This document shows, one piece after another, positions 1 through 31,137 of a stretch of 31,137 nt of DNA. The position numbers and the translations under genes were made by a program. The stretch covers positions 1 to 31,137 of the forward strand of contig CAZOPS010000004.1 in NCBI GenBank assembly GCA_964581885.1, in the 5' to 3' direction. The notes beneath the pieces are model-generated. The model had not been told where the DNA came from, did not search any database, and worked only from the letters and a program-made list of their open reading frames with translations. Position 1 is the stretch's first letter; every line of letters starts with the position of its first letter. Source of the DNA: an uncultured Candidatus Saccharibacteria bacterium. GTDB taxonomy: Bacteria; Patescibacteriota; WWE3; JAUXAW01; JAYEID01.

Positions 1-2
1 TT

Positions 3-596
3 GTTGTTCGCGGTAAAAAGTTTGATTCTCACTACTTCCTGCCTGCATTTCCGTTTTTTGCGTTGATTGTTGGGAAGAATGTTACTGATGCCCTTTTTAT
101 ACTAAGCGAAAAAGTTAGTTCAAATCTAAAATTCGGATTGGAAAGCTCTAAACAAAATATAAAGCCTAAACTAGAAACTTTGAAAGATTCGGAATTCGTT
201 TTTAAAGCTTTTCATATTTTTTTTGTGTTTTTGATTTTCTTCCCAGCATTAGGTAAGTCTGTACATACCGGCCTAGTTTATGCTCGGCAGGATACGCGTA
301 CACAAGCTAGCCAATGGATTGATAATAATGTGGAACCAGGTACTTGGGTAGCAGTTACGGGAACAGAAGATATTGAGATAGTTGCAAAAGGGGTAGAGAG
401 AAAGACATATAAGAAGCTGAGTATTTTAGATAAGTTCGAGCAGTATGACTTTATAATTGTTACTGATGAAAAGCGTGTTTATACAATGGAAAAAATGGCT
501 GACAACGGTTTTGAATTAGTTCAAGAGTACACGAACGTTAACCCCACTCGCCGCGGACCCCATGTTTGGATTTTTTTAAGATCTAATTCGGAATGA
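3..596 (+). CDS. C-terminal part of an ArnT/PMT-like (GT-C) membrane glycosyltransferase, 5'-truncated by the window
   Basis: The frame is open from base 3 (VVRGKKFDSHYFLPAFPFFALIVG...). YFLPAFPFFAL and DTRTQASQWI resemble the late TM segment and periplasmic tail of GT39/ArnT-like proteins, and the gene lies in a glycosylation cluster. Confidence 0.6.
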   Translation, partial: VVRGKKFDSHYFLPAFPFFALIVGKNVTDALFILSEKVSSNLKFGLESSKQNIKPKLETLKDSEFVFKAFHIFFVFLIFFPALGKSVHTGLVYARQDTRTQASQWIDNNVEPGTWVAVTGTEDIEIVAKGVERKTYKKLSILDKFEQYDFIIVTDEKRVYTMEKMADNGFELVQEYTNVNPTRRGPHVWIFLRSNSE

Positions 597-625
597 CCCC
601 TATTAGAAAGTCTAGAAACACTATC

Positions 626-668
626 AAAACAACTCTGTCTAACGCCTTGCGTTAGACGGGGCTGTTTT
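626..668. terminator. Intergenic hairpin (terminator or REP-like)
   Basis: GTCTAACGC-ctt-GCGTTAGAC is a perfect 9-bp stem (637-657), extendable with G.U pairs toward AAAAC/GTTTT. Confidence 0.5.
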
Positions 669-710
669 CATAAGGTTTTTTGAAAATGGAGGGGAGATGG
701 TAGAATAAAG

Positions 711-2198
711 ATGGAAATGGTTCGCGTGTTGAAGTTATTGCAAAAACCTTTACTCGTTTTTTTCCTGGCCTTCTTTGTTTATTTTTTTTCTTGGTTTTTT
801 GTTTATAAAACTGGAATAAACGATACGTCTATCCAGAGTCAAGATACTCTTCCTGCTCTTTTTGTTCCAGCCTCTATGAGTCTAGAAGGTAATTTTAATT
901 TAGATGAGTATTACGAACTGCTTATTTCTGAGCACCCTCATCCAGATGGAGAAGGTGTTCCTTTTTATTTGAAAGTGGTTGATGGACATTTTTATTCTGC
1001 CTTTCCTGTTATTACAGGATTGTTTGCAGTACCTATTTACTTCTTACCGCTTAGACTTGGCTTGCCAGTAACTTTTGAAACAGTTGCGATTCTTGGCCAT
1101 GTTGCTTCGGCAATGATGATTGCCTTATCTGTTACTTTTATGTACAAAATATTTCGTCAGCTAGCAATTGATGGCCGGCGATCATTAGTTTTATCGCTTG
1201 TTTACGCTTTTGGTACTTGTTCTTTTGCACTTACTTCCCAGGGGATGTGGCAGCATACTGCTAGCCAGTTAATGTTTTCGTTAGCATTATATTTTTTAGT
1301 GCTGGGTTTTGAAAATCCAAATAGGGCAGTATGGTCAGGGTTATTCTTAGGTTTGGCAACCTTGTCTCGCCCTACAGGTGCGCTTGCTGTTCTGTTCCTT
1401 TCTTCATATTTTCTTTTCCGCTTTAGCTGGCTTAATTTTCTAAAGTATGTTTTGCTTGGTCTTTTTCCTCTTGCTGTTTTTCTAGCCGTGCCCGGTTTGC
1501 ATGAAGGTGTGTTTGCTGGCTATGCCTCTCAGGTAGGTTCCAATTGGACAGCACCCTTTCCGCAGGGTTTTTTGGGAGAATGGCTCTCTCCAAGTAAAGG
1601 AATATTGGTTTATTCGCCGGTATTCTTGTTTTCTTTTATTGGAGTTTGGTTGTTAATCCGGGGAAGAGCTAAGATAAACCTTGGCGTCAGTCCGGCGAAA
1701 ATTTCAAGTAACAAAATCCAAATAACAAATAAATCTCAAAGTTCAAATTTCAAAATTTTTGGAACTTGGGGTTTGGGATTTGGGATTTCCCGACGGCTAA
1801 ATAGCCTTGCATCACGAGAAAATCTTTTTTATTGGGTGTTTGTTTGCATAGTAATCCATTCTTTAACCGTTGGGAAGTGGTACCATTGGTATGGCGGTTG
1901 GGCATTTGGTTATAGAATGATGAGTGATATGATTCCTTTTCTTGCGTTTCTTTGGGTTCCTTTTGCTAAATCAAAATATTGGGAAGATCTTAAAATGTGG
2001 TTTTTTGGTGCTGCTTTCTGGTCGGTAGGTATTCAACTCGCGGGTATAGCTTTCTTTGACGGGGTTTGGCATAACCTTTTTGATGAGGGGCCCAATAGCC
2101 AGGCCTGGCTTTGGTCAATTAAAAACAGCGAAATGCTTTATTATGTACGTCGATTGATTGCTAAGTTGAAAGGTCAACCAACAAACTTAGTTCGTTAG
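711..2198 (+). CDS. Polytopic GT-C-fold membrane glycosyltransferase with an in-frame repeat insertion
   Basis: About 10+ hydrophobic segments; motifs SQDTLPA, YAFGT..SQGMWQH, LSRPT, SPSKGILVYSP and W.GGWAFGYRMMSD are typical of uncharacterised GT-C proteins. Confidence 0.7.
   Translation: MEMVRVLKLLQKPLLVFFLAFFVYFFSWFFVYKTGINDTSIQSQDTLPALFVPASMSLEGNFNLDEYYELLISEHPHPDGEGVPFYLKVVDGHFYSAFPVITGLFAVPIYFLPLRLGLPVTFETVAILGHVASAMMIALSVTFMYKIFRQLAIDGRRSLVLSLVYAFGTCSFALTSQGMWQHTASQLMFSLALYFLVLGFENPNRAVWSGLFLGLATLSRPTGALAVLFLSSYFLFRFSWLNFLKYVLLGLFPLAVFLAVPGLHEGVFAGYASQVGSNWTAPFPQGFLGEWLSPSKGILVYSPVFLFSFIGVWLLIRGRAKINLGVSPAKISSNKIQITNKSQSSNFKIFGTWGLGFGISRRLNSLASRENLFYWVFVCIVIHSLTVGKWYHWYGGWAFGYRMMSDMIPFLAFLWVPFAKSKYWEDLKMWFFGAAFWSVGIQLAGIAFFDGVWHNLFDEGPNSQAWLWSIKNSEMLYYVRRLIAKLKGQPTNLVR
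1689..1798. repeat. In-frame 7-nt periodic imperfect inverted repeat
   Basis: A left arm of caaat-type heptads (aaatccaaataacaaataaatctcaaagttcaaatttcaaa) faces a right arm tttggaacttggggtttgggatttgggattt. Confidence 0.8.
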
Positions 2199-2248
2199 GT
2201 CTAATAGTTTAGGACTTATTTAAGATTTGAAATTGGTAATTTAAAATT

Positions 2249-3634
2249 ATGAGAATTATTTTTCTTTCCAACCAACTTTTTGATTATCCGCTTAAAACCA
2301 ACAAGTGGCATGTTGCTACCCGGGTAGCTGATCGGGGGCATAAGGTGCTTTTCGTTGACCCGCCAATCCGTTTCCGGAAAGTAGTAAAGCAGATTTTCCA
2401 AGGGAGGTGGCCGCTCCAACGTTTATTGTCAGGTGTTTGTGCCCCGACCGGCAATTCCCTAAAGCCAGGTTCTGGGACCGGTCTTAGAACCTGGCTTTTA
2501 TCCTTGCCGGCCGTTAATTTAAAAGTTTTCACGCCACTAACGCAGACCATCTCCGAATCTCCGAACATGACAACTTTCAATGTTAACCGTATGAAACTGC
2601 ACATCCCTGATTTTTTTGATGGTGAAGCAATCCTGTGGGTTTACAATCCAGCAATGATTGACTATATTGATCGGATTCCGCATAGACTGCTGGTTTATGA
2701 TTGTGTGGATGATTATCCCTCTATGGCTAATTATCAGCGTTTGGGTTTTTCTGAAGAAATTGCGGAAAGGGAAGAAAAGATTGCGAAAAGAGCAGATATT
2801 ATTTTTACAACTACTAAGAATTTAGCTAATAAAATTCGTAAGTGGAATGATAATGTTCATTATGTAGGTAATGCGGGAGACTACAGCCGCTTTGCTTCTG
2901 CGGCCAAAGCGGAAATTACAAATAACCCCCCTTCGCTAAACCTGCCTGCCGGCGAGGCAGGGCTACGGGGGGCAGGCAAATTAAAAATTTCAAATGAGGA
3001 AAAGAGGAGAGCCGGCAAGGAAAAACCGCCGCAGGAGAAGCCCCTGGGGCTAGATCCGCAGAAACCCCTAGGGCTGGGGAATGCGGCGGTTCTTAAAGAC
3101 ATACCCCACCCCTGCATAGGCTTTACGGGAGCAATTGACGATTACAAAGTGAACCTTTCTCTTCTTGTAAAAATTGCAAAAGACCATCCGGAAAAGTCTT
3201 TGGTTTTAGTGGGACCAACTGGAGTAGCAGATACCCAGCCTGATTTGCGTGACTTGAAAAAGCTGGACAACGTTTATTTTATGGGAAAACGACCTTATGA
3301 AGAAATGCCCCAATTCCATGCCAGCTTTGATGTTTTTATAATTCCCTATAATTTGAATGACTATACCGTCAAAGGTTGCTTTCCGGTTAAGTTTTTGAAT
3401 GCTCTTGCTGCGGGGTTGCCTGTTGTGGTTACTAACCTTCCCGCTTATGAGGATTTTTCGGATGTGGCTTATATTGCGGGGGATGACGAGAAATTCAGTA
3501 AAACAATTGATAAAGCTCTGAATGAAAATAATCAGGAAAAGGTGGAAGAACGGATGCGTGTGGCTCGTGAAAATTCTTGGAACAATAAGGTAGAAAAAAT
3601 GCTCCAGCTTGTTTCTTCTCAGCTTTCTGCTTAG
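2249..3634 (+). CDS. GT-B (GT4/TuaH-like) glycosyltransferase with in-frame palindromic insertions
   Basis: Motifs LLVYDCVDDY, ADIIFTT, IGFTGAIDDYKV, FPVKFLNALAAGLPVV. Confidence 0.85.
   Translation: MRIIFLSNQLFDYPLKTNKWHVATRVADRGHKVLFVDPPIRFRKVVKQIFQGRWPLQRLLSGVCAPTGNSLKPGSGTGLRTWLLSLPAVNLKVFTPLTQTISESPNMTTFNVNRMKLHIPDFFDGEAILWVYNPAMIDYIDRIPHRLLVYDCVDDYPSMANYQRLGFSEEIAEREEKIAKRADIIFTTTKNLANKIRKWNDNVHYVGNAGDYSRFASAAKAEITNNPPSLNLPAGEAGLRGAGKLKISNEEKRRAGKEKPPQEKPLGLDPQKPLGLGNAAVLKDIPHPCIGFTGAIDDYKVNLSLLVKIAKDHPEKSLVLVGPTGVADTQPDLRDLKKLDNVYFMGKRPYEEMPQFHASFDVFIIPYNLNDYTVKGCFPVKFLNALAAGLPVVVTNLPAYEDFSDVAYIAGDDEKFSKTIDKALNENNQEKVEERMRVARENSWNNKVEKMLQLVSSQLSA
2448..2510 (+). repeat. Hairpin element family H1, copy A (in-frame)
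   Basis: ttccct-AAAGCCAGGTTCT-gggaccggtctt-AGAACCTGGCTTT-tatcc; perfect 13-bp stem plus outer stem ccggcaa/ttgccgg. Confidence 0.9.
2941..2961. repeat. CCTGCC-type palindrome (in-frame, nested)
   Basis: cctgcctgccggcgaggcagg; related copies at 24097 and 28078. Confidence 0.85.
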
Positions 3635-3721
3635 TTGTTGTTTTGCTTCTGGTTCCTATATAGGATATAATTTAGCTTACGTGCTATTCATTGCTGGGTA
3701 TATGATTAAGGAGGTGAGCTG

Positions 3722-4195
3722 GTGACTGACGAGAATGTGGATAAAATAATTACTTTGATGGAGGAGTATGATTTCGAGACTGCTTTGGAGGAAGCTCGAG
3801 CATTTTTGAGAGTTACAGAAGACCCGAAGAAGAAAGCAGAACTTTACCTTTTGGTTTCTTCTTTGTCAGAACTTGTGGGAGACAGGGAAACATACGGTTC
3901 AGCATTGTTTGGGGCGCTGGCTATTTTCAGGACTTTAGGTAATGTTGAGGAGGTAGCGCACACTCTGATTCTTATTGGCCGGGCACAGTTGGAGAGCGAC
4001 TTGGTTGATGAGGGCATAAACTATTGTGTAGAAGCACTGAAAATTGCTTTGCACAATGAAGAGATATATAGAGTGCAGCTCCCGCTTATTACCCAGGTTT
4101 TGGGAAATGCTTTCTCAGAGCGTGACCCGTGGCTTTCGGCAGAGTTTCGAAAGTTTGGTTCTCGAATTGAAAAGGAATATGGCAAGGAGGACTAG
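3722..4195 (+). CDS. Hypothetical TPR-like helical protein
   Basis: Helical repeat pattern (AELYLLVSSL, ALAIFRTLGNVEEVAHTLILIGRA); strong SD AAGGAGGTGA upstream of a GTG start. Confidence 0.6.
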   Translation: MTDENVDKIITLMEEYDFETALEEARAFLRVTEDPKKKAELYLLVSSLSELVGDRETYGSALFGALAIFRTLGNVEEVAHTLILIGRAQLESDLVDEGINYCVEALKIALHNEEIYRVQLPLITQVLGNAFSERDPWLSAEFRKFGSRIEKEYGKED

Positions 4196-4474
4196 GTGAA
4201 AAAGAGAAATTTGCAGCGGGTAATAGGTAGTTTAGTAGTGATTGTTGTACTTGTACTCCATTTTGGTGCAGCAATAACAGTTCCGTTGCCTGAACCTCGC
4301 TACTTGTTTTGTCGTGGATTGCTGATTTTTTTAGCAGTCTTCTCTGTGGGTCTTCTGATTACGGCTGCGGATGACCTTTTGGTCAGGAGGGTTCAAGGTC
4401 TTAGCGTTGGCCTAGCGTGTATGCTACTTTACGTTGCTATCTGGGTCAGCGTTTTTTTCTGGTTAAAGATCTAG
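4196..4474 (+). CDS. Small membrane protein (about 3 TM segments)
   Basis: Three hydrophobic stretches; GTG start directly follows the previous TAG, with an AAGGAGG SD. Confidence 0.6.
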   Translation: MKKRNLQRVIGSLVVIVVLVLHFGAAITVPLPEPRYLFCRGLLIFLAVFSVGLLITAADDLLVRRVQGLSVGLACMLLYVAIWVSVFFWLKI

Positions 4475-4489
4475 TTTCCAATTTGTATT

Positions 4490-4529
4490 GAGCGGGGAAG
4501 CTTAAAGGAGCAACCCTGCTCTTTTTTTT
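4490..4529 (+). terminator. Possible intrinsic terminator
   Basis: GAGCGGGG...CCCTGCTC stem followed by 8 T; the loop is long (16 nt). Confidence 0.45.
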
Positions 4530-4575
4530 GGAGAAACCTTTTTTATGTGTTTTAATTGAGTTGTAAGTTTATTTT

Positions 4576-5253
4576 ATGAAAGCTATTGGTGACTTTTTAA
4601 TGGATAAAGGTTGGCGAGCGCGAGAAAGGACAACCCCTTTTTGGTTTGTTGTTTCTTGGGTTTTGTTAAACCTTGCTCGAATAATTTTTATAATTATTGG
4701 AGATGATTTTGGTTATTCTGAATCTTTGAATCATTTGGGTATTCTTGCGAAGTTACGTGCACGTCGTCAAATGCGCTTTGCAATTTCAAATTTTAAAAAA
4801 GCCGAGAGGATAGCAGATAATGCCGCTACCTGGTTAAATTTAGGGGGAGCATTAATGGAGGCCGGTGCGTACGAAGCAGCTAAAGAGCCTTTGAAACAGG
4901 CTATAGAGGCCTACGGTGATAAGCCCGGTGCAAGGGGAAATGCCCGCTCGCACCACGCGCGGACCTTGCTTCGAACCGGTCAAGTGGAACAAGCCGGGGA
5001 ACAGAACAAGCTGGCTTTGGAGGAATTGGAAAAAGGTCGGGGGGAGGAGGACACTTTCCATCTTACGGTTTGGAAAACTTCGGCTCTGATGACCGAAGCG
5101 CGGATCCGTTTTGCTTCTGGGAATTGCGACGAAGCCCAGAATTTAGCCCAAAAAGCTTTAAAATTGGCCAAAGAAATGAGCCTTCCTGAGCGCACCCGGC
5201 AGGCCAGCGAGCTAGTTAGTTCTCTCAGGAGTCTTCAAAAATCTCGCGGATAA
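4576..5253 (+). CDS. TPR-repeat protein
   Basis: TPR-like units (AATWLNLGGALMEAGAYEAAKEPLKQAIE; ARIRFASGNCDEAQNLAQKALKL). Overlaps the convergent ABC ATPase gene by 29 nt. Confidence 0.7.
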   Translation: MKAIGDFLMDKGWRARERTTPFWFVVSWVLLNLARIIFIIIGDDFGYSESLNHLGILAKLRARRQMRFAISNFKKAERIADNAATWLNLGGALMEAGAYEAAKEPLKQAIEAYGDKPGARGNARSHHARTLLRTGQVEQAGEQNKLALEELEKGRGEEDTFHLTVWKTSALMTEARIRFASGNCDEAQNLAQKALKLAKEMSLPERTRQASELVSSLRSLQKSRG

Positions 5254-6199
5254 TATCTTCCAGTTGCGGTTCGTCAATGTTCAAGTCATCCACGGGGAAT
5301 TCTGAAAGTAACTTAGTAGCTCTTTCTGTTGCCTCCTCTCGCGGTACATAAAGAACTGCTTTATGCGGAGTAAATTCCTTTACTTCTCCAATTTTTTCCA
5401 GATCTTTTTCTTTAACATCATTTTCAAAAATTACAACTAGGGTTTTGTATGGCGCATGGTCCTTAATTAGTTTATCAACACGCCCGTCAAAGGCAATTTT
5501 ACCTTTGTTGATCATCATCACACGCTCGCAAAGATTTTTTACATCTTCCATGTAGTGGCTGGTGAGAATAATTGTGGCATTGTGCCGCGTGTTGTATTCA
5601 CGAACGAAATCACGAATTTTTTTCTGCATTACTACGTCCAGTCCAATAGTTGGTTCATCAAGAAAAAGTACTTTTGGCTGGTGAAGGAGCGAGGCGATAA
5701 GTTCACATTTCATTCTTTGCCCGAGAGAAAGTTTCCGAACTTGTACATCTAAAATTTTTTCAATATCTAAGAGTTCAACCAGCTCATCTAGCCTTTTCCT
5801 GTACTCCTTTTCCGGCACTTCGTAGATTTCCTTATTCAACCGGAAAGTTTCTTGTGCTGGTAAGTCCCACCAAAGCTGGTTTTTTTGTCCCATGACCAGA
5901 GAAATTTGCTTTTTAAATTTATTTTTTCTTTCTTTAGGATCAAAATCCAAAATCTTTACTTCGCCTGCGGTGGGGTAGAGAAGCCCGGATAAACATTTTA
6001 AGGTAGTAGTTTTCCCCGCACCATTGGGTCCAATGAAACCAACAAGCTCCCCCTCTTCAATGGAAAAACTTATATCGTTTACAGCTTTAACATTTTCGTA
6101 TTTCCGCTTGACTAGTGCTTTTAAAGAACCTACAAGTCCCGGTTCCTTGTGAAAAACCTTGTAGTATTTTTTAAGATTTTTTACATCAATCGCTACCAT
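5225..6199 (-). CDS. ABC exporter ATP-binding subunit
   Basis: Walker A GPNGAGKTT, signature LSLGQ, Walker B LFLDEPT, H-loop LTSH. Confidence 0.95.
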   Translation of the reverse strand: MVAIDVKNLKKYYKVFHKEPGLVGSLKALVKRKYENVKAVNDISFSIEEGELVGFIGPNGAGKTTTLKCLSGLLYPTAGEVKILDFDPKERKNKFKKQISLVMGQKNQLWWDLPAQETFRLNKEIYEVPEKEYRKRLDELVELLDIEKILDVQVRKLSLGQRMKCELIASLLHQPKVLFLDEPTIGLDVVMQKKIRDFVREYNTRHNATIILTSHYMEDVKNLCERVMMINKGKIAFDGRVDKLIKDHAPYKTLVVIFENDVKEKDLEKIGEVKEFTPHKAVLYVPREEATERATKLLSEFPVDDLNIDEPQLEDIIREIFEDS

Positions 6200-6254
6200 A
6201 AGACAAATTGTAACACATACGTATAATGCCTTCTCTGATAGTGATATTCAGGAC

Positions 6255-6279
6255 ATATTCAGGACCTGGGACTGAATAT
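6255..6279. repeat. REP-like hairpin at the 3' side of the RAYT
   Basis: ATATTCAG-gacctggga-CTGAATAT, identical to 7096-7120. It is preceded by a duplicated atattcaggac (6244-6254) and abuts the RAYT stop codon. Confidence 0.85.
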
Positions 6280-7049
6280 CACTGTGAGGACAGGATTTTT
6301 AGGTATTGCTCTCGCATTTCCTTCTGTTGCGCCTTCTTCTGGTTTTTAAATCTTTTGAACCAACCAAAGTCATCGTCTATGGCTATACTTTCAAGTCTTA
6401 TTGGTTCGAACTCGTCAATTTCAGCTGAGACGAATTCTTTGTATTCTTGCGGATCTTGGACCAGGTTTGTTACGCGATCTGGTTTCAAAAAAGCAATCTT
6501 GTTTGGTCCATTTACATAAGTTGAGAAGCTGGACCAAGGATATTCGATCAATTGATTGACAGACGATAGTCCTAACTTTTTGGGATTTAGATGATGGTAA
6601 CGAGTTAGGTGCAGCAGCTGTTCGTCTGTTTCTACAAGAATGCTTTTGTAATTTCCTTCGAAAAGCCGTCCGCTTCTTTCTAAACGCACATTAAAATAAT
6701 TAGTGTAGGAAAGTCCTATCTTATGCATATAGAAAGCTATTCCCCTTTCTTTTTTTTGTTCCAGGGTTAGGTGATAGTGATTAGGCATCAAGCAGAGGGA
6801 TAGAATTTCGATAGGGGGTTTAATTCGCTTTTTTTCTAACCAAGCGAGTACAGCATTTTTTCCTTGCCTTGTTTTTGTTTGCTTCAAACGTTGTTGTAGT
6901 TCACTATATGGGCAATTGTGATTCAGATAATGGTTTAAAATGGAGATAAAATGTTTGTAGTAGGTTCTATCAAGAAAGATATTACGTTTTTCGATTCCGC
7001 GGTTGTAAATATGATATATGTTTCCAACTTCCAGTGTTCTTCGAGGCAT
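6279..7049 (-). mobile_element. REP-associated tyrosine transposase (RAYT, Y1_Tnp HUH family)
   Basis: N-terminal YHIYNRG...IF, HUH motif LMPNHYHL, G.LFEG.YKS, catalytic Tyr in RYHHLNP, then YPWSS. Confidence 0.92.
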
Positions 7050-7095
7050 TGCAACGTGATTTTAACTTAGCACACAAATTATTGTAAGGACAAGG

Positions 7096-7120
7096 ATATT
7101 CAGGACCTGGGACTGAATAT
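7096..7120. repeat. REP-like hairpin at the 5' side of the RAYT
   Basis: atattcaggacctgggactgaatat, an exact direct repeat of 6255-6279. Confidence 0.85.
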
Positions 7121-7154
7121 TGCTGTTGGGAAGGTTTTTAGTGGGGATGGGGGG

Positions 7155-7946
7155 TCAGGAGGAGGCGGAGTTGTAGTAGCGAAGGGCGAAGTGCCAAAAA
7201 CGATTTGAGAGGAATAGGAGCAATAAAGCTATAGTGGGAAGCCAGATGGACTCCAGAAGTGTGGCGCGGCCTAGCAAAGCCTTTACCGGAATAGCTGCGA
7301 TAATGAGAAGAGGTATTAAGAGCGTGAAGAATGTTAAAGCTACTTCTCCAAAAATTTGCGGGGGATAACGAGAAAAGCTGTAAAGACTAATAAATACTTC
7401 ATGAATTTCGCGGATTTGGGGGAACCAGATTGCGGGAGTTACGCTGATAAACCACAGTGCATAGCAAAGTATTACGCTGAAAAGGATCAGGATAAGATAA
7501 AGAATAATATTTATTAACGACGGGTTTATGCTTAGATTTCTTAGGGCTATTATTAGTAATCCAATTCCGCTAACCAGCGGCGTCACTGAAAAGAGCCGGA
7601 TTAATCGGGTGGAAACATAGAATTGTGATGAAATTGGGAGCAAAAGAGGGAAATCTAGAGTACCTCTTCTTACTTGGGTAACAAGCCTTGCCATGTTTTG
7701 GACAAGTGGGCCAAAGTATATGCCGCGAATTATACTTGCGGTTGCATACAAAAGCAGAACTTCTTGGTAGCTCCAGCCGCCTATAGATGTTATCTGACCA
7801 AATATTATGTGCAGGCCCAAAATTCCAATAGTAACGTTTATTACTTCGGCAATACAGTGCGAAATAAAACTTACCCTAAACATGGATTCTTTAATAAGCG
7901 CATTTTTTATAAATTGTAGGTAGAGTTTTGTGTATTTAATGAGCAT
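7155..7946 (-). CDS. ABC-2 family exporter permease (DUF990/ABC_export-like)
   Basis: Six-TM pattern; GGWSYQEVLLL, VRRGTLDFPLLLP and YPPQIF are typical of this family. Confidence 0.85.
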   Translation of the reverse strand: MLIKYTKLYLQFIKNALIKESMFRVSFISHCIAEVINVTIGILGLHIIFGQITSIGGWSYQEVLLLYATASIIRGIYFGPLVQNMARLVTQVRRGTLDFPLLLPISSQFYVSTRLIRLFSVTPLVSGIGLLIIALRNLSINPSLINIILYLILILFSVILCYALWFISVTPAIWFPQIREIHEVFISLYSFSRYPPQIFGEVALTFFTLLIPLLIIAAIPVKALLGRATLLESIWLPTIALLLLFLSNRFWHFALRYYNSASS

Positions 7947-7997
7947 TGTTTTTTGTTGTCTTTAATGCAGTCAAAGCGCTTTTTTCTCTCGTTAAGA

Positions 7998-8122
7998 GTA
8001 ATCCCAAATCCCGCTTTGCGGGATTGGGATTACGTAAAGCACTCGGTTTAAGAAACCTCGTGTTAAACGCTTCGCTGTAAAGAAGTAGATTCTTGCCTCT
8101 TCGGCAGGTCCAGAATGACTTC
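7998..8122. repeat. Two intergenic REP-like hairpins between the permease genes
   Basis: gtaatcccaaatcccgc-ttt-gcgggattgggattac (7998-8033) and gaagtagattcttgcctcttcggcaggtccagaatgacttc (about 8082-8121). Confidence 0.7.
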
Positions 8123-8134
8123 TATTTGTATTTG

Positions 8135-8929
8135 CTAACCTCCAAAGGCTTCGTGGCGGCGGATGCCAAAATGCCAAATTATTTTTAGAATCACGTAAAA
8201 GGAAATTACCCAGAGTGCTTGAACAATAAGGCCGACACCTATTTGAAATAGATTTAACTTTCCTAAGTAAACGTCAATGGGAAAAGCGTAGAGGTATCGA
8301 AATGGTAATGCGTTGAGAATTTTTTGCCAGGATTCGGGGAAAGCGGAGAGAGGAAGAAGTGCACCCCCAACAAATTTTGAAATTGAGCCAATAAGATAGA
8401 ATAGGCCGCTAATTTCTGTTGTCCAAAAACCGGAAAGACCGATAATAGTAGTGTAAAAACAGTTTAGAAAAAGAGTTAGAGGAATTATGAGGAGGAGTAG
8501 AAGTAGATGATGGGTAGAGGCTGGTCCTATCAGTAAGTTTCTGTATATAACGATTAGCAATAAAAAAACAGGTAAGCTTAGAATAAAATCAGCAAAAACT
8601 CTTTCGCCCCATGATTTAGTAATACGGTATTTTAAATAATGAAAGGGAAGAAGCAGGTAATTATTAATAGTGCCTTCGCCGATGTCGTGAGCGACTCTCC
8701 AATGAGTAGAAACACTAATTCTATCCAAAAGGAATGAAAGAAAACTGTAAGTAACTATTTCATAAAGGTTATAGGTGCTAATTTGTTGACCAGTTTTGTA
8801 GATAGATTGCCAAATTATAATTGTTGTTATCAGGCTGATTAAAGAAAGGAATAACCGAAACAATAGCTTGGAACGGGAAATAATATTTTGTTCAATTGCA
8901 GTTTTTATAATTGCTAGTTCTTTTTTCAC
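8135..8929 (-). CDS. ABC-2 family exporter permease
   Basis: VAHDIGEGTINNYLLLP, GGALLPLSAFP, LPFRYLYAFP and a terminal RRHEAFGG. Confidence 0.85.
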   Translation of the reverse strand: MKKELAIIKTAIEQNIISRSKLLFRLFLSLISLITTIIIWQSIYKTGQQISTYNLYEIVTYSFLSFLLDRISVSTHWRVAHDIGEGTINNYLLLPFHYLKYRITKSWGERVFADFILSLPVFLLLIVIYRNLLIGPASTHHLLLLLLIIPLTLFLNCFYTTIIGLSGFWTTEISGLFYLIGSISKFVGGALLPLSAFPESWQKILNALPFRYLYAFPIDVYLGKLNLFQIGVGLIVQALWVISFYVILKIIWHFGIRRHEAFGG

Positions 8930-8976
8930 TTAGGGAGATTTTAGCACAGCTCTGCATTCATGCTATCATTTGGTTA
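8930..8976. promoter_or_regulatory. Compact divergent promoter pair, probably leaderless
   Basis: Minus-strand TGC-TAAAAT ends 8 nt before the GTG at 8929; plus-strand TGC-TATCAT (8964-8969) ends 7 nt before the ATG at 8977. Confidence 0.55.
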
Positions 8977-10128
8977 ATGAAAATATGTTATGTTTTAAAT
9001 TCAGGCGATCCGGGTGGGGTGGAGCAGCATGTTTTGGATCTTACTCGGGGGATGGTTGATCGTGGTCATGAGGTTTTTGTGGTTTGTCCTTGGGGCGATG
9101 TGGCTAAAAAGTATTTTGAAGCGGGGGCTAAGGTTCGTGTTGATAAGCCAGCACTTGATATTGACCCCTTTTATATTTTGCGCCTTGCGCACTTTCTCAA
9201 AAAAGTAAAACCTGATATTTTTCATGTGCATATGTTGAAGACGACTGGAAATGGGCTGATTGCTGCTTCTTTTTTGAAAGATTTGCCAAAGATTTGCCAT
9301 ATTCATACACCACTACCAGAGTGGCAAATTCCGTGGTGGAAGAAGAAGTTGGACATTTTATTTAACCGTATTGTTACTAATTTTTTAGCTGACGCTGTAA
9401 TTGCTCTTACTGAGTCCAGAAAAAGAGTTAAAGTTGAGGGGGAAGGAATTAGCTCCGAGAAGATTAGGGTTATTCCTAATGGAGTAGACGTAGGGAATAT
9501 CAAATTATCCTTCGACCAAGCTCAGGACGGGCAAATTTCAAATGATAAATCGAAACACCGGCAGAAACTAGGGATTTCGGAGGATGCGGTTTTGGTGGGG
9601 ACGCTGTCTCGGTTGACTGTGGAAAAAGGTCTTGAGTATCTAACCGCAGCATTGTCTAAATTGTCTTCCGACCAAATACAAGATACTAAATACCAAATAC
9701 TAATTGGTGGGTCGGGAAAGTTAAAAGAAAAACTTGAAAGACAAGTTAAGGATTTAAGTATTGATGACAAAATCAGGTTTCTCGGTTTTATTCCTGAGGA
9801 CGAAAAGTGGGAATACTTAGACGCCTTGGATATTTTTGTTTTTCCTTCGATTGCTGAAGGTTTTGGCATTTCTTTAATTGAAGCTATGGCAGCTGGCTGT
9901 GCTTGTTTGGCGTCTGATTTAGAAGTTCTTTGGGAGGTGGGCGGGGGGGCGGTTGAGTTTTTTAAGGTTGGTGATCCCGGTGATCTAGCAGAAAAACTTG
10001 GTGATTTAATTAAGAACAAAGAAAGAAGGGAAAAATTAGGCCGTCGTGCTGGAAAGAGAGTAGAAAAAGAGTTTTCGCTGAAGAAGTTTTGGGATAATTA
10101 CGAAGATCTTTATAAAGAGCTAAGTTAA
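8977..10128 (+). CDS. GT4 glycosyltransferase with in-frame repeat insertions
   Basis: MKICYVLNSGDPGGVEQHV, IPNGVD, FVFPSIAEGFGISLIEAMAAG. Start moved from 8911 to 8977 because the longer ORF overlaps a divergent gene. Confidence 0.92.
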   Translation: MKICYVLNSGDPGGVEQHVLDLTRGMVDRGHEVFVVCPWGDVAKKYFEAGAKVRVDKPALDIDPFYILRLAHFLKKVKPDIFHVHMLKTTGNGLIAASFLKDLPKICHIHTPLPEWQIPWWKKKLDILFNRIVTNFLADAVIALTESRKRVKVEGEGISSEKIRVIPNGVDVGNIKLSFDQAQDGQISNDKSKHRQKLGISEDAVLVGTLSRLTVEKGLEYLTAALSKLSSDQIQDTKYQILIGGSGKLKEKLERQVKDLSIDDKIRFLGFIPEDEKWEYLDALDIFVFPSIAEGFGISLIEAMAAGCACLASDLEVLWEVGGGAVEFFKVGDPGDLAEKLGDLIKNKERREKLGRRAGKRVEKEFSLKKFWDNYEDLYKELS

Positions 10129-10140
10129 ACTTTTCTTGAT

Positions 10141-10872
10141 ATGAATAACAATGAGATAAGTAAATTACATGAATTGGAGAAATACTACTGGTGGCATGTG
10201 GGGCGTGCCTTTATTATTGAAACTTTTCTAGAAAAATTAGAGCTCCTACCTAATCCTGTAATTTTAGATGTCGGTTGTGGTACTGGCGAGACTACAAAAG
10301 CTCTAAGAAACTACGGAATAGTTTGGGGGGTTGATATTTCGGAAAAAGCTTTAGAGTTCTGCCGGAAGCAGGGGTTGCAAAACCTCAAGCAAAGTGGTGC
10401 CTGTGAACTTCCTTTTGATGACAGTTTTTTCGATGCTGTTTCCATGTTGGATATCTTAGAACATGTAGAAGAAGACGAGAAGGCGCTGCAGGAAGTTTAT
10501 CGTGTGCTTAAAAGTAATGGCTATTTGCTTATAACAGTTCCTGCTTGGCAATTTTTATGGAGTGATCATGACGATGCTTTGGACCACAAGCGTCGATATG
10601 TACATGCGGAGTTACGCAGCAAGTTAGAAAGCGCCGGTTTTCAGGTTCAAGAGCTAAGTTATGCGATCATGTTTTTATCCATGCCAATAGTAATTTGGAG
10701 ATTATTTCAAAATATTTTTGTTCAGAGTTCCTACCCCAAGACTTCTTATGTTATTCTTCCTTCTTGGTTAAATAGTTTTTTTATTTTCTTGCTTAAAATA
10801 GAAGCGAAGTTGTTAAAATATATTAACTTACCTTTTGGAGTTTCTTTGGTCTGTTTAGCTCGAAAGAAGTAG
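10141..10872 (+). CDS. Class I SAM-dependent methyltransferase
   Basis: ILDVGCGTG, GVDIS, LPFDDSFFDAV..LDILEHV, VPAWQFLWSDHD...H.RRY. Confidence 0.92.
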   Translation: MNNNEISKLHELEKYYWWHVGRAFIIETFLEKLELLPNPVILDVGCGTGETTKALRNYGIVWGVDISEKALEFCRKQGLQNLKQSGACELPFDDSFFDAVSMLDILEHVEEDEKALQEVYRVLKSNGYLLITVPAWQFLWSDHDDALDHKRRYVHAELRSKLESAGFQVQELSYAIMFLSMPIVIWRLFQNIFVQSSYPKTSYVILPSWLNSFFIFLLKIEAKLLKYINLPFGVSLVCLARKK

Positions 10873-10923
10873 GGTGTTTGTGTTTACTTGTTTCGGATGC
10901 TAGATCTTAATTATTAATTTAAA

Positions 10924-12165
10924 ATGAGAGTTTTATTTCAATCTCGTATAGATTTGTTTGATCGTCGTGGGGGAGATACTGTGCAAATGGAAAGAACTGC
11001 ACAGGAGCTTGGTGATCTTGGCGTGGATGTGGATATTGATTGTTCGCCAAAAAAAGATTTATCAGCGTACGACCTGGTTCATTTATTTAATATTGATTGG
11101 CCAGCTAACGTATATTTGTGTGCAAAAAATGCAAGAGATCACAGTAAGCCTCTTGTTTTTTCTCCTATCCATCACCCTTTTGAGGAAATAGAGCGGTATG
11201 AGCGCGAGTATCGGTTCGGATTACGTAGAATTATTAACACGATTTTTAGAAAGCGTGAGCAGAGGGAGAAGTTTAAAGATTTTTGTCGCGCTTTAGCTGA
11301 TCCCAAGAAAATACCCTCTACTATTATCGAGTTCAAAAGGGGAATTTTCAAAGAGCAGCAGGAGCTTTTGGAATTGGCTGATGCCGTTTTGGTGCAGACG
11401 GATGCGGAGGTGGATGATATTAGGGAGGATTTTGGTTGGTCGACCAAGGGTAAGATAATGGATTTATATACCGGCGGCGAAAGAAAAAAGCCAGGCTTTA
11501 AGAGGCAGTCCCAAAGCCTGGCTTTGGGGAATTCGCTACCGGCTCTCCTGACCGCACCGGTTTACAAGGTAGTTAACGGTGTTGATCGGCGATTTGCGGA
11601 GGCAAAGCCGGATTGGTTTAAGAAGAACTATGGTTGGGAGAATTTTGTGCTTTGTGTTGGCCGTATAGAACCTCGAAAAAATCAGTTGTCGGTAATTGAG
11701 TCCGTTTCGAATGTTAAATGGAAAATGGAAAATGTTAAATTGATCTTTCTTGGAAAGATATCTTGGAGGCATCCGGAATATGCGTTGCGCTTTAATAATA
11801 TGGTTAGGAAATATGACTGGATCAGACACATTGAAAGAATTCCTTATGAAAAGATGGGGGCGGCTTATGCTGCTGCCAAGGTGCACGTTTCTGCAAGTTG
11901 GTTTGAAACTACTGGTTTGGTAAGCTTAGAAGCAGGGCTTGCTGGTTGTAATGTTGTGGCTACTGGAGAGAGAGCACGGGAATATCTGGGTGATTTTGCA
12001 TTTTACTGTGATCCTGGTGATTTAGATTCTATTACTAAAGCGATATCTAAAGCAAGTGAAACCGCTGTTAATCCTGAATTTAAGCAGCATATTTTGAATA
12101 ATTTTACTTGGGATAAAACTGCAGAGCAAACCTTAGCAGTTTACAAAACAATACTTAACAATTAA
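10924..12165 (+). CDS. GT4 glycosyltransferase with in-frame insertions
   Basis: GGDTVQMERT, VGRIEPRKNQ, SWFETTGLVSLEAGLAGC. Confidence 0.9.
   Translation: MRVLFQSRIDLFDRRGGDTVQMERTAQELGDLGVDVDIDCSPKKDLSAYDLVHLFNIDWPANVYLCAKNARDHSKPLVFSPIHHPFEEIERYEREYRFGLRRIINTIFRKREQREKFKDFCRALADPKKIPSTIIEFKRGIFKEQQELLELADAVLVQTDAEVDDIREDFGWSTKGKIMDLYTGGERKKPGFKRQSQSLALGNSLPALLTAPVYKVVNGVDRRFAEAKPDWFKKNYGWENFVLCVGRIEPRKNQLSVIESVSNVKWKMENVKLIFLGKISWRHPEYALRFNNMVRKYDWIRHIERIPYEKMGAAYAAAKVHVSASWFETTGLVSLEAGLAGCNVVATGERAREYLGDFAFYCDPGDLDSITKAISKASETAVNPEFKQHILNNFTWDKTAEQTLAVYKTILNN
11471..11542 (-). repeat. Hairpin element family H1, copy C (in-frame, reverse orientation)
   Basis: Minus strand reads ccggtagcgaa-ttcccc-AAAGCCAGGCTTT-gggactgcctctt-AAAGCCTGGCTTT-tttct-ttcgccgccgg. 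Confidence 0.88.
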
Positions 12166-12199
12166 CCTTAATCATTTTATCTAGCAGTTGGTGAATTTA

Positions 12200-12312
12200 A
12201 TTTCTAATTGACCTAATTAACCTAATTTCTAATTAAGAATCAAATCCCAAATTTTGAAATAGGTATTGGTGATTGTTTAGGAATAATTAGAATAATTAGG
12301 AGTAATTAGTGT
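12200..12312. repeat. Intergenic 9-nt/7-nt periodic inverted array
   Basis: ctaattgacctaattaacctaatttctaatt ... aataattagaataattaggagtaattag; shares two exact 15-mers with 14427-14449. Confidence 0.75.
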
Positions 12313-12320
12313 AATTTCTT

Positions 12321-15300
12321 ATGGATCTTTATCTTCTTTTTGGCATTTTTATATTTCTTCTTGCCTTATTTCTAGGATTTCGTGACCCCAAAAAAGGCTT
12401 TTTGTTTTTGATTTTTCTGCTTCCTTTTAACCACAAAAAAACTCTTGGATTAGTGTCTTGGAATTTAACACCGCCTCGAGTTTTCTTGGTGGGCTTTGTT
12501 CTGGGCTTTTTTATTTATGTCTTACGCAATGAAAAAAACTGGAAACAATGGTTTAGAAGGTTTTGGAAAGATAAGTTTTTTGTCTTTCTTGTCTTCCTTT
12601 GGGTGGTGCGGGGTTTCTCTCTTTTTCGTTCAGCTAATATTGAAATGGGTTTGGGAATGTGGGGTTTTTCTACAGCTGTATTATTCTTTTATATAATTTT
12701 TCGATATTTGGTAATTAGATACGGTGGCAAGTTTTTAAAGCAAGCGAGTGATTTGTATCTAAAACTAGGATTAGTTATAGGTGCTTTTGGGGTTGTGCAG
12801 CTGATTCTTTATGTGACCCAAGAGGTAGTTTTTCTTGGATTGTGGCCAATTGAAGATGGACTGGCTCGGGTAGGAGCTACTTTTTGGGATATTAACCACT
12901 ATGCTGCTTTTTCTGCAAGTGTTGCTCTCCTTTTCTTTGGGCGTTTTATTCTTTCTAGCAACCGGGAAGCTACACTTAATTTTCTAGCCTTTTTGTTTAT
13001 GGTTTTGATGGTGGGACTTACATCATCCCAGAGCGGTATGGTTTTTTTGCTAGTGGGATTTGTGGTAGTTAGCAGTATTCTTCTTTTTAGGAATTACAGA
13101 AAAAAGTATTCTTTTATCTTTGCTTTAGTATTGTTTCTTGTGCTTGCTTCGGGAATATACTTCTTTCGTCTTGGTCTTACTACTGATAGTAATTTGCGGC
13201 AGGTTTTAAAAATTAATTTTACGCTGCGCGACGATTCCGTTGCTTCACATTATCATTTAGCTCAAGGAGCCTTAGAAATTTTTAAGGAAAAACTCTTGCT
13301 AGGTTGTGGTTATGGCAGTTTTAATGAATGCTTTCGTAACACGCCTATTATCGATACTTACTTAGAAAGAGATCCAGTTGGTGAGGCTAGAATACCTCCG
13401 CACAGTATTTGGTTTGGTGCTCTAGCTGAGACGGGGGCTTTAGGTTTCTTTGCTCTCTTAGGTTTGTTTGCTGTACTTTTTCAACGGTGTTTTAAAAACA
13501 TTTTTAAGTCTCAAAATAATTCTCAGTTTGTACAAAATTCTATCTATTTAGGTATTTTATTGGGCGTTAGTTCTGCAGGTTTGGTGTATTCATATAACCT
13601 GTTGTTTTTCTGGTTTCTGTTATTCCTAGTTCAAGAAGAATCTCTTGGGGATGCTTTATCTTTAGCTAAAGTTGATTTTTGGCCCAGGTTTAAGAACTGG
13701 CTTGTTTATAATAAAGAGATATTAATTTTGACCTTTTTAGTATTGTTCTCAGGCACTTTTATGTTCTGGTTTTTGTGGAGAAATGCCCTTATTCCTTGGG
13801 ACGAAGCTATTTATGCGGGCGTTTCTCGCGAACTGGTTGAGGGCGGTGATATTTGGACTTTATATTGGAATCGAGAGCCTTTTTTTGAAAAACCACCTTT
13901 GTTTTTCTGGTTACAAGCAATATCCTTCGTGTACTTTGACTTCAAACCTTTTGCAGCCCGGTTGCCAGTAGCACTTTTTGGGATCTTGGGTGTGGTTATG
14001 ACTTACATTTTTGGAAAAAAGCTGTTCTCAAAGAGAGTAGGCTTATTTGGGAGTTTGTTTTTGGCAACCACAATTCATTGGGTTGCCTGGTCTCGAACAG
14101 CAATGCTGGATGTTCCTGCAGCAGTTTTGATTTTGTGTTCACTTTATTTTTTCTGGGAGAGTTACGTTAGGGCGGCCGATTCCCCAAAGCCCGGCTTTGG
14201 GACCGGTCTTAAAGCCGGGCTTTTATCCTCGGCCGCCTTGTTTGGGGTGTTTTTAGGGTTAACTTTTATGATGAAAGGACCAGTGGCGGTTGTACCGGCT
14301 GCAGTTGCTGTAATATTTTTAGCTGTAAATGGTCTTTTTCGCTTGGTTTTAGAAAGATTGCGACAACCGCAAATTTCTAATGACGAATTTCTAATTTCTA
14401 ATTGGGGAATTGGGAATTGGTTTTTGATTAGAATAATTAGGTCAATTAGATTAATTAGGTCAATTTTTATTCCCTTTCTACTTACTACTGTTTCCTTTCT
14501 GCTAGTTACAGTCCCGTGGCATTGGTTAATGATTGCTCGGCACGGAGAATCTTTTGTGGAGGAATATTTTGGCTATCATATTTTGAAGCGAGCGTCAGAA
14601 AGTATTGAGATGCACGGCCGCCCTTTTTGGTGGTTTAATATTGTGATTAGACACTGGGCTCGTCACTGGTATGTGGTGGGTTTGGTTGCACTTGCTGCTC
14701 TGGTTTCAAGTCTAGTCTTTTACTTCTTGAAGCGGTGGGGGGAGAGGGAAATTAGTCCCTCGCAGAAATCGGGACTGAAATTGAGAAATCTAGTCGCTTC
14801 GCTCCTTGAAATTGAAGATGAAAACTACGAGGCGGAGCTTTTCTTGCTGTTGTGGTTACTGCTGACATTTTTTATCTTTAGTGCTTCGGAGTCAAAGATA
14901 CAGTGGTACATAATACCTATTTATCCGCCGCTGGCTTTATTATGTGGGTGGTTTGTTGATAGGCTGTGTTATTTACTGGAAATAAGCTTCAGGAATTTTA
15001 AATTTAGAGTTTTAAATTTTAAATTAAAAGACTCTTTTATTGGTAATTTGTCCGCCGGTTGGCGGATTGTAATTTCCGGCGCCAGGGTTAGGTATACAGT
15101 ACTGGCAACTGTGGGTATCTTGGTTGTTGGTGTTAGCGGGTTGTTGTACTGGCACCGGATGTGGTTTCCGGAAAATCTTAATAGGCAAGTTGCGGAGCTT
15201 TCCGACCATGTGTGGAGAATTCCTGGAGAAGAGAAGAAATTTTATGTTGCGGATGCTCCTCCACCTCTTCCCATTTTTTATTCCGGTCTTAAGGTTACAA

Positions 15301-15464
15301 CTGTTGCCAAGGATGGGGTTTCCAAGGCGTTGGATAAGAAGCATGTTGCTGTACTTTCCAAGAAGAGTACATATCGGCAAGTTTTGGAGGATGTTAGGGA
15401 GAGCGGCCGGCCATTACCTTTAGTTTTTAAGGAAACGGAGGATTATATACTTTATGGCTATTAA
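12321..15464 (+). CDS. O-antigen ligase/Wzy_C-like domain fused to an ArnT/PMT (GT39/GT83-like) glycosyltransferase
   Basis: N-terminal half: R.GATFWDINHYAAF, TSSQSG, G.GYGSF, PHSIWFGALAETG. C-terminal half: WDEAIYA..SRE, FEKPPLFFW, ARLP, WSRTAMLDVP, MMKGP, K..WYIIPIYP. Confidence 0.85.
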   Translation: MDLYLLFGIFIFLLALFLGFRDPKKGFLFLIFLLPFNHKKTLGLVSWNLTPPRVFLVGFVLGFFIYVLRNEKNWKQWFRRFWKDKFFVFLVFLWVVRGFSLFRSANIEMGLGMWGFSTAVLFFYIIFRYLVIRYGGKFLKQASDLYLKLGLVIGAFGVVQLILYVTQEVVFLGLWPIEDGLARVGATFWDINHYAAFSASVALLFFGRFILSSNREATLNFLAFLFMVLMVGLTSSQSGMVFLLVGFVVVSSILLFRNYRKKYSFIFALVLFLVLASGIYFFRLGLTTDSNLRQVLKINFTLRDDSVASHYHLAQGALEIFKEKLLLGCGYGSFNECFRNTPIIDTYLERDPVGEARIPPHSIWFGALAETGALGFFALLGLFAVLFQRCFKNIFKSQNNSQFVQNSIYLGILLGVSSAGLVYSYNLLFFWFLLFLVQEESLGDALSLAKVDFWPRFKNWLVYNKEILILTFLVLFSGTFMFWFLWRNALIPWDEAIYAGVSRELVEGGDIWTLYWNREPFFEKPPLFFWLQAISFVYFDFKPFAARLPVALFGILGVVMTYIFGKKLFSKRVGLFGSLFLATTIHWVAWSRTAMLDVPAAVLILCSLYFFWESYVRAADSPKPGFGTGLKAGLLSSAALFGVFLGLTFMMKGPVAVVPAAVAVIFLAVNGLFRLVLERLRQPQISNDEFLISNWGIGNWFLIRIIRSIRLIRSIFIPFLLTTVSFLLVTVPWHWLMIARHGESFVEEYFGYHILKRASESIEMHGRPFWWFNIVIRHWARHWYVVGLVALAALVSSLVFYFLKRWGEREISPSQKSGLKLRNLVASLLEIEDENYEAELFLLLWLLLTFFIFSASESKIQWYIIPIYPPLALLCGWFVDRLCYLLEISFRNFKFRVLNFKLKDSFIGNLSAGWRIVISGARVRYTVLATVGILVVGVSGLLYWHRMWFPENLNRQVAELSDHVWRIPGEEKKFYVADAPPPLPIFYSGLKVTTVAKDGVSKALDKKHVAVLSKKSTYRQVLEDVRESGRPLPLVFKETEDYILYGY
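14171..14237 (+). repeat. Hairpin element family H1, copy B (in-frame)
   Basis: ggcggccga-ttcccc-AAAGCCCGGCTTT-gggaccggtctt-AAAGCCGGGCTTT-tatcc-tcggccgcc. Confidence 0.9.
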
Positions 15465-16635
15465 AGTTGGAATTGATGCCCGTTTTTGGGGTCATGCTGG
15501 CCCTGGGCGTTATGTGAAAAATTTAGTACAAGCTCTGGAGCAGGAGGATCAAGAAAATAAGTATGTGGTTTTTTTAAATTCAGCAGAAGCGGAAAAGTAT
15601 GTGCCCTCTAATAGCAATTTTTGTAAGGTTGTAGTTAACGCACCATGGTATTCTTTTTGGGAACAAATCAAGCTCCCGTTTTTATTTGCAAGGGAAAATT
15701 TAGATCTTCTTCACATACCCCATTTCAATATCCCTATTTTCTATCCCGGCAAGATAGCAGTTACTATTCACGATTTAACTATTCATCGCTTTTCTACAGC
15801 GCGGGCAACAACTCGTTGGCGTCCTTTTAATCTTGTGAAGAGAGTTGTTTATAAGTTTGTTTTTATGATTGCGCTTAAGCGGGCTAACATTATTTTTGTG
15901 CCTACTAACTTTGTTAAAGATGACCTGCTTTCCGAATATTCTTGGCTGAAAGAAGAAAAAATTATTGTTACTTATGAGGGTGTTGGAGATGCTTTTAGAT
16001 TAGTTAGCAGTAGTGCTAAGAATGTTCAAAACTCAAATAGAGTGTTATCAAAGTATGGTGTAGATAAGCCTTATTTACTTTATGTTGGGTCTATGTATCC
16101 ACATAAGAATTTAGAGCGTCTAGTGCGTGCATTTTCTTTGGTTGCAGAAGAGTACAATGACCTAAGCTTGGTTCTGGTAGGTAAAAAAGATTATTTTCAA
16201 GAAAGAATAAAAGAGGAAATAGAAGATAATAAATATGGAATAGTGGATAAGGATAGGATTGTCTTTCCAGCGTTTGAGGTTGAAAGCGGTTATGTTCCGG
16301 ATGAAGACTTGGCAGCTTTTTATAAAAATGCCCTAGCCTTTGTGTTTCCCTCTCTTTCCGAGGGGTTTGGCTTACCCCCTTTGGAAGCAATGCAGTTTGG
16401 AGTTCCAGTGGTGGCATCTAATGCAACTTGTATTCCTGAAGTGTGTGGTGATGCAGCACTTTATTTTGATCCTCGTGATAGAGATGATGTTGTATCGAAG
16501 TTAAGAGCGGTAGTAAAGAATAGTGGATTGAGAAAGAATTTAGTTCAGAAAGGCAGTGAAAACTTGGAAAAATTCTCCTGGCGGAAAACGGCCAAGAAAA
16601 CTCTGGCTGGTTATAGGGATGCGATATGCCTGTGA
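15454..16635 (+). CDS. GT4 glycosyltransferase (MtfB-like)
   Basis: [51 protein letters not shown]. Confidence 0.93.
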
Positions 16636-16755
16636 TCTAGTTCTTTTGGTATACTAAACAAGAGTAGCAAATAATGCGGGTAGATGACTGAAGCAGATGT
16701 GAGAGAAATAGGAATTGCTAAAGTTTCTTTTTTGTAGTGGCCAGGAAAGATTCTT

Positions 16756-17898
16756 ATGAAAGTTGCTCTAGTTCACGATGACTTAATACAACACGGAGGT
16801 GCCGAACGCGTTTTTGAAGCTTTAATAAATATTTTTCCAAAGCCAGATATTTATACTAGTATGGCAACGCAGCACTATTTGGAAAAGTATAAGGAGTATG
16901 ACCTACGTACATCTTTTATGCAGCACCTTCCTTTTAAAAAGAGGTTGTTTCGGACTTATTTTCCTCTATATCCTCTTGCTTTTGAAACTTTTGACTTTTC
17001 TCAATATGATTTAGTTATATCGTCATCTTCCCGCTTTGCTCATTCCATAGTTACTCGCCCTGAGACAACTCATGTATGTTATATGCACAGCCCGGGCCGC
17101 CAGTTCTGGGAGCAAGATATTTATTTTCAAGAGTACCCGCGTTTGGGTAAGGTTTTGACACCGCTTTTGTCGTGGTTTAGATGTTGGGACTTTTCTGTTG
17201 CTCACAGAGTAGATTATTTCATTGCTAATTCCAAGAGTACACAAGACCGGATTGATAAATACTATAGTCGAAAATCAAAAATAATCCATCCTTTTGTGGA
17301 CTTGGATAGATTCAGTTTAGGATGGCATGGCAACAAGGAGATAAAGGAACAGTGGGCGCAGTTTTGTGCGGATAAGGGTATAGCGGATTGCCCGCCCGGC
17401 TTTTTCTTAATTGTTTCGCGTCTTGCTGCTTGGAAACGCATTGATATTGCAGTAAAAGCATGCAATAAGTTGAAGCAGCCGTTGGTTATTGTGGGAGAAG
17501 GCCCTGACCAAAAAAGGCTTAGGAAGATAGCGGGACCTACTGTGCGTGTGTTGGGTCGACTTTCAGATAAGGATGTGTTAAATTGTTTTCAAGCTTGCAA
17601 AGCTCTTATTTTTCCTCAACGCGAGGATTTTGGGATAACTCCGTTGGAGGCGATGGCTTGTGGGAAGCCTGTATTAGCGTATAAGACTGGTGGTGCTTTG
17701 GAAACTATTCTTCCGGGTGAAACGGGAGAATTTTTTTACCCCCAAACTGTGCGAGCCTTGGCTGACGCAATTTCACATTTTGATGCGCGAAGATTTAGAC
17801 CGCAAGTTTGCCGGGAACAGGCAGCTAAGTTTGGCCGGGAAAGCTTTGAGGATAAATTTAAGGATTTTATTGCGCGAATAATGAGCTCCGGCAATTAG
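16756..17898 (+). CDS. GT4 glycosyltransferase
   Basis: KVALVHDDL...GGAERV, SRLAAWKRID, EDFGITPLEAMACGKPV. Confidence 0.93.
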   Translation: MKVALVHDDLIQHGGAERVFEALINIFPKPDIYTSMATQHYLEKYKEYDLRTSFMQHLPFKKRLFRTYFPLYPLAFETFDFSQYDLVISSSSRFAHSIVTRPETTHVCYMHSPGRQFWEQDIYFQEYPRLGKVLTPLLSWFRCWDFSVAHRVDYFIANSKSTQDRIDKYYSRKSKIIHPFVDLDRFSLGWHGNKEIKEQWAQFCADKGIADCPPGFFLIVSRLAAWKRIDIAVKACNKLKQPLVIVGEGPDQKRLRKIAGPTVRVLGRLSDKDVLNCFQACKALIFPQREDFGITPLEAMACGKPVLAYKTGGALETILPGETGEFFYPQTVRALADAISHFDARRFRPQVCREQAAKFGRESFEDKFKDFIARIMSSGN

Positions 17899-17913
17899 TT
17901 GTAGACTTTTAAG

Positions 17914-18540
17914 ATGTTTTATACAGTTGCAAAAAGAATTTTGGATATAATTATTGCTACTTTGGCACTTATTGTTGGCTTTCCACTTTTTCTTTTAGTT
18001 TCTTTAGCTATTTGGTTAGAAGATCACGGGTCTATTATTTATTCGCAAGTGCGGGTTGGAAAAGATAGAGCCCCCTTCCGTATTTATAAGTTTCGCTCAA
18101 TGGTCGAAGATGCAGATGAAATTCTCTTTTCTAATCCTAAGTTATATGAGAAAATGCGGAGTGGCTCACATAAGGTGGAGAACGACCCCCGAGTTACTAG
18201 GGTGGGGAGGTTTATTAGAAAATATAGTATTGATGAGTTTCCGCAATTTTTAAATGTTTTAAAAGGGGAGATGGGTTTTGTTGGTCCCCGCGCTTACCGG
18301 CCTGATGAGCTAAAAAAGTGTGAAAGTGAGTGGCCTGAGCGTAAGAAACAATTAGAGCATATTCTTAGAGTTAAACCGGGTATAACTGGGTTGTGGCAAG
18401 TGAGCGGTCGTTCAAATTTAAGTTTTGAGGAGCGGCTAGATTTAGAAGAACGTTATGCGTTGAGTCATTCACTGCTTTTGGATCTTTTTATTATACTTAA
18501 AACACCTATTGCTGTTATTAAAGCTGAAGGTGCTGTTTAA
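17914..18540 (+). CDS. Priming sugar transferase (Bac_transf; WcaJ/CpsE-like polyprenyl glycosylphosphotransferase catalytic domain)
   Basis: KRILDI, YKFRSM, DPRVTRVGRFIRKYSIDEFPQFLNVLKGEM..VGPR, KPGITGLWQVSGR. Confidence 0.95.
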   Translation: MFYTVAKRILDIIIATLALIVGFPLFLLVSLAIWLEDHGSIIYSQVRVGKDRAPFRIYKFRSMVEDADEILFSNPKLYEKMRSGSHKVENDPRVTRVGRFIRKYSIDEFPQFLNVLKGEMGFVGPRAYRPDELKKCESEWPERKKQLEHILRVKPGITGLWQVSGRSNLSFEERLDLEERYALSHSLLLDLFIILKTPIAVIKAEGAV

Positions 18541-18545
18541 TTTAG

Positions 18546-20459
18546 ATGATTAAAGATTTATCGCAAGTTAGAAAACGGAAAGTAAGAAGACGGGAGCAGG
18601 GCAGACTTGTTCTTAAAAAGTCTCTCCTTGGTTTGTTTGGGGTACTTCTTGTGCTTGGTTTGATATTTTTCCAGTTTGTATTCGTTCCGGCTAAAGAGGT
18701 TCTTTCTTCAGTTAGAAAGGTTCAGGCACACCAAAAGCCTCTTAAAGATGCTTTTCTTTTGCAAGATCTTGTTAGGGCCAGGGAAGAATTAGATTCAGTG
18801 GAGCAAGATTTGGTCGAGGTTGACGAAAAGGCGCGTCGGTTATCCTGGCTTCGGTTTGTGCCTATTGCTCGCGGGTACTACCTAGACGGGCAGCGGGTAA
18901 TTAAGTCTTCCTACCATGCTTTATCGGCGGGAAGGGAGCTCATGGATGCAATTGAACCTGTGGCTGGAAGTTTGGGGTTAAAGACTGCAAGGGATCAGGA
19001 AGTAGTAGAGATGAGCATGGAAGACCGGATGTCTAGTACTATCAGAGTATTGCCAACCTTGGCAGATAATTTGGAGGAGTTGAGGCCAGAGTTAGTGGCT
19101 ATTCAGGAAGAAATGTCTGGAATAAGCGTTTCTCGCTATCCTAGATTTTTACATATTGAGGGTCAAAGCGTTCGAGAGTTAGTTGAATCTGCGAAATTGT
19201 ATTCTGAGGAATTTGATTCTACACTTCCTAGAGTCCAGAAAACAATGAGAATACTTCCTGCTGTTTTCGGATTTCATACTCCTAAAAGGTACGCTGTTCT
19301 TTTCCAAAATGATAAAGAATTAAGGCCAACGGGAGGTTTTTGGACCGCCTATGCCTTAGTTAGTATGAATGAGGGTAAGATGACAAATCTTCGTTCTGGT
19401 GACATGTATTTTGTTGATTACCGGATTGATAATAAAGAGCCTGCTCCGGCTGTCTACCAGCGTTTTTTAAAGGTGGATCATTGGTTTATTCGGGATTCAA
19501 ATCTTTCTCCAGATTTTAAAGTTGCGTCGCAGAAGTTTCTTAATTTATGGTCTCAAGCTCAAGCGGGTGTTTCAGAGCAGGCTCGGAATATAAACCAAAT
19601 AGAAGGACCCTTGCCAAATGTAGATGGTGTAATTGCATTAGACACAGAACTGGTAGCAGGTCTTCTTGGTGTTTTGGGAGACGTAACGGTAGATGGGGAA
19701 ACCTACACCAGTGATAATGTGGTTTTGGAGCTAGAAAAGGAGGCAAATATTGAAAAAAAGGAGCGAGAAGGTAGAAAAGCTTTAATTGGGCAACTAATGG
19801 ATGCTATGTTTGACAAAGCATTCAATGCGCCCAAAAACGCGTGGGATGATGTGGTGGTTTCTATTATTAAGCAAGCTAACCAGAAGCATTTGTTGATGTA
19901 CTTTAAAGACTCAGAATCACAGGAATGGGTAGAGACTATGAACTGGGCGGGTCGGATTAGAGATTATGACGGAGACTATCTTCAAGTTAACGAGGCTAAC
20001 CTTGGCGGTGCAAAGGCTAATCTTTATGTAACGCGTGAAGTAACCCAAAAAGTGGAGAAAAAGGATGGGAGATGGTATAAAACCGTGACAATTGATTTTG
20101 AAAATCCCGAGCCTGCTGATGGCTGGTTAAACGCCCCCTACCAGTCGTATATCCGGTTGTTGGTTCCGGAAGGTTCTGAACTAGTTTCTATTGAGGGAGG
20201 AAAAGAAGCTGTACCGCAAGAATCCTTTTTTGATGAGGAGACTGGAAAACAAGTTTTAGCTGCTTTTAATGTGACTGACCCTTTGGGCTCCTCACAGCTA
20301 ATTTTTAAGTACTATTTGCCAGGGGGCTTCTTGGAAAAAGAAAACTATCGAATACTTATTCAGAAGCAGCCAGGGAAAGATTCCCCGGATTATAAAATAA
20401 CTGTTGGTGGGAAAACAGAGAAATTTTCCTTGGTTGAGGATAAAGAATTGGAATTTTGA
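18546..20459 (+). CDS. DUF4012-domain membrane-anchored protein
   Basis: N-terminal TM segment, helical stalk, YAVLFQNDKELRPTGGF, RDSNLSPDF, NEANLGGAKAN. Confidence 0.8.
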   Translation: MIKDLSQVRKRKVRRREQGRLVLKKSLLGLFGVLLVLGLIFFQFVFVPAKEVLSSVRKVQAHQKPLKDAFLLQDLVRAREELDSVEQDLVEVDEKARRLSWLRFVPIARGYYLDGQRVIKSSYHALSAGRELMDAIEPVAGSLGLKTARDQEVVEMSMEDRMSSTIRVLPTLADNLEELRPELVAIQEEMSGISVSRYPRFLHIEGQSVRELVESAKLYSEEFDSTLPRVQKTMRILPAVFGFHTPKRYAVLFQNDKELRPTGGFWTAYALVSMNEGKMTNLRSGDMYFVDYRIDNKEPAPAVYQRFLKVDHWFIRDSNLSPDFKVASQKFLNLWSQAQAGVSEQARNINQIEGPLPNVDGVIALDTELVAGLLGVLGDVTVDGETYTSDNVVLELEKEANIEKKEREGRKALIGQLMDAMFDKAFNAPKNAWDDVVVSIIKQANQKHLLMYFKDSESQEWVETMNWAGRIRDYDGDYLQVNEANLGGAKANLYVTREVTQKVEKKDGRWYKTVTIDFENPEPADGWLNAPYQSYIRLLVPEGSELVSIEGGKEAVPQESFFDEETGKQVLAAFNVTDPLGSSQLIFKYYLPGGFLEKENYRILIQKQPGKDSPDYKITVGGKTEKFSLVEDKELEF

Positions 20460-20575
20460 GCAGTTTTGGGGTTGGGTTGCTCCTGGCTGGAAATTTTTTC
20501 TTAAATACTGTATAATATTTTTGCTCCAGGCTGTTTATTCTACATTTACTGCCGTATTTACTGCCGTGCTAATTT

Positions 20576-21355
20576 ATGCCTACCTATCGTGCAGAAGGAC
20601 TAGTAATTAAGAGGACTAGTTACTCTGAGGCTGATCAAATTTTGACAGTTTTTACTAAAAATAGAGGGAAGGTGTCAGCTATTGCCAAAGGGTCTCGCAA
20701 GTTAACTTCAAGAAAAGGTGGTCATCTCGAACTTCTTAATCATTCAATTTTCTCAATTGCAGAAGGAAAAAGTTTAGATGTTATCGCTGAGGTTGAGACT
20801 GTCGAACCGTTTTCTAATATAAAATCAAATTTAGAAAAAGCTAGTTTTGGCCATTATTTGGCGGAGTTTATAAATGAGTTTCTGCCTGATGGATTGAAGA
20901 GTTATTCCTTTTTTCGGTTGTGTTTGATGGCTTTGGGTTTTTTAAATGATGCTGAGGAGAAAAGCTCGCAGGTGCTTGTTCATTCTTTCGAATTGAAGGC
21001 TTTGGCAGAGTTAGGATTTGCTCCTGAAATAAGGAAATGTGTTCTTTGCCAGCACCCGCTGACGTGGGGAGAAAAGAATTCTTTTTCTCCAAAGTATGGC
21101 GGCGTTGTTTGTTCTCGTTGTAGTAACGGCGAAGGTTTTTGCTTGGACGAAGACCTTGCCGAGTTGTTGCGTGAGGTTGCTTGTTTGCCTTGGAAAAAAG
21201 TGGATCGGATAAAAGTTCAGGAAAGACCCTTGGACCAGTTGGGGCTTATTACGCGTTCCTATATTGAGTATGTGCTGGAGAAGCGTTTAAAGTCTCCGAG
21301 CCTTCTGGAAAAAATTCGAAATGGACATTTTGATCCACATAAGGCCGAGGGTTGA
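20576..21355 (+). CDS. recO: DNA repair protein RecO
   Basis: YSEADQILTVFT..RGKVSAIAKG.RK; Zn finger CVLC...SPKYGGVVCSRC. Confidence 0.95.
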   Translation: MPTYRAEGLVIKRTSYSEADQILTVFTKNRGKVSAIAKGSRKLTSRKGGHLELLNHSIFSIAEGKSLDVIAEVETVEPFSNIKSNLEKASFGHYLAEFINEFLPDGLKSYSFFRLCLMALGFLNDAEEKSSQVLVHSFELKALAELGFAPEIRKCVLCQHPLTWGEKNSFSPKYGGVVCSRCSNGEGFCLDEDLAELLREVACLPWKKVDRIKVQERPLDQLGLITRSYIEYVLEKRLKSPSLLEKIRNGHFDPHKAEG

Positions 21356-21395
21356 CTTTCGCTGGAGCTCATGCTAGGTTCGGTTTAGTTAAATA

Positions 21396-21590
21396 GTGGT
21401 AGTGAAAGGGAGTAGTAGGGAACAGTCTTTTTGAACAGAGATTTGTTAGATGCTGAAAATACAGACAAGTGAGAGTTCATGAAGGCGCTTCTGAACCACG
21501 ACCCAATGGTGATGTTCTGGGTTTGGACCGGGAAAATTGGGGGTGGAACCGTTCGATAGTTGTCCCCAAAGGCTGGGGACTTTATTATTT
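21396..21590 (+). ncRNA. T-box riboswitch, glycine specifier
   Basis: Stem I base GTGGT/ACCAC (21396-21400/21495-21499), AGAGA (21437), GCTG box (21452), GAA-GGC specifier (GGC 21484-21486), T-box GGG-TGGAACC-G (bulge 21544-21550), terminator GTCCCCA/TGGGGAC plus U-rich tract; directly upstream of GlyRS. Confidence 0.85.
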
Positions 21591-21601
21591 ATTAAGTACC
21601 A

Positions 21602-22978
21602 ATGTCAGAGTCTAAATTAATGGAAAAAATCATAGCGCTTTGCAAGCGGCGCGGTTTTGTTTATCCTGGTTCGGAAATATATGGGGGGCTGGCTAATAGT
21701 TATTGTTATGGTCCTTTGGGGGTTGAGCTTGTGAGAAACATAAAGAATCATTGGTGGAAAACTTTTGTTCACCAACGCCCAGAAGTGTTTGGTATTAGTT
21801 CTAGTATTATAATGCATCCCAAGGTCTGGGAGGCTTCAGGACATATTACGAGCTTTAATGATGCTTTGGTAGAGTGCTTGGAGTGCCACAGTCGGTTCCG
21901 GGCCGACCATTTAGTTGAAGAAGAGTTGGATCTAAAAGTAGAGGGGAAGTCACCCGCGGAGTTAGAAGAGTTAATGCATGAGGTTGATATTACTTGTCCT
22001 TCTTGCGGAGGGAGGGAATTTACTCCTCCGCGGAAGTTTAATCTGTTGTTTGAGACAAAGTTGGGAAGTGTGCAGGATGAATCTTCCACTGTTTATTTAC
22101 GCGGTGAAACAGCACAAGGGATGTTTGTAGCATATAAAAATGTTTTGGATTCTGTGCATCCTAATCTCCCTTTTGGAATAGCCCAGATTGGAAAAGCTTT
22201 TCGTAACGAAATTACTTTGGGCAATTTTATTTTTAGAACATTTGAATTTGAACAGATGGAAATTGAGTATTTTGTCCGGCAGGAGGACTGGGAAGTCTGT
22301 TTTGAACAATGGCAAGAGTTGATGTGGAATTGGCTTGTTAATCTAGGAGTTTCGAAAGATAAGCTTCGTTGGAGAAGGCATACTGCAGATGAGCTTTCAC
22401 ATTATTCGGAAAGAACTGAGGATGTGGAGTATGAATTTCCTTTTGGTGGTTTCAAAGAGCTTTATGGTTTAGCCTACCGGACCGATTATGATCTCAAGCA
22501 GCACAAAAAATATTCTGGTGTTGATTTGCGCTACCAACACCAGCAAACCGGTGAGAAGTTTTTTCCTCATGTGGTAGAGCCTACTTTTGGAGTTGGGCGA
22601 ACTCTTTTGGTTCTCCTTTTAGAAGCTTATAGGGAGGATGGTGATAGAAAAGTTCTTTCACTAGATCCTAAGATTGCGCCCTACCAGGTTGCTGTCTTTC
22701 CTCTGGTTTCTAACAAAGAGGATATTGTAGGTAAGGCTCGCGATGTTTTTGCAATGCTAAGTTCCCACTATCATGTAGCTTGGGATGATCGCGGGAATAT
22801 TGGGAAGCGTTACTATTCGCAGGATGAAATCGGAACGCCTTGGTGTGTAACTATCGATTATGATACTTTGGATGATGACAGTGTGACTATTCGTGATCGT
22901 GATACTACAAAGCAGGTTCGAGTTAAGATTAGTAGCCTTAAAAATTGGTTTTCTGAACAGTTATCGACTGCAAAGTAG
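21602..22978 (+). CDS. glyQS: Glycine--tRNA ligase, alpha2 (homodimeric) type
   Basis: LCKRRGF...EIYGG, LRGETAQG, GKAFRNEIT..NFIFRTFEFEQME, ELYGLAYRTDYDL, VEPTFG, GKRY..QDEIGTP. Confidence 0.97.
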   Translation: MSESKLMEKIIALCKRRGFVYPGSEIYGGLANSYCYGPLGVELVRNIKNHWWKTFVHQRPEVFGISSSIIMHPKVWEASGHITSFNDALVECLECHSRFRADHLVEEELDLKVEGKSPAELEELMHEVDITCPSCGGREFTPPRKFNLLFETKLGSVQDESSTVYLRGETAQGMFVAYKNVLDSVHPNLPFGIAQIGKAFRNEITLGNFIFRTFEFEQMEIEYFVRQEDWEVCFEQWQELMWNWLVNLGVSKDKLRWRRHTADELSHYSERTEDVEYEFPFGGFKELYGLAYRTDYDLKQHKKYSGVDLRYQHQQTGEKFFPHVVEPTFGVGRTLLVLLLEAYREDGDRKVLSLDPKIAPYQVAVFPLVSNKEDIVGKARDVFAMLSSHYHVAWDDRGNIGKRYYSQDEIGTPWCVTIDYDTLDDDSVTIRDRDTTKQVRVKISSLKNWFSEQLSTAK

Positions 22979-23112
22979 CTTTTAGTGAGCAACTCCTTAC
23001 TTTTTGTTCTGATCGGTTAAATTCTAAAATCAGCCGCGGTTTTTTGTTGTTTAGGTCTAAAATAAGTAATTGCAGTTGGGGCTAGGAACACAGTGTTTTT
23101 AGTTAGTGTAAT

Positions 23113-23916
23113 ATGGGTATATTTTCAAACCTTGCGGAAAAAGGTCTAGAATCCTTCTTTTCTACTATTGGGTTTCGTGAGTCATTAATTGATGATGATA
23201 GTGCAGTATTGCCTTATATTGAAGCTACTTTGCAAGATACTCCATTTTCTGATCTTGAATTAGGTGCCAAGGTTCCAGGAAGATACTATGAACATGCAGT
23301 CCGATTCTTGGGTGATAACCATATTGTTAAATTTGTAAGGCCAGGGCCAGCGGAAATAATGAAAAAATGGTTGGACAGGTTGTATGAGCAGAAGCTTATT
23401 TTGGAACGCTATCTGTCGCAAAATCTCCCTTCCTTTAGTTACTTTTATGTGCCTGTAAGGGTTGATCAAGCTGGAGATAGGGAGATTAGACAGACTTTTA
23501 ACCAGTCTGGCTGTGAGCTGGCTACTTATGCTTTAGTAATGCAGCGTGTGGATGGACAGCCCCTTTATGAATTGTCTGATAAGGAGATTTTTTCTAGTAA
23601 GGTAGTGGTAAAAAATCTAATTCGCTTTTTGGATAGAAATAGAGAAATGCGCAAGAAGCAAGGTCTTTTTGCAGATCTGGTTGGTGGGGAGGGTTTGCAC
23701 ATTTTAGATCCCCGTTATACAGGTAATATTTATGTGACAGATCAAGGTGGTGTGGATCTGGTGGATACGGTGCTAATTCCTTCAAAGTATTTACCGGATA
23801 GTATGCCTTCTAAGTATAGGTTTGCTAAGCTTTACCATTTTTGTTATCGAACTCTTGTTTTGCCCCGGGAAAATCGATTTTATACCCACCTCAAAAAAGC
23901 TTTAGCTAGTAACTAG
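23113..23916 (+). CDS. Hypothetical protein with a possible protein-kinase-like fold
   Basis: IVKF, LVMQRVDG, ADL...GNIYV...DLVD occur in kinase subdomain order. Confidence 0.45.
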   Translation: MGIFSNLAEKGLESFFSTIGFRESLIDDDSAVLPYIEATLQDTPFSDLELGAKVPGRYYEHAVRFLGDNHIVKFVRPGPAEIMKKWLDRLYEQKLILERYLSQNLPSFSYFYVPVRVDQAGDREIRQTFNQSGCELATYALVMQRVDGQPLYELSDKEIFSSKVVVKNLIRFLDRNREMRKKQGLFADLVGGEGLHILDPRYTGNIYVTDQGGVDLVDTVLIPSKYLPDSMPSKYRFAKLYHFCYRTLVLPRENRFYTHLKKALASN

Positions 23917-24096
23917 CAATTCCGCGTGCAGCTTTCCGTATACTGCCCTCCGCGCTACGCTATGGATCCACGCTGATTTATAGCCGATTCTCGCTGATAT
24001 GATTTCTTCTTATTTATTATCCCTTATTTTCTATTTCTTATCTCCTATCTCTCTTATTTTCACGCTTCTGATCACAAATTTCTCTTGTTTTGAGTC

Positions 24097-24116
24097 CCTG
24101 CCTGCCGGCAGGCAGG
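24097..24116. repeat. Perfect 20-bp palindrome
   Basis: CCTGCCTGCC|GGCAGGCAGG. Confidence 0.9.
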
Positions 24117-24131
24117 CCTGCCCGCCTTCTT

Positions 24132-24245
24132 ATTCGCATTAATTTGCTATACCAATTCGCATCAATTCGCTATATCAATTCGCATCAATTCGCTATACCA
24201 ATTCGCATCAATTCGCTATATCAATTCGCATTAATTAGCTATCTA
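24132..24245. repeat. 23-nt tandem repeat, 5 units
   Basis: Unit attcgcatca+attcgctata(c/t)ca; c and t alternate across units 1-4, and the terminal units are degenerate. Confidence 0.9.
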
Positions 24246-24255
24246 GTTAAAGTAC

Positions 24256-24310
24256 TTGACACCCTAATTAAATTTAAGATAGAGTGGTGACACGTGGTGA
24301 TTAGTGGTGA
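24256..24310 (+). promoter_or_regulatory. dcw promoter with three MraZ boxes
   Basis: TTGACA (24256-24261), an 18-nt spacer, TAGAGT (24280-24285); GTGGTGA at 24284, 24294 and 24304 (10-nt period), matching the known MraZ direct-repeat architecture. Confidence 0.75.
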
Positions 24311-24409
24311 TTTTTCAAGTATGGTTTTTGATTTGACCACATTGTCATCTGTTGCTAACGTTCGCTAAGTATTTGAGACCTAATAGCCAACAGCAGAAGA
24401 AGTTTAACT

Positions 24410-24841
24410 ATGCTAATTGGAGAGCACATTTATAAGTTGGGAAAAAAGGGTCGTGTTGCTTTGCCCAAAGCATTTCGCAAGGAGCTTGGTCAAGAAATTA
24501 TTGTGACCCGTGGGTATGAGGGCTGTCTAATTGTAGTGTCTCCGTCTCAGTGGGAAGAGCTTTTAAACGAGGCAGCTACTGGCCCTTTCGTTTCTGAATC
24601 AGTGCGAGACACGTCAAGATTTCTTTTGGGGGGCGCAGCCGAGGTTGAGTTAGATAATCAGGGAAGGTTTGTAGTACCGCCTTCCTTACGTTCATATGCG
24701 GAGCTTGGTAAGGAGGTGTGCTTTTTGGGGCTTGGTCGTTGGGTTGAAATTTGGGATAAGGAAAGGTGGCAAGAACGTCGCGGCTATCTTGCTAAAGAGG
24801 CAGGAAGCATCGCAGAAAAACTAGCAAATCTAGAAGTCTAA
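24410..24841 (+). CDS. mraZ: Division/cell wall cluster transcriptional repressor MraZ
   Basis: GEH...KGRVALPK.FR, RG.EGCL, ELDNQGRFVVP..LR.YA, GLGRWVEIW. Confidence 0.96.
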   Translation: MLIGEHIYKLGKKGRVALPKAFRKELGQEIIVTRGYEGCLIVVSPSQWEELLNEAATGPFVSESVRDTSRFLLGGAAEVELDNQGRFVVPPSLRSYAELGKEVCFLGLGRWVEIWDKERWQERRGYLAKEAGSIAEKLANLEV

Positions 24842-24890
24842 AATTCTGTTCCGTCCTGGCGGTAAACGGAGAGCGGTAAGCTGATAGCTG

Positions 24891-25823
24891 ATGAATTTTC
24901 ACATACCAGTACTTTTAAAAGAATCTCTTGAATTTTTAAATGTTAGAGAAGGAGAAAAATATATTGATGCAACTGTTGGTGGTGGGGGTCATACAGCTGC
25001 GATCTTGGAACAAGGAGGTTTGGTTTTAGGAATAGATATTGATCCGGAAGCATTGCGGTATGCTCGGAAAACTTTGAGTGCAAAGTTTCCAGACGCTGAG
25101 GCTCAGTATTCTTTTGTAAAGGGTAATTTCAGGAATATTGACAAGATAGTTAAGAAGCACGGTTTCAAAGAGGTAGCAGGAATTATTTTTGATTTGGGAA
25201 TGTCTTCCTGGCAGATAGATAAATCGGATCGAGGATTTAGTTTTCTGCGAGAGTCTAATTTAGATATGCGCATGGACCCTTCTTTGTCTGTTAAGGCTGA
25301 GGATCTGTTGGCTGGATTAACTGTAAGTGAGTTGGAAAAACTTTTTTCAAAATATGCACAGGAACGGGATGCGAAAAAGTTTGCGAGTGCTATTGTTCGC
25401 GCCCGCGAGACAAGAAAAATAAGAACTACGAGAGAATTTTCAGGATTACTGGCATGGGTAGAACAAGGAGGATCAAAGAGTTTTTGGGAGTGGTATGAGC
25501 GTGAATTTGAAAACAAACCTAATAAATTTGGGAGTTACGATCGAAGGGCCCGTTTTTTTCAAGCGTTACGGATTGCGGTAAACGACGAAATTAACAGTCT
25601 TAAAGAAGCACTGCCCCGGGCCCTTCGAATTTTAAAATCTTCTGGGCGGTTGGTAATTATAACCTTTCATTCACTGGAAAGGGAAGTGGTTGAAAACTTT
25701 TACAAAAAGCATGAACCTTCTTTGCTAAATCTGACTCCGCGGGGTCAAAAGCCCAGTGCGGAAGAGATTGAAATGAATCCGAGAGCGAGAAGTGCTGTGG
25801 TGTTTGCCTATGAAAAAAATTAA
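24891..25823 (+). CDS. rsmH: 16S rRNA m4C1402 methyltransferase RsmH
   Basis: HIPVLL.E, DATVGGGGH, FDLGMSSWQ, LDMRMD, FQALRIAVNDE, ITFHSLE, NPRARSA. Confidence 0.97.
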   Translation: MNFHIPVLLKESLEFLNVREGEKYIDATVGGGGHTAAILEQGGLVLGIDIDPEALRYARKTLSAKFPDAEAQYSFVKGNFRNIDKIVKKHGFKEVAGIIFDLGMSSWQIDKSDRGFSFLRESNLDMRMDPSLSVKAEDLLAGLTVSELEKLFSKYAQERDAKKFASAIVRARETRKIRTTREFSGLLAWVEQGGSKSFWEWYEREFENKPNKFGSYDRRARFFQALRIAVNDEINSLKEALPRALRILKSSGRLVIITFHSLEREVVENFYKKHEPSLLNLTPRGQKPSAEEIEMNPRARSAVVFAYEKN

Positions 25824-26124
25824 ATTTAAAGTACCAAAAATAGGATTACTTACATTTAAAAACCTGCTAATTTTTGTGGCAGTAGTGCTCGGCATTACTC
25901 AGATCTTTCTTTCTTGTAGCTTGTCCACTTATGGTGAGGAAATTGAGACTCTTTCTCGACAGCAAACTGAACTCCGCCGCGAAAATCAGAATTTGGAAAA
26001 TAAACTGGCTAACCTTTCTTCTCTTTCCTATATTCGCCAGCAAGCCGAGGACGAATTGGGAATGCATCAGCCAGACGTGGAAGTTTTCCCCTCACGTCGG
26101 CTAGCTCAGGGAAATTCTCAATAA
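25810..26124 (+). CDS. ftsL: FtsL-like cell division protein
   Basis: Lies between rsmH and ftsI; basic N-terminus, one TM segment, coiled coil, then IRQQAEDELGM. The ATG at 25810 is preferred over 25792. Confidence 0.7.
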   Translation: MKKIKFKVPKIGLLTFKNLLIFVAVVLGITQIFLSCSLSTYGEEIETLSRQQTELRRENQNLENKLANLSSLSYIRQQAEDELGMHQPDVEVFPSRRLAQGNSQ

Positions 26125-26178
26125 AATTAAGCTTTTAGATTTTAGTAGCTAGGTAGTCAACAGTATATTTAAGTTAGT

Positions 26179-28056
26179 ATGTCTTTACGTAAAAACAGGC
26201 GATTAAACTTTTTGTTAGGGTTATTGCTTGTGGCTTTGGCTGCTGTTTCTGTGCGTCTTTTCCAGATACAGGTTTTACGACACGGAAAATACGGAGCTTT
26301 AGCAGAAACCCAACACGGAATATCTTATACACTTCCAGCACCACGAGGTAAGATTTATGCGCAAGACGGTTTCCCTCTTGTTTCTAACCAACCAGCGTAT
26401 TTACTTTACGCTGAACCTTCTCAGATTGATTTTTCAAAAATAAGTCGGGGAGAAATATCTCGTCGCATTTTAGAAGCTCTGGATGAAGACTCGTGTCCTG
26501 CTGTCAATTTTCGTTATGAGGCTGGGTTGGATTCTTACCAAAGATATCATGCTTGTAAGCAATATCTTACGGAAAGATTAGGATACTCGCGTCAGTGGAT
26601 ACCGCTTGCGAGAGAGCTAACTGCAGAACAGAAAGAACGGCTGGATAAGTTGGGAATTAAAGGATTGGGTTTTGAAGAAACTCCAGTTAGGTATTACCCC
26701 GAAGGGCGGTTGGCTGCCCACCTTTTGGGTATTGTTGGTTCTGATGAAGATGGTAACCCTTGTGGTTACTACGGGTTGGAGGGCTTTTTCGATGGTGACT
26801 TGCGCGGTCAGGATGGTTTAGTTTTAGAAGAGAGGAGCGCTTTGGGAGAACCTATTTTGGTAGGCAATTATATGAAACGTCCGTCAAAAGAGGGCCGGGA
26901 TTTAATTTTAACTTTGGATCGGGCAGTACAGTTTACGGTGGAAGAGATTTTAGAAGAGGGAGTGGAAGAGTTTGGTGCTGAGAGTGGTACAGTTATAATT
27001 TTGGATCCCGAAACAGGGGGTATTATTGCCATGGCTAATTATCCCTCATTTTATCCAGAGAAGCCGGTTGAAAGATTTGAGAAGAGAGAGGAAACTGCTG
27101 AAGATGAGGAAAAGGAGAAGGAGGACCAAGAAAATGAAGAGCAGGAGGGTGAAGATGAAAAAAAACCGCAGAGCGAATTTTCTGAGAAAGATTATGAAGA
27201 TATTCCGCAAAACTTAGCAATCTCATCTTCTTATGAGCCCGGGTCGGTAATGAAAGCATTGACCATGGCTGCGGCTATAGAGGAAGGAAAGGTAACTCCT
27301 CAAACTACGTTTTTCAGCCAACCCTTGGAAGTTGGAGACCACACTATAAAGACTTGGGATGGCAAGTATTATGGGGAAGAAACTATGGTTGAGGTTCTGG
27401 AGCGTTCTGATAATACTGGTGCTGCCTGGCTTGCTTTAGAAAAGTTAGGAAAAAGGACATTGCGCTCTTATTTTTTGGATTTTGGTTTGGGGCAAAAGTT
27501 AGGGATTGATTTGGAAGGTGAGTCAGCTGGTATTTTGCGCCCTTCTTCTGAATGGCGACCTGTTGATTTGGCGAGTGCGTCTTTTGGACAGGGTTTATCC
27601 GTTACGCCACTTCAGATGGCCTCTGCTTTTACTGTGTTTGCAAATGACGGAGTGTTGATGAAACCTCGTGTCGTTTCAAAAATTCGTGAGGGTGAGAAGG
27701 AAATTTTGATTACACCGGAACGGGTTAGAAGAGTTATTTCTTCCCACACTGCAAATGTTATGACAGGTATGCTTACTAAGGCAGCAATGCATGGTGAGGC
27801 CAGTTTCTTTGTTCTCCAAGACTGGGAGGTAGCAGGTAAGACTGGTACTGCTCAGATTCCAATTGGTGGCCGCTACGACCCACACCGAACCAATGCAACT
27901 TTTGTTGGTTTTTTGCCACAGTCGAGAAAGTTTGTTATGCTAGTAAAGCTCGAGAAGCCCTCTACCAGTATATATGCTGCGGAGACAGCAGTACCATTGT
28001 GGATGGAGATTGCTAAGGAACTTATTCGATACTACGGTATAGCACCAGATAGGTGA
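26179..28056 (+). CDS. ftsI: Class B penicillin-binding protein (FtsI/PBP2-like)
   Basis: PRGKIY, RYYPEG..AAHLLG, GLE, EPGSVMK (SxxK), SDN, KTGT. Confidence 0.9.
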   Translation: MSLRKNRRLNFLLGLLLVALAAVSVRLFQIQVLRHGKYGALAETQHGISYTLPAPRGKIYAQDGFPLVSNQPAYLLYAEPSQIDFSKISRGEISRRILEALDEDSCPAVNFRYEAGLDSYQRYHACKQYLTERLGYSRQWIPLARELTAEQKERLDKLGIKGLGFEETPVRYYPEGRLAAHLLGIVGSDEDGNPCGYYGLEGFFDGDLRGQDGLVLEERSALGEPILVGNYMKRPSKEGRDLILTLDRAVQFTVEEILEEGVEEFGAESGTVIILDPETGGIIAMANYPSFYPEKPVERFEKREETAEDEEKEKEDQENEEQEGEDEKKPQSEFSEKDYEDIPQNLAISSSYEPGSVMKALTMAAAIEEGKVTPQTTFFSQPLEVGDHTIKTWDGKYYGEETMVEVLERSDNTGAAWLALEKLGKRTLRSYFLDFGLGQKLGIDLEGESAGILRPSSEWRPVDLASASFGQGLSVTPLQMASAFTVFANDGVLMKPRVVSKIREGEKEILITPERVRRVISSHTANVMTGMLTKAAMHGEASFFVLQDWEVAGKTGTAQIPIGGRYDPHRTNATFVGFLPQSRKFVMLVKLEKPSTSIYAAETAVPLWMEIAKELIRYYGIAPDR

Positions 28057-28077
28057 TAGAGTTTTGAATTTTAAATT

Positions 28078-28098
28078 CCTGCCTTGCCGGCAGGCAGG
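28078..28098. repeat. CCTGCC-type palindrome inside a heptad run
   Basis: gaattttaaatt[cctgccttgccggcaggcagg]ttaaattttgaat. Confidence 0.85.
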
Positions 28099-28213
28099 TT
28101 AAATTTTGAATCAGATTAGATTTTAGTTTGGATCTTGCTAGTTGTAGATTTATCAACAGGGCAAAAGCTTTATTGTTTATGGTTTAAAAGTTGTCATTTG
28201 TAACTTCTAAGTT

Positions 28214-29551
28214 ATGTCTTATTTTCATATTCAAGGAGGCAAACCTTTAAAAGGAAAAGTAACTATTTCCGGTTCGAAGAATGCGGCAATTAAGATGATT
28301 GGTGCATCTCTTCTTACTTCGGAACCAATTGTTCTTTCTAATGTGCCGGAGATAGAGGATGTTTTGGTTGATTTGGAGGTAATTAAGAGTTTGGGTGTTT
28401 CTGTTGAAAAAGCACGTGGTGGTTTAAAGCTTTGTGCAGCAAACTTGGGTAAAAGTAAAATCCCCCGAAATTTAAGCGGTAAAACGCGAGCGGCAATTAT
28501 AACTTTAGGGCCTCTTTTAGCGCGTAAAGGAAAGGTAGCTCTGTTTGGGGTTGGGGGTTGTAATATTGGAGACCGACCAATTGATAGGCATTTGCGCGCA
28601 TTGGAAGAGCTGGGGGTTGAAGTAACTTGTGAGGGTTCAGCAGTTTATGCTCGAGTGGATAGGTTAAGAGGTGGCACTATTAGGTTTGGGAAAAATACGG
28701 TGATGGGTACAGAAACAGCTATTTTGGCTTCGGTCTTGGCTGAGGGTGAGACCAGGATATACGGTGCTGCTCTGGAGCCGGAAGTGGATGATTTAATTGC
28801 GCTTCTCGAGAAGATGGGAGCAAAGATAGCAAGAAAAGAGGAGGAACCGCGCCAAATATTTATAGAGGGTGTGGAAGATCTTGGTGGAGCAAAACATAGT
28901 GTGCTACCGGATAGAAATGAGGCAGTGACCTATGCAGTAGCTGCAGCTGCAACCCGGGGTGATGTGACTCTCAAGAATGTGCGCACTGAGGATATGACTG
29001 CTTTCTTGCGAAAGTTGGGAGATGCTAAAGTTCCTTATGAGGTTAAGGGACAATCTCTTCGCGTTTGGGCAGAGCCTTCAGATTCTTTTACGCCTGCTGA
29101 TATAGAAACTGCCCCCCATCCCGGATTTATGACTGATTGGCAACAACCTTTTTCAGTTATTTTAACCCAAGCTAAGGGTGAGAGCACTATTCACGAAACA
29201 ATTTTTTATAATCGCTTGGATTATTTGTCGGAGCTGGAGAAGATGGGTGCAGAAGTTGAAGTGACTACTCCCAGTGAGGCGGGGATGGTATTTGATCCAG
29301 ATCGTTATGGCTTTGATTGGGAGCAAGATAAAGAACCGCAGGTCATAGCTAAAATACGTGGGCCGGCGCAGTTGCGCGGAGCAGAAGTTGTAATTCCAGA
29401 TCTGAGGGCGGGTGCCACGTTGGTAATAGCTGCTTTGGTAGCGGAAGGAGAAAGTAAGATCTATGGAATTGAGCATATTGATCGGGGATATGAAAACTTC
29501 GGGGAAAAGTTAAGTCAGCTCGGTGCTGATGTGGGAAGAGTTGAATCTTGA
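28214..29551 (+). CDS. murA: UDP-N-acetylglucosamine 1-carboxyvinyltransferase
   Basis: SGSKNAA, GGCNIGDRPID (catalytic Cys), A.EPEVDDL, PDRNE, HPGFMTDWQ, DLRAGA, HIDRGYE. Confidence 0.97.
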   Translation: MSYFHIQGGKPLKGKVTISGSKNAAIKMIGASLLTSEPIVLSNVPEIEDVLVDLEVIKSLGVSVEKARGGLKLCAANLGKSKIPRNLSGKTRAAIITLGPLLARKGKVALFGVGGCNIGDRPIDRHLRALEELGVEVTCEGSAVYARVDRLRGGTIRFGKNTVMGTETAILASVLAEGETRIYGAALEPEVDDLIALLEKMGAKIARKEEEPRQIFIEGVEDLGGAKHSVLPDRNEAVTYAVAAAATRGDVTLKNVRTEDMTAFLRKLGDAKVPYEVKGQSLRVWAEPSDSFTPADIETAPHPGFMTDWQQPFSVILTQAKGESTIHETIFYNRLDYLSELEKMGAEVEVTTPSEAGMVFDPDRYGFDWEQDKEPQVIAKIRGPAQLRGAEVVIPDLRAGATLVIAALVAEGESKIYGIEHIDRGYENFGEKLSQLGADVGRVES

Positions 29552-29559
29552 CACGGGGG

Positions 29560-30135
29560 TTAAGTTGCCTGGTATTTTATCTTTTTTCTTAGCTTCTTCA
29601 TACATCTGTGGACTATGGTTCCCACATTGGTTTCGCTCAGGCCCATCATTTCTGCGATATCCTTGTTCCTGCGACCTTCAAAAAACTTTAGATAAACTAT
29701 CTCCTGTTCTCTGTCAGGCAACTTGCTGATTAGGTTTTGGAGTAATTGCGCTCTTTCCTCTTTGATATAAGATGTAGCGGGCTGTTCTTCTTTTGAGACG
29801 GGAGGTGCGATGTTTTCAAGACTGGCATTTTCTCTTTTTTCCTGTTCCCGAAAGTAATCAATAAGAACGTTTCGGGCAATCTTGTATAACCACGCCGAGA
29901 GGGAAACGCCTTGCCATTGAAAAGAGTCTAAGCCTCTTAATGCTTTTGTAAATGTCTCCTGGGCCAAATCTTCTGTTTTTTCAGCTTGGCCCAGTTGGGC
30001 TCTGAAGAAAGCAGTGATGTGGGGTTGATAATGGGCGTAGATTTTTTCAAAAGCATCTTGTCCAGTTGTTCCGCCCTTTTGCGCTTTTTTTATCAGCTTC
30101 TCTTCTTTTTTCAGATCCATTGATATTTTTGACAT
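29560..30135 (-). CDS. ECF-type sigma-70 factor
   Basis: Region 2 EDLAQETFTKA...AWLYKIARNVLIDYFR; region 4 LPDREQEIVYLKFFEG...DIAEMMGLSETNVGTIVHRCMKKLR. Confidence 0.93.
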   Translation of the reverse strand: MSKISMDLKKEEKLIKKAQKGGTTGQDAFEKIYAHYQPHITAFFRAQLGQAEKTEDLAQETFTKALRGLDSFQWQGVSLSAWLYKIARNVLIDYFREQEKRENASLENIAPPVSKEEQPATSYIKEERAQLLQNLISKLPDREQEIVYLKFFEGRRNKDIAEMMGLSETNVGTIVHRCMKKLRKKIKYQAT

Positions 30136-30200
30136 AGGTTTGTTTTTGGCGTGAAATGGGACGACGTAAGAGTTGAGTAGCTGCTGTTATATTTAATATC

Positions 30201-31022
30201 TCATTGGATTTGTAGCGGGTCTTGTCGCGCCTCCTCAACTACTGGTAAGAGTTCCTTACGCGGTCCCATGATAACTACGATATCCTGGGCTCTGGGTTTT
30301 GCTTCTTTCCAGTCCTTTTGGGAGCGGATCCAGATTTTTTTTCCAGAAAGTGACTTTAAAATTTCGTATAGACTTTGTTCTAGTGGTGGAAAGTAGATAT
30401 AAGTTGCATCCACTACTAAAAATTCTTCCTTTCCTGGTAAGATTTGGATTCGAGGTTGGGGGAGAGGAATATCTTTTAAGGCTTGTTCAATTTGACTGAG
30501 TGACAATTTTAAGTCTTTCCCAATTTTTTTAACAATGTTTGAAATTTTTTCTAGATTAATACATTCTTCTTCGCTTAGTTTGTATCTTTTTCTGTAGTTC
30601 TGGCAGTCGGCTGGAGGATGCTTGCCACATTCAACAATAATTTGGGGACTTGTTATTTCTAGCCAATAATCAAGAATTTCAGAAAGGGAAGTGTTGTATT
30701 CAAGAATCAGAACATTTGGATGTGGTTTAAGTAGTATTAGTTGGAGAAAAGTCTTGCCGATTAAGAAAGCCCATTCAAAACAGTTTTGCGGATAAAACTT
30801 CGCTCCAAGTATGGTTAATGGTACAACAAACTCCGCTTCTGGGGATTCAATATTTCTTCTGGTTGGGACTTGCTTGTGAATTGCAGTATAGAGGGCTTCT
30901 CTTAAAAGTGCTGTTTTGCTTTCTCCAATTAGAGCAATTATTTGGGGCTTGTGTTTTTTTAGAGTAGTTTTGGTTAGGGCTTTTAAAACTTTACGTAAAA
31001 TTTTACGGAGAACCTTTCTCAT
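30201..31022 (-). CDS. Degenerate, shortened Mur-ligase (MurF-like) homolog
   Basis: LKKHKPQIIALIGESKT..EALY, VVPLTILG, PNVLILEY and PRIQILPG..FLVVDATY follow the MurF motif order, but the P-loop is eroded. Confidence 0.55.
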   Translation of the reverse strand: MRKVLRKILRKVLKALTKTTLKKHKPQIIALIGESKTALLREALYTAIHKQVPTRRNIESPEAEFVVPLTILGAKFYPQNCFEWAFLIGKTFLQLILLKPHPNVLILEYNTSLSEILDYWLEITSPQIIVECGKHPPADCQNYRKRYKLSEEECINLEKISNIVKKIGKDLKLSLSQIEQALKDIPLPQPRIQILPGKEEFLVVDATYIYFPPLEQSLYEILKSLSGKKIWIRSQKDWKEAKPRAQDIVVIMGPRKELLPVVEEARQDPLQIQ

Positions 31023-31075
31023 ACTGGGTATTATAACAATAATCTCCTGGTTATATCACTAGAAAAATTAGTTAG

Positions 31076-31137
31076 ACATAGAAACATAGAACATTAAAGC
31101 ATAGAACATAGAACATTAAAGCATAGAACATAGAACA
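31076..31137. repeat. 7/8-nt periodic tandem array, truncated at the window end
   Basis: catagaa/cattaaag units forming a 22-nt higher-order repeat (catagaacattaaagcatagaa). Confidence 0.85.

Follow-up and report, generated by a model that had tools for sequence, protein, structure and literature searches.

Why should so many short palindromic and 7-nt-periodic tracts lie, with their reading frames intact, inside the surface-glycosylation genes of a bacterium with a 0.75-Mb genome? The question is raised by a 31,137-nt stretch of DNA (hereafter the window, meaning the whole stretch that was analyzed) from a Patescibacteria MAG of 78 contigs whose nearest named relatives belong to candidate division WWE3. 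A first-pass annotation had offered two answers; either insertions are confined to non-essential enzymes, where they survive in tolerant loops, or a multi-family miniature-element system diversifies the envelope-modifying enzymes of a host-attached bacterium. We favor, with a probability of roughly 70%, a different reading, namely that the tracts are miniature selfish elements, comparable to the palindromic elements (RPEs) of Rickettsia, which selection leaves in place only at permissive loops, and not a surface-varying system.

Repeat tracts in the window

Five ORFs of the window had been named as carrying more than ten palindromic or periodic tracts with all frames intact. Our detectors (TRF, a repeat scan, a hairpin scan and genome self-BLAST) bear this out, with intact frames and at least ten tracts that are palindromic or have a 7-nt period. 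Pfam gives GT1/GT4 matches for 2249-3634, 8911-10128 and 10924-12165 and identifies the ORF at 12321-15464 as a Wzy_C+PMT_2 fusion; the ORF at 711-2198 has zero Pfam matches and is GT-C/PMT_2-like in a protein atlas (score 0.99). The features that enter into the argument are as follows:

1713..1788, + strand: head-to-head heptamer arrays (CAAAT-type facing TTTGGG-type) in the GT-C-like ORF 711-2198; TRF, self-BLAST depth 4
2446..2513, + strand: family A nested palindrome, sense, in the GT1 gene 2249-3634; nhmmer E 1e-17, CM 88 bits
2887-2912: local hairpin in the GT1 gene 2249-3634; detector scans
2929..2969, + strand: composite nested palindrome with a family B core at 2941-2961, in the GT1 gene 2249-3634; repeat scan, self-BLAST
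6279..7049, - strand: RAYT-like Y1 (HUH) transposase gene, candidate mobilizer; Pfam Y1_Tnp 23.2 bits, barely above the cut-off
9277..9299, + strand: 11-nt tandem duplication in the GT4 gene 8911-10128, belonging to no dispersed family; TRF
9674..9703, + strand: heptads (AAATACN) x4.3 in the GT4 gene 8911-10128, predicted peptide QIQDTKYQIL; TRF
11471..11538, - strand: family A, antisense, in the GT1 gene 10924-12165; nhmmer E 9e-20, CM 83 bits
11716..11734, + strand: heptads (AAATGGA) x2.7 in the GT1 gene 10924-12165; TRF
12198..12316, no strand: intergenic heptad and nonamer arrays that form a mosaic upstream of 12321; TRF, repeat scan
14171..14238, + strand: family A, sense, in the Wzy_C+PMT_2 gene 12321-15464; nhmmer E 2e-20, CM 94 bits
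14372-14420, + strand: heptad hairpin (AATTTCT)n / (AATTGGG)n; TRF
14427-14465, + strand: 18-nt unit ATTAGAATAATTAGGTCA x2.2, directly after the heptad hairpin; TRF
14994..15026, + strand: heptads of the AATTTTA type, predicted peptide NFKFRVLNFKL; TRF, self-BLAST depth 4
24097..24116, no strand: perfect 20-nt family B palindrome CCTGCCTGCCGGCAGGCAGG, intergenic; hairpin scan, self-BLAST
28078..28098, no strand: family B, intergenic, in the ftsI/murA gap inside a heptad array; repeat scan, self-BLAST

The arrays at 1713..1788 have the predicted peptide KIQITNKSQSSNFKIFGTWGLGFGIS, placed between two TM-like segments, and their RNA folds at -23.2 kcal/mol on the + strand (z -2.9, vs -1.1 on the - strand). 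Predicted peptides of the family A copies are NSLKPGSGTGLRTWLLSLPA at 2446..2513 (fold -38.8 kcal/mol, z -7.4), GGERKKPGFKRQSQSLALGNS at 11471..11538 and ADSPKPGFGTGLKAGLLSSAA at 14171..14238 (fold -47.9 kcal/mol, z -6.8). The composite at 2929..2969, with the outer pair CCCCTTCGCTAAA / GCTACGGGG, is in frame (predicted peptide NLPAGEAGL) and is also present at C2:30002, C18:12853 and C75:1572. Taken together, the two adjoining tracts at 14372..14465 are in frame and fall mostly within the loop that separates membrane segments 648-666 and 709-727, although their final residues (703-715) extend into the beginning of the second segment; the fold is -16.4 kcal/mol (z -4.5) on the + strand and 0 kcal/mol on the - strand. 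The mosaic at 12198..12316 has units in common with the in-gene tract 14427-14465, whose unit recurs inverted at 12206-12227, and interruptions leave the heptad array at 14994..15026 stop-free.

Genes from recO to murA (15454-31022) hold zero tracts inside any gene by the same detectors; the observation that recO, glyQS, mraZ, rsmH, ftsI and murA are tract-free and that the elements at 24097 and 28078 are intergenic was therefore correct. The former element is part of a dispersed-module mosaic upstream of mraZ. At 28078, and likewise at C26:10099, tiny palindromes are lodged in heptad arrays without visible target duplication. A repeat at 757-806 was rejected as a family member, being an ordinary repeat that codes for a membrane segment, and an Rfam gathering scan of the window gave zero matches.

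Element families and their reading frames

Self-BLAST depth, nhmmer and TRF served to map dispersed repeats across the genome, in place of a map of over-represented 11-mers, which was discarded as too noisy, having captured A/T-rich coding words. Multiple families had been anticipated and are present: family A (a 68-69 nt nested palindrome), family B (a 20-nt GC palindrome) and heptamer arrays with a 7-nt period. The family A core AAAGC[CT]N[AG]GCTTT occurs 29 times (0.2 expected), and period-7 arrays number 117 in the genome vs 1 in a Markov shuffle; chance does not explain the tracts. By nhmmer there are 14 strong copies of family A, and 12 of them lie within long ORFs of unrelated function. 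The consensus is a 24-bp hairpin with compensatory changes in 13 pairs, and the hairpins fold with z-scores of -6.8 to -7.4. Its cores AAAGCCAGGCTTT and AAAGCCTGGCTTT are mutual reverse complements, which is a REPIN build, and the outer stem CCGGCGAA / TTCGCCGG could act as inverted repeats.

How do such sequences stay inside genes? The in-ORF copies use only stop-free frames. Family A comprises two subfamilies that are one loop base apart, each found only in frames that avoid its own TAA, and relative to transcription 4 of its copies are in sense and 7 in antisense orientation. Most family B and heptad copies are intergenic, and the same stop-codon filter is seen in the heptads; in-ORF heptad tracts have on average 3.46 open frames of 6 vs 1.74 for intergenic ones, 32 of 86 intergenic heptad tracts are without any open frame, and the commonest intergenic heptad units are closed in 6 of 6 frames.

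Host genes and orthologous sites

Genome-wide, 240 repeat tracts were mapped, of which 57 fall within ORFs vs 197 expected at random, with ORFs taken by longest-ORF greedy calling at a minimum of 120 aa (a caller that over-calls a few small ORFs). Tiny repeats make up ~2% of genome DNA, and ~40 copies in ORFs are predicted to be translated. Among the 41 in-ORF tracts that pass strict definition, 26 lie outside glycosylation genes, mostly in housekeeping genes. These hosts include synthetases and a translation factor (IleRS, ThrRS, AlaRS, GluRS, PheRS, LeuRS and LepA) as well as SecF, RecJ, RecR, UvrC, GlmS, MPG, POR and a prepilin peptidase. RpoB, YebC, DnaA, Obg, SecA and RecG were dropped as hosts, their loose pattern or TRF matches resembling ordinary coding sequence.

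In alignments of RecR, LepA, UvrC (66 nt net), MPG and IleRS, the insert segment is absent from relatives. For example, the RecR insert falls in a gap against solved RecR, where it has no counterpart, and in a RecR model (mean pLDDT 77) the family A peptide, residues 138-157, is the sole segment below 50 pLDDT. A structure prediction for MPG was discarded (mean pLDDT 41, 5-row alignment). The proposed confinement of inserts to tolerant loops in non-essential enzymes is half right; the loops are supported by the RecR, LepA, MPG and UvrC alignments and the RecR model, but the non-essential part is refuted by hosts like IleRS, LepA and SecF.

At the same protein loops, relatives present sites that are empty, filled or differently filled, and between-lineage turnover is seen in housekeeping loops too (RecR, MPG, GluRS). 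Between the window and a congener (G001), one family A copy is common and two are replaced, and the congener has extra insertions. The common copy, at 2446, is 61/68 identical vs 73% across the whole gene, and is the best conserved 68-nt stretch of its own gene. At 11471..11538 the congener carries a same-build element with AGCCCCnGGGGCT cores (49% identity, nearly the gene's lowest), and at 14171..14238 another palindrome, GGAAAGACCC / GGGTCTTTCC (37% identity, the gene's lowest stretch). Its orthologue mostly lacks the composite at 2929..2969, has ~100 extra nt including a AGCCCCnGGGGCT palindrome at the 9277..9299 site, keeps the tract at 9674..9703 (38/44), has a different hairpin at 11716..11734, misses the 18-nt units of 14427-14465 and is unlike the heptads of 14994..15026. 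More widely, the family A CM matches all four other genomes of the taxonomic family (~9, ~20, 1 and 2-3 copies); it also has matches in two of the three order-level relatives and in one of the 33 at class level. We saw neither a transposition event nor a target-site duplication or an excision footprint; the UvrC empty site is too diverged for a duplication to be called.

Candidate mobilizing genes

What might move these elements? The genome has four Y1/HUH genes with HUH and Y motifs, two of them within GT clusters, and the families are possibly mobilized by these RAYT-like transposases. The protein of the window gene has HUH and RYxHxNP motifs and scores 39.7 bits against NCBIfam REP_Tyr_transpos (NF047646), below the cut-off of 80; a PDB sequence search with it returned nothing useful. 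The gene holds the same position in the congener and has an identical 25-nt hairpin on either side (6255-6279 and 7096-7120). Two of the four Y1 genes are flanked in this way by identical hairpins, which are low-copy (3 each) and distinct from the dispersed family. The window hairpin is unrelated to family A, and on contig C28 the palindromes on either side of the Y1 gene have a 13-nt core in common with one family A subfamily. At their C-terminus the RAYT-like proteins carry an extension that is conserved, and it is the Y1 subclasses possessing a large conserved domain there that are reported as not REP-associated (PMC6006769).

Family A and Y1 genes occur together in G001, G004 and G005, whereas neither G003, which has the most family A copies of all (~20; genome 85% complete), nor G002 (1 copy) has a Y1_Tnp match. 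The expectation that family A copy number tracks RAYT presence was not borne out; REPs without tnpA-REP are known (PMC6006769). Of the 14 copies of family A, three are no more than 8 kb away from the window RAYT-like gene, which a rough estimate finds not significant on contigs that are short.

Weighing the explanations

Could the tracts belong to a multi-family system that specifically diversifies the envelope (glycosylation) enzymes of a host-attached bacterium? As a class, glycosylation genes do have a higher tract density, 15 in 42 kb (0.353/kb, in a class that includes three added GT-C-like unknowns) vs 26 in 574 kb (0.045/kb) for others, and 7 of 33 glycosylation genes carry tracts vs 22 of 586 others (p = 4e-4). 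A second loaded cluster on contig C26, the strong differences between sites of the two congeners and the two RAYT-like genes within GT clusters also speak for such a system. However, seven genes account for the excess. They lie in two clusters, one in the window and one on C26, and three of them were assigned to the GT-C-like class post hoc, after the tracts were noticed. Once the window is set aside, the gene-level comparison becomes 2/25 vs 22/568 (p = 0.27, not significant), and of the 23 GT genes that Pfam defines elsewhere in the genome, 0 have tracts. Most strict tracts lie elsewhere, housekeeping loops turn over alike, and no diversity-generating machinery was seen. Presence/absence polymorphism had been suggested as a check, and no mixed alleles occur among the sample's contigs, though contigs conceal rare variants. 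The reported concentration in glycosylation genes is statistically real once the window is included, the tolerance argument accounts for it qualitatively only, and nothing establishes that envelope enzymes are targeted; we consider a dedicated diversifying system unlikely. Persistence in non-essential enzymes only is far less probable still, even though loop placement holds and recO to murA are insert-free, as family A or heptad inserts are found in all six synthetases listed above and in LepA, SecF, RecR, UvrC and GlmS.

Might the hairpins instead be selected functional nucleic-acid structures in ORFs, either mRNA hairpins (translation pausing, stability, RNase processing) or DNA structures with a role in replication or in recombination, and not selfish DNA at all? 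The 13 covarying pairs, the conservation of copy 2446 between species, the heptad hairpins that fold on the sense strand only, via G.U pairs, and the family A stems with G.U positions in one orientation are all consistent with this idea. Yet family A occurs in both orientations, its copy number ranges from 1 to ~20 among close relatives and orthologous sites are empty or hold unrelated palindromes. Moreover, strand asymmetry can stem from C>T bias on a G-rich strand (GC skew is positive throughout), and palindrome arms may co-evolve free of function via templated repair. We judge either form of function improbable. Mis-stitching of repeats into coding sequence during assembly deserves mention for a 78-contig MAG whose contig ends are often in repeats and for which Logan contigs break at the palindrome centers 2963 and 14202/14206. 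Nevertheless, Logan contigs from two runs (~45x and ~33x) span 1540-2963, 5537-12231 and 14206-15600 with 0-4 differences and cover nearly all tracts, the frames are open, and orthologous inserts exist in independently assembled relatives, so that we regard an artefact as extremely unlikely.

We return, then, to selfish DNA. The families are densest in two sugar-coat clusters but also lie in essential genes, and therefore we read them as selfish DNA of the Rickettsia style. Under this proposal, the tracts are copies of non-autonomous miniature repeats that pervade the genome and its family-level relatives; they would land or be copied by conversion genome-wide, and selection would purge most genic copies. 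Those retained are a multiple of three bases long, in a stop-free frame and at surface or inter-helix loops, and their predicted products are peptides that are KFQISN-like or rich in Gly/Pro/Ser/Lys. On this reading a small set of permissive loops is repeatedly invaded or overwritten in different lineages, presumably through gene conversion that replaces copies in place. The window's glycosylation cluster would be a locally dense patch and not the target of a dedicated system, probably because loop-rich, fast-evolving GT and GT-C proteins tolerate inserts. One observation, the strong conservation of copy 2446, is not predicted by neutral selfish DNA. It leads us to a more speculative proposal that we hold to be improbable as a whole: in Patescibacteria of this family, copies in a REPIN-like system would not just decay, and new sequence would replace them at fixed protein loops, either through gene conversion or through insertion targeted to hairpins; lineage-specific peptide loops would be rewritten in essential enzymes and most of all in envelope glycosylation clusters; and the element sequence would be kept by selection, 2446 being the best conserved stretch. 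If so, the elements would not be passive junk but would continually generate variation in the protein loops of ultra-small genomes.

Implications

Ultra-small CPR genomes are thought to be streamlined, and a genome with ~2% of its DNA in tiny repeats, whose ~40 presumably translated copies include several within repair proteins and aminoacyl-tRNA synthetases, contrasts with that presumption. Our literature search found no report of in-frame translated repeats for Patescibacteria. Selfish inserts filtered to loops could explain many puzzling lineage-specific inserts in CPR proteins; they call for caution among annotators and structure predictors, for whom such loops would be repeat-derived, and may serve as natural maps of permissive insertion sites.

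Comparison with known systems

Cyanobacterial heptameric STRR arrays, reportedly described by Elhai et al. in 2008, are said to have small dispersed repeats lodged within them. Likened by description, the two systems have in common abundant 7-nt arrays, palindromes inserted into arrays and occasional copies in genes, but the units here are of the AATTNNN type, the phylum is another and many arrays are in ORFs. The intragenic enterobacterial MITEs (RU-1/2/3, ERIC), which are 100-170 bp long with terminal inverted repeats and are mainly intergenic, are likewise small mobile repeats with open frames inside genes, although heptads and hot-spot turnover are not described for them (PMC2759123).

The REP/REPIN and RAYT (TnpA-REP) system (PMC3337134, PMC3733652, PMC6006769) offers a closer structural parallel. 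Family A is a doublet of inverted 13-nt palindromic cores forming one long hairpin, four Y1/HUH genes with the motifs are present, the position of the RAYT-like gene is kept in the congener, and two Y1 genes are hairpin-flanked, one flank having the 13-nt core of a family A subfamily. There are differences as well. REPs are extragenic whereas family A is intragenic in 12 of 14 cases, the 5' GTAG or CGTC REP tag is absent from either end of the family A alignment, the flanking hairpins are low-copy and not the dispersed family, the protein is under the NCBIfam RAYT cut-off, and the copy-richest relative is without a Y1 gene.

The Rickettsia palindromic elements (Ogata et al. 2000, 2002), to the extent that the summary in PMC10969869 covers them, resemble the present families in that several palindrome families are inserted in frame across a wide range of unrelated genes, some of them essential, each family encoding a conserved peptide judged compatible with the host fold, in a reduced genome and with a lineage-restricted distribution. 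According to the same account, RPEs are roughly 100-150 bp, vs 68-69 nt for family A; the host here is one of the Patescibacteria, 12 of 14 family A copies are intragenic, 7-nt arrays occur alongside and RAYT-like genes are present. Homology of family A to the RPE-1 to RPE-10 families is unlikely because length and host phylum differ. The behavior that defines an RPE-like element is nevertheless found here: 12 of the 14 family A palindromes keep the frame across many unrelated ORFs, and in RecR, LepA, UvrC, MPG and IleRS the inserts sit at surface loops and are absent in orthologues.

Tracts and gene order in the window

We read the palindromic and periodic tracts of this genome, with a probability of about 0.7, as selfish elements that have passed a selection filter. 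The source genome comprises 751,569 bp in 78 contigs at 42% G+C, and the window is one entire contig (C4). The nearest matches of its MurA are Patescibacteria MAGs, candidate division WWE3 among them, and the protein-atlas neighbours of ORF 711-2198 are likewise mainly WWE3. Across the genome, ORFs were called by a simple longest-ORF rule, and the functions assigned by Pfam cover host genes and glycosyltransferase (GT) families. The gene order of the window is as follows:

711-2198, GT-C-like membrane protein
2249-3634, GT1
ABC-2 exporter, interrupted by a RAYT-like Y1 transposase gene at 6279-7049
8911-10128, GT4, then a methyltransferase
10924-12165, GT1
12321-15464, Wzy_C+PMT_2 fusion (1047 aa), then two further GT4 genes, a sugar transferase and DUF4012
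3' gene block: recO, glyQS, mraZ, rsmH, ftsL, ftsI, murA and a sigma factor gene

The first-pass annotation had placed tracts with intact frames inside the five genes whose coordinates head an entry of this list, and TRF, repeat and hairpin scans and genome self-BLAST bear this out, with twelve tracts, all in open frames; it was also right that the recO-murA genes are free of them, there being none inside any gene 3' of 15464, and that the elements at 24097 and 28078, both family B palindromes, are intergenic. The tracts greatly exceed chance expectation: genome-wide there are 29 occurrences of the 13-nt family A core against 0.2 expected, period-7 tandem arrays number 117 in the genome against 1 in a Markov shuffle, and family A copies fold with z ~ -7. 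Are the tracts assembly artefacts? The window sequence is present in three microbial-mat runs, and Logan contigs from two runs (~45x and ~33x), which break at palindrome centres only, span 1540-2963, 5537-12231 and 14206-15600 with 0-4 differences, which contradicts that alternative. No presence/absence alleles at ≥10% were seen in the Logan contigs, in which rare variants are hidden and whose runs may be the ones from which the MAG was assembled.

A candidate T-box leader stands 5' of the glycyl-tRNA synthetase gene (21393-21570, + strand; Rfam RF00230, full model length, 47.4 bits, E 1.5e-9); it scores under the RF00230 gathering score of 93, a gathering scan of the window gave no match, and it is probably a divergent T-box. 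Five copies of a 23-nt unit, ATTCGCATCAATTCGCTATACCA, lie at 24132-24246, 5' of mraZ, and belong to a dispersed family that is present at many contig ends (C14, C17, C31, C39, C43, C50, C59) and is probably the cause of the assembly breaks there. A 22-nt tandem repeat at 31077-31137 reaches the contig end.

Build of the elements

Family A is a nested palindrome of 68-69 nt, in which an outer stem (CCGGCGAA / TTCGCCGG or CCGGCCGA / TCGGCCGG) encloses two mutually reverse-complementary 13-nt cores (AAAGCCnGGCTTT) with a loop of ~12 nt between them; over 12 copies, compensatory double changes are found at 13 of the 24 pairs of the consensus fold. Its two subfamilies are one loop base apart, and each is read only in frames avoiding its own internal TAA, with predicted peptides ADSPKPGFGTGLKAGLLSSAG (sense) and GEGKKPGFKDRSQSLALRNSP and AKDKSQALTSVPKFGFGES (antisense). 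Family B is a 20-nt palindrome, CCTGCCTGCCGGCAGGCAGG; its pattern matches 24 sites in the genome (~20 clear palindromes, mostly intergenic), and it frequently lies within arrays of 7-nt period (heptads) or within a longer palindrome. Heptad units are of AATTNNN or CAAATNN type, and head-to-head arrays fold on the sense strand only, via G.U pairs. At window 28061-28111 and at C26:10099, on another contig, a regular heptad array is interrupted by a family B palindrome (AATTTTAAATT, B, TTAAATTTTGAAT), and no target duplication is visible. Small elements appear to nest in 7-nt arrays.

Host genes

Genes are strongly depleted in tracts overall, since only 57 of the 240 fall within ORFs, where random placement would give 197. 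Self-BLAST multi-copy intervals number 169 (127 intergenic, 25 in ORFs, 17 at ORF edges) and TRF heptad tracts 139 (86, 39 and 14, respectively). Contrary to this depletion, 12 of 14 family A copies fall within long ORFs. The proposal that insertions survive only in non-essential enzymes fails, as most host genes in the rest of the genome have housekeeping roles, e.g. IleRS, AlaRS, LepA, SecF, RecR and GlmS:

Family A: prepilin peptidase, UvrC, 2-oxoacid:ferredoxin oxidoreductase, MPG (two copies), GlmS, IleRS, RecR, DUF2079; also ThrRS, with additional palindromes in the loop of that copy
Heptads: IleRS, SecF, RecJ (two tracts), LepA, AlaRS, PheRS, GluRS, Map, LeuRS

We assume that in-frame inserts are translated; the peptide signature predicted from heptads, K(F/L)QI(S/T)N, recurs in IleRS, SecF, RecJ, LepA, AlaRS, PheRS and GluRS. 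Nested in the loop of the ThrRS copy (C23:7880-8015) are additional GC-rich palindromes totalling ~80 nt, with the frame kept, and a 180-nt stretch of this region folds at -85 kcal/mol.

Are surface-glycosylation genes a preferred target, as the first-pass annotation proposed in suggesting, as one of two options, a system that diversifies envelope-modifying enzymes? A genome Pfam search gave 12 GT1, 8 GT2 and 8 PMT_2 genes. In a strict set of 41 in-ORF tracts, Pfam-defined GT genes hold 8 (0.210/kb vs 0.057/kb elsewhere, p = 0.003), all within the window, and the 23 GT genes outside it hold 0. Three tract-loaded polytopic ORFs without a Pfam match are GT-C-like in a protein atlas, namely 711-2198 (0.99), C26:602-2158 (0.97) and, as a lead only, C26:8816-10141 (0.92); when they are included, 7 of 33 glycosylation genes carry tracts vs 22 of 586 others (p = 4e-4). 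No tract excess is seen in polytopic membrane proteins outside the GT-like group (0.037/kb vs 0.046/kb). The excess is real, but it comes from two clusters, including the discovery window, and involves post hoc classing; a wider concentration is not supported, as the difference is not significant once the window is excluded (2/25 vs 22/568, p = 0.27) and 63% of the strict tracts lie outside glycosylation genes. The two C26 ORFs, with 4 and 3 repeat tracts, respectively, adjoin three PMT_2 genes and one GT2 gene.

A probable selection filter, and turnover

A heptad tract inside an ORF has on average twice the number of open frames of an intergenic one, and the commonest intergenic heptad units are closed in 6/6 frames. 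Placement in tolerant loops, as first suggested, is upheld: tracts of GT-C proteins lie between membrane segments or at their edges, and in a RecR model (mean pLDDT 77) residues 138-157 are the sole segment under pLDDT 50, the insert having no counterpart in solved RecR. Among the relatives, which are kin and not independent samples, RecR residues ~133-157, ~32 aa of LepA and the inserted segments of MPG and IleRS are missing, and UvrC has 66 nt net extra vs the congener, G001. The same loops are reused across lineages. For example, the RecR loop of the congener carries a family B-like predicted peptide, LPAGKAG; MPG site 1 holds family A in one orientation in the source genome and G003, in the opposite one in G002, and is empty in G001; and the GluRS site has inserts of differing length in three genera. 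A family A covariance model matches in 4/4 other genomes of the taxonomic family (~9, ~20, 1 and 2-3 copies), in 2/3 order-level relatives and in only 1/33 class-level relatives. Synteny links the window to the congener, with 70-77% identity. The two share the copy at 2446 (61/68 identical), which is better conserved than the rest of its gene. Within their genes, conservation is at or near its lowest in the copies at 11471 (49% identity) and 14171 (37%), where the congener has different palindromes of the same build; the congener also has two additional insertions in its GT4 gene.

A possible mobilising enzyme

RAYT-like Y1 enzymes would mobilise the elements by a REP/RAYT-type mechanism on single-stranded hairpins. 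The genome has four such genes, with HUH and RYxHxNP motifs; the one in the window has identical 25-nt hairpins on both flanks, the palindromes on either side of the one on C28 share their core, AAAGCTnAGCTTT, with a family A subfamily, and 26 of 41 genomes of this Patescibacteria class have genes of this kind (210-290 aa, as many as 8 in one genome), all of which supports the mechanism. Against it, the RAYT-like protein scores below the NCBIfam RAYT cut-off, a GTAG tag is absent from family A, and no Y1 gene was seen in G003, the genome with the highest family A copy number. REPs lacking their transposase are known (PMC6006769). We hold the link to be tentative, at somewhat less than even odds. 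At 5225-8929, the RAYT-like gene and its two hairpins stand between the ABC-2 permease genes and their ATPase gene; the congener has a Y1 gene at the corresponding place (G001:C2:60605-60856), so the arrangement is older than the split of the two species.

Relation to known systems

A literature search found no published report of such in-frame repeats inside genes in Patescibacteria. The heptad arrays are reminiscent of cyanobacterial STRRs. Strictly taken, the elements do not belong to the REP family: they are not confined to extragenic locations and lack the tag, and the RAYT-like protein falls short of the curated RAYT score. They are alike in build to REPINs (PMC3337134), and in behaviour to the RPEs of Rickettsia (PMC10969869).

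Follow-up and report, generated by a model that had tools for sequence, protein, structure and literature searches.

Selfish in-frame repeats are known from Rickettsia in the form of the Rickettsia palindromic elements RPE-1 to RPE-10 (Ogata et al. 2000/2002, in the summary given by PMC10969869). Intragenic dimers of REP sequences, which span 20–30 codons and lie frequently within replication or repair genes, were reported from Opitutus terrae, Thioalkalivibrio and R. conorii (Di Nocera et al. 2013, PMC3733652), and REP dimers and REPINs are associated with RAYT transposases (PMC3733652; Bertels and Rainey 2011, PMC3116915). As intragenic REP dimers have already been described in other phyla (PMC3733652), the kind of element analysed here is not new; the repeat adds a new family to a class already known, that of the RPEs and intragenic REP dimers. 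No published report of in-frame palindromic repeats of such kind was found for the phylum to which the studied bacterium belongs.

The analysed DNA (the window) comprises 31,137 nt, positions 1–31,137 of the forward strand of contig CAZOPS010000004.1 (assembly GCA_964581885.1), from an uncultured Candidatus Saccharibacteria bacterium whose genome is a 751-kb MAG of 78 contigs. We consider it likely that the repeats form a lineage-restricted family of small (~71 nt) palindromes of the selfish-DNA type, spread through the genome of this Candidatus Saccharibacteria lineage.

As in the case of the RPEs (PMC10969869), palindromic repeats are dispersed here through a small genome that is dense with genes and belongs to a bacterium dependent on a host. 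In both cases roughly half of the copies, or more, sit in frame in housekeeping genes unrelated to one another, the reading frame stays intact, the added peptide is compatible with the fold of the protein, and neither a dedicated transposase nor a target duplication is known. The element is half the size of an RPE or less (~71 nt versus ~100–150 bp) and is unrelated in sequence and in phylum. RPEs are described as coding for a peptide that is conserved, whereas this element occurs in several reading frames and orientations. It also differs in its two-tier build with a hypervariable outer stem, in insertion hot spots where subtypes turn over and orientations flip, and in arms that match RAYT-flanking hairpins.

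With REP dimers and REPINs the element shares short palindromic units that are inverted into a longer hairpin and kept by compensatory changes, as well as Y1 (HUH) RAYT-type genes with hairpins of this kind on either side (PMC3733652; PMC3116915). Unlike classical REPs, the elements carry no GTAG or CGTC tag, and most copies are intragenic, while REPs are by definition mainly extragenic. Moreover, the REP-like arms measure just 13 nt and lie inside an extra conserved shell (outer stem and TTCCCC/TATCC) that distinguishes the element from REPINs. Inverted repeats inside protein genes, with both arms translated, also occur in Nematomorpha mitochondria; those palindromes, however, are animal-mitochondrial and up to 284 bp long, and a dispersed multi-copy family is not described in the abstract of PMC6649704, which makes the likeness an analogy only. 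MITEs (Correia, ERIC, Nezha) are likewise small, non-autonomous repeats with inverted termini and occasional in-frame fusions. In contrast to a MITE, in which terminal inverted repeats enclose a core, the element forms a hairpin over its whole length; target-site duplications were not seen at the elements, and no parent IS with ends matching the element was found.

Copies and host genes in the window

The initial annotation had reported three copies of a ~50-nt hairpin in three different glycosyltransferase genes. All three were located at the places given, but the whole unit measures about 71–72 nt, and a fourth, divergent copy is also present. Copy A (2444–2514, plus strand; 87.4 bits in the covariance model) is a full two-tier palindrome within the gene at 2249–3634 (plus strand), which encodes a GT1-family glycosyltransferase of 461 aa (Pfam Glyco_trans_1_4 and Glycos_transf_1; homologs typically 390–405 aa), and it is read in sense as residues ~66–89. 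The divergent copy (3023–3092, minus strand; 37.2 bits) lies in frame and open within the same ORF. Copy C (11471–11542, minus strand; 85.7 bits), which belongs to the 13-nt-loop subfamily, is read antisense as residues ~183–207 of a second GT1-family glycosyltransferase assigned with Pfam (10924–12165, plus strand; 413 aa versus typically 372–380 aa in homologs). Copy B (14169–14239, plus strand; 95.1 bits), again a full palindrome, is read in sense as residues ~617–639 of a 1047-aa protein (12321–15464, plus strand) in which Pfam recognises an O-antigen-ligase-like (Wzy_C) part fused to a PMT_2 membrane glycosyltransferase; there it is flanked by two hydrophobic segments. The translations and frames reported earlier match ours and no ORF is broken. 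The hosts in the window are indeed three different glycosyltransferase genes, two of the GT1 family and one Wzy_C/PMT_2 fusion, but the family extends over the whole genome and is not confined to glycosylation genes. Orientation is mixed within this one contig (A and B on the plus strand, C on the minus strand), unlike the strand-specific insertion of IS200/IS605.

Architecture and covariation

In each copy, a GC-rich outer stem of variable sequence leads through an asymmetric internal loop that is conserved (TTCCCC/TATCC) to a 13-bp inner stem closed by a 12–13-nt loop. The unit is layered: the outer stem varies but always stays paired, and within the internal loop lies a core of two inverted 13-nt arms around a quasi-palindromic loop. 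Because each of these inverted arms is itself a small palindrome of the REP type, the two-arm core appears REPIN-like.

The comparison of the copies bore out the pattern described in the initial annotation: A and B differ at three positions of the inner stem, all three compensatory, and have an identical 12-nt loop, GGGACCGGTCTT, while copy C combines alleles of A and B with its 13-bp inner stem still perfect. The inner stem of copy A is a hybrid between the AAAGCC and AGAACC arm types. The divergent copy has the same outer stem and a TTCCCC/TCTCC architecture, with inner arms of the AGCCCC-N-GGGGCT type. The outer stems had been regarded as private to each copy and unrelated; they do differ, but they are not fully unrelated, having a proximal G-C-(C/G)-(G/A)-A motif in common, and that of copy C carries an internal mismatch.

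Counting either strand of three palindromic sites, the window has seven occurrences of the motif, versus 0.06 expected from shuffles. RNA folding of the copies gave −40 to −49 kcal/mol with z of −6 to −7 (copy A, −40.5 kcal/mol and z −6.9; copy B, −49 kcal/mol), and the divergent copy folds at −40 kcal/mol with z −4.7. In an alignment of 12 genomic copies, 95.5% of the cells of the two-helix structure are paired and double changes occur at 16 of the 24 pairs, a level of covariation that none of 500 shuffles attained; slid control alignments collapse to 20–59% paired.

Genome-wide family, reading frames and distribution

The covariance-model scan of the genome revealed 13 strong copies (71–95 bits) and about four weaker or partial ones, and others were found in relatives. 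About 14 of the 17 copies are in frame, spanning open frames of 229–1049 aa. According to Pfam, the hosts are RecR, UvrC, 3-methyladenine glycosylase (MPG, a host twice), GlmS, IleRS, peptidase A24 (prepilin peptidase), a TPP enzyme, DUF2079, two GT1 proteins and the Wzy_C/PMT protein, that is, mainly housekeeping and DNA-repair genes that are functionally unrelated. Copy B and the copy that lies on contig C18 within the gene for the TPP enzyme have a run of 63 identical nucleotides in common, and the asymmetric internal loop and the loop sequence are common to copies in 11 unrelated genes. Nested insertions are present in the loop of the element.

The element occurs in three or more frames or orientations, which yield unrelated peptides; as three reading frames are used, it is the DNA and not the peptide that is conserved. 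The peptides of four sense copies are nearly identical (SPKPGFGTGLKAGLLS type), which would fit selection of the inserted peptide itself as a protein-level module (a flexible linker or an interaction motif). This explanation is very improbable in view of the unrelated peptides made in the other frames and orientations, the predicted disorder of the peptide, and orientation flips between relatives that change the peptide completely. The earlier view that nucleic-acid structure rather than peptide is conserved is supported by the covariation and by the three frames and orientations; the conserved entity would be a DNA or RNA hairpin.

Several of the 78 contigs of the MAG end in or beside copies, which could indicate an artefact of assembly or binning. 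However, copies A and C are internal to contigs of 30–47x depth in Logan assemblies made independently from four DNA runs of microbial mats and therefore are no assembly artefact, and orthologous copies are present in related genomes from other assemblies; we give the artefact explanation hardly any credence. The same four metagenome runs showed neither a transposition event nor an excision product, nor any allele without the element.

The covariance model detected the element in all four genomes of the same family versus only four of 56 more distant relatives, with none found in the other 52. Copy numbers vary from ~20 in G003 and ~9 in G001 to one or two in G002 and G004. Exact-pattern matches were limited to two in the metagenome collection and two in the species-genome collection. 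Among 18 copies examined in relatives, 17 span open frames (16 of them >120 aa within the locus examined), the sole exception being the copy at L050, which spans none.

Insertion sites and their turnover

Alignment of the host proteins to homologs and solved structures showed that the peptides are insertions missing from most orthologs and not conserved core sequence, as solved structures, distant homologs and some relatives are without them. RecR has 20–24 extra residues relative to PDB 3vdp, and G002 and G005 are without the insert; compared with the empty orthologs all 72 nt, including both outer-stem arms, are extra, and the arms are unlike native sequence. Likewise, GlmS carries ~20 extra residues relative to 1moq, with no insert in G005, and MPG site 1 is empty in the same-genus genome G001. 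The copy A peptide is absent from most homologs, and distant homologs have no insert at its site or at that of copy C. The copy C peptide is absent from ~40 of 60 homologs, the nearest relatives holding other inserts there, and at the copy B site the orthologs of G001 and G002 hold different or shorter sequence.

In the AlphaFold model of the copy C host (pTM 0.89), residues 191–208 have pLDDT <50 and form a coil between the helix 160–170 and the strand 213–215, which places the copy C peptide in a loop predicted to be disordered. We infer that the inserts are translated; most likely they would be transcribed and translated as 20–25 extra residues in disordered loops. Since the genome is tiny and gene-dense, copies would survive mainly where they landed in frame within permissive protein loops.

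Equivalent protein sites in related genomes are recurrent hot spots, holding different subtypes, flipped orientations, different lengths or nothing. The AGCCCC-N-GGGGCT arm type occupies the RecR, GlmS and GT1_C sites of G001, and at the site of the divergent copy the close homolog P0124 carries a subfamily-II peptide. A site that has acquired a palindrome appears to turn into a hot spot, where a different subtype may take the place of the resident copy, or that copy may be lost, may flip via recombination between its own arms, or may take nested insertions in its loop.

This turnover could also be expected if the palindromes were not transposed but arose and grew in place at fragile loop sites through replication template switching, by quasi-palindrome correction and inverted duplication, their similarity reflecting convergence or gene-conversion homogenisation and not mobility. 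The outer stem particular to each copy and the nested loop insertions would agree with such an origin, as would the stem changes, nearly all of them double Watson–Crick with few G–U intermediates, as templated correction would give; some empty sites also hold short sequences resembling element ends, a weak indication. Yet the 63-nt identity between two unrelated genes and the loops common to 11 unrelated genes need a common donor, and the RecR insert is extra as a whole, outer arms included, which leaves in-place origin unlikely. The initial reading, that a mobile palindrome comparable to RPEs or REPINs has colonised coding sequence, is supported by the family scan, the absence from orthologs, the structure model, the reading frames and the 63-nt identity between two unrelated genes, and transposition is the probable route by which the element spread.

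The ortholog of copy A in G001 is identical at 57 of 60 nt, synonymous sites included, versus ~75% gene-wide, and the chance of so few differences is ~5e-5 under a simple binomial. As the orthologous copy is far better conserved than the gene, this is not what a purely selfish, decaying insert predicts. Together with the strong covariation and the canonical strand, which folds 0–5 kcal/mol better via G–U pairs, it would suit hairpins kept by the host as functional cis structures (mRNA pausing or stabilising hairpins, or protein-bound DNA sites) and not as selfish DNA. This alternative is quite unlikely, however, given that either orientation relative to the mRNA occurs, that sister-genome orthologs lack copies with no sign of compensation, that the distribution is patchy with widely variable copy numbers, that the hosts are functionally unrelated, that no Rfam match to the element was found, and that other orthologous sites are replaced rapidly instead of being conserved.

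RAYT-like transposase genes

A mobile palindrome would most likely be moved by one of the RAYT-like Y1 transposases of the genome, acting on a single-stranded-DNA hairpin without target duplication. The window contains a gene for a RAYT-like Y1 (HUH) tyrosine transposase at 6279–7049 on the minus strand (Pfam Y1_Tnp, 23.2 bits; NCBIfam REP_Tyr_transpos, 39.7 bits against a cut-off of 80), flanked by two copies of a 25-nt hairpin (6255–6279 and 7096–7120); it is a candidate trans-acting mobiliser of this class of repeat. The genome has four RAYT-like genes, each bracketed by its own hairpin. Unlike the single-copy domesticated RAYT, these proteins are encoded by several paralogs per genome with two or three flanking hairpins each, are more IS200-like, and score below the NCBIfam RAYT cut-off.

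The hairpin at the 6279–7049 gene differs from the element arms, and no RAYT-like gene with the majority arm AAAGCC-N-GGCTTT in its flanks was found. RAYT-flanking hairpins have neither the TTCCCC/TATCC internal loop nor the outer stem. No RAYT match was found in G003, the genome with most copies (85% complete), or in G002 (92% complete), and co-occurrence of element and RAYT is weak because 23 of the 52 element-free genomes have RAYT-like genes.

The hairpin bracketing the RAYT-like gene of contig C28 includes, without a mismatch, the 13-nt arm of three element copies, and in G006 the arms of the in-frame element there and the RAYT-flanking hairpin have 16 nt in common. This match between inner arms and RAYT-flanking hairpins suggests that the element is REPIN-like. 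Moreover, the single element copy of G027 lies 240 nt from a RAYT-like gene, and G007 has a REP family of 32 copies that is cognate to the flank of its RAYT gene.

Structure of the palindromic element

The three copies of the palindrome described in the initial annotation were confirmed in their positions, copy A at 2444-2514 (+), copy B at 14169-14239 (+) and copy C at 11471-11542 (-), and the open reading frames and translations of the host genes match those first stated. Each copy is built of four layers. The outer stem is GC-rich and 7-11 bp long, and next to it comes an internal loop, whose unpaired bases are TTCCC(C/T) at the 5' side and, at the 3' side, T(A/T)TCC. Further inwards, an inner stem of 13 bp without mismatches carries a loop of 12 or 13 nt that starts with GGGAC. 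As had been proposed, copies A and B differ at three positions of the inner stem, every one of them compensated, and have identical loops, and copy C is a mixture of A and B alleles. The motif was matched seven times in the window on both strands, against 0.06 matches expected. The folding energies of the three copies were between -40 and -49 kcal/mol (z-scores of -6 to -7), and the hairpin folds of the dispersed repeat gave z-scores of -4.5 to -6.9. A scan of the window against Rfam matched no family.

The inner arms are of the A-NNNCC-N-GGNNN-T type; each arm is itself palindromic, and the inverted pair flanks a spacer of 12-13 nt. The alignment of 12 copies showed 95.5% pairing over the two helices, with changes on both sides in 16 of the 24 pairs. 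None of 500 shuffles reached the observed number of paired cells, double changes or covariation score, and pairing fell to 20-59% when the partner was slid by 1-3 columns. As nearly all stem changes replace one Watson-Crick pair with another, a palindrome maintained at the DNA level, by templated correction or by selection on a DNA hairpin, fits the data as well as an RNA structure does. The arms of copy A are hybrids of two arm types, and each can pair only with the other; this favours one long hairpin over two mini-hairpins. In two copies of the source genome (contigs C37 and C2), the loop is inverted relative to the shell, i.e., the outer stem and internal loop.

Copies in the genome and their host genes

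The Candidatus Saccharibacteria source genome (751 kb in 78 contigs, 94% complete, with the window as contig C4) was searched by pattern and with a covariance model based on 12 copies. The model scan, suggested by the initial annotation, recovered further copies, with 13 strong matches at 71-95 bits. Weaker matches included the divergent fourth window copy at 3023-3092 (-), which shares its ORF with copy A, and C71:145-212. The motif count added a half-copy on C19 and, on contig C23, a copy with a 66-nt nested insertion in its loop. Two copies in unrelated genes have an identical run of 63 nt in common, for which a common recent source is needed. The sequence was also present in microbial-mat metagenome runs, and all runs holding it were DNA.

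About 14 of 17 copies lie within long open frames of 229-1049 aa belonging to 11 unrelated genes; the copies on C10 and C71, and perhaps two partial ones as well, are intergenic. The hosts in the window are two GT1-family glycosyltransferases and one Wzy_C/PMT_2 fusion protein. The remaining hosts are RecR, with the copy inside the Toprim domain, UvrC, for which the insertion was judged from the Pfam profile span alone, 3-methyladenine DNA glycosylase (MPG), a single 229-aa protein that carries two copies, GlmS, IleRS (C2:16711-16782), prepilin peptidase, a TPP-dependent oxidoreductase and a DUF2079 membrane protein. A concentration of the element in surface-glycosylation genes was ruled out, as the hosts are mostly housekeeping and DNA-repair genes when the whole genome is considered. 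The same predominance was reported for the host genes of intragenic REPs in other phyla (PMC3733652).

The element is read in three ways, once in sense (type SPKPGFGTGLKAGLLS) and twice in antisense, and these frames and orientations give unrelated peptides. Thus, the peptide is not the conserved entity, which agrees with the earlier claim that structure is conserved instead.

In IleRS, the copy of the source genome is located at residues ~220-244, and a relative, G005, carries a copy of the family at residues ~416-438 (L026:698-765). The element was thus inserted into this gene independently in the two genomes.

A further weak match, on contig C74 of the source genome at 777-812, is an empty shell with the outer stem and TTCCTT/TTTCC internal-loop sequences and without the inner hairpin. 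Either a deletion has produced this form, or it is a precursor from which the two-tier element is built.

Comparison of host proteins with orthologs

The initial annotation had left it to an alignment of orthologs whether the peptides are clean insertions. At every site open to comparison, the peptide proved to be an insertion. RecR has 20-24 extra residues in comparison with the solved structure of Thermoanaerobacter RecR; the proteins of same-family genome G002 and of G005 are without the insert, and the extra 72 nt correspond to the whole palindrome, including the outer stem. GlmS has ~20 extra residues compared with E. coli GlmS, and G005 is without them. Both inserts sit between aligned blocks of the solved structures. 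Site 1 of the glycosylase is empty in same-genus genome G001 and site 2 in three other genera. Alignments of 60 homologs for copy C and 50 for copy A showed no insert in CPR-wide homologs at either position; only the nearest relatives have one.

The expected position in a loop was also recovered in the AlphaFold prediction for the protein hosting copy C (mean pLDDT 91, pTM 0.89), in which the insert is the sole low-confidence segment, a low-pLDDT coil lying between helix 160-170 and strand 213-215. Copy B is flanked by two hydrophobic segments, and the loop is shorter in the G002 ortholog.

No direct repeats indicating target-site duplication were found at the RecR, MPG or GlmS junctions, and the outer stems did not resemble the host flanks in RecR. 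At the empty sites of MPG and of the copy C host, the resemblances to outer stems fall within Glu/Lys codons of low complexity, and their number is too small for a test.

Distribution in related genomes

The covariance-model survey covered 60 relatives. Each of the other four same-family genomes carried the element, in widely differing numbers of about 9, 1, about 20 and 1-2 copies. Among more distant genomes, single or few copies were detected in four, and the model detected no copy in the remaining 52. Searching with the exact pattern yielded two contigs from the species-genome collection and another two from JGI metagenomes. The relatives' copies are in open frames in 17 of the 18 cases examined, the exception being locus L050.

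Nested REP doublets were observed in relative G006 (C21:5118-5730, locus L029), where arms of AGAGCCAGGCTCT form an outer doublet that encloses an inner doublet with AGAGCGAGGCTCT arms. The doublets are all in frame within an ORF of >560 aa, which contains three model matches within 3 kb.

Turnover at the insertion sites

Unexpectedly, the comparison of orthologous protein sites in related genomes showed different palindromes at the same positions. At the copy C site, the arm type is AAAGCC in the source genome, AGCCCC in G001 and AGAACC in same-family genome G003, and the site is empty in G002; in the G003 copy, the shell is flipped relative to the gene, with the loop orientation unchanged. 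Site 1 of the glycosylase carries an antisense copy in the source genome and G003, a sense copy in G002 and none in G001. The arm types in GlmS, RecR and glycosylase site 2 differ between the source genome and G001, and at the site of the divergent window copy the close homolog P0124 has a subfamily-II peptide.

Insertions into resident copies were found as well. The copy at C23:7875-8015 (L110) carries a 66-nt heptad-rich hairpin (CTTCGCC-type) nested in the loop just after GAGAC and is still in frame within a 648-aa ORF. A contig of metagenome run X3 has, as a population variant, a 31-nt insertion in the loop of copy B (window 14203/14204), which resembles the C23 nested sequence and occupies the same loop position. 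Copy A is orthologous in G001, and 57 of its 60 nt are identical, compared with ~75% identity gene-wide and many synonymous differences in the gene. Neither an element-less allele nor a flip variant was seen in the metagenome DNA runs holding the sequence.

These results point to palindromes that, once resident, undergo replacement, inversion between their own arms, nested insertion or loss and are on occasion strongly conserved. A further-reaching explanation is that the palindromes are not passive junk but exchangeable, invertible in-frame cassettes at fixed protein-loop positions, which a hairpin-recognising system similar to REP-associated tyrosine transposases (RAYTs) would re-target repeatedly through subtype swaps, flips and nesting, and some of which, such as copy A, would be under nucleotide-level purifying selection through an acquired host function. 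We consider this improbable; if true, it would be site-specific palindrome replacement inside coding sequence, a mechanism not yet described.

A palindrome of the form CCTGCC...GGCAGG (~17-21 nt) abuts the TTCCCC shell and replaces one outer-stem arm in two genomes, at the RecR site of G001 (L052) and at the TPP-enzyme site of G003 (L046:2064-2151).

RAYT-like genes

The ORF at 6279-7049 (-) and its three paralogs in the source genome encode Y1/HUH proteins. The best and sole NCBIfam match was REP_Tyr_transpos (NF047646), with 35-40 bits against a cut-off of 80, and Pfam Y1_Tnp was matched at the cut-off (23.2 bits). The translated sequences show the HxH and Y-x-H-x-N-P motifs; a PDB search with the RAYT-like protein gave no match. 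Each gene is bracketed by its own hairpin of 21-25 nt. The window gene has a 25-nt hairpin at 6255-6279 and 7096-7120, a third copy of which is located at C10:21105-21127. Its neighbours are ABC-2 permease genes on one side and an ABC ATPase gene on the other.

The bracketing hairpin of the RAYT-like gene on contig C28 has as its core the exact 13-nt arm AAAGCT-W-AGCTTT of three element copies. In G006, 16 nt are common to the RAYT-flanking hairpin and the arms of its in-frame element, in relative G027 the sole element copy and a RAYT-like gene are 240 nt apart, and relative G007 has a 32-copy REP family that is cognate to its RAYT flank and mostly extragenic. On these grounds, the inner two-arm core is REPIN-like, a REPIN being an inverted REP doublet. 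The majority arm AAAGCC was found in no RAYT flank, and no RAYT match was obtained in the copy-richest genome, G003, or in G002. Among 61 genomes, RAYT-like genes occur in 7 of the 9 with the element versus 23 of the 52 without it, a weak co-occurrence. The 12 aligned copies have no consistent GTAG or CGTC tag, the orientation of copies is mixed on one contig, and the conserved shell is absent from the RAYT flanks. Mobilisation of the element by a RAYT is suggested here tentatively, as a possibility that falls somewhat short of an even chance.

Two further comparisons were set aside. The GGGAC link between the window RAYT hairpin and the element is an 8-nt overlap with one copy's loop and was not counted; the C28 flank and the G006 hairpins provide a better connection. 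Copy orientation against GC skew was uninformative about strand-specific insertion, because the skew tracks the coding strand and the canonical orientation itself can flip.

The REP family of G007 (L086-L105) has the core AGAGC-SWS-GCTCT as part of a longer conserved hairpin, and the RAYT-like gene of that genome is flanked by identical hairpins, an arrangement of the classical REP/RAYT type in a Saccharibacteria genome.

Comparison with known palindromic elements

The feature is real, and the first reading, a mobile palindromic element in coding sequence resembling Rickettsia palindromic elements (RPEs) or REPINs, was supported overall. In our opinion, the element is probably a dispersed selfish palindromic repeat that is tolerated in frame. 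Its functional counterparts are the RPE situation (PMC10969869) and the intragenic REP dimers of Di Nocera et al. (PMC3733652). Like RPEs, it is a multi-copy dispersed palindrome that is frequently inserted in frame into unrelated genes with the ORF preserved, and the added peptide occupies a position compatible with the fold, as in the model of the copy C host and the structures of RecR and GlmS. However, RPE families each encode one conserved peptide, whereas several unrelated peptides are encoded here. The element is not a member of an RPE family, from which phylum, size and the lack of a single conserved peptide set it apart, non-homology being judged from phylum and size. It shares with REPs and REPINs the short imperfect palindromes and the hairpin formed by two inverted units and a spacer, but two defining REP features, the GTAG/CGTC tag and the mainly extragenic location, are missing. 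Unlike MITEs, it has no target-site duplication at the examined junctions.

No report of RAYTs, REPINs or in-frame palindromes in Patescibacteria or Saccharibacteria was found in the literature searched. The element is a new family of an already known kind. Three of its features are unreported for known families, namely insertion hot spots where subtypes turn over and orientations flip, nested insertions and a single copy that is strongly conserved.

With this element, the range of protein-coding selfish palindromes, previously Rickettsia and a few Proteobacteria and Verrucomicrobia, comes to include the Candidate Phyla Radiation (CPR), another group of ultra-small host-dependent bacteria. This supports the idea that permissive protein loops are the sole safe harbour for such repeats in gene-dense reduced genomes. 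Such inserts make CPR proteins longer and more varied in sequence, annotation and structure modelling by homology can be misled by them, and the repeats break metagenome assemblies. The hot spots, subtype turnover, flips and nesting provide tractable data on the movement of REP-type hairpins and on a possible re-targeting of existing hairpins by RAYT-like proteins.

A second hairpin family was observed in the source genome, with at least six occurrences of an 11-bp stem of the type (T/A)GC(C/A)NTG(C/A)ACC and a 6-nt loop. Its copies are located at C9:17917-17944, C9:18373-18400, C22:10494-10519, C30:4739-4766, C30:4805-4832 and C42:713-740.

Follow-up and report, generated by a model that had tools for sequence, protein, structure and literature searches.

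The glycosyltransferase gene and its nested linker

The window, i.e. the whole stretch of 31,137 nt of DNA analysed here, comes from an ultra-small bacterium of the WWE3 group (Patescibacteria) and carries a glycosyltransferase gene whose interdomain linker is expanded, in frame, by a block of repeats nested in one another (Table 1). Assignment of the 461-aa product to the GT-B/GT4 type is based on a Glycos_transf_1-type C-terminal domain (residues 288-453, with matches to Pfam Glyco_trans_1_4, Glycos_transf_1, and Glyco_trans_1_2) and on a two-domain core conserved in 79 homologs. Orthologs were found in 38 of 41 relatives; the window protein itself is a singleton in the database, so that this exact copy is known from a single assembly. 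The AlphaFold model (mean pLDDT 86.9) is confident outside the inserts, and the only two stretches with a pLDDT under 50, residues 70-77 and 229-276, belong to them, which places the insert in a tolerant, surface-exposed part of the protein. From F215 to P288 there are 74 aa in this protein as compared with 21 aa in 59 of the 79 homologs. The same linker holds a further palindromic element that is shared by P0003, missing from the G001 ortholog, and replaced in P0004 by a different hairpin element. The second, independent hairpin element of the gene has at least eight related copies in the genome, and the region containing it is 39 aa long here against a median of 18 aa.

The original prediction had described a three-layer nest, in which a heptad-like run is interrupted by a short repeat (here called the middle hairpin) and this repeat is split in turn by an inner palindrome. 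The sequence, coordinates, translation and layering all hold, the letters matching exactly; the nest remains in frame, its translation includes AEITNNPPSLNLPAGEAGLRGAGKLKISNEE, and removal of 2941-2961 yields the same 18-mer that had been reconstructed. In-silico excision of the whole 51-nt block leaves five regular AAATNNN heptads. In the predicted fold, 2926-2931 are paired with 2967-2972. The folding energy of the block is indistinguishable from that of shuffled sequences (z = -0.9), and the reality of the repeats therefore rests on their recurrence. No Rfam family scored above threshold on the window, and 2380-3150 gave chance-level matches only. A hammerhead-like reading of the CCGATGAGG variant on contigs C9 and C2 was dropped by eye, the GAAAC core being absent.

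Table 1. Positions of the glycosyltransferase gene, the nested repeats and related features (window coordinates unless a contig is named)
Feature	Position	Strand	Evidence or remark
GT-B (GT4-type) glycosyltransferase gene, 461 aa	2249..3634	+	Pfam, orthologs, AlphaFold
Second, independent in-frame hairpin element, residues ~68-89	2452..2514	+	Repeat copies, length, pLDDT
Heptad run, left half (AAATTAC AAATAAC)	2913..2926	+	AT-rich, 7-nt period
Expanded interdomain linker, residues ~226-280	2924..3090	+	Missing in most orthologs
51-nt GC-rich block, 17 codons, inside heptad run	2927..2977	+	Excision restores regular heptads
Middle hairpin, left arm and loop (C5 TTCGC TAAA)	2927..2940	+	Fits family consensus
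Inner 21-nt palindrome, 6-bp arms CCTGCC/GGCAGG	2941..2961	+	One base longer than perfect 20-mer
Middle hairpin, right arm GCTAC G6 and CAGG-type tail of the family (GCTAC-G6-CAGGC)	2962..2977	+	
Heptad run, right half (AAATTAA AAATTTC AAATGAG)	2978..2998	+	
Further ~65-nt palindromic element, same linker	3025..3089	+	RNA fold pairs 3025-3033 with 3081-3089
RAYT-like Y1 transposase gene, candidate mobiliser	6282..7049	-	Pfam Y1_Tnp, 25 bits
Perfect 20-nt palindrome copy, intergenic	24097..24116	.	
21-nt palindrome copy, intergenic	28078..28098	.	AATTTAA on either side
Hairpins bordering tRNA-lodged GIY-YIG cassettes	G000 C30 (two), C35, C2; G005:C20 tandem; G011:C6; G015:C1; G004:C23		

Repeat families behind the three layers

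Each of the three layers belongs to a repeat family, as had been predicted: the heptads to tandem arrays, the middle hairpin to a dispersed hairpin family, and the palindrome to a set of near-identical copies. The genome contains 201 arrays of period 7, 14 or 21, which amount to about 1% of its bases. The proposed search for an uninterrupted heptad run had a divided outcome, since the exact rejoined run has no copy in the genome at 0-3 mismatches while a similar uninterrupted run does occur in another ORF (C22:3611-3650).

The middle hairpin follows the consensus CC-N-CC TTCGC YAAR GCTACGG N'-GG, for which 122 matches were found in about 120 genomes of many phyla. The stem covaries at two levels (77% paired versus 44% in shuffles, and 88% versus 60%). 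For the exact 18-mer left after removal of the palindrome, the genome gave nothing at 0-1 mismatch and a single copy at 2, so that it was members of the family, which are abundant, and not exact copies that the search for the uninterrupted form recovered; they include copies with TAAAGC or CAAGGC loops. The suggestion that this repeat recurs in CPR genomes was right but too narrow, the family being present in many phyla.

The inner palindrome is a 21-nt variant of a perfect 20-nt palindrome with about 20-26 copies in this genome; the identical 21-mer is found again on C75, and variants with at most one mismatch occupy five further sites. The palindrome was detected in 19 of 134 genomes of the class (none for the reversed control) and in 35 viral contigs. 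It is mostly extragenic: in only two of 26 cases is the site in the middle of a long open frame (the glycosyltransferase gene and the PMT-like gene on C75). A clean insertion is seen in a tRNA-Val(CAC) gene on C2, where the exact 20-mer stands between TTAGA and GC; in G001 and G004 the orthologous tRNAs are uninterrupted and 74 nt long. Comparison of the filled and empty sites gives a gain of exactly 20 nt with zero duplicated bases, and the flanking target-site duplication of a MITE is absent there. In G005 and G015, tRNA copies also have the palindrome at D-loop junctions, and so, as judged solely from the flanking letters, does an IMG/VR contig. One site in G011 is a D-loop by its flanks, and another falls within the D-stem of a tRNA-Asn fragment. 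The flanks favour TARA↓G (TTAGA↓GC, TAAA↓GC, TAAGA↓GA; the arrow marks the junction), with a pooled signal that is weak over 47 palindrome sites (A in 43% at -1, G in 41% at -2). Insertion of the palindrome is precise and leaves the target unduplicated, with an apparent preference for TARA↓G-like sites such as those in tRNA D-loops and hairpin loops. This behaviour would point to a nuclease or transposase directed at hairpins or ssDNA. The interrupted tRNA-Val was mis-read by ARAGORN.

Origin of the hairpin-in-hairpin unit

The middle hairpin and the palindrome recur together. Positions 2927-2971 (45 nt) are found again on C75, C18 and C2 at 96%, 89% and 90% identity, and the palindrome enters the loop at the identical TAAA↓GC junction in four of the outer hairpins of this genome and in 14 of 134 class genomes. 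This shared junction, together with palindromes that are themselves split at the centre by further hairpins (in G004, in G003 and on C3), bears out the proposal that one element nests in the loop of another. The 45-nt copies of this genome, three in number, all have the C5/G5 stem, both arms of which are present in no uninterrupted middle copy; one composite of a congener also has the C5 stem, and elsewhere the outer stems of composites vary between genomes. A metagenome scan for the C5-stem 45-mer gave zero matches, and the stem-free 37-nt exact core occurs 28 times on 26 metagenome contigs. Genes that contain the core include dnaX, mnmA, tilS, uvrB, uvrC, pol X and several for glycosyltransferases; with both orientations counted, it occupies at least five different reading frames in them. 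The C75 composite is reversed but in frame with the PMT-type gene neighbouring the window, where it lies within a nested block (26 aa, 78 nt) that is absent whole from the congener (G001 ortholog). Judged by these sequence comparisons, the middle and inner elements form a recurrent 45-nt unit that is most likely prefabricated, in which case the last two "events" read from the nest need not have taken place at this locus.

The designation of the linker as an insertion hotspot is well founded: four close relatives differ in element content at the same spot, and most homologs are without any element. The 3' junction of the GC block with the heptads is common to this genome and P0002, P0003 and P0004, the GC element has three heptads after it in each of the four close relatives, and the GC hairpin of the relatives stands at the same junction with a CCGCC/GGCGG stem and no palindrome. 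Among the compared orthologs the inner palindrome is private to this genome at this locus; the G001 ortholog has a possible 6-nt palindrome remnant which, if real, would make the composite older. The gene tree did not supply polarity, the clade P0001-P0005 being a polytomy in it. The order heptad, middle hairpin, palindrome that had been read from the nest is in agreement with the orthologs, except that its last two steps were perhaps not local.

We consider it probable that the block consists of stacked repeat DNA, either selfish or neutral, which the disordered linker tolerates, with an ancestral GC hairpin and a 45-nt composite that arrived ready-made. An AT-rich run with a 7-nt period would have formed the first layer in the linker; a GC hairpin of about 30 nt from the multi-phylum family would have inserted into it as the second; and the third would be the 20/21-nt palindrome at the 3' edge of the hairpin loop (TAAA↓GC). 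The GC hairpin within the heptad run was presumably already in place in the common ancestor with three close relatives, and the present hairpin-in-hairpin most likely arrived, or overwrote the resident hairpin by conversion, as one unit. Such a unit would spread within and between CPR genomes, and its length, a multiple of three, would let it survive in frame in many genes. From the sequence, the linker insert would be translated as a low-complexity, surface-exposed loop in a working glycosyltransferase.

The original prediction favoured three separate insertions at this locus, first the heptads, then the middle hairpin, and then the palindrome; on this reading the machinery of the palindrome would recognise TARA↓GC in a hairpin loop. 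Such a course is conceivable but rather unlikely. It is favoured by the independent mobility of the palindrome and the resemblance of the tRNA-Val junction TTAGA↓GC to the loop junction, by the uninterrupted middle copies, by the variable outer stems of composites in other genomes, by the relatives in which the hairpin lacks a palindrome, and by deeper apex insertions elsewhere. It fits poorly with a C5/G5 stem that all three 45-nt composites here have, that no uninterrupted copy has on both arms and that differs from the stem of the relatives, with the frequent recurrence of the composite, as an exact unit, across many genes, and with the neighbouring PMT gene, which has or lacks its nested block as one piece.

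It is also doubtful that the elements are REP/REPIN-type hairpins moved on single-stranded DNA by RAYT-like Y1 transposases. The 751-kb genome contains four Y1_Tnp genes, of which one lies 2.6 kb downstream of the glycosyltransferase gene; precise insertion without target duplication would suit such enzymes; and Y1 genes were detected in 15 of 19 genomes with the palindrome versus 46 of 115 without it, related genomes among them not being independent. The elements are also short, mostly extragenic, multicopy palindromes, as REP/REPIN sequences are. Against this, the hairpins beside the RAYT-like genes are of other kinds, distinct for each gene (for the one in the window they are 25 nt long and lie at 6255-6279 and 7096-7120), and inspection of the flanks of all four Y1 genes revealed neither the CCTGCC palindrome nor the middle hairpin, so that a RAYT gene flanked by dispersed REP sequences is not seen here. 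The NCBIfam REP_Tyr_transpos score of the window gene is 39.7 bits, under the cut-off of 80, and a Y1 gene was not detected in the palindrome-bearing genomes G006 (nine copies), G018, G017 and G033.

A function for the nested palindrome, either as an mRNA structure slowing translation between two Rossmann domains or as a selected flexible linker, appears very improbable. Several lineages share the position of the insert between the two domains and the stem of the middle hairpin covaries across phyla, but the element content of the linker is different in every close relative, unrelated genes carry the 45-nt unit in either orientation and in various frames, copies also lie between genes, and the folding energy is unexceptional. 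Finally, a repeat-induced chimera in a metagenome-assembled genome, as might be suspected from repeat copies at several contig ends, from the split of the neighbouring PMT gene between C75 and the window start just past the composite, and from the singleton status of the window protein, is scarcely credible given the unbroken reading frame across the block, the agreement of the flanking heptads and 3' junction with three independently assembled relatives, and the same composite in many assemblies of different projects.

Candidate mobilisers and comparison with known elements

Small GIY-YIG cassettes are the best lead to a mobilising enzyme, and the RAYT-like Y1 transposases come second. This genome has ten small GIY-YIG genes, six of which lie beside tRNA genes or tRNA fragments and three of which are bordered by middle-type hairpins. 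In G005, G011 and G015 the palindrome occupies tRNA-fragment junctions at a distance of 15-80 nt from GIY-YIG genes, and composites flank one GIY-YIG gene in G004. Only a minority of hairpin copies border such cassettes, the near-GIY-YIG copies of the palindrome amount to a few percent, and among middle-hairpin loci in other phyla 4 of 120 have a GIY-YIG gene within 700 nt, a weak association. We tentatively suggest that the 20-nt palindrome and the ~30-nt hairpin could be dispersed, gene-less derivatives of tRNA-lodged small GIY-YIG cassettes, constituting an undescribed class of minute mobile elements. If so, they would enter hairpin apices and the D-loops of tRNAs by precise insertion that leaves no target duplication, building nested composites that have spread over CPR bacteria, other phyla and phages.

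In behaviour the elements resemble the Rickettsia palindromic elements (RPEs; PMC10969869), which are likewise palindromic families found in frame in unrelated genes, read as an extra peptide in tolerant parts of proteins, and also present between genes. Here too there are multi-copy families with hairpin potential and in-frame copies absent from orthologs. The likeness concerns behaviour. The units here are 20, ~30, 45 and 51 nt long as opposed to ~100-150 bp in the RPE families proper, and they are GC-rich in an AT-rich genome, form hairpin-in-hairpin nests, and are read in several frames and both orientations. Their component families reach past one genus (class-wide, many phyla, viral contigs). 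REP/REPIN-RAYT systems share with them the short palindromes, the lack of target duplication and the presence of RAYT-like Y1 genes in the genome; they differ in that the RAYT-like genes here go with other hairpins, inverted REPIN doublets were not seen, the elements also enter coding sequence, and the palindrome occurs where no Y1 gene was detected.

A comparison drawn from the literature can be made with mitochondrial GC clusters, double-hairpin and repetitive hairpin-forming elements of yeast, Allomyces and sponges (PMC8811140, PMC2800124), which are also small GC-rich hairpins in AT-rich compact genomes, sometimes in coding sequence, present or absent between close relatives, and with no known dedicated transposase. 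Distinct here are the bacterial hosts, the partial link to tRNA genes and small GIY-YIG cassettes, and the fixed 45-nt composite. IS200/IS605-type transposition likewise proceeds without target duplication; it takes place next to a short specific motif and depends on hairpins, traits that the palindrome may share given the weak TARA↓G preference of its flanks. The perfect 20-nt palindrome, by contrast, has no distinct left and right ends and no gene, and no TnpA-linked master copy was found. A full-text literature search for the element sequences returned no papers, and nothing relevant was found on palindromic repeats in coding genes of CPR bacteria.

In practical terms, such repeats give rise to broken assemblies and spurious low-complexity "domains", and can disturb tRNA calls. 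The nested architecture and the filled and empty tRNA site supply concrete test substrates, i.e. TAGA↓GC junctions and hairpin loops. If the units truly move, they would rank among the smallest mobile DNAs known, and the minimal genomes of CPR bacteria would be subject to steady in-frame peptide insertions, including in essential repair and translation genes.

The glycosyltransferase gene and its nested block

The open reading frame at 2249-3634 encodes a GT-B/GT4-type glycosyltransferase (GT) in a genome (G000) of 751 kb and 42% GC, whose relatives carry the annotation Patescibacteria or candidate division WWE3. Orthologs of the GT are alignable over residues 1-225 and 281-460 only, and the linker between the invariant residues F215 and P288 measures 74 aa in the window GT, whereas 59 of the 79 homologs have one of 21 aa. 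The letters, coordinates and translation of the nested stretch in this linker, as read in the original prediction, were confirmed, and the stretch is in frame within the ORF. The heptads had been described as an interrupted run, and deletion of the 51-nt block (17 codons) does restore a regular run of five units.

Layers of the nested block in the GT linker
Feature	Position	Strand	Content or basis
Heptads AAATNNN x2	2913-2926	+	sequence read
GC-rich block, 51 nt	2927-2977	+	C5-TTCGC-TAAA, palindrome, GCTAC-G6-CAGGC
Inner palindrome, 21 nt	2941-2961	+	arms CCTGCC/GGCAGG
Heptads x3	2978-2998	+	sequence read

In single-stranded form (DNA or RNA) the block is predicted to fold into one extended hairpin with the palindrome atop an outer C6/G6 stem; its folding energy is no better than that of shuffled sequence, so the case for non-randomness rests on recurrence. 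A second expansion of the GT (residues ~62-92, nt 2452-2514) is a different in-frame hairpin repeat with 13-bp arms enclosing a GGGACCGGTCTTA loop, present in at least 8 copies in G000. In the AlphaFold model of the GT (79 homologs, mean pLDDT 86.9), confidence is low only at residues 70-77 and 229-276, which coincide exactly with the inserts. Because only those residues fall out of the confident model, both inserts are predicted to be extra, disordered loops on a two-domain fold that is itself intact.

Two more copies of the 2452-2514 element lie in the window at ~11508-11533 and 14179-14229, and its GGGACCGGTCTTA loop is present on different stems in the linker of P0004, the GT protein of a relative. 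The window linker also contains a ~65-nt palindromic element (3025-3089), which is found in the relative P0003 with perfectly complementary inner arms and is absent from the ortholog in the congener G001.

Copies and insertion of the two hairpins

The inner palindrome is a variant, longer by one base, of the perfect 20-mer CCTGCCTGCCGGCAGGCAGG and occurs at about 20-26 sites in G000, lying mid-way in a long open frame at two only (the GT and a gene on contig C75). The 20-mer (≤1 mismatch) is distributed patchily over 19 of the 134 genomes of the class (reversed control, 0), and exact copies are found in 35 IMG/VR contigs of 38-68% GC. Filled and empty sites of tRNA-Val(CAC) (G000:C2:22835-22928, minus strand; L029:336-429) provide direct evidence that the palindrome inserts: in its D-arm exactly the 20-mer separates TTAGA from GC, the orthologous genes in G001 and in G004, another genome of the class, are intact 74-mers, and comparison with these reveals no duplicated base. 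The interrupted gene scores 57 bits with the Rfam tRNA model and is called wrongly by ARAGORN; it may be dispensable, because tRNA-Val(TAC) and tRNA-Val(GAC) occur elsewhere in G000. Further copies at the D-loop position, judged from flanking letters, occur in G005, G011 and one viral contig; D-loop placement in G005 tRNA-His and G015 tRNA-Leu was checked against intact tRNAs, and on G011:C6 the palindrome interrupts the D-stem of a tRNA-Asn fragment rather than the D-loop. Insertion is precise, duplicates no target bases and appears to favour TARA↓G-like sites. Six of 19 copies in G000 have a period-7 array no more than 25 nt away; such neighbourhoods make up 3.4% of the genome.

Heptad-type arrays of period 7, 14 or 21 (201 by TRF) cover about 1% of G000, many of them flanking GC palindromes, and one uninterrupted heptad run is in frame in another ORF (C22:3611-3650). 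Tandem ~95-nt repeats at C9:17700-17900 and C2:36050-36140 each have TTCGAC after a hairpin variant of the form CCTGCC...GATGAGGCAGG.

The exact 18-mer reconstructed earlier for the middle layer has no copy in G000 at 0-1 mismatch; five to seven uninterrupted relatives of the hairpin are present. Its core TTCGCYAARGCTACGG was found in at least 120 stretches of a species-representative genome collection, where about a thousand chance occurrences of the bare core are expected; the flanks, by contrast, are not random. Acidobacteriota, Verrucomicrobiota, Bacteroidota, Planctomycetota and Proteobacteria are represented among the matches listed, as are at least 17 CPR genomes. Among these matches, CC directly precedes the core in 106 of 122, stem level 1 is paired in 77% vs 44% in shuffles (G-C 54, T-A 28, A-T 5, C-G 4) and level 4 in 88% vs 60%; the two outer stem levels covary, and a 3' tail of the CARG type is conserved, as are two internal mismatches. 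By such flanks and covarying stems across phyla, the middle layer belongs to a pan-bacterial hairpin family; the earlier statement that it recurs in CPR was right but too narrow. No Rfam family matched the middle or inner elements, and no paper on them was found in the literature search.

Nesting and order of events

We compared the locus in the window with the DNA of its three closest relatives. The GC element is bordered by heptads on both sides in all four lineages, and its 3' junction is alike (GGCGGAC, or GGCAGGC in the window, then three heptads). The interior is 16 nt in P0004, includes an additional 24 nt in G001 (another small hairpin, flanked by AGCC repeats), is AG-rich in its left half in P0003, and is in the window a composite of middle hairpin and palindrome (2927-2971); P0005 and more distant homologs are without any of these elements. 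Since heptads and junction are common to the four and the interiors differ, the GC hairpin within the heptad run appears ancestral to them and the palindrome specific to the window lineage, in agreement with the proposed order of heptad, middle and inner layers. Of the three events proposed at this site the relative order holds; the last two layers probably arrived together, by replacement or insertion of a ready-made composite, because the stem in relatives is CCGCC/GGCGG and that of the window composite is the genome-specific C5/G5. Insertion of the palindrome in situ into a resident hairpin is the less likely alternative. The GT gene tree is a polytomy and cannot decide between the two.

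The C5 stem is common to three 45-nt G000 copies and one in the congener, and is found on both arms in no uninterrupted copy. Nearly all composites have the 21-nt form as their inner part and so measure 45 nt (15 codons). In 26 AT-rich metagenome contigs an exact 37-nt composite core was found 28 times. At least 18 of the 28 are enclosed by open frames of 290-844 aa and occupy at least five reading frames, counting both orientations; the host genes include dnaX, mnmA, tilS, uvrB, uvrC, a pol X and several glycosyltransferases. The composite on C75 is in frame, in reverse orientation, in the PMT-type (GT-C) gene split between G000:C75:1480-1695 and window 3-596; it is part of a triple-nested GC block of 78 nt (26 aa) that is missing as a whole in the G001 ortholog. 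These copies suggest that the composite also behaves as a unit. The G001 ortholog of the PMT-type gene has its own 39-aa insert at a different site.

The broader idea that elements target one another gained support. The palindrome occupies one loop junction, between YAAR and GCTWCGG, in four outer copies of G000 (C4, C18, C75, C2:29993) and in 14 of 134 genomes of the class. In G004, in G003 and on C3 of G000, other hairpins in turn interrupt the palindrome at its midpoint, and in C75 an outer hairpin encloses a second one, which encloses the palindrome. By these arrangements, hairpin apices are recurrent insertion points. At G000:C3:31470-31501 a ~20-nt hairpin at the centre of a palindrome copy adds one nesting level.

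Candidate mobilising enzymes and known systems

A MITE was rejected for want of a target duplication at insertion. A REP-RAYT system also failed: each of the four RAYT-like Y1 genes in G000, one at 6282-7049, is flanked by its own, different hairpin. Y1 genes are present in 15 of 19 palindrome-bearing genomes vs 46 of 115 others, related genomes not being independent, and four palindrome-bearing genomes have none. Identical 25-nt hairpins at 6255-6279 and 7096-7120 enclose the minus-strand gene at 6282-7049, and G000 has only one other related copy of them (C10:21104).

Small GIY-YIG nuclease genes number 10 in G000 (79-113 aa; C3, C6, C9, C30, C35, C38, C71, C2, C55); at least six adjoin tRNA genes or tRNA fragments/3'-end duplicates, and middle-type hairpins border three. 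Upstream of one, on C30, is a tandem hairpin array. On G005:C20 (L233 760-1654), two tandem GIY-YIG cassettes follow an intact tRNA-His, each ending in a tRNA-like 5' fragment, the 20-nt palindrome and a tRNA-His 3' part, so that the two tRNA parts meet at the palindrome, precisely in the D-loop. In G011 and G015 a duplicated tRNA 5' fragment split by the palindrome lies just upstream of a GIY-YIG gene, and in G004 composites follow two tRNA-Thr genes, one on each side of such a gene. By rough estimate, ~4 of 69 cross-checked palindrome copies have a small GIY-YIG gene at most 150 nt away vs ~0.2 expected, so the enrichment applies to a minority of copies; 4 of the 120 middle-hairpin loci listed from other phyla have one nearby. 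An enzyme is presumably the agent behind palindrome insertion.

No publication on such elements was found in the literature search. Rickettsia palindromic elements are in-frame, read-through insertions in many genes (PMC10969869), a behaviour that places them, with mitochondrial GC clusters and hairpin elements (PMC8811140, PMC2800124), among the closest known systems; unlike the Rickettsia elements and GC clusters, those of G000 type are tiny, nested and multi-frame, and reach across phyla and viral contigs. The GT block is genuine and clearly exemplifies a class of elements that recurs and is apparently undescribed.
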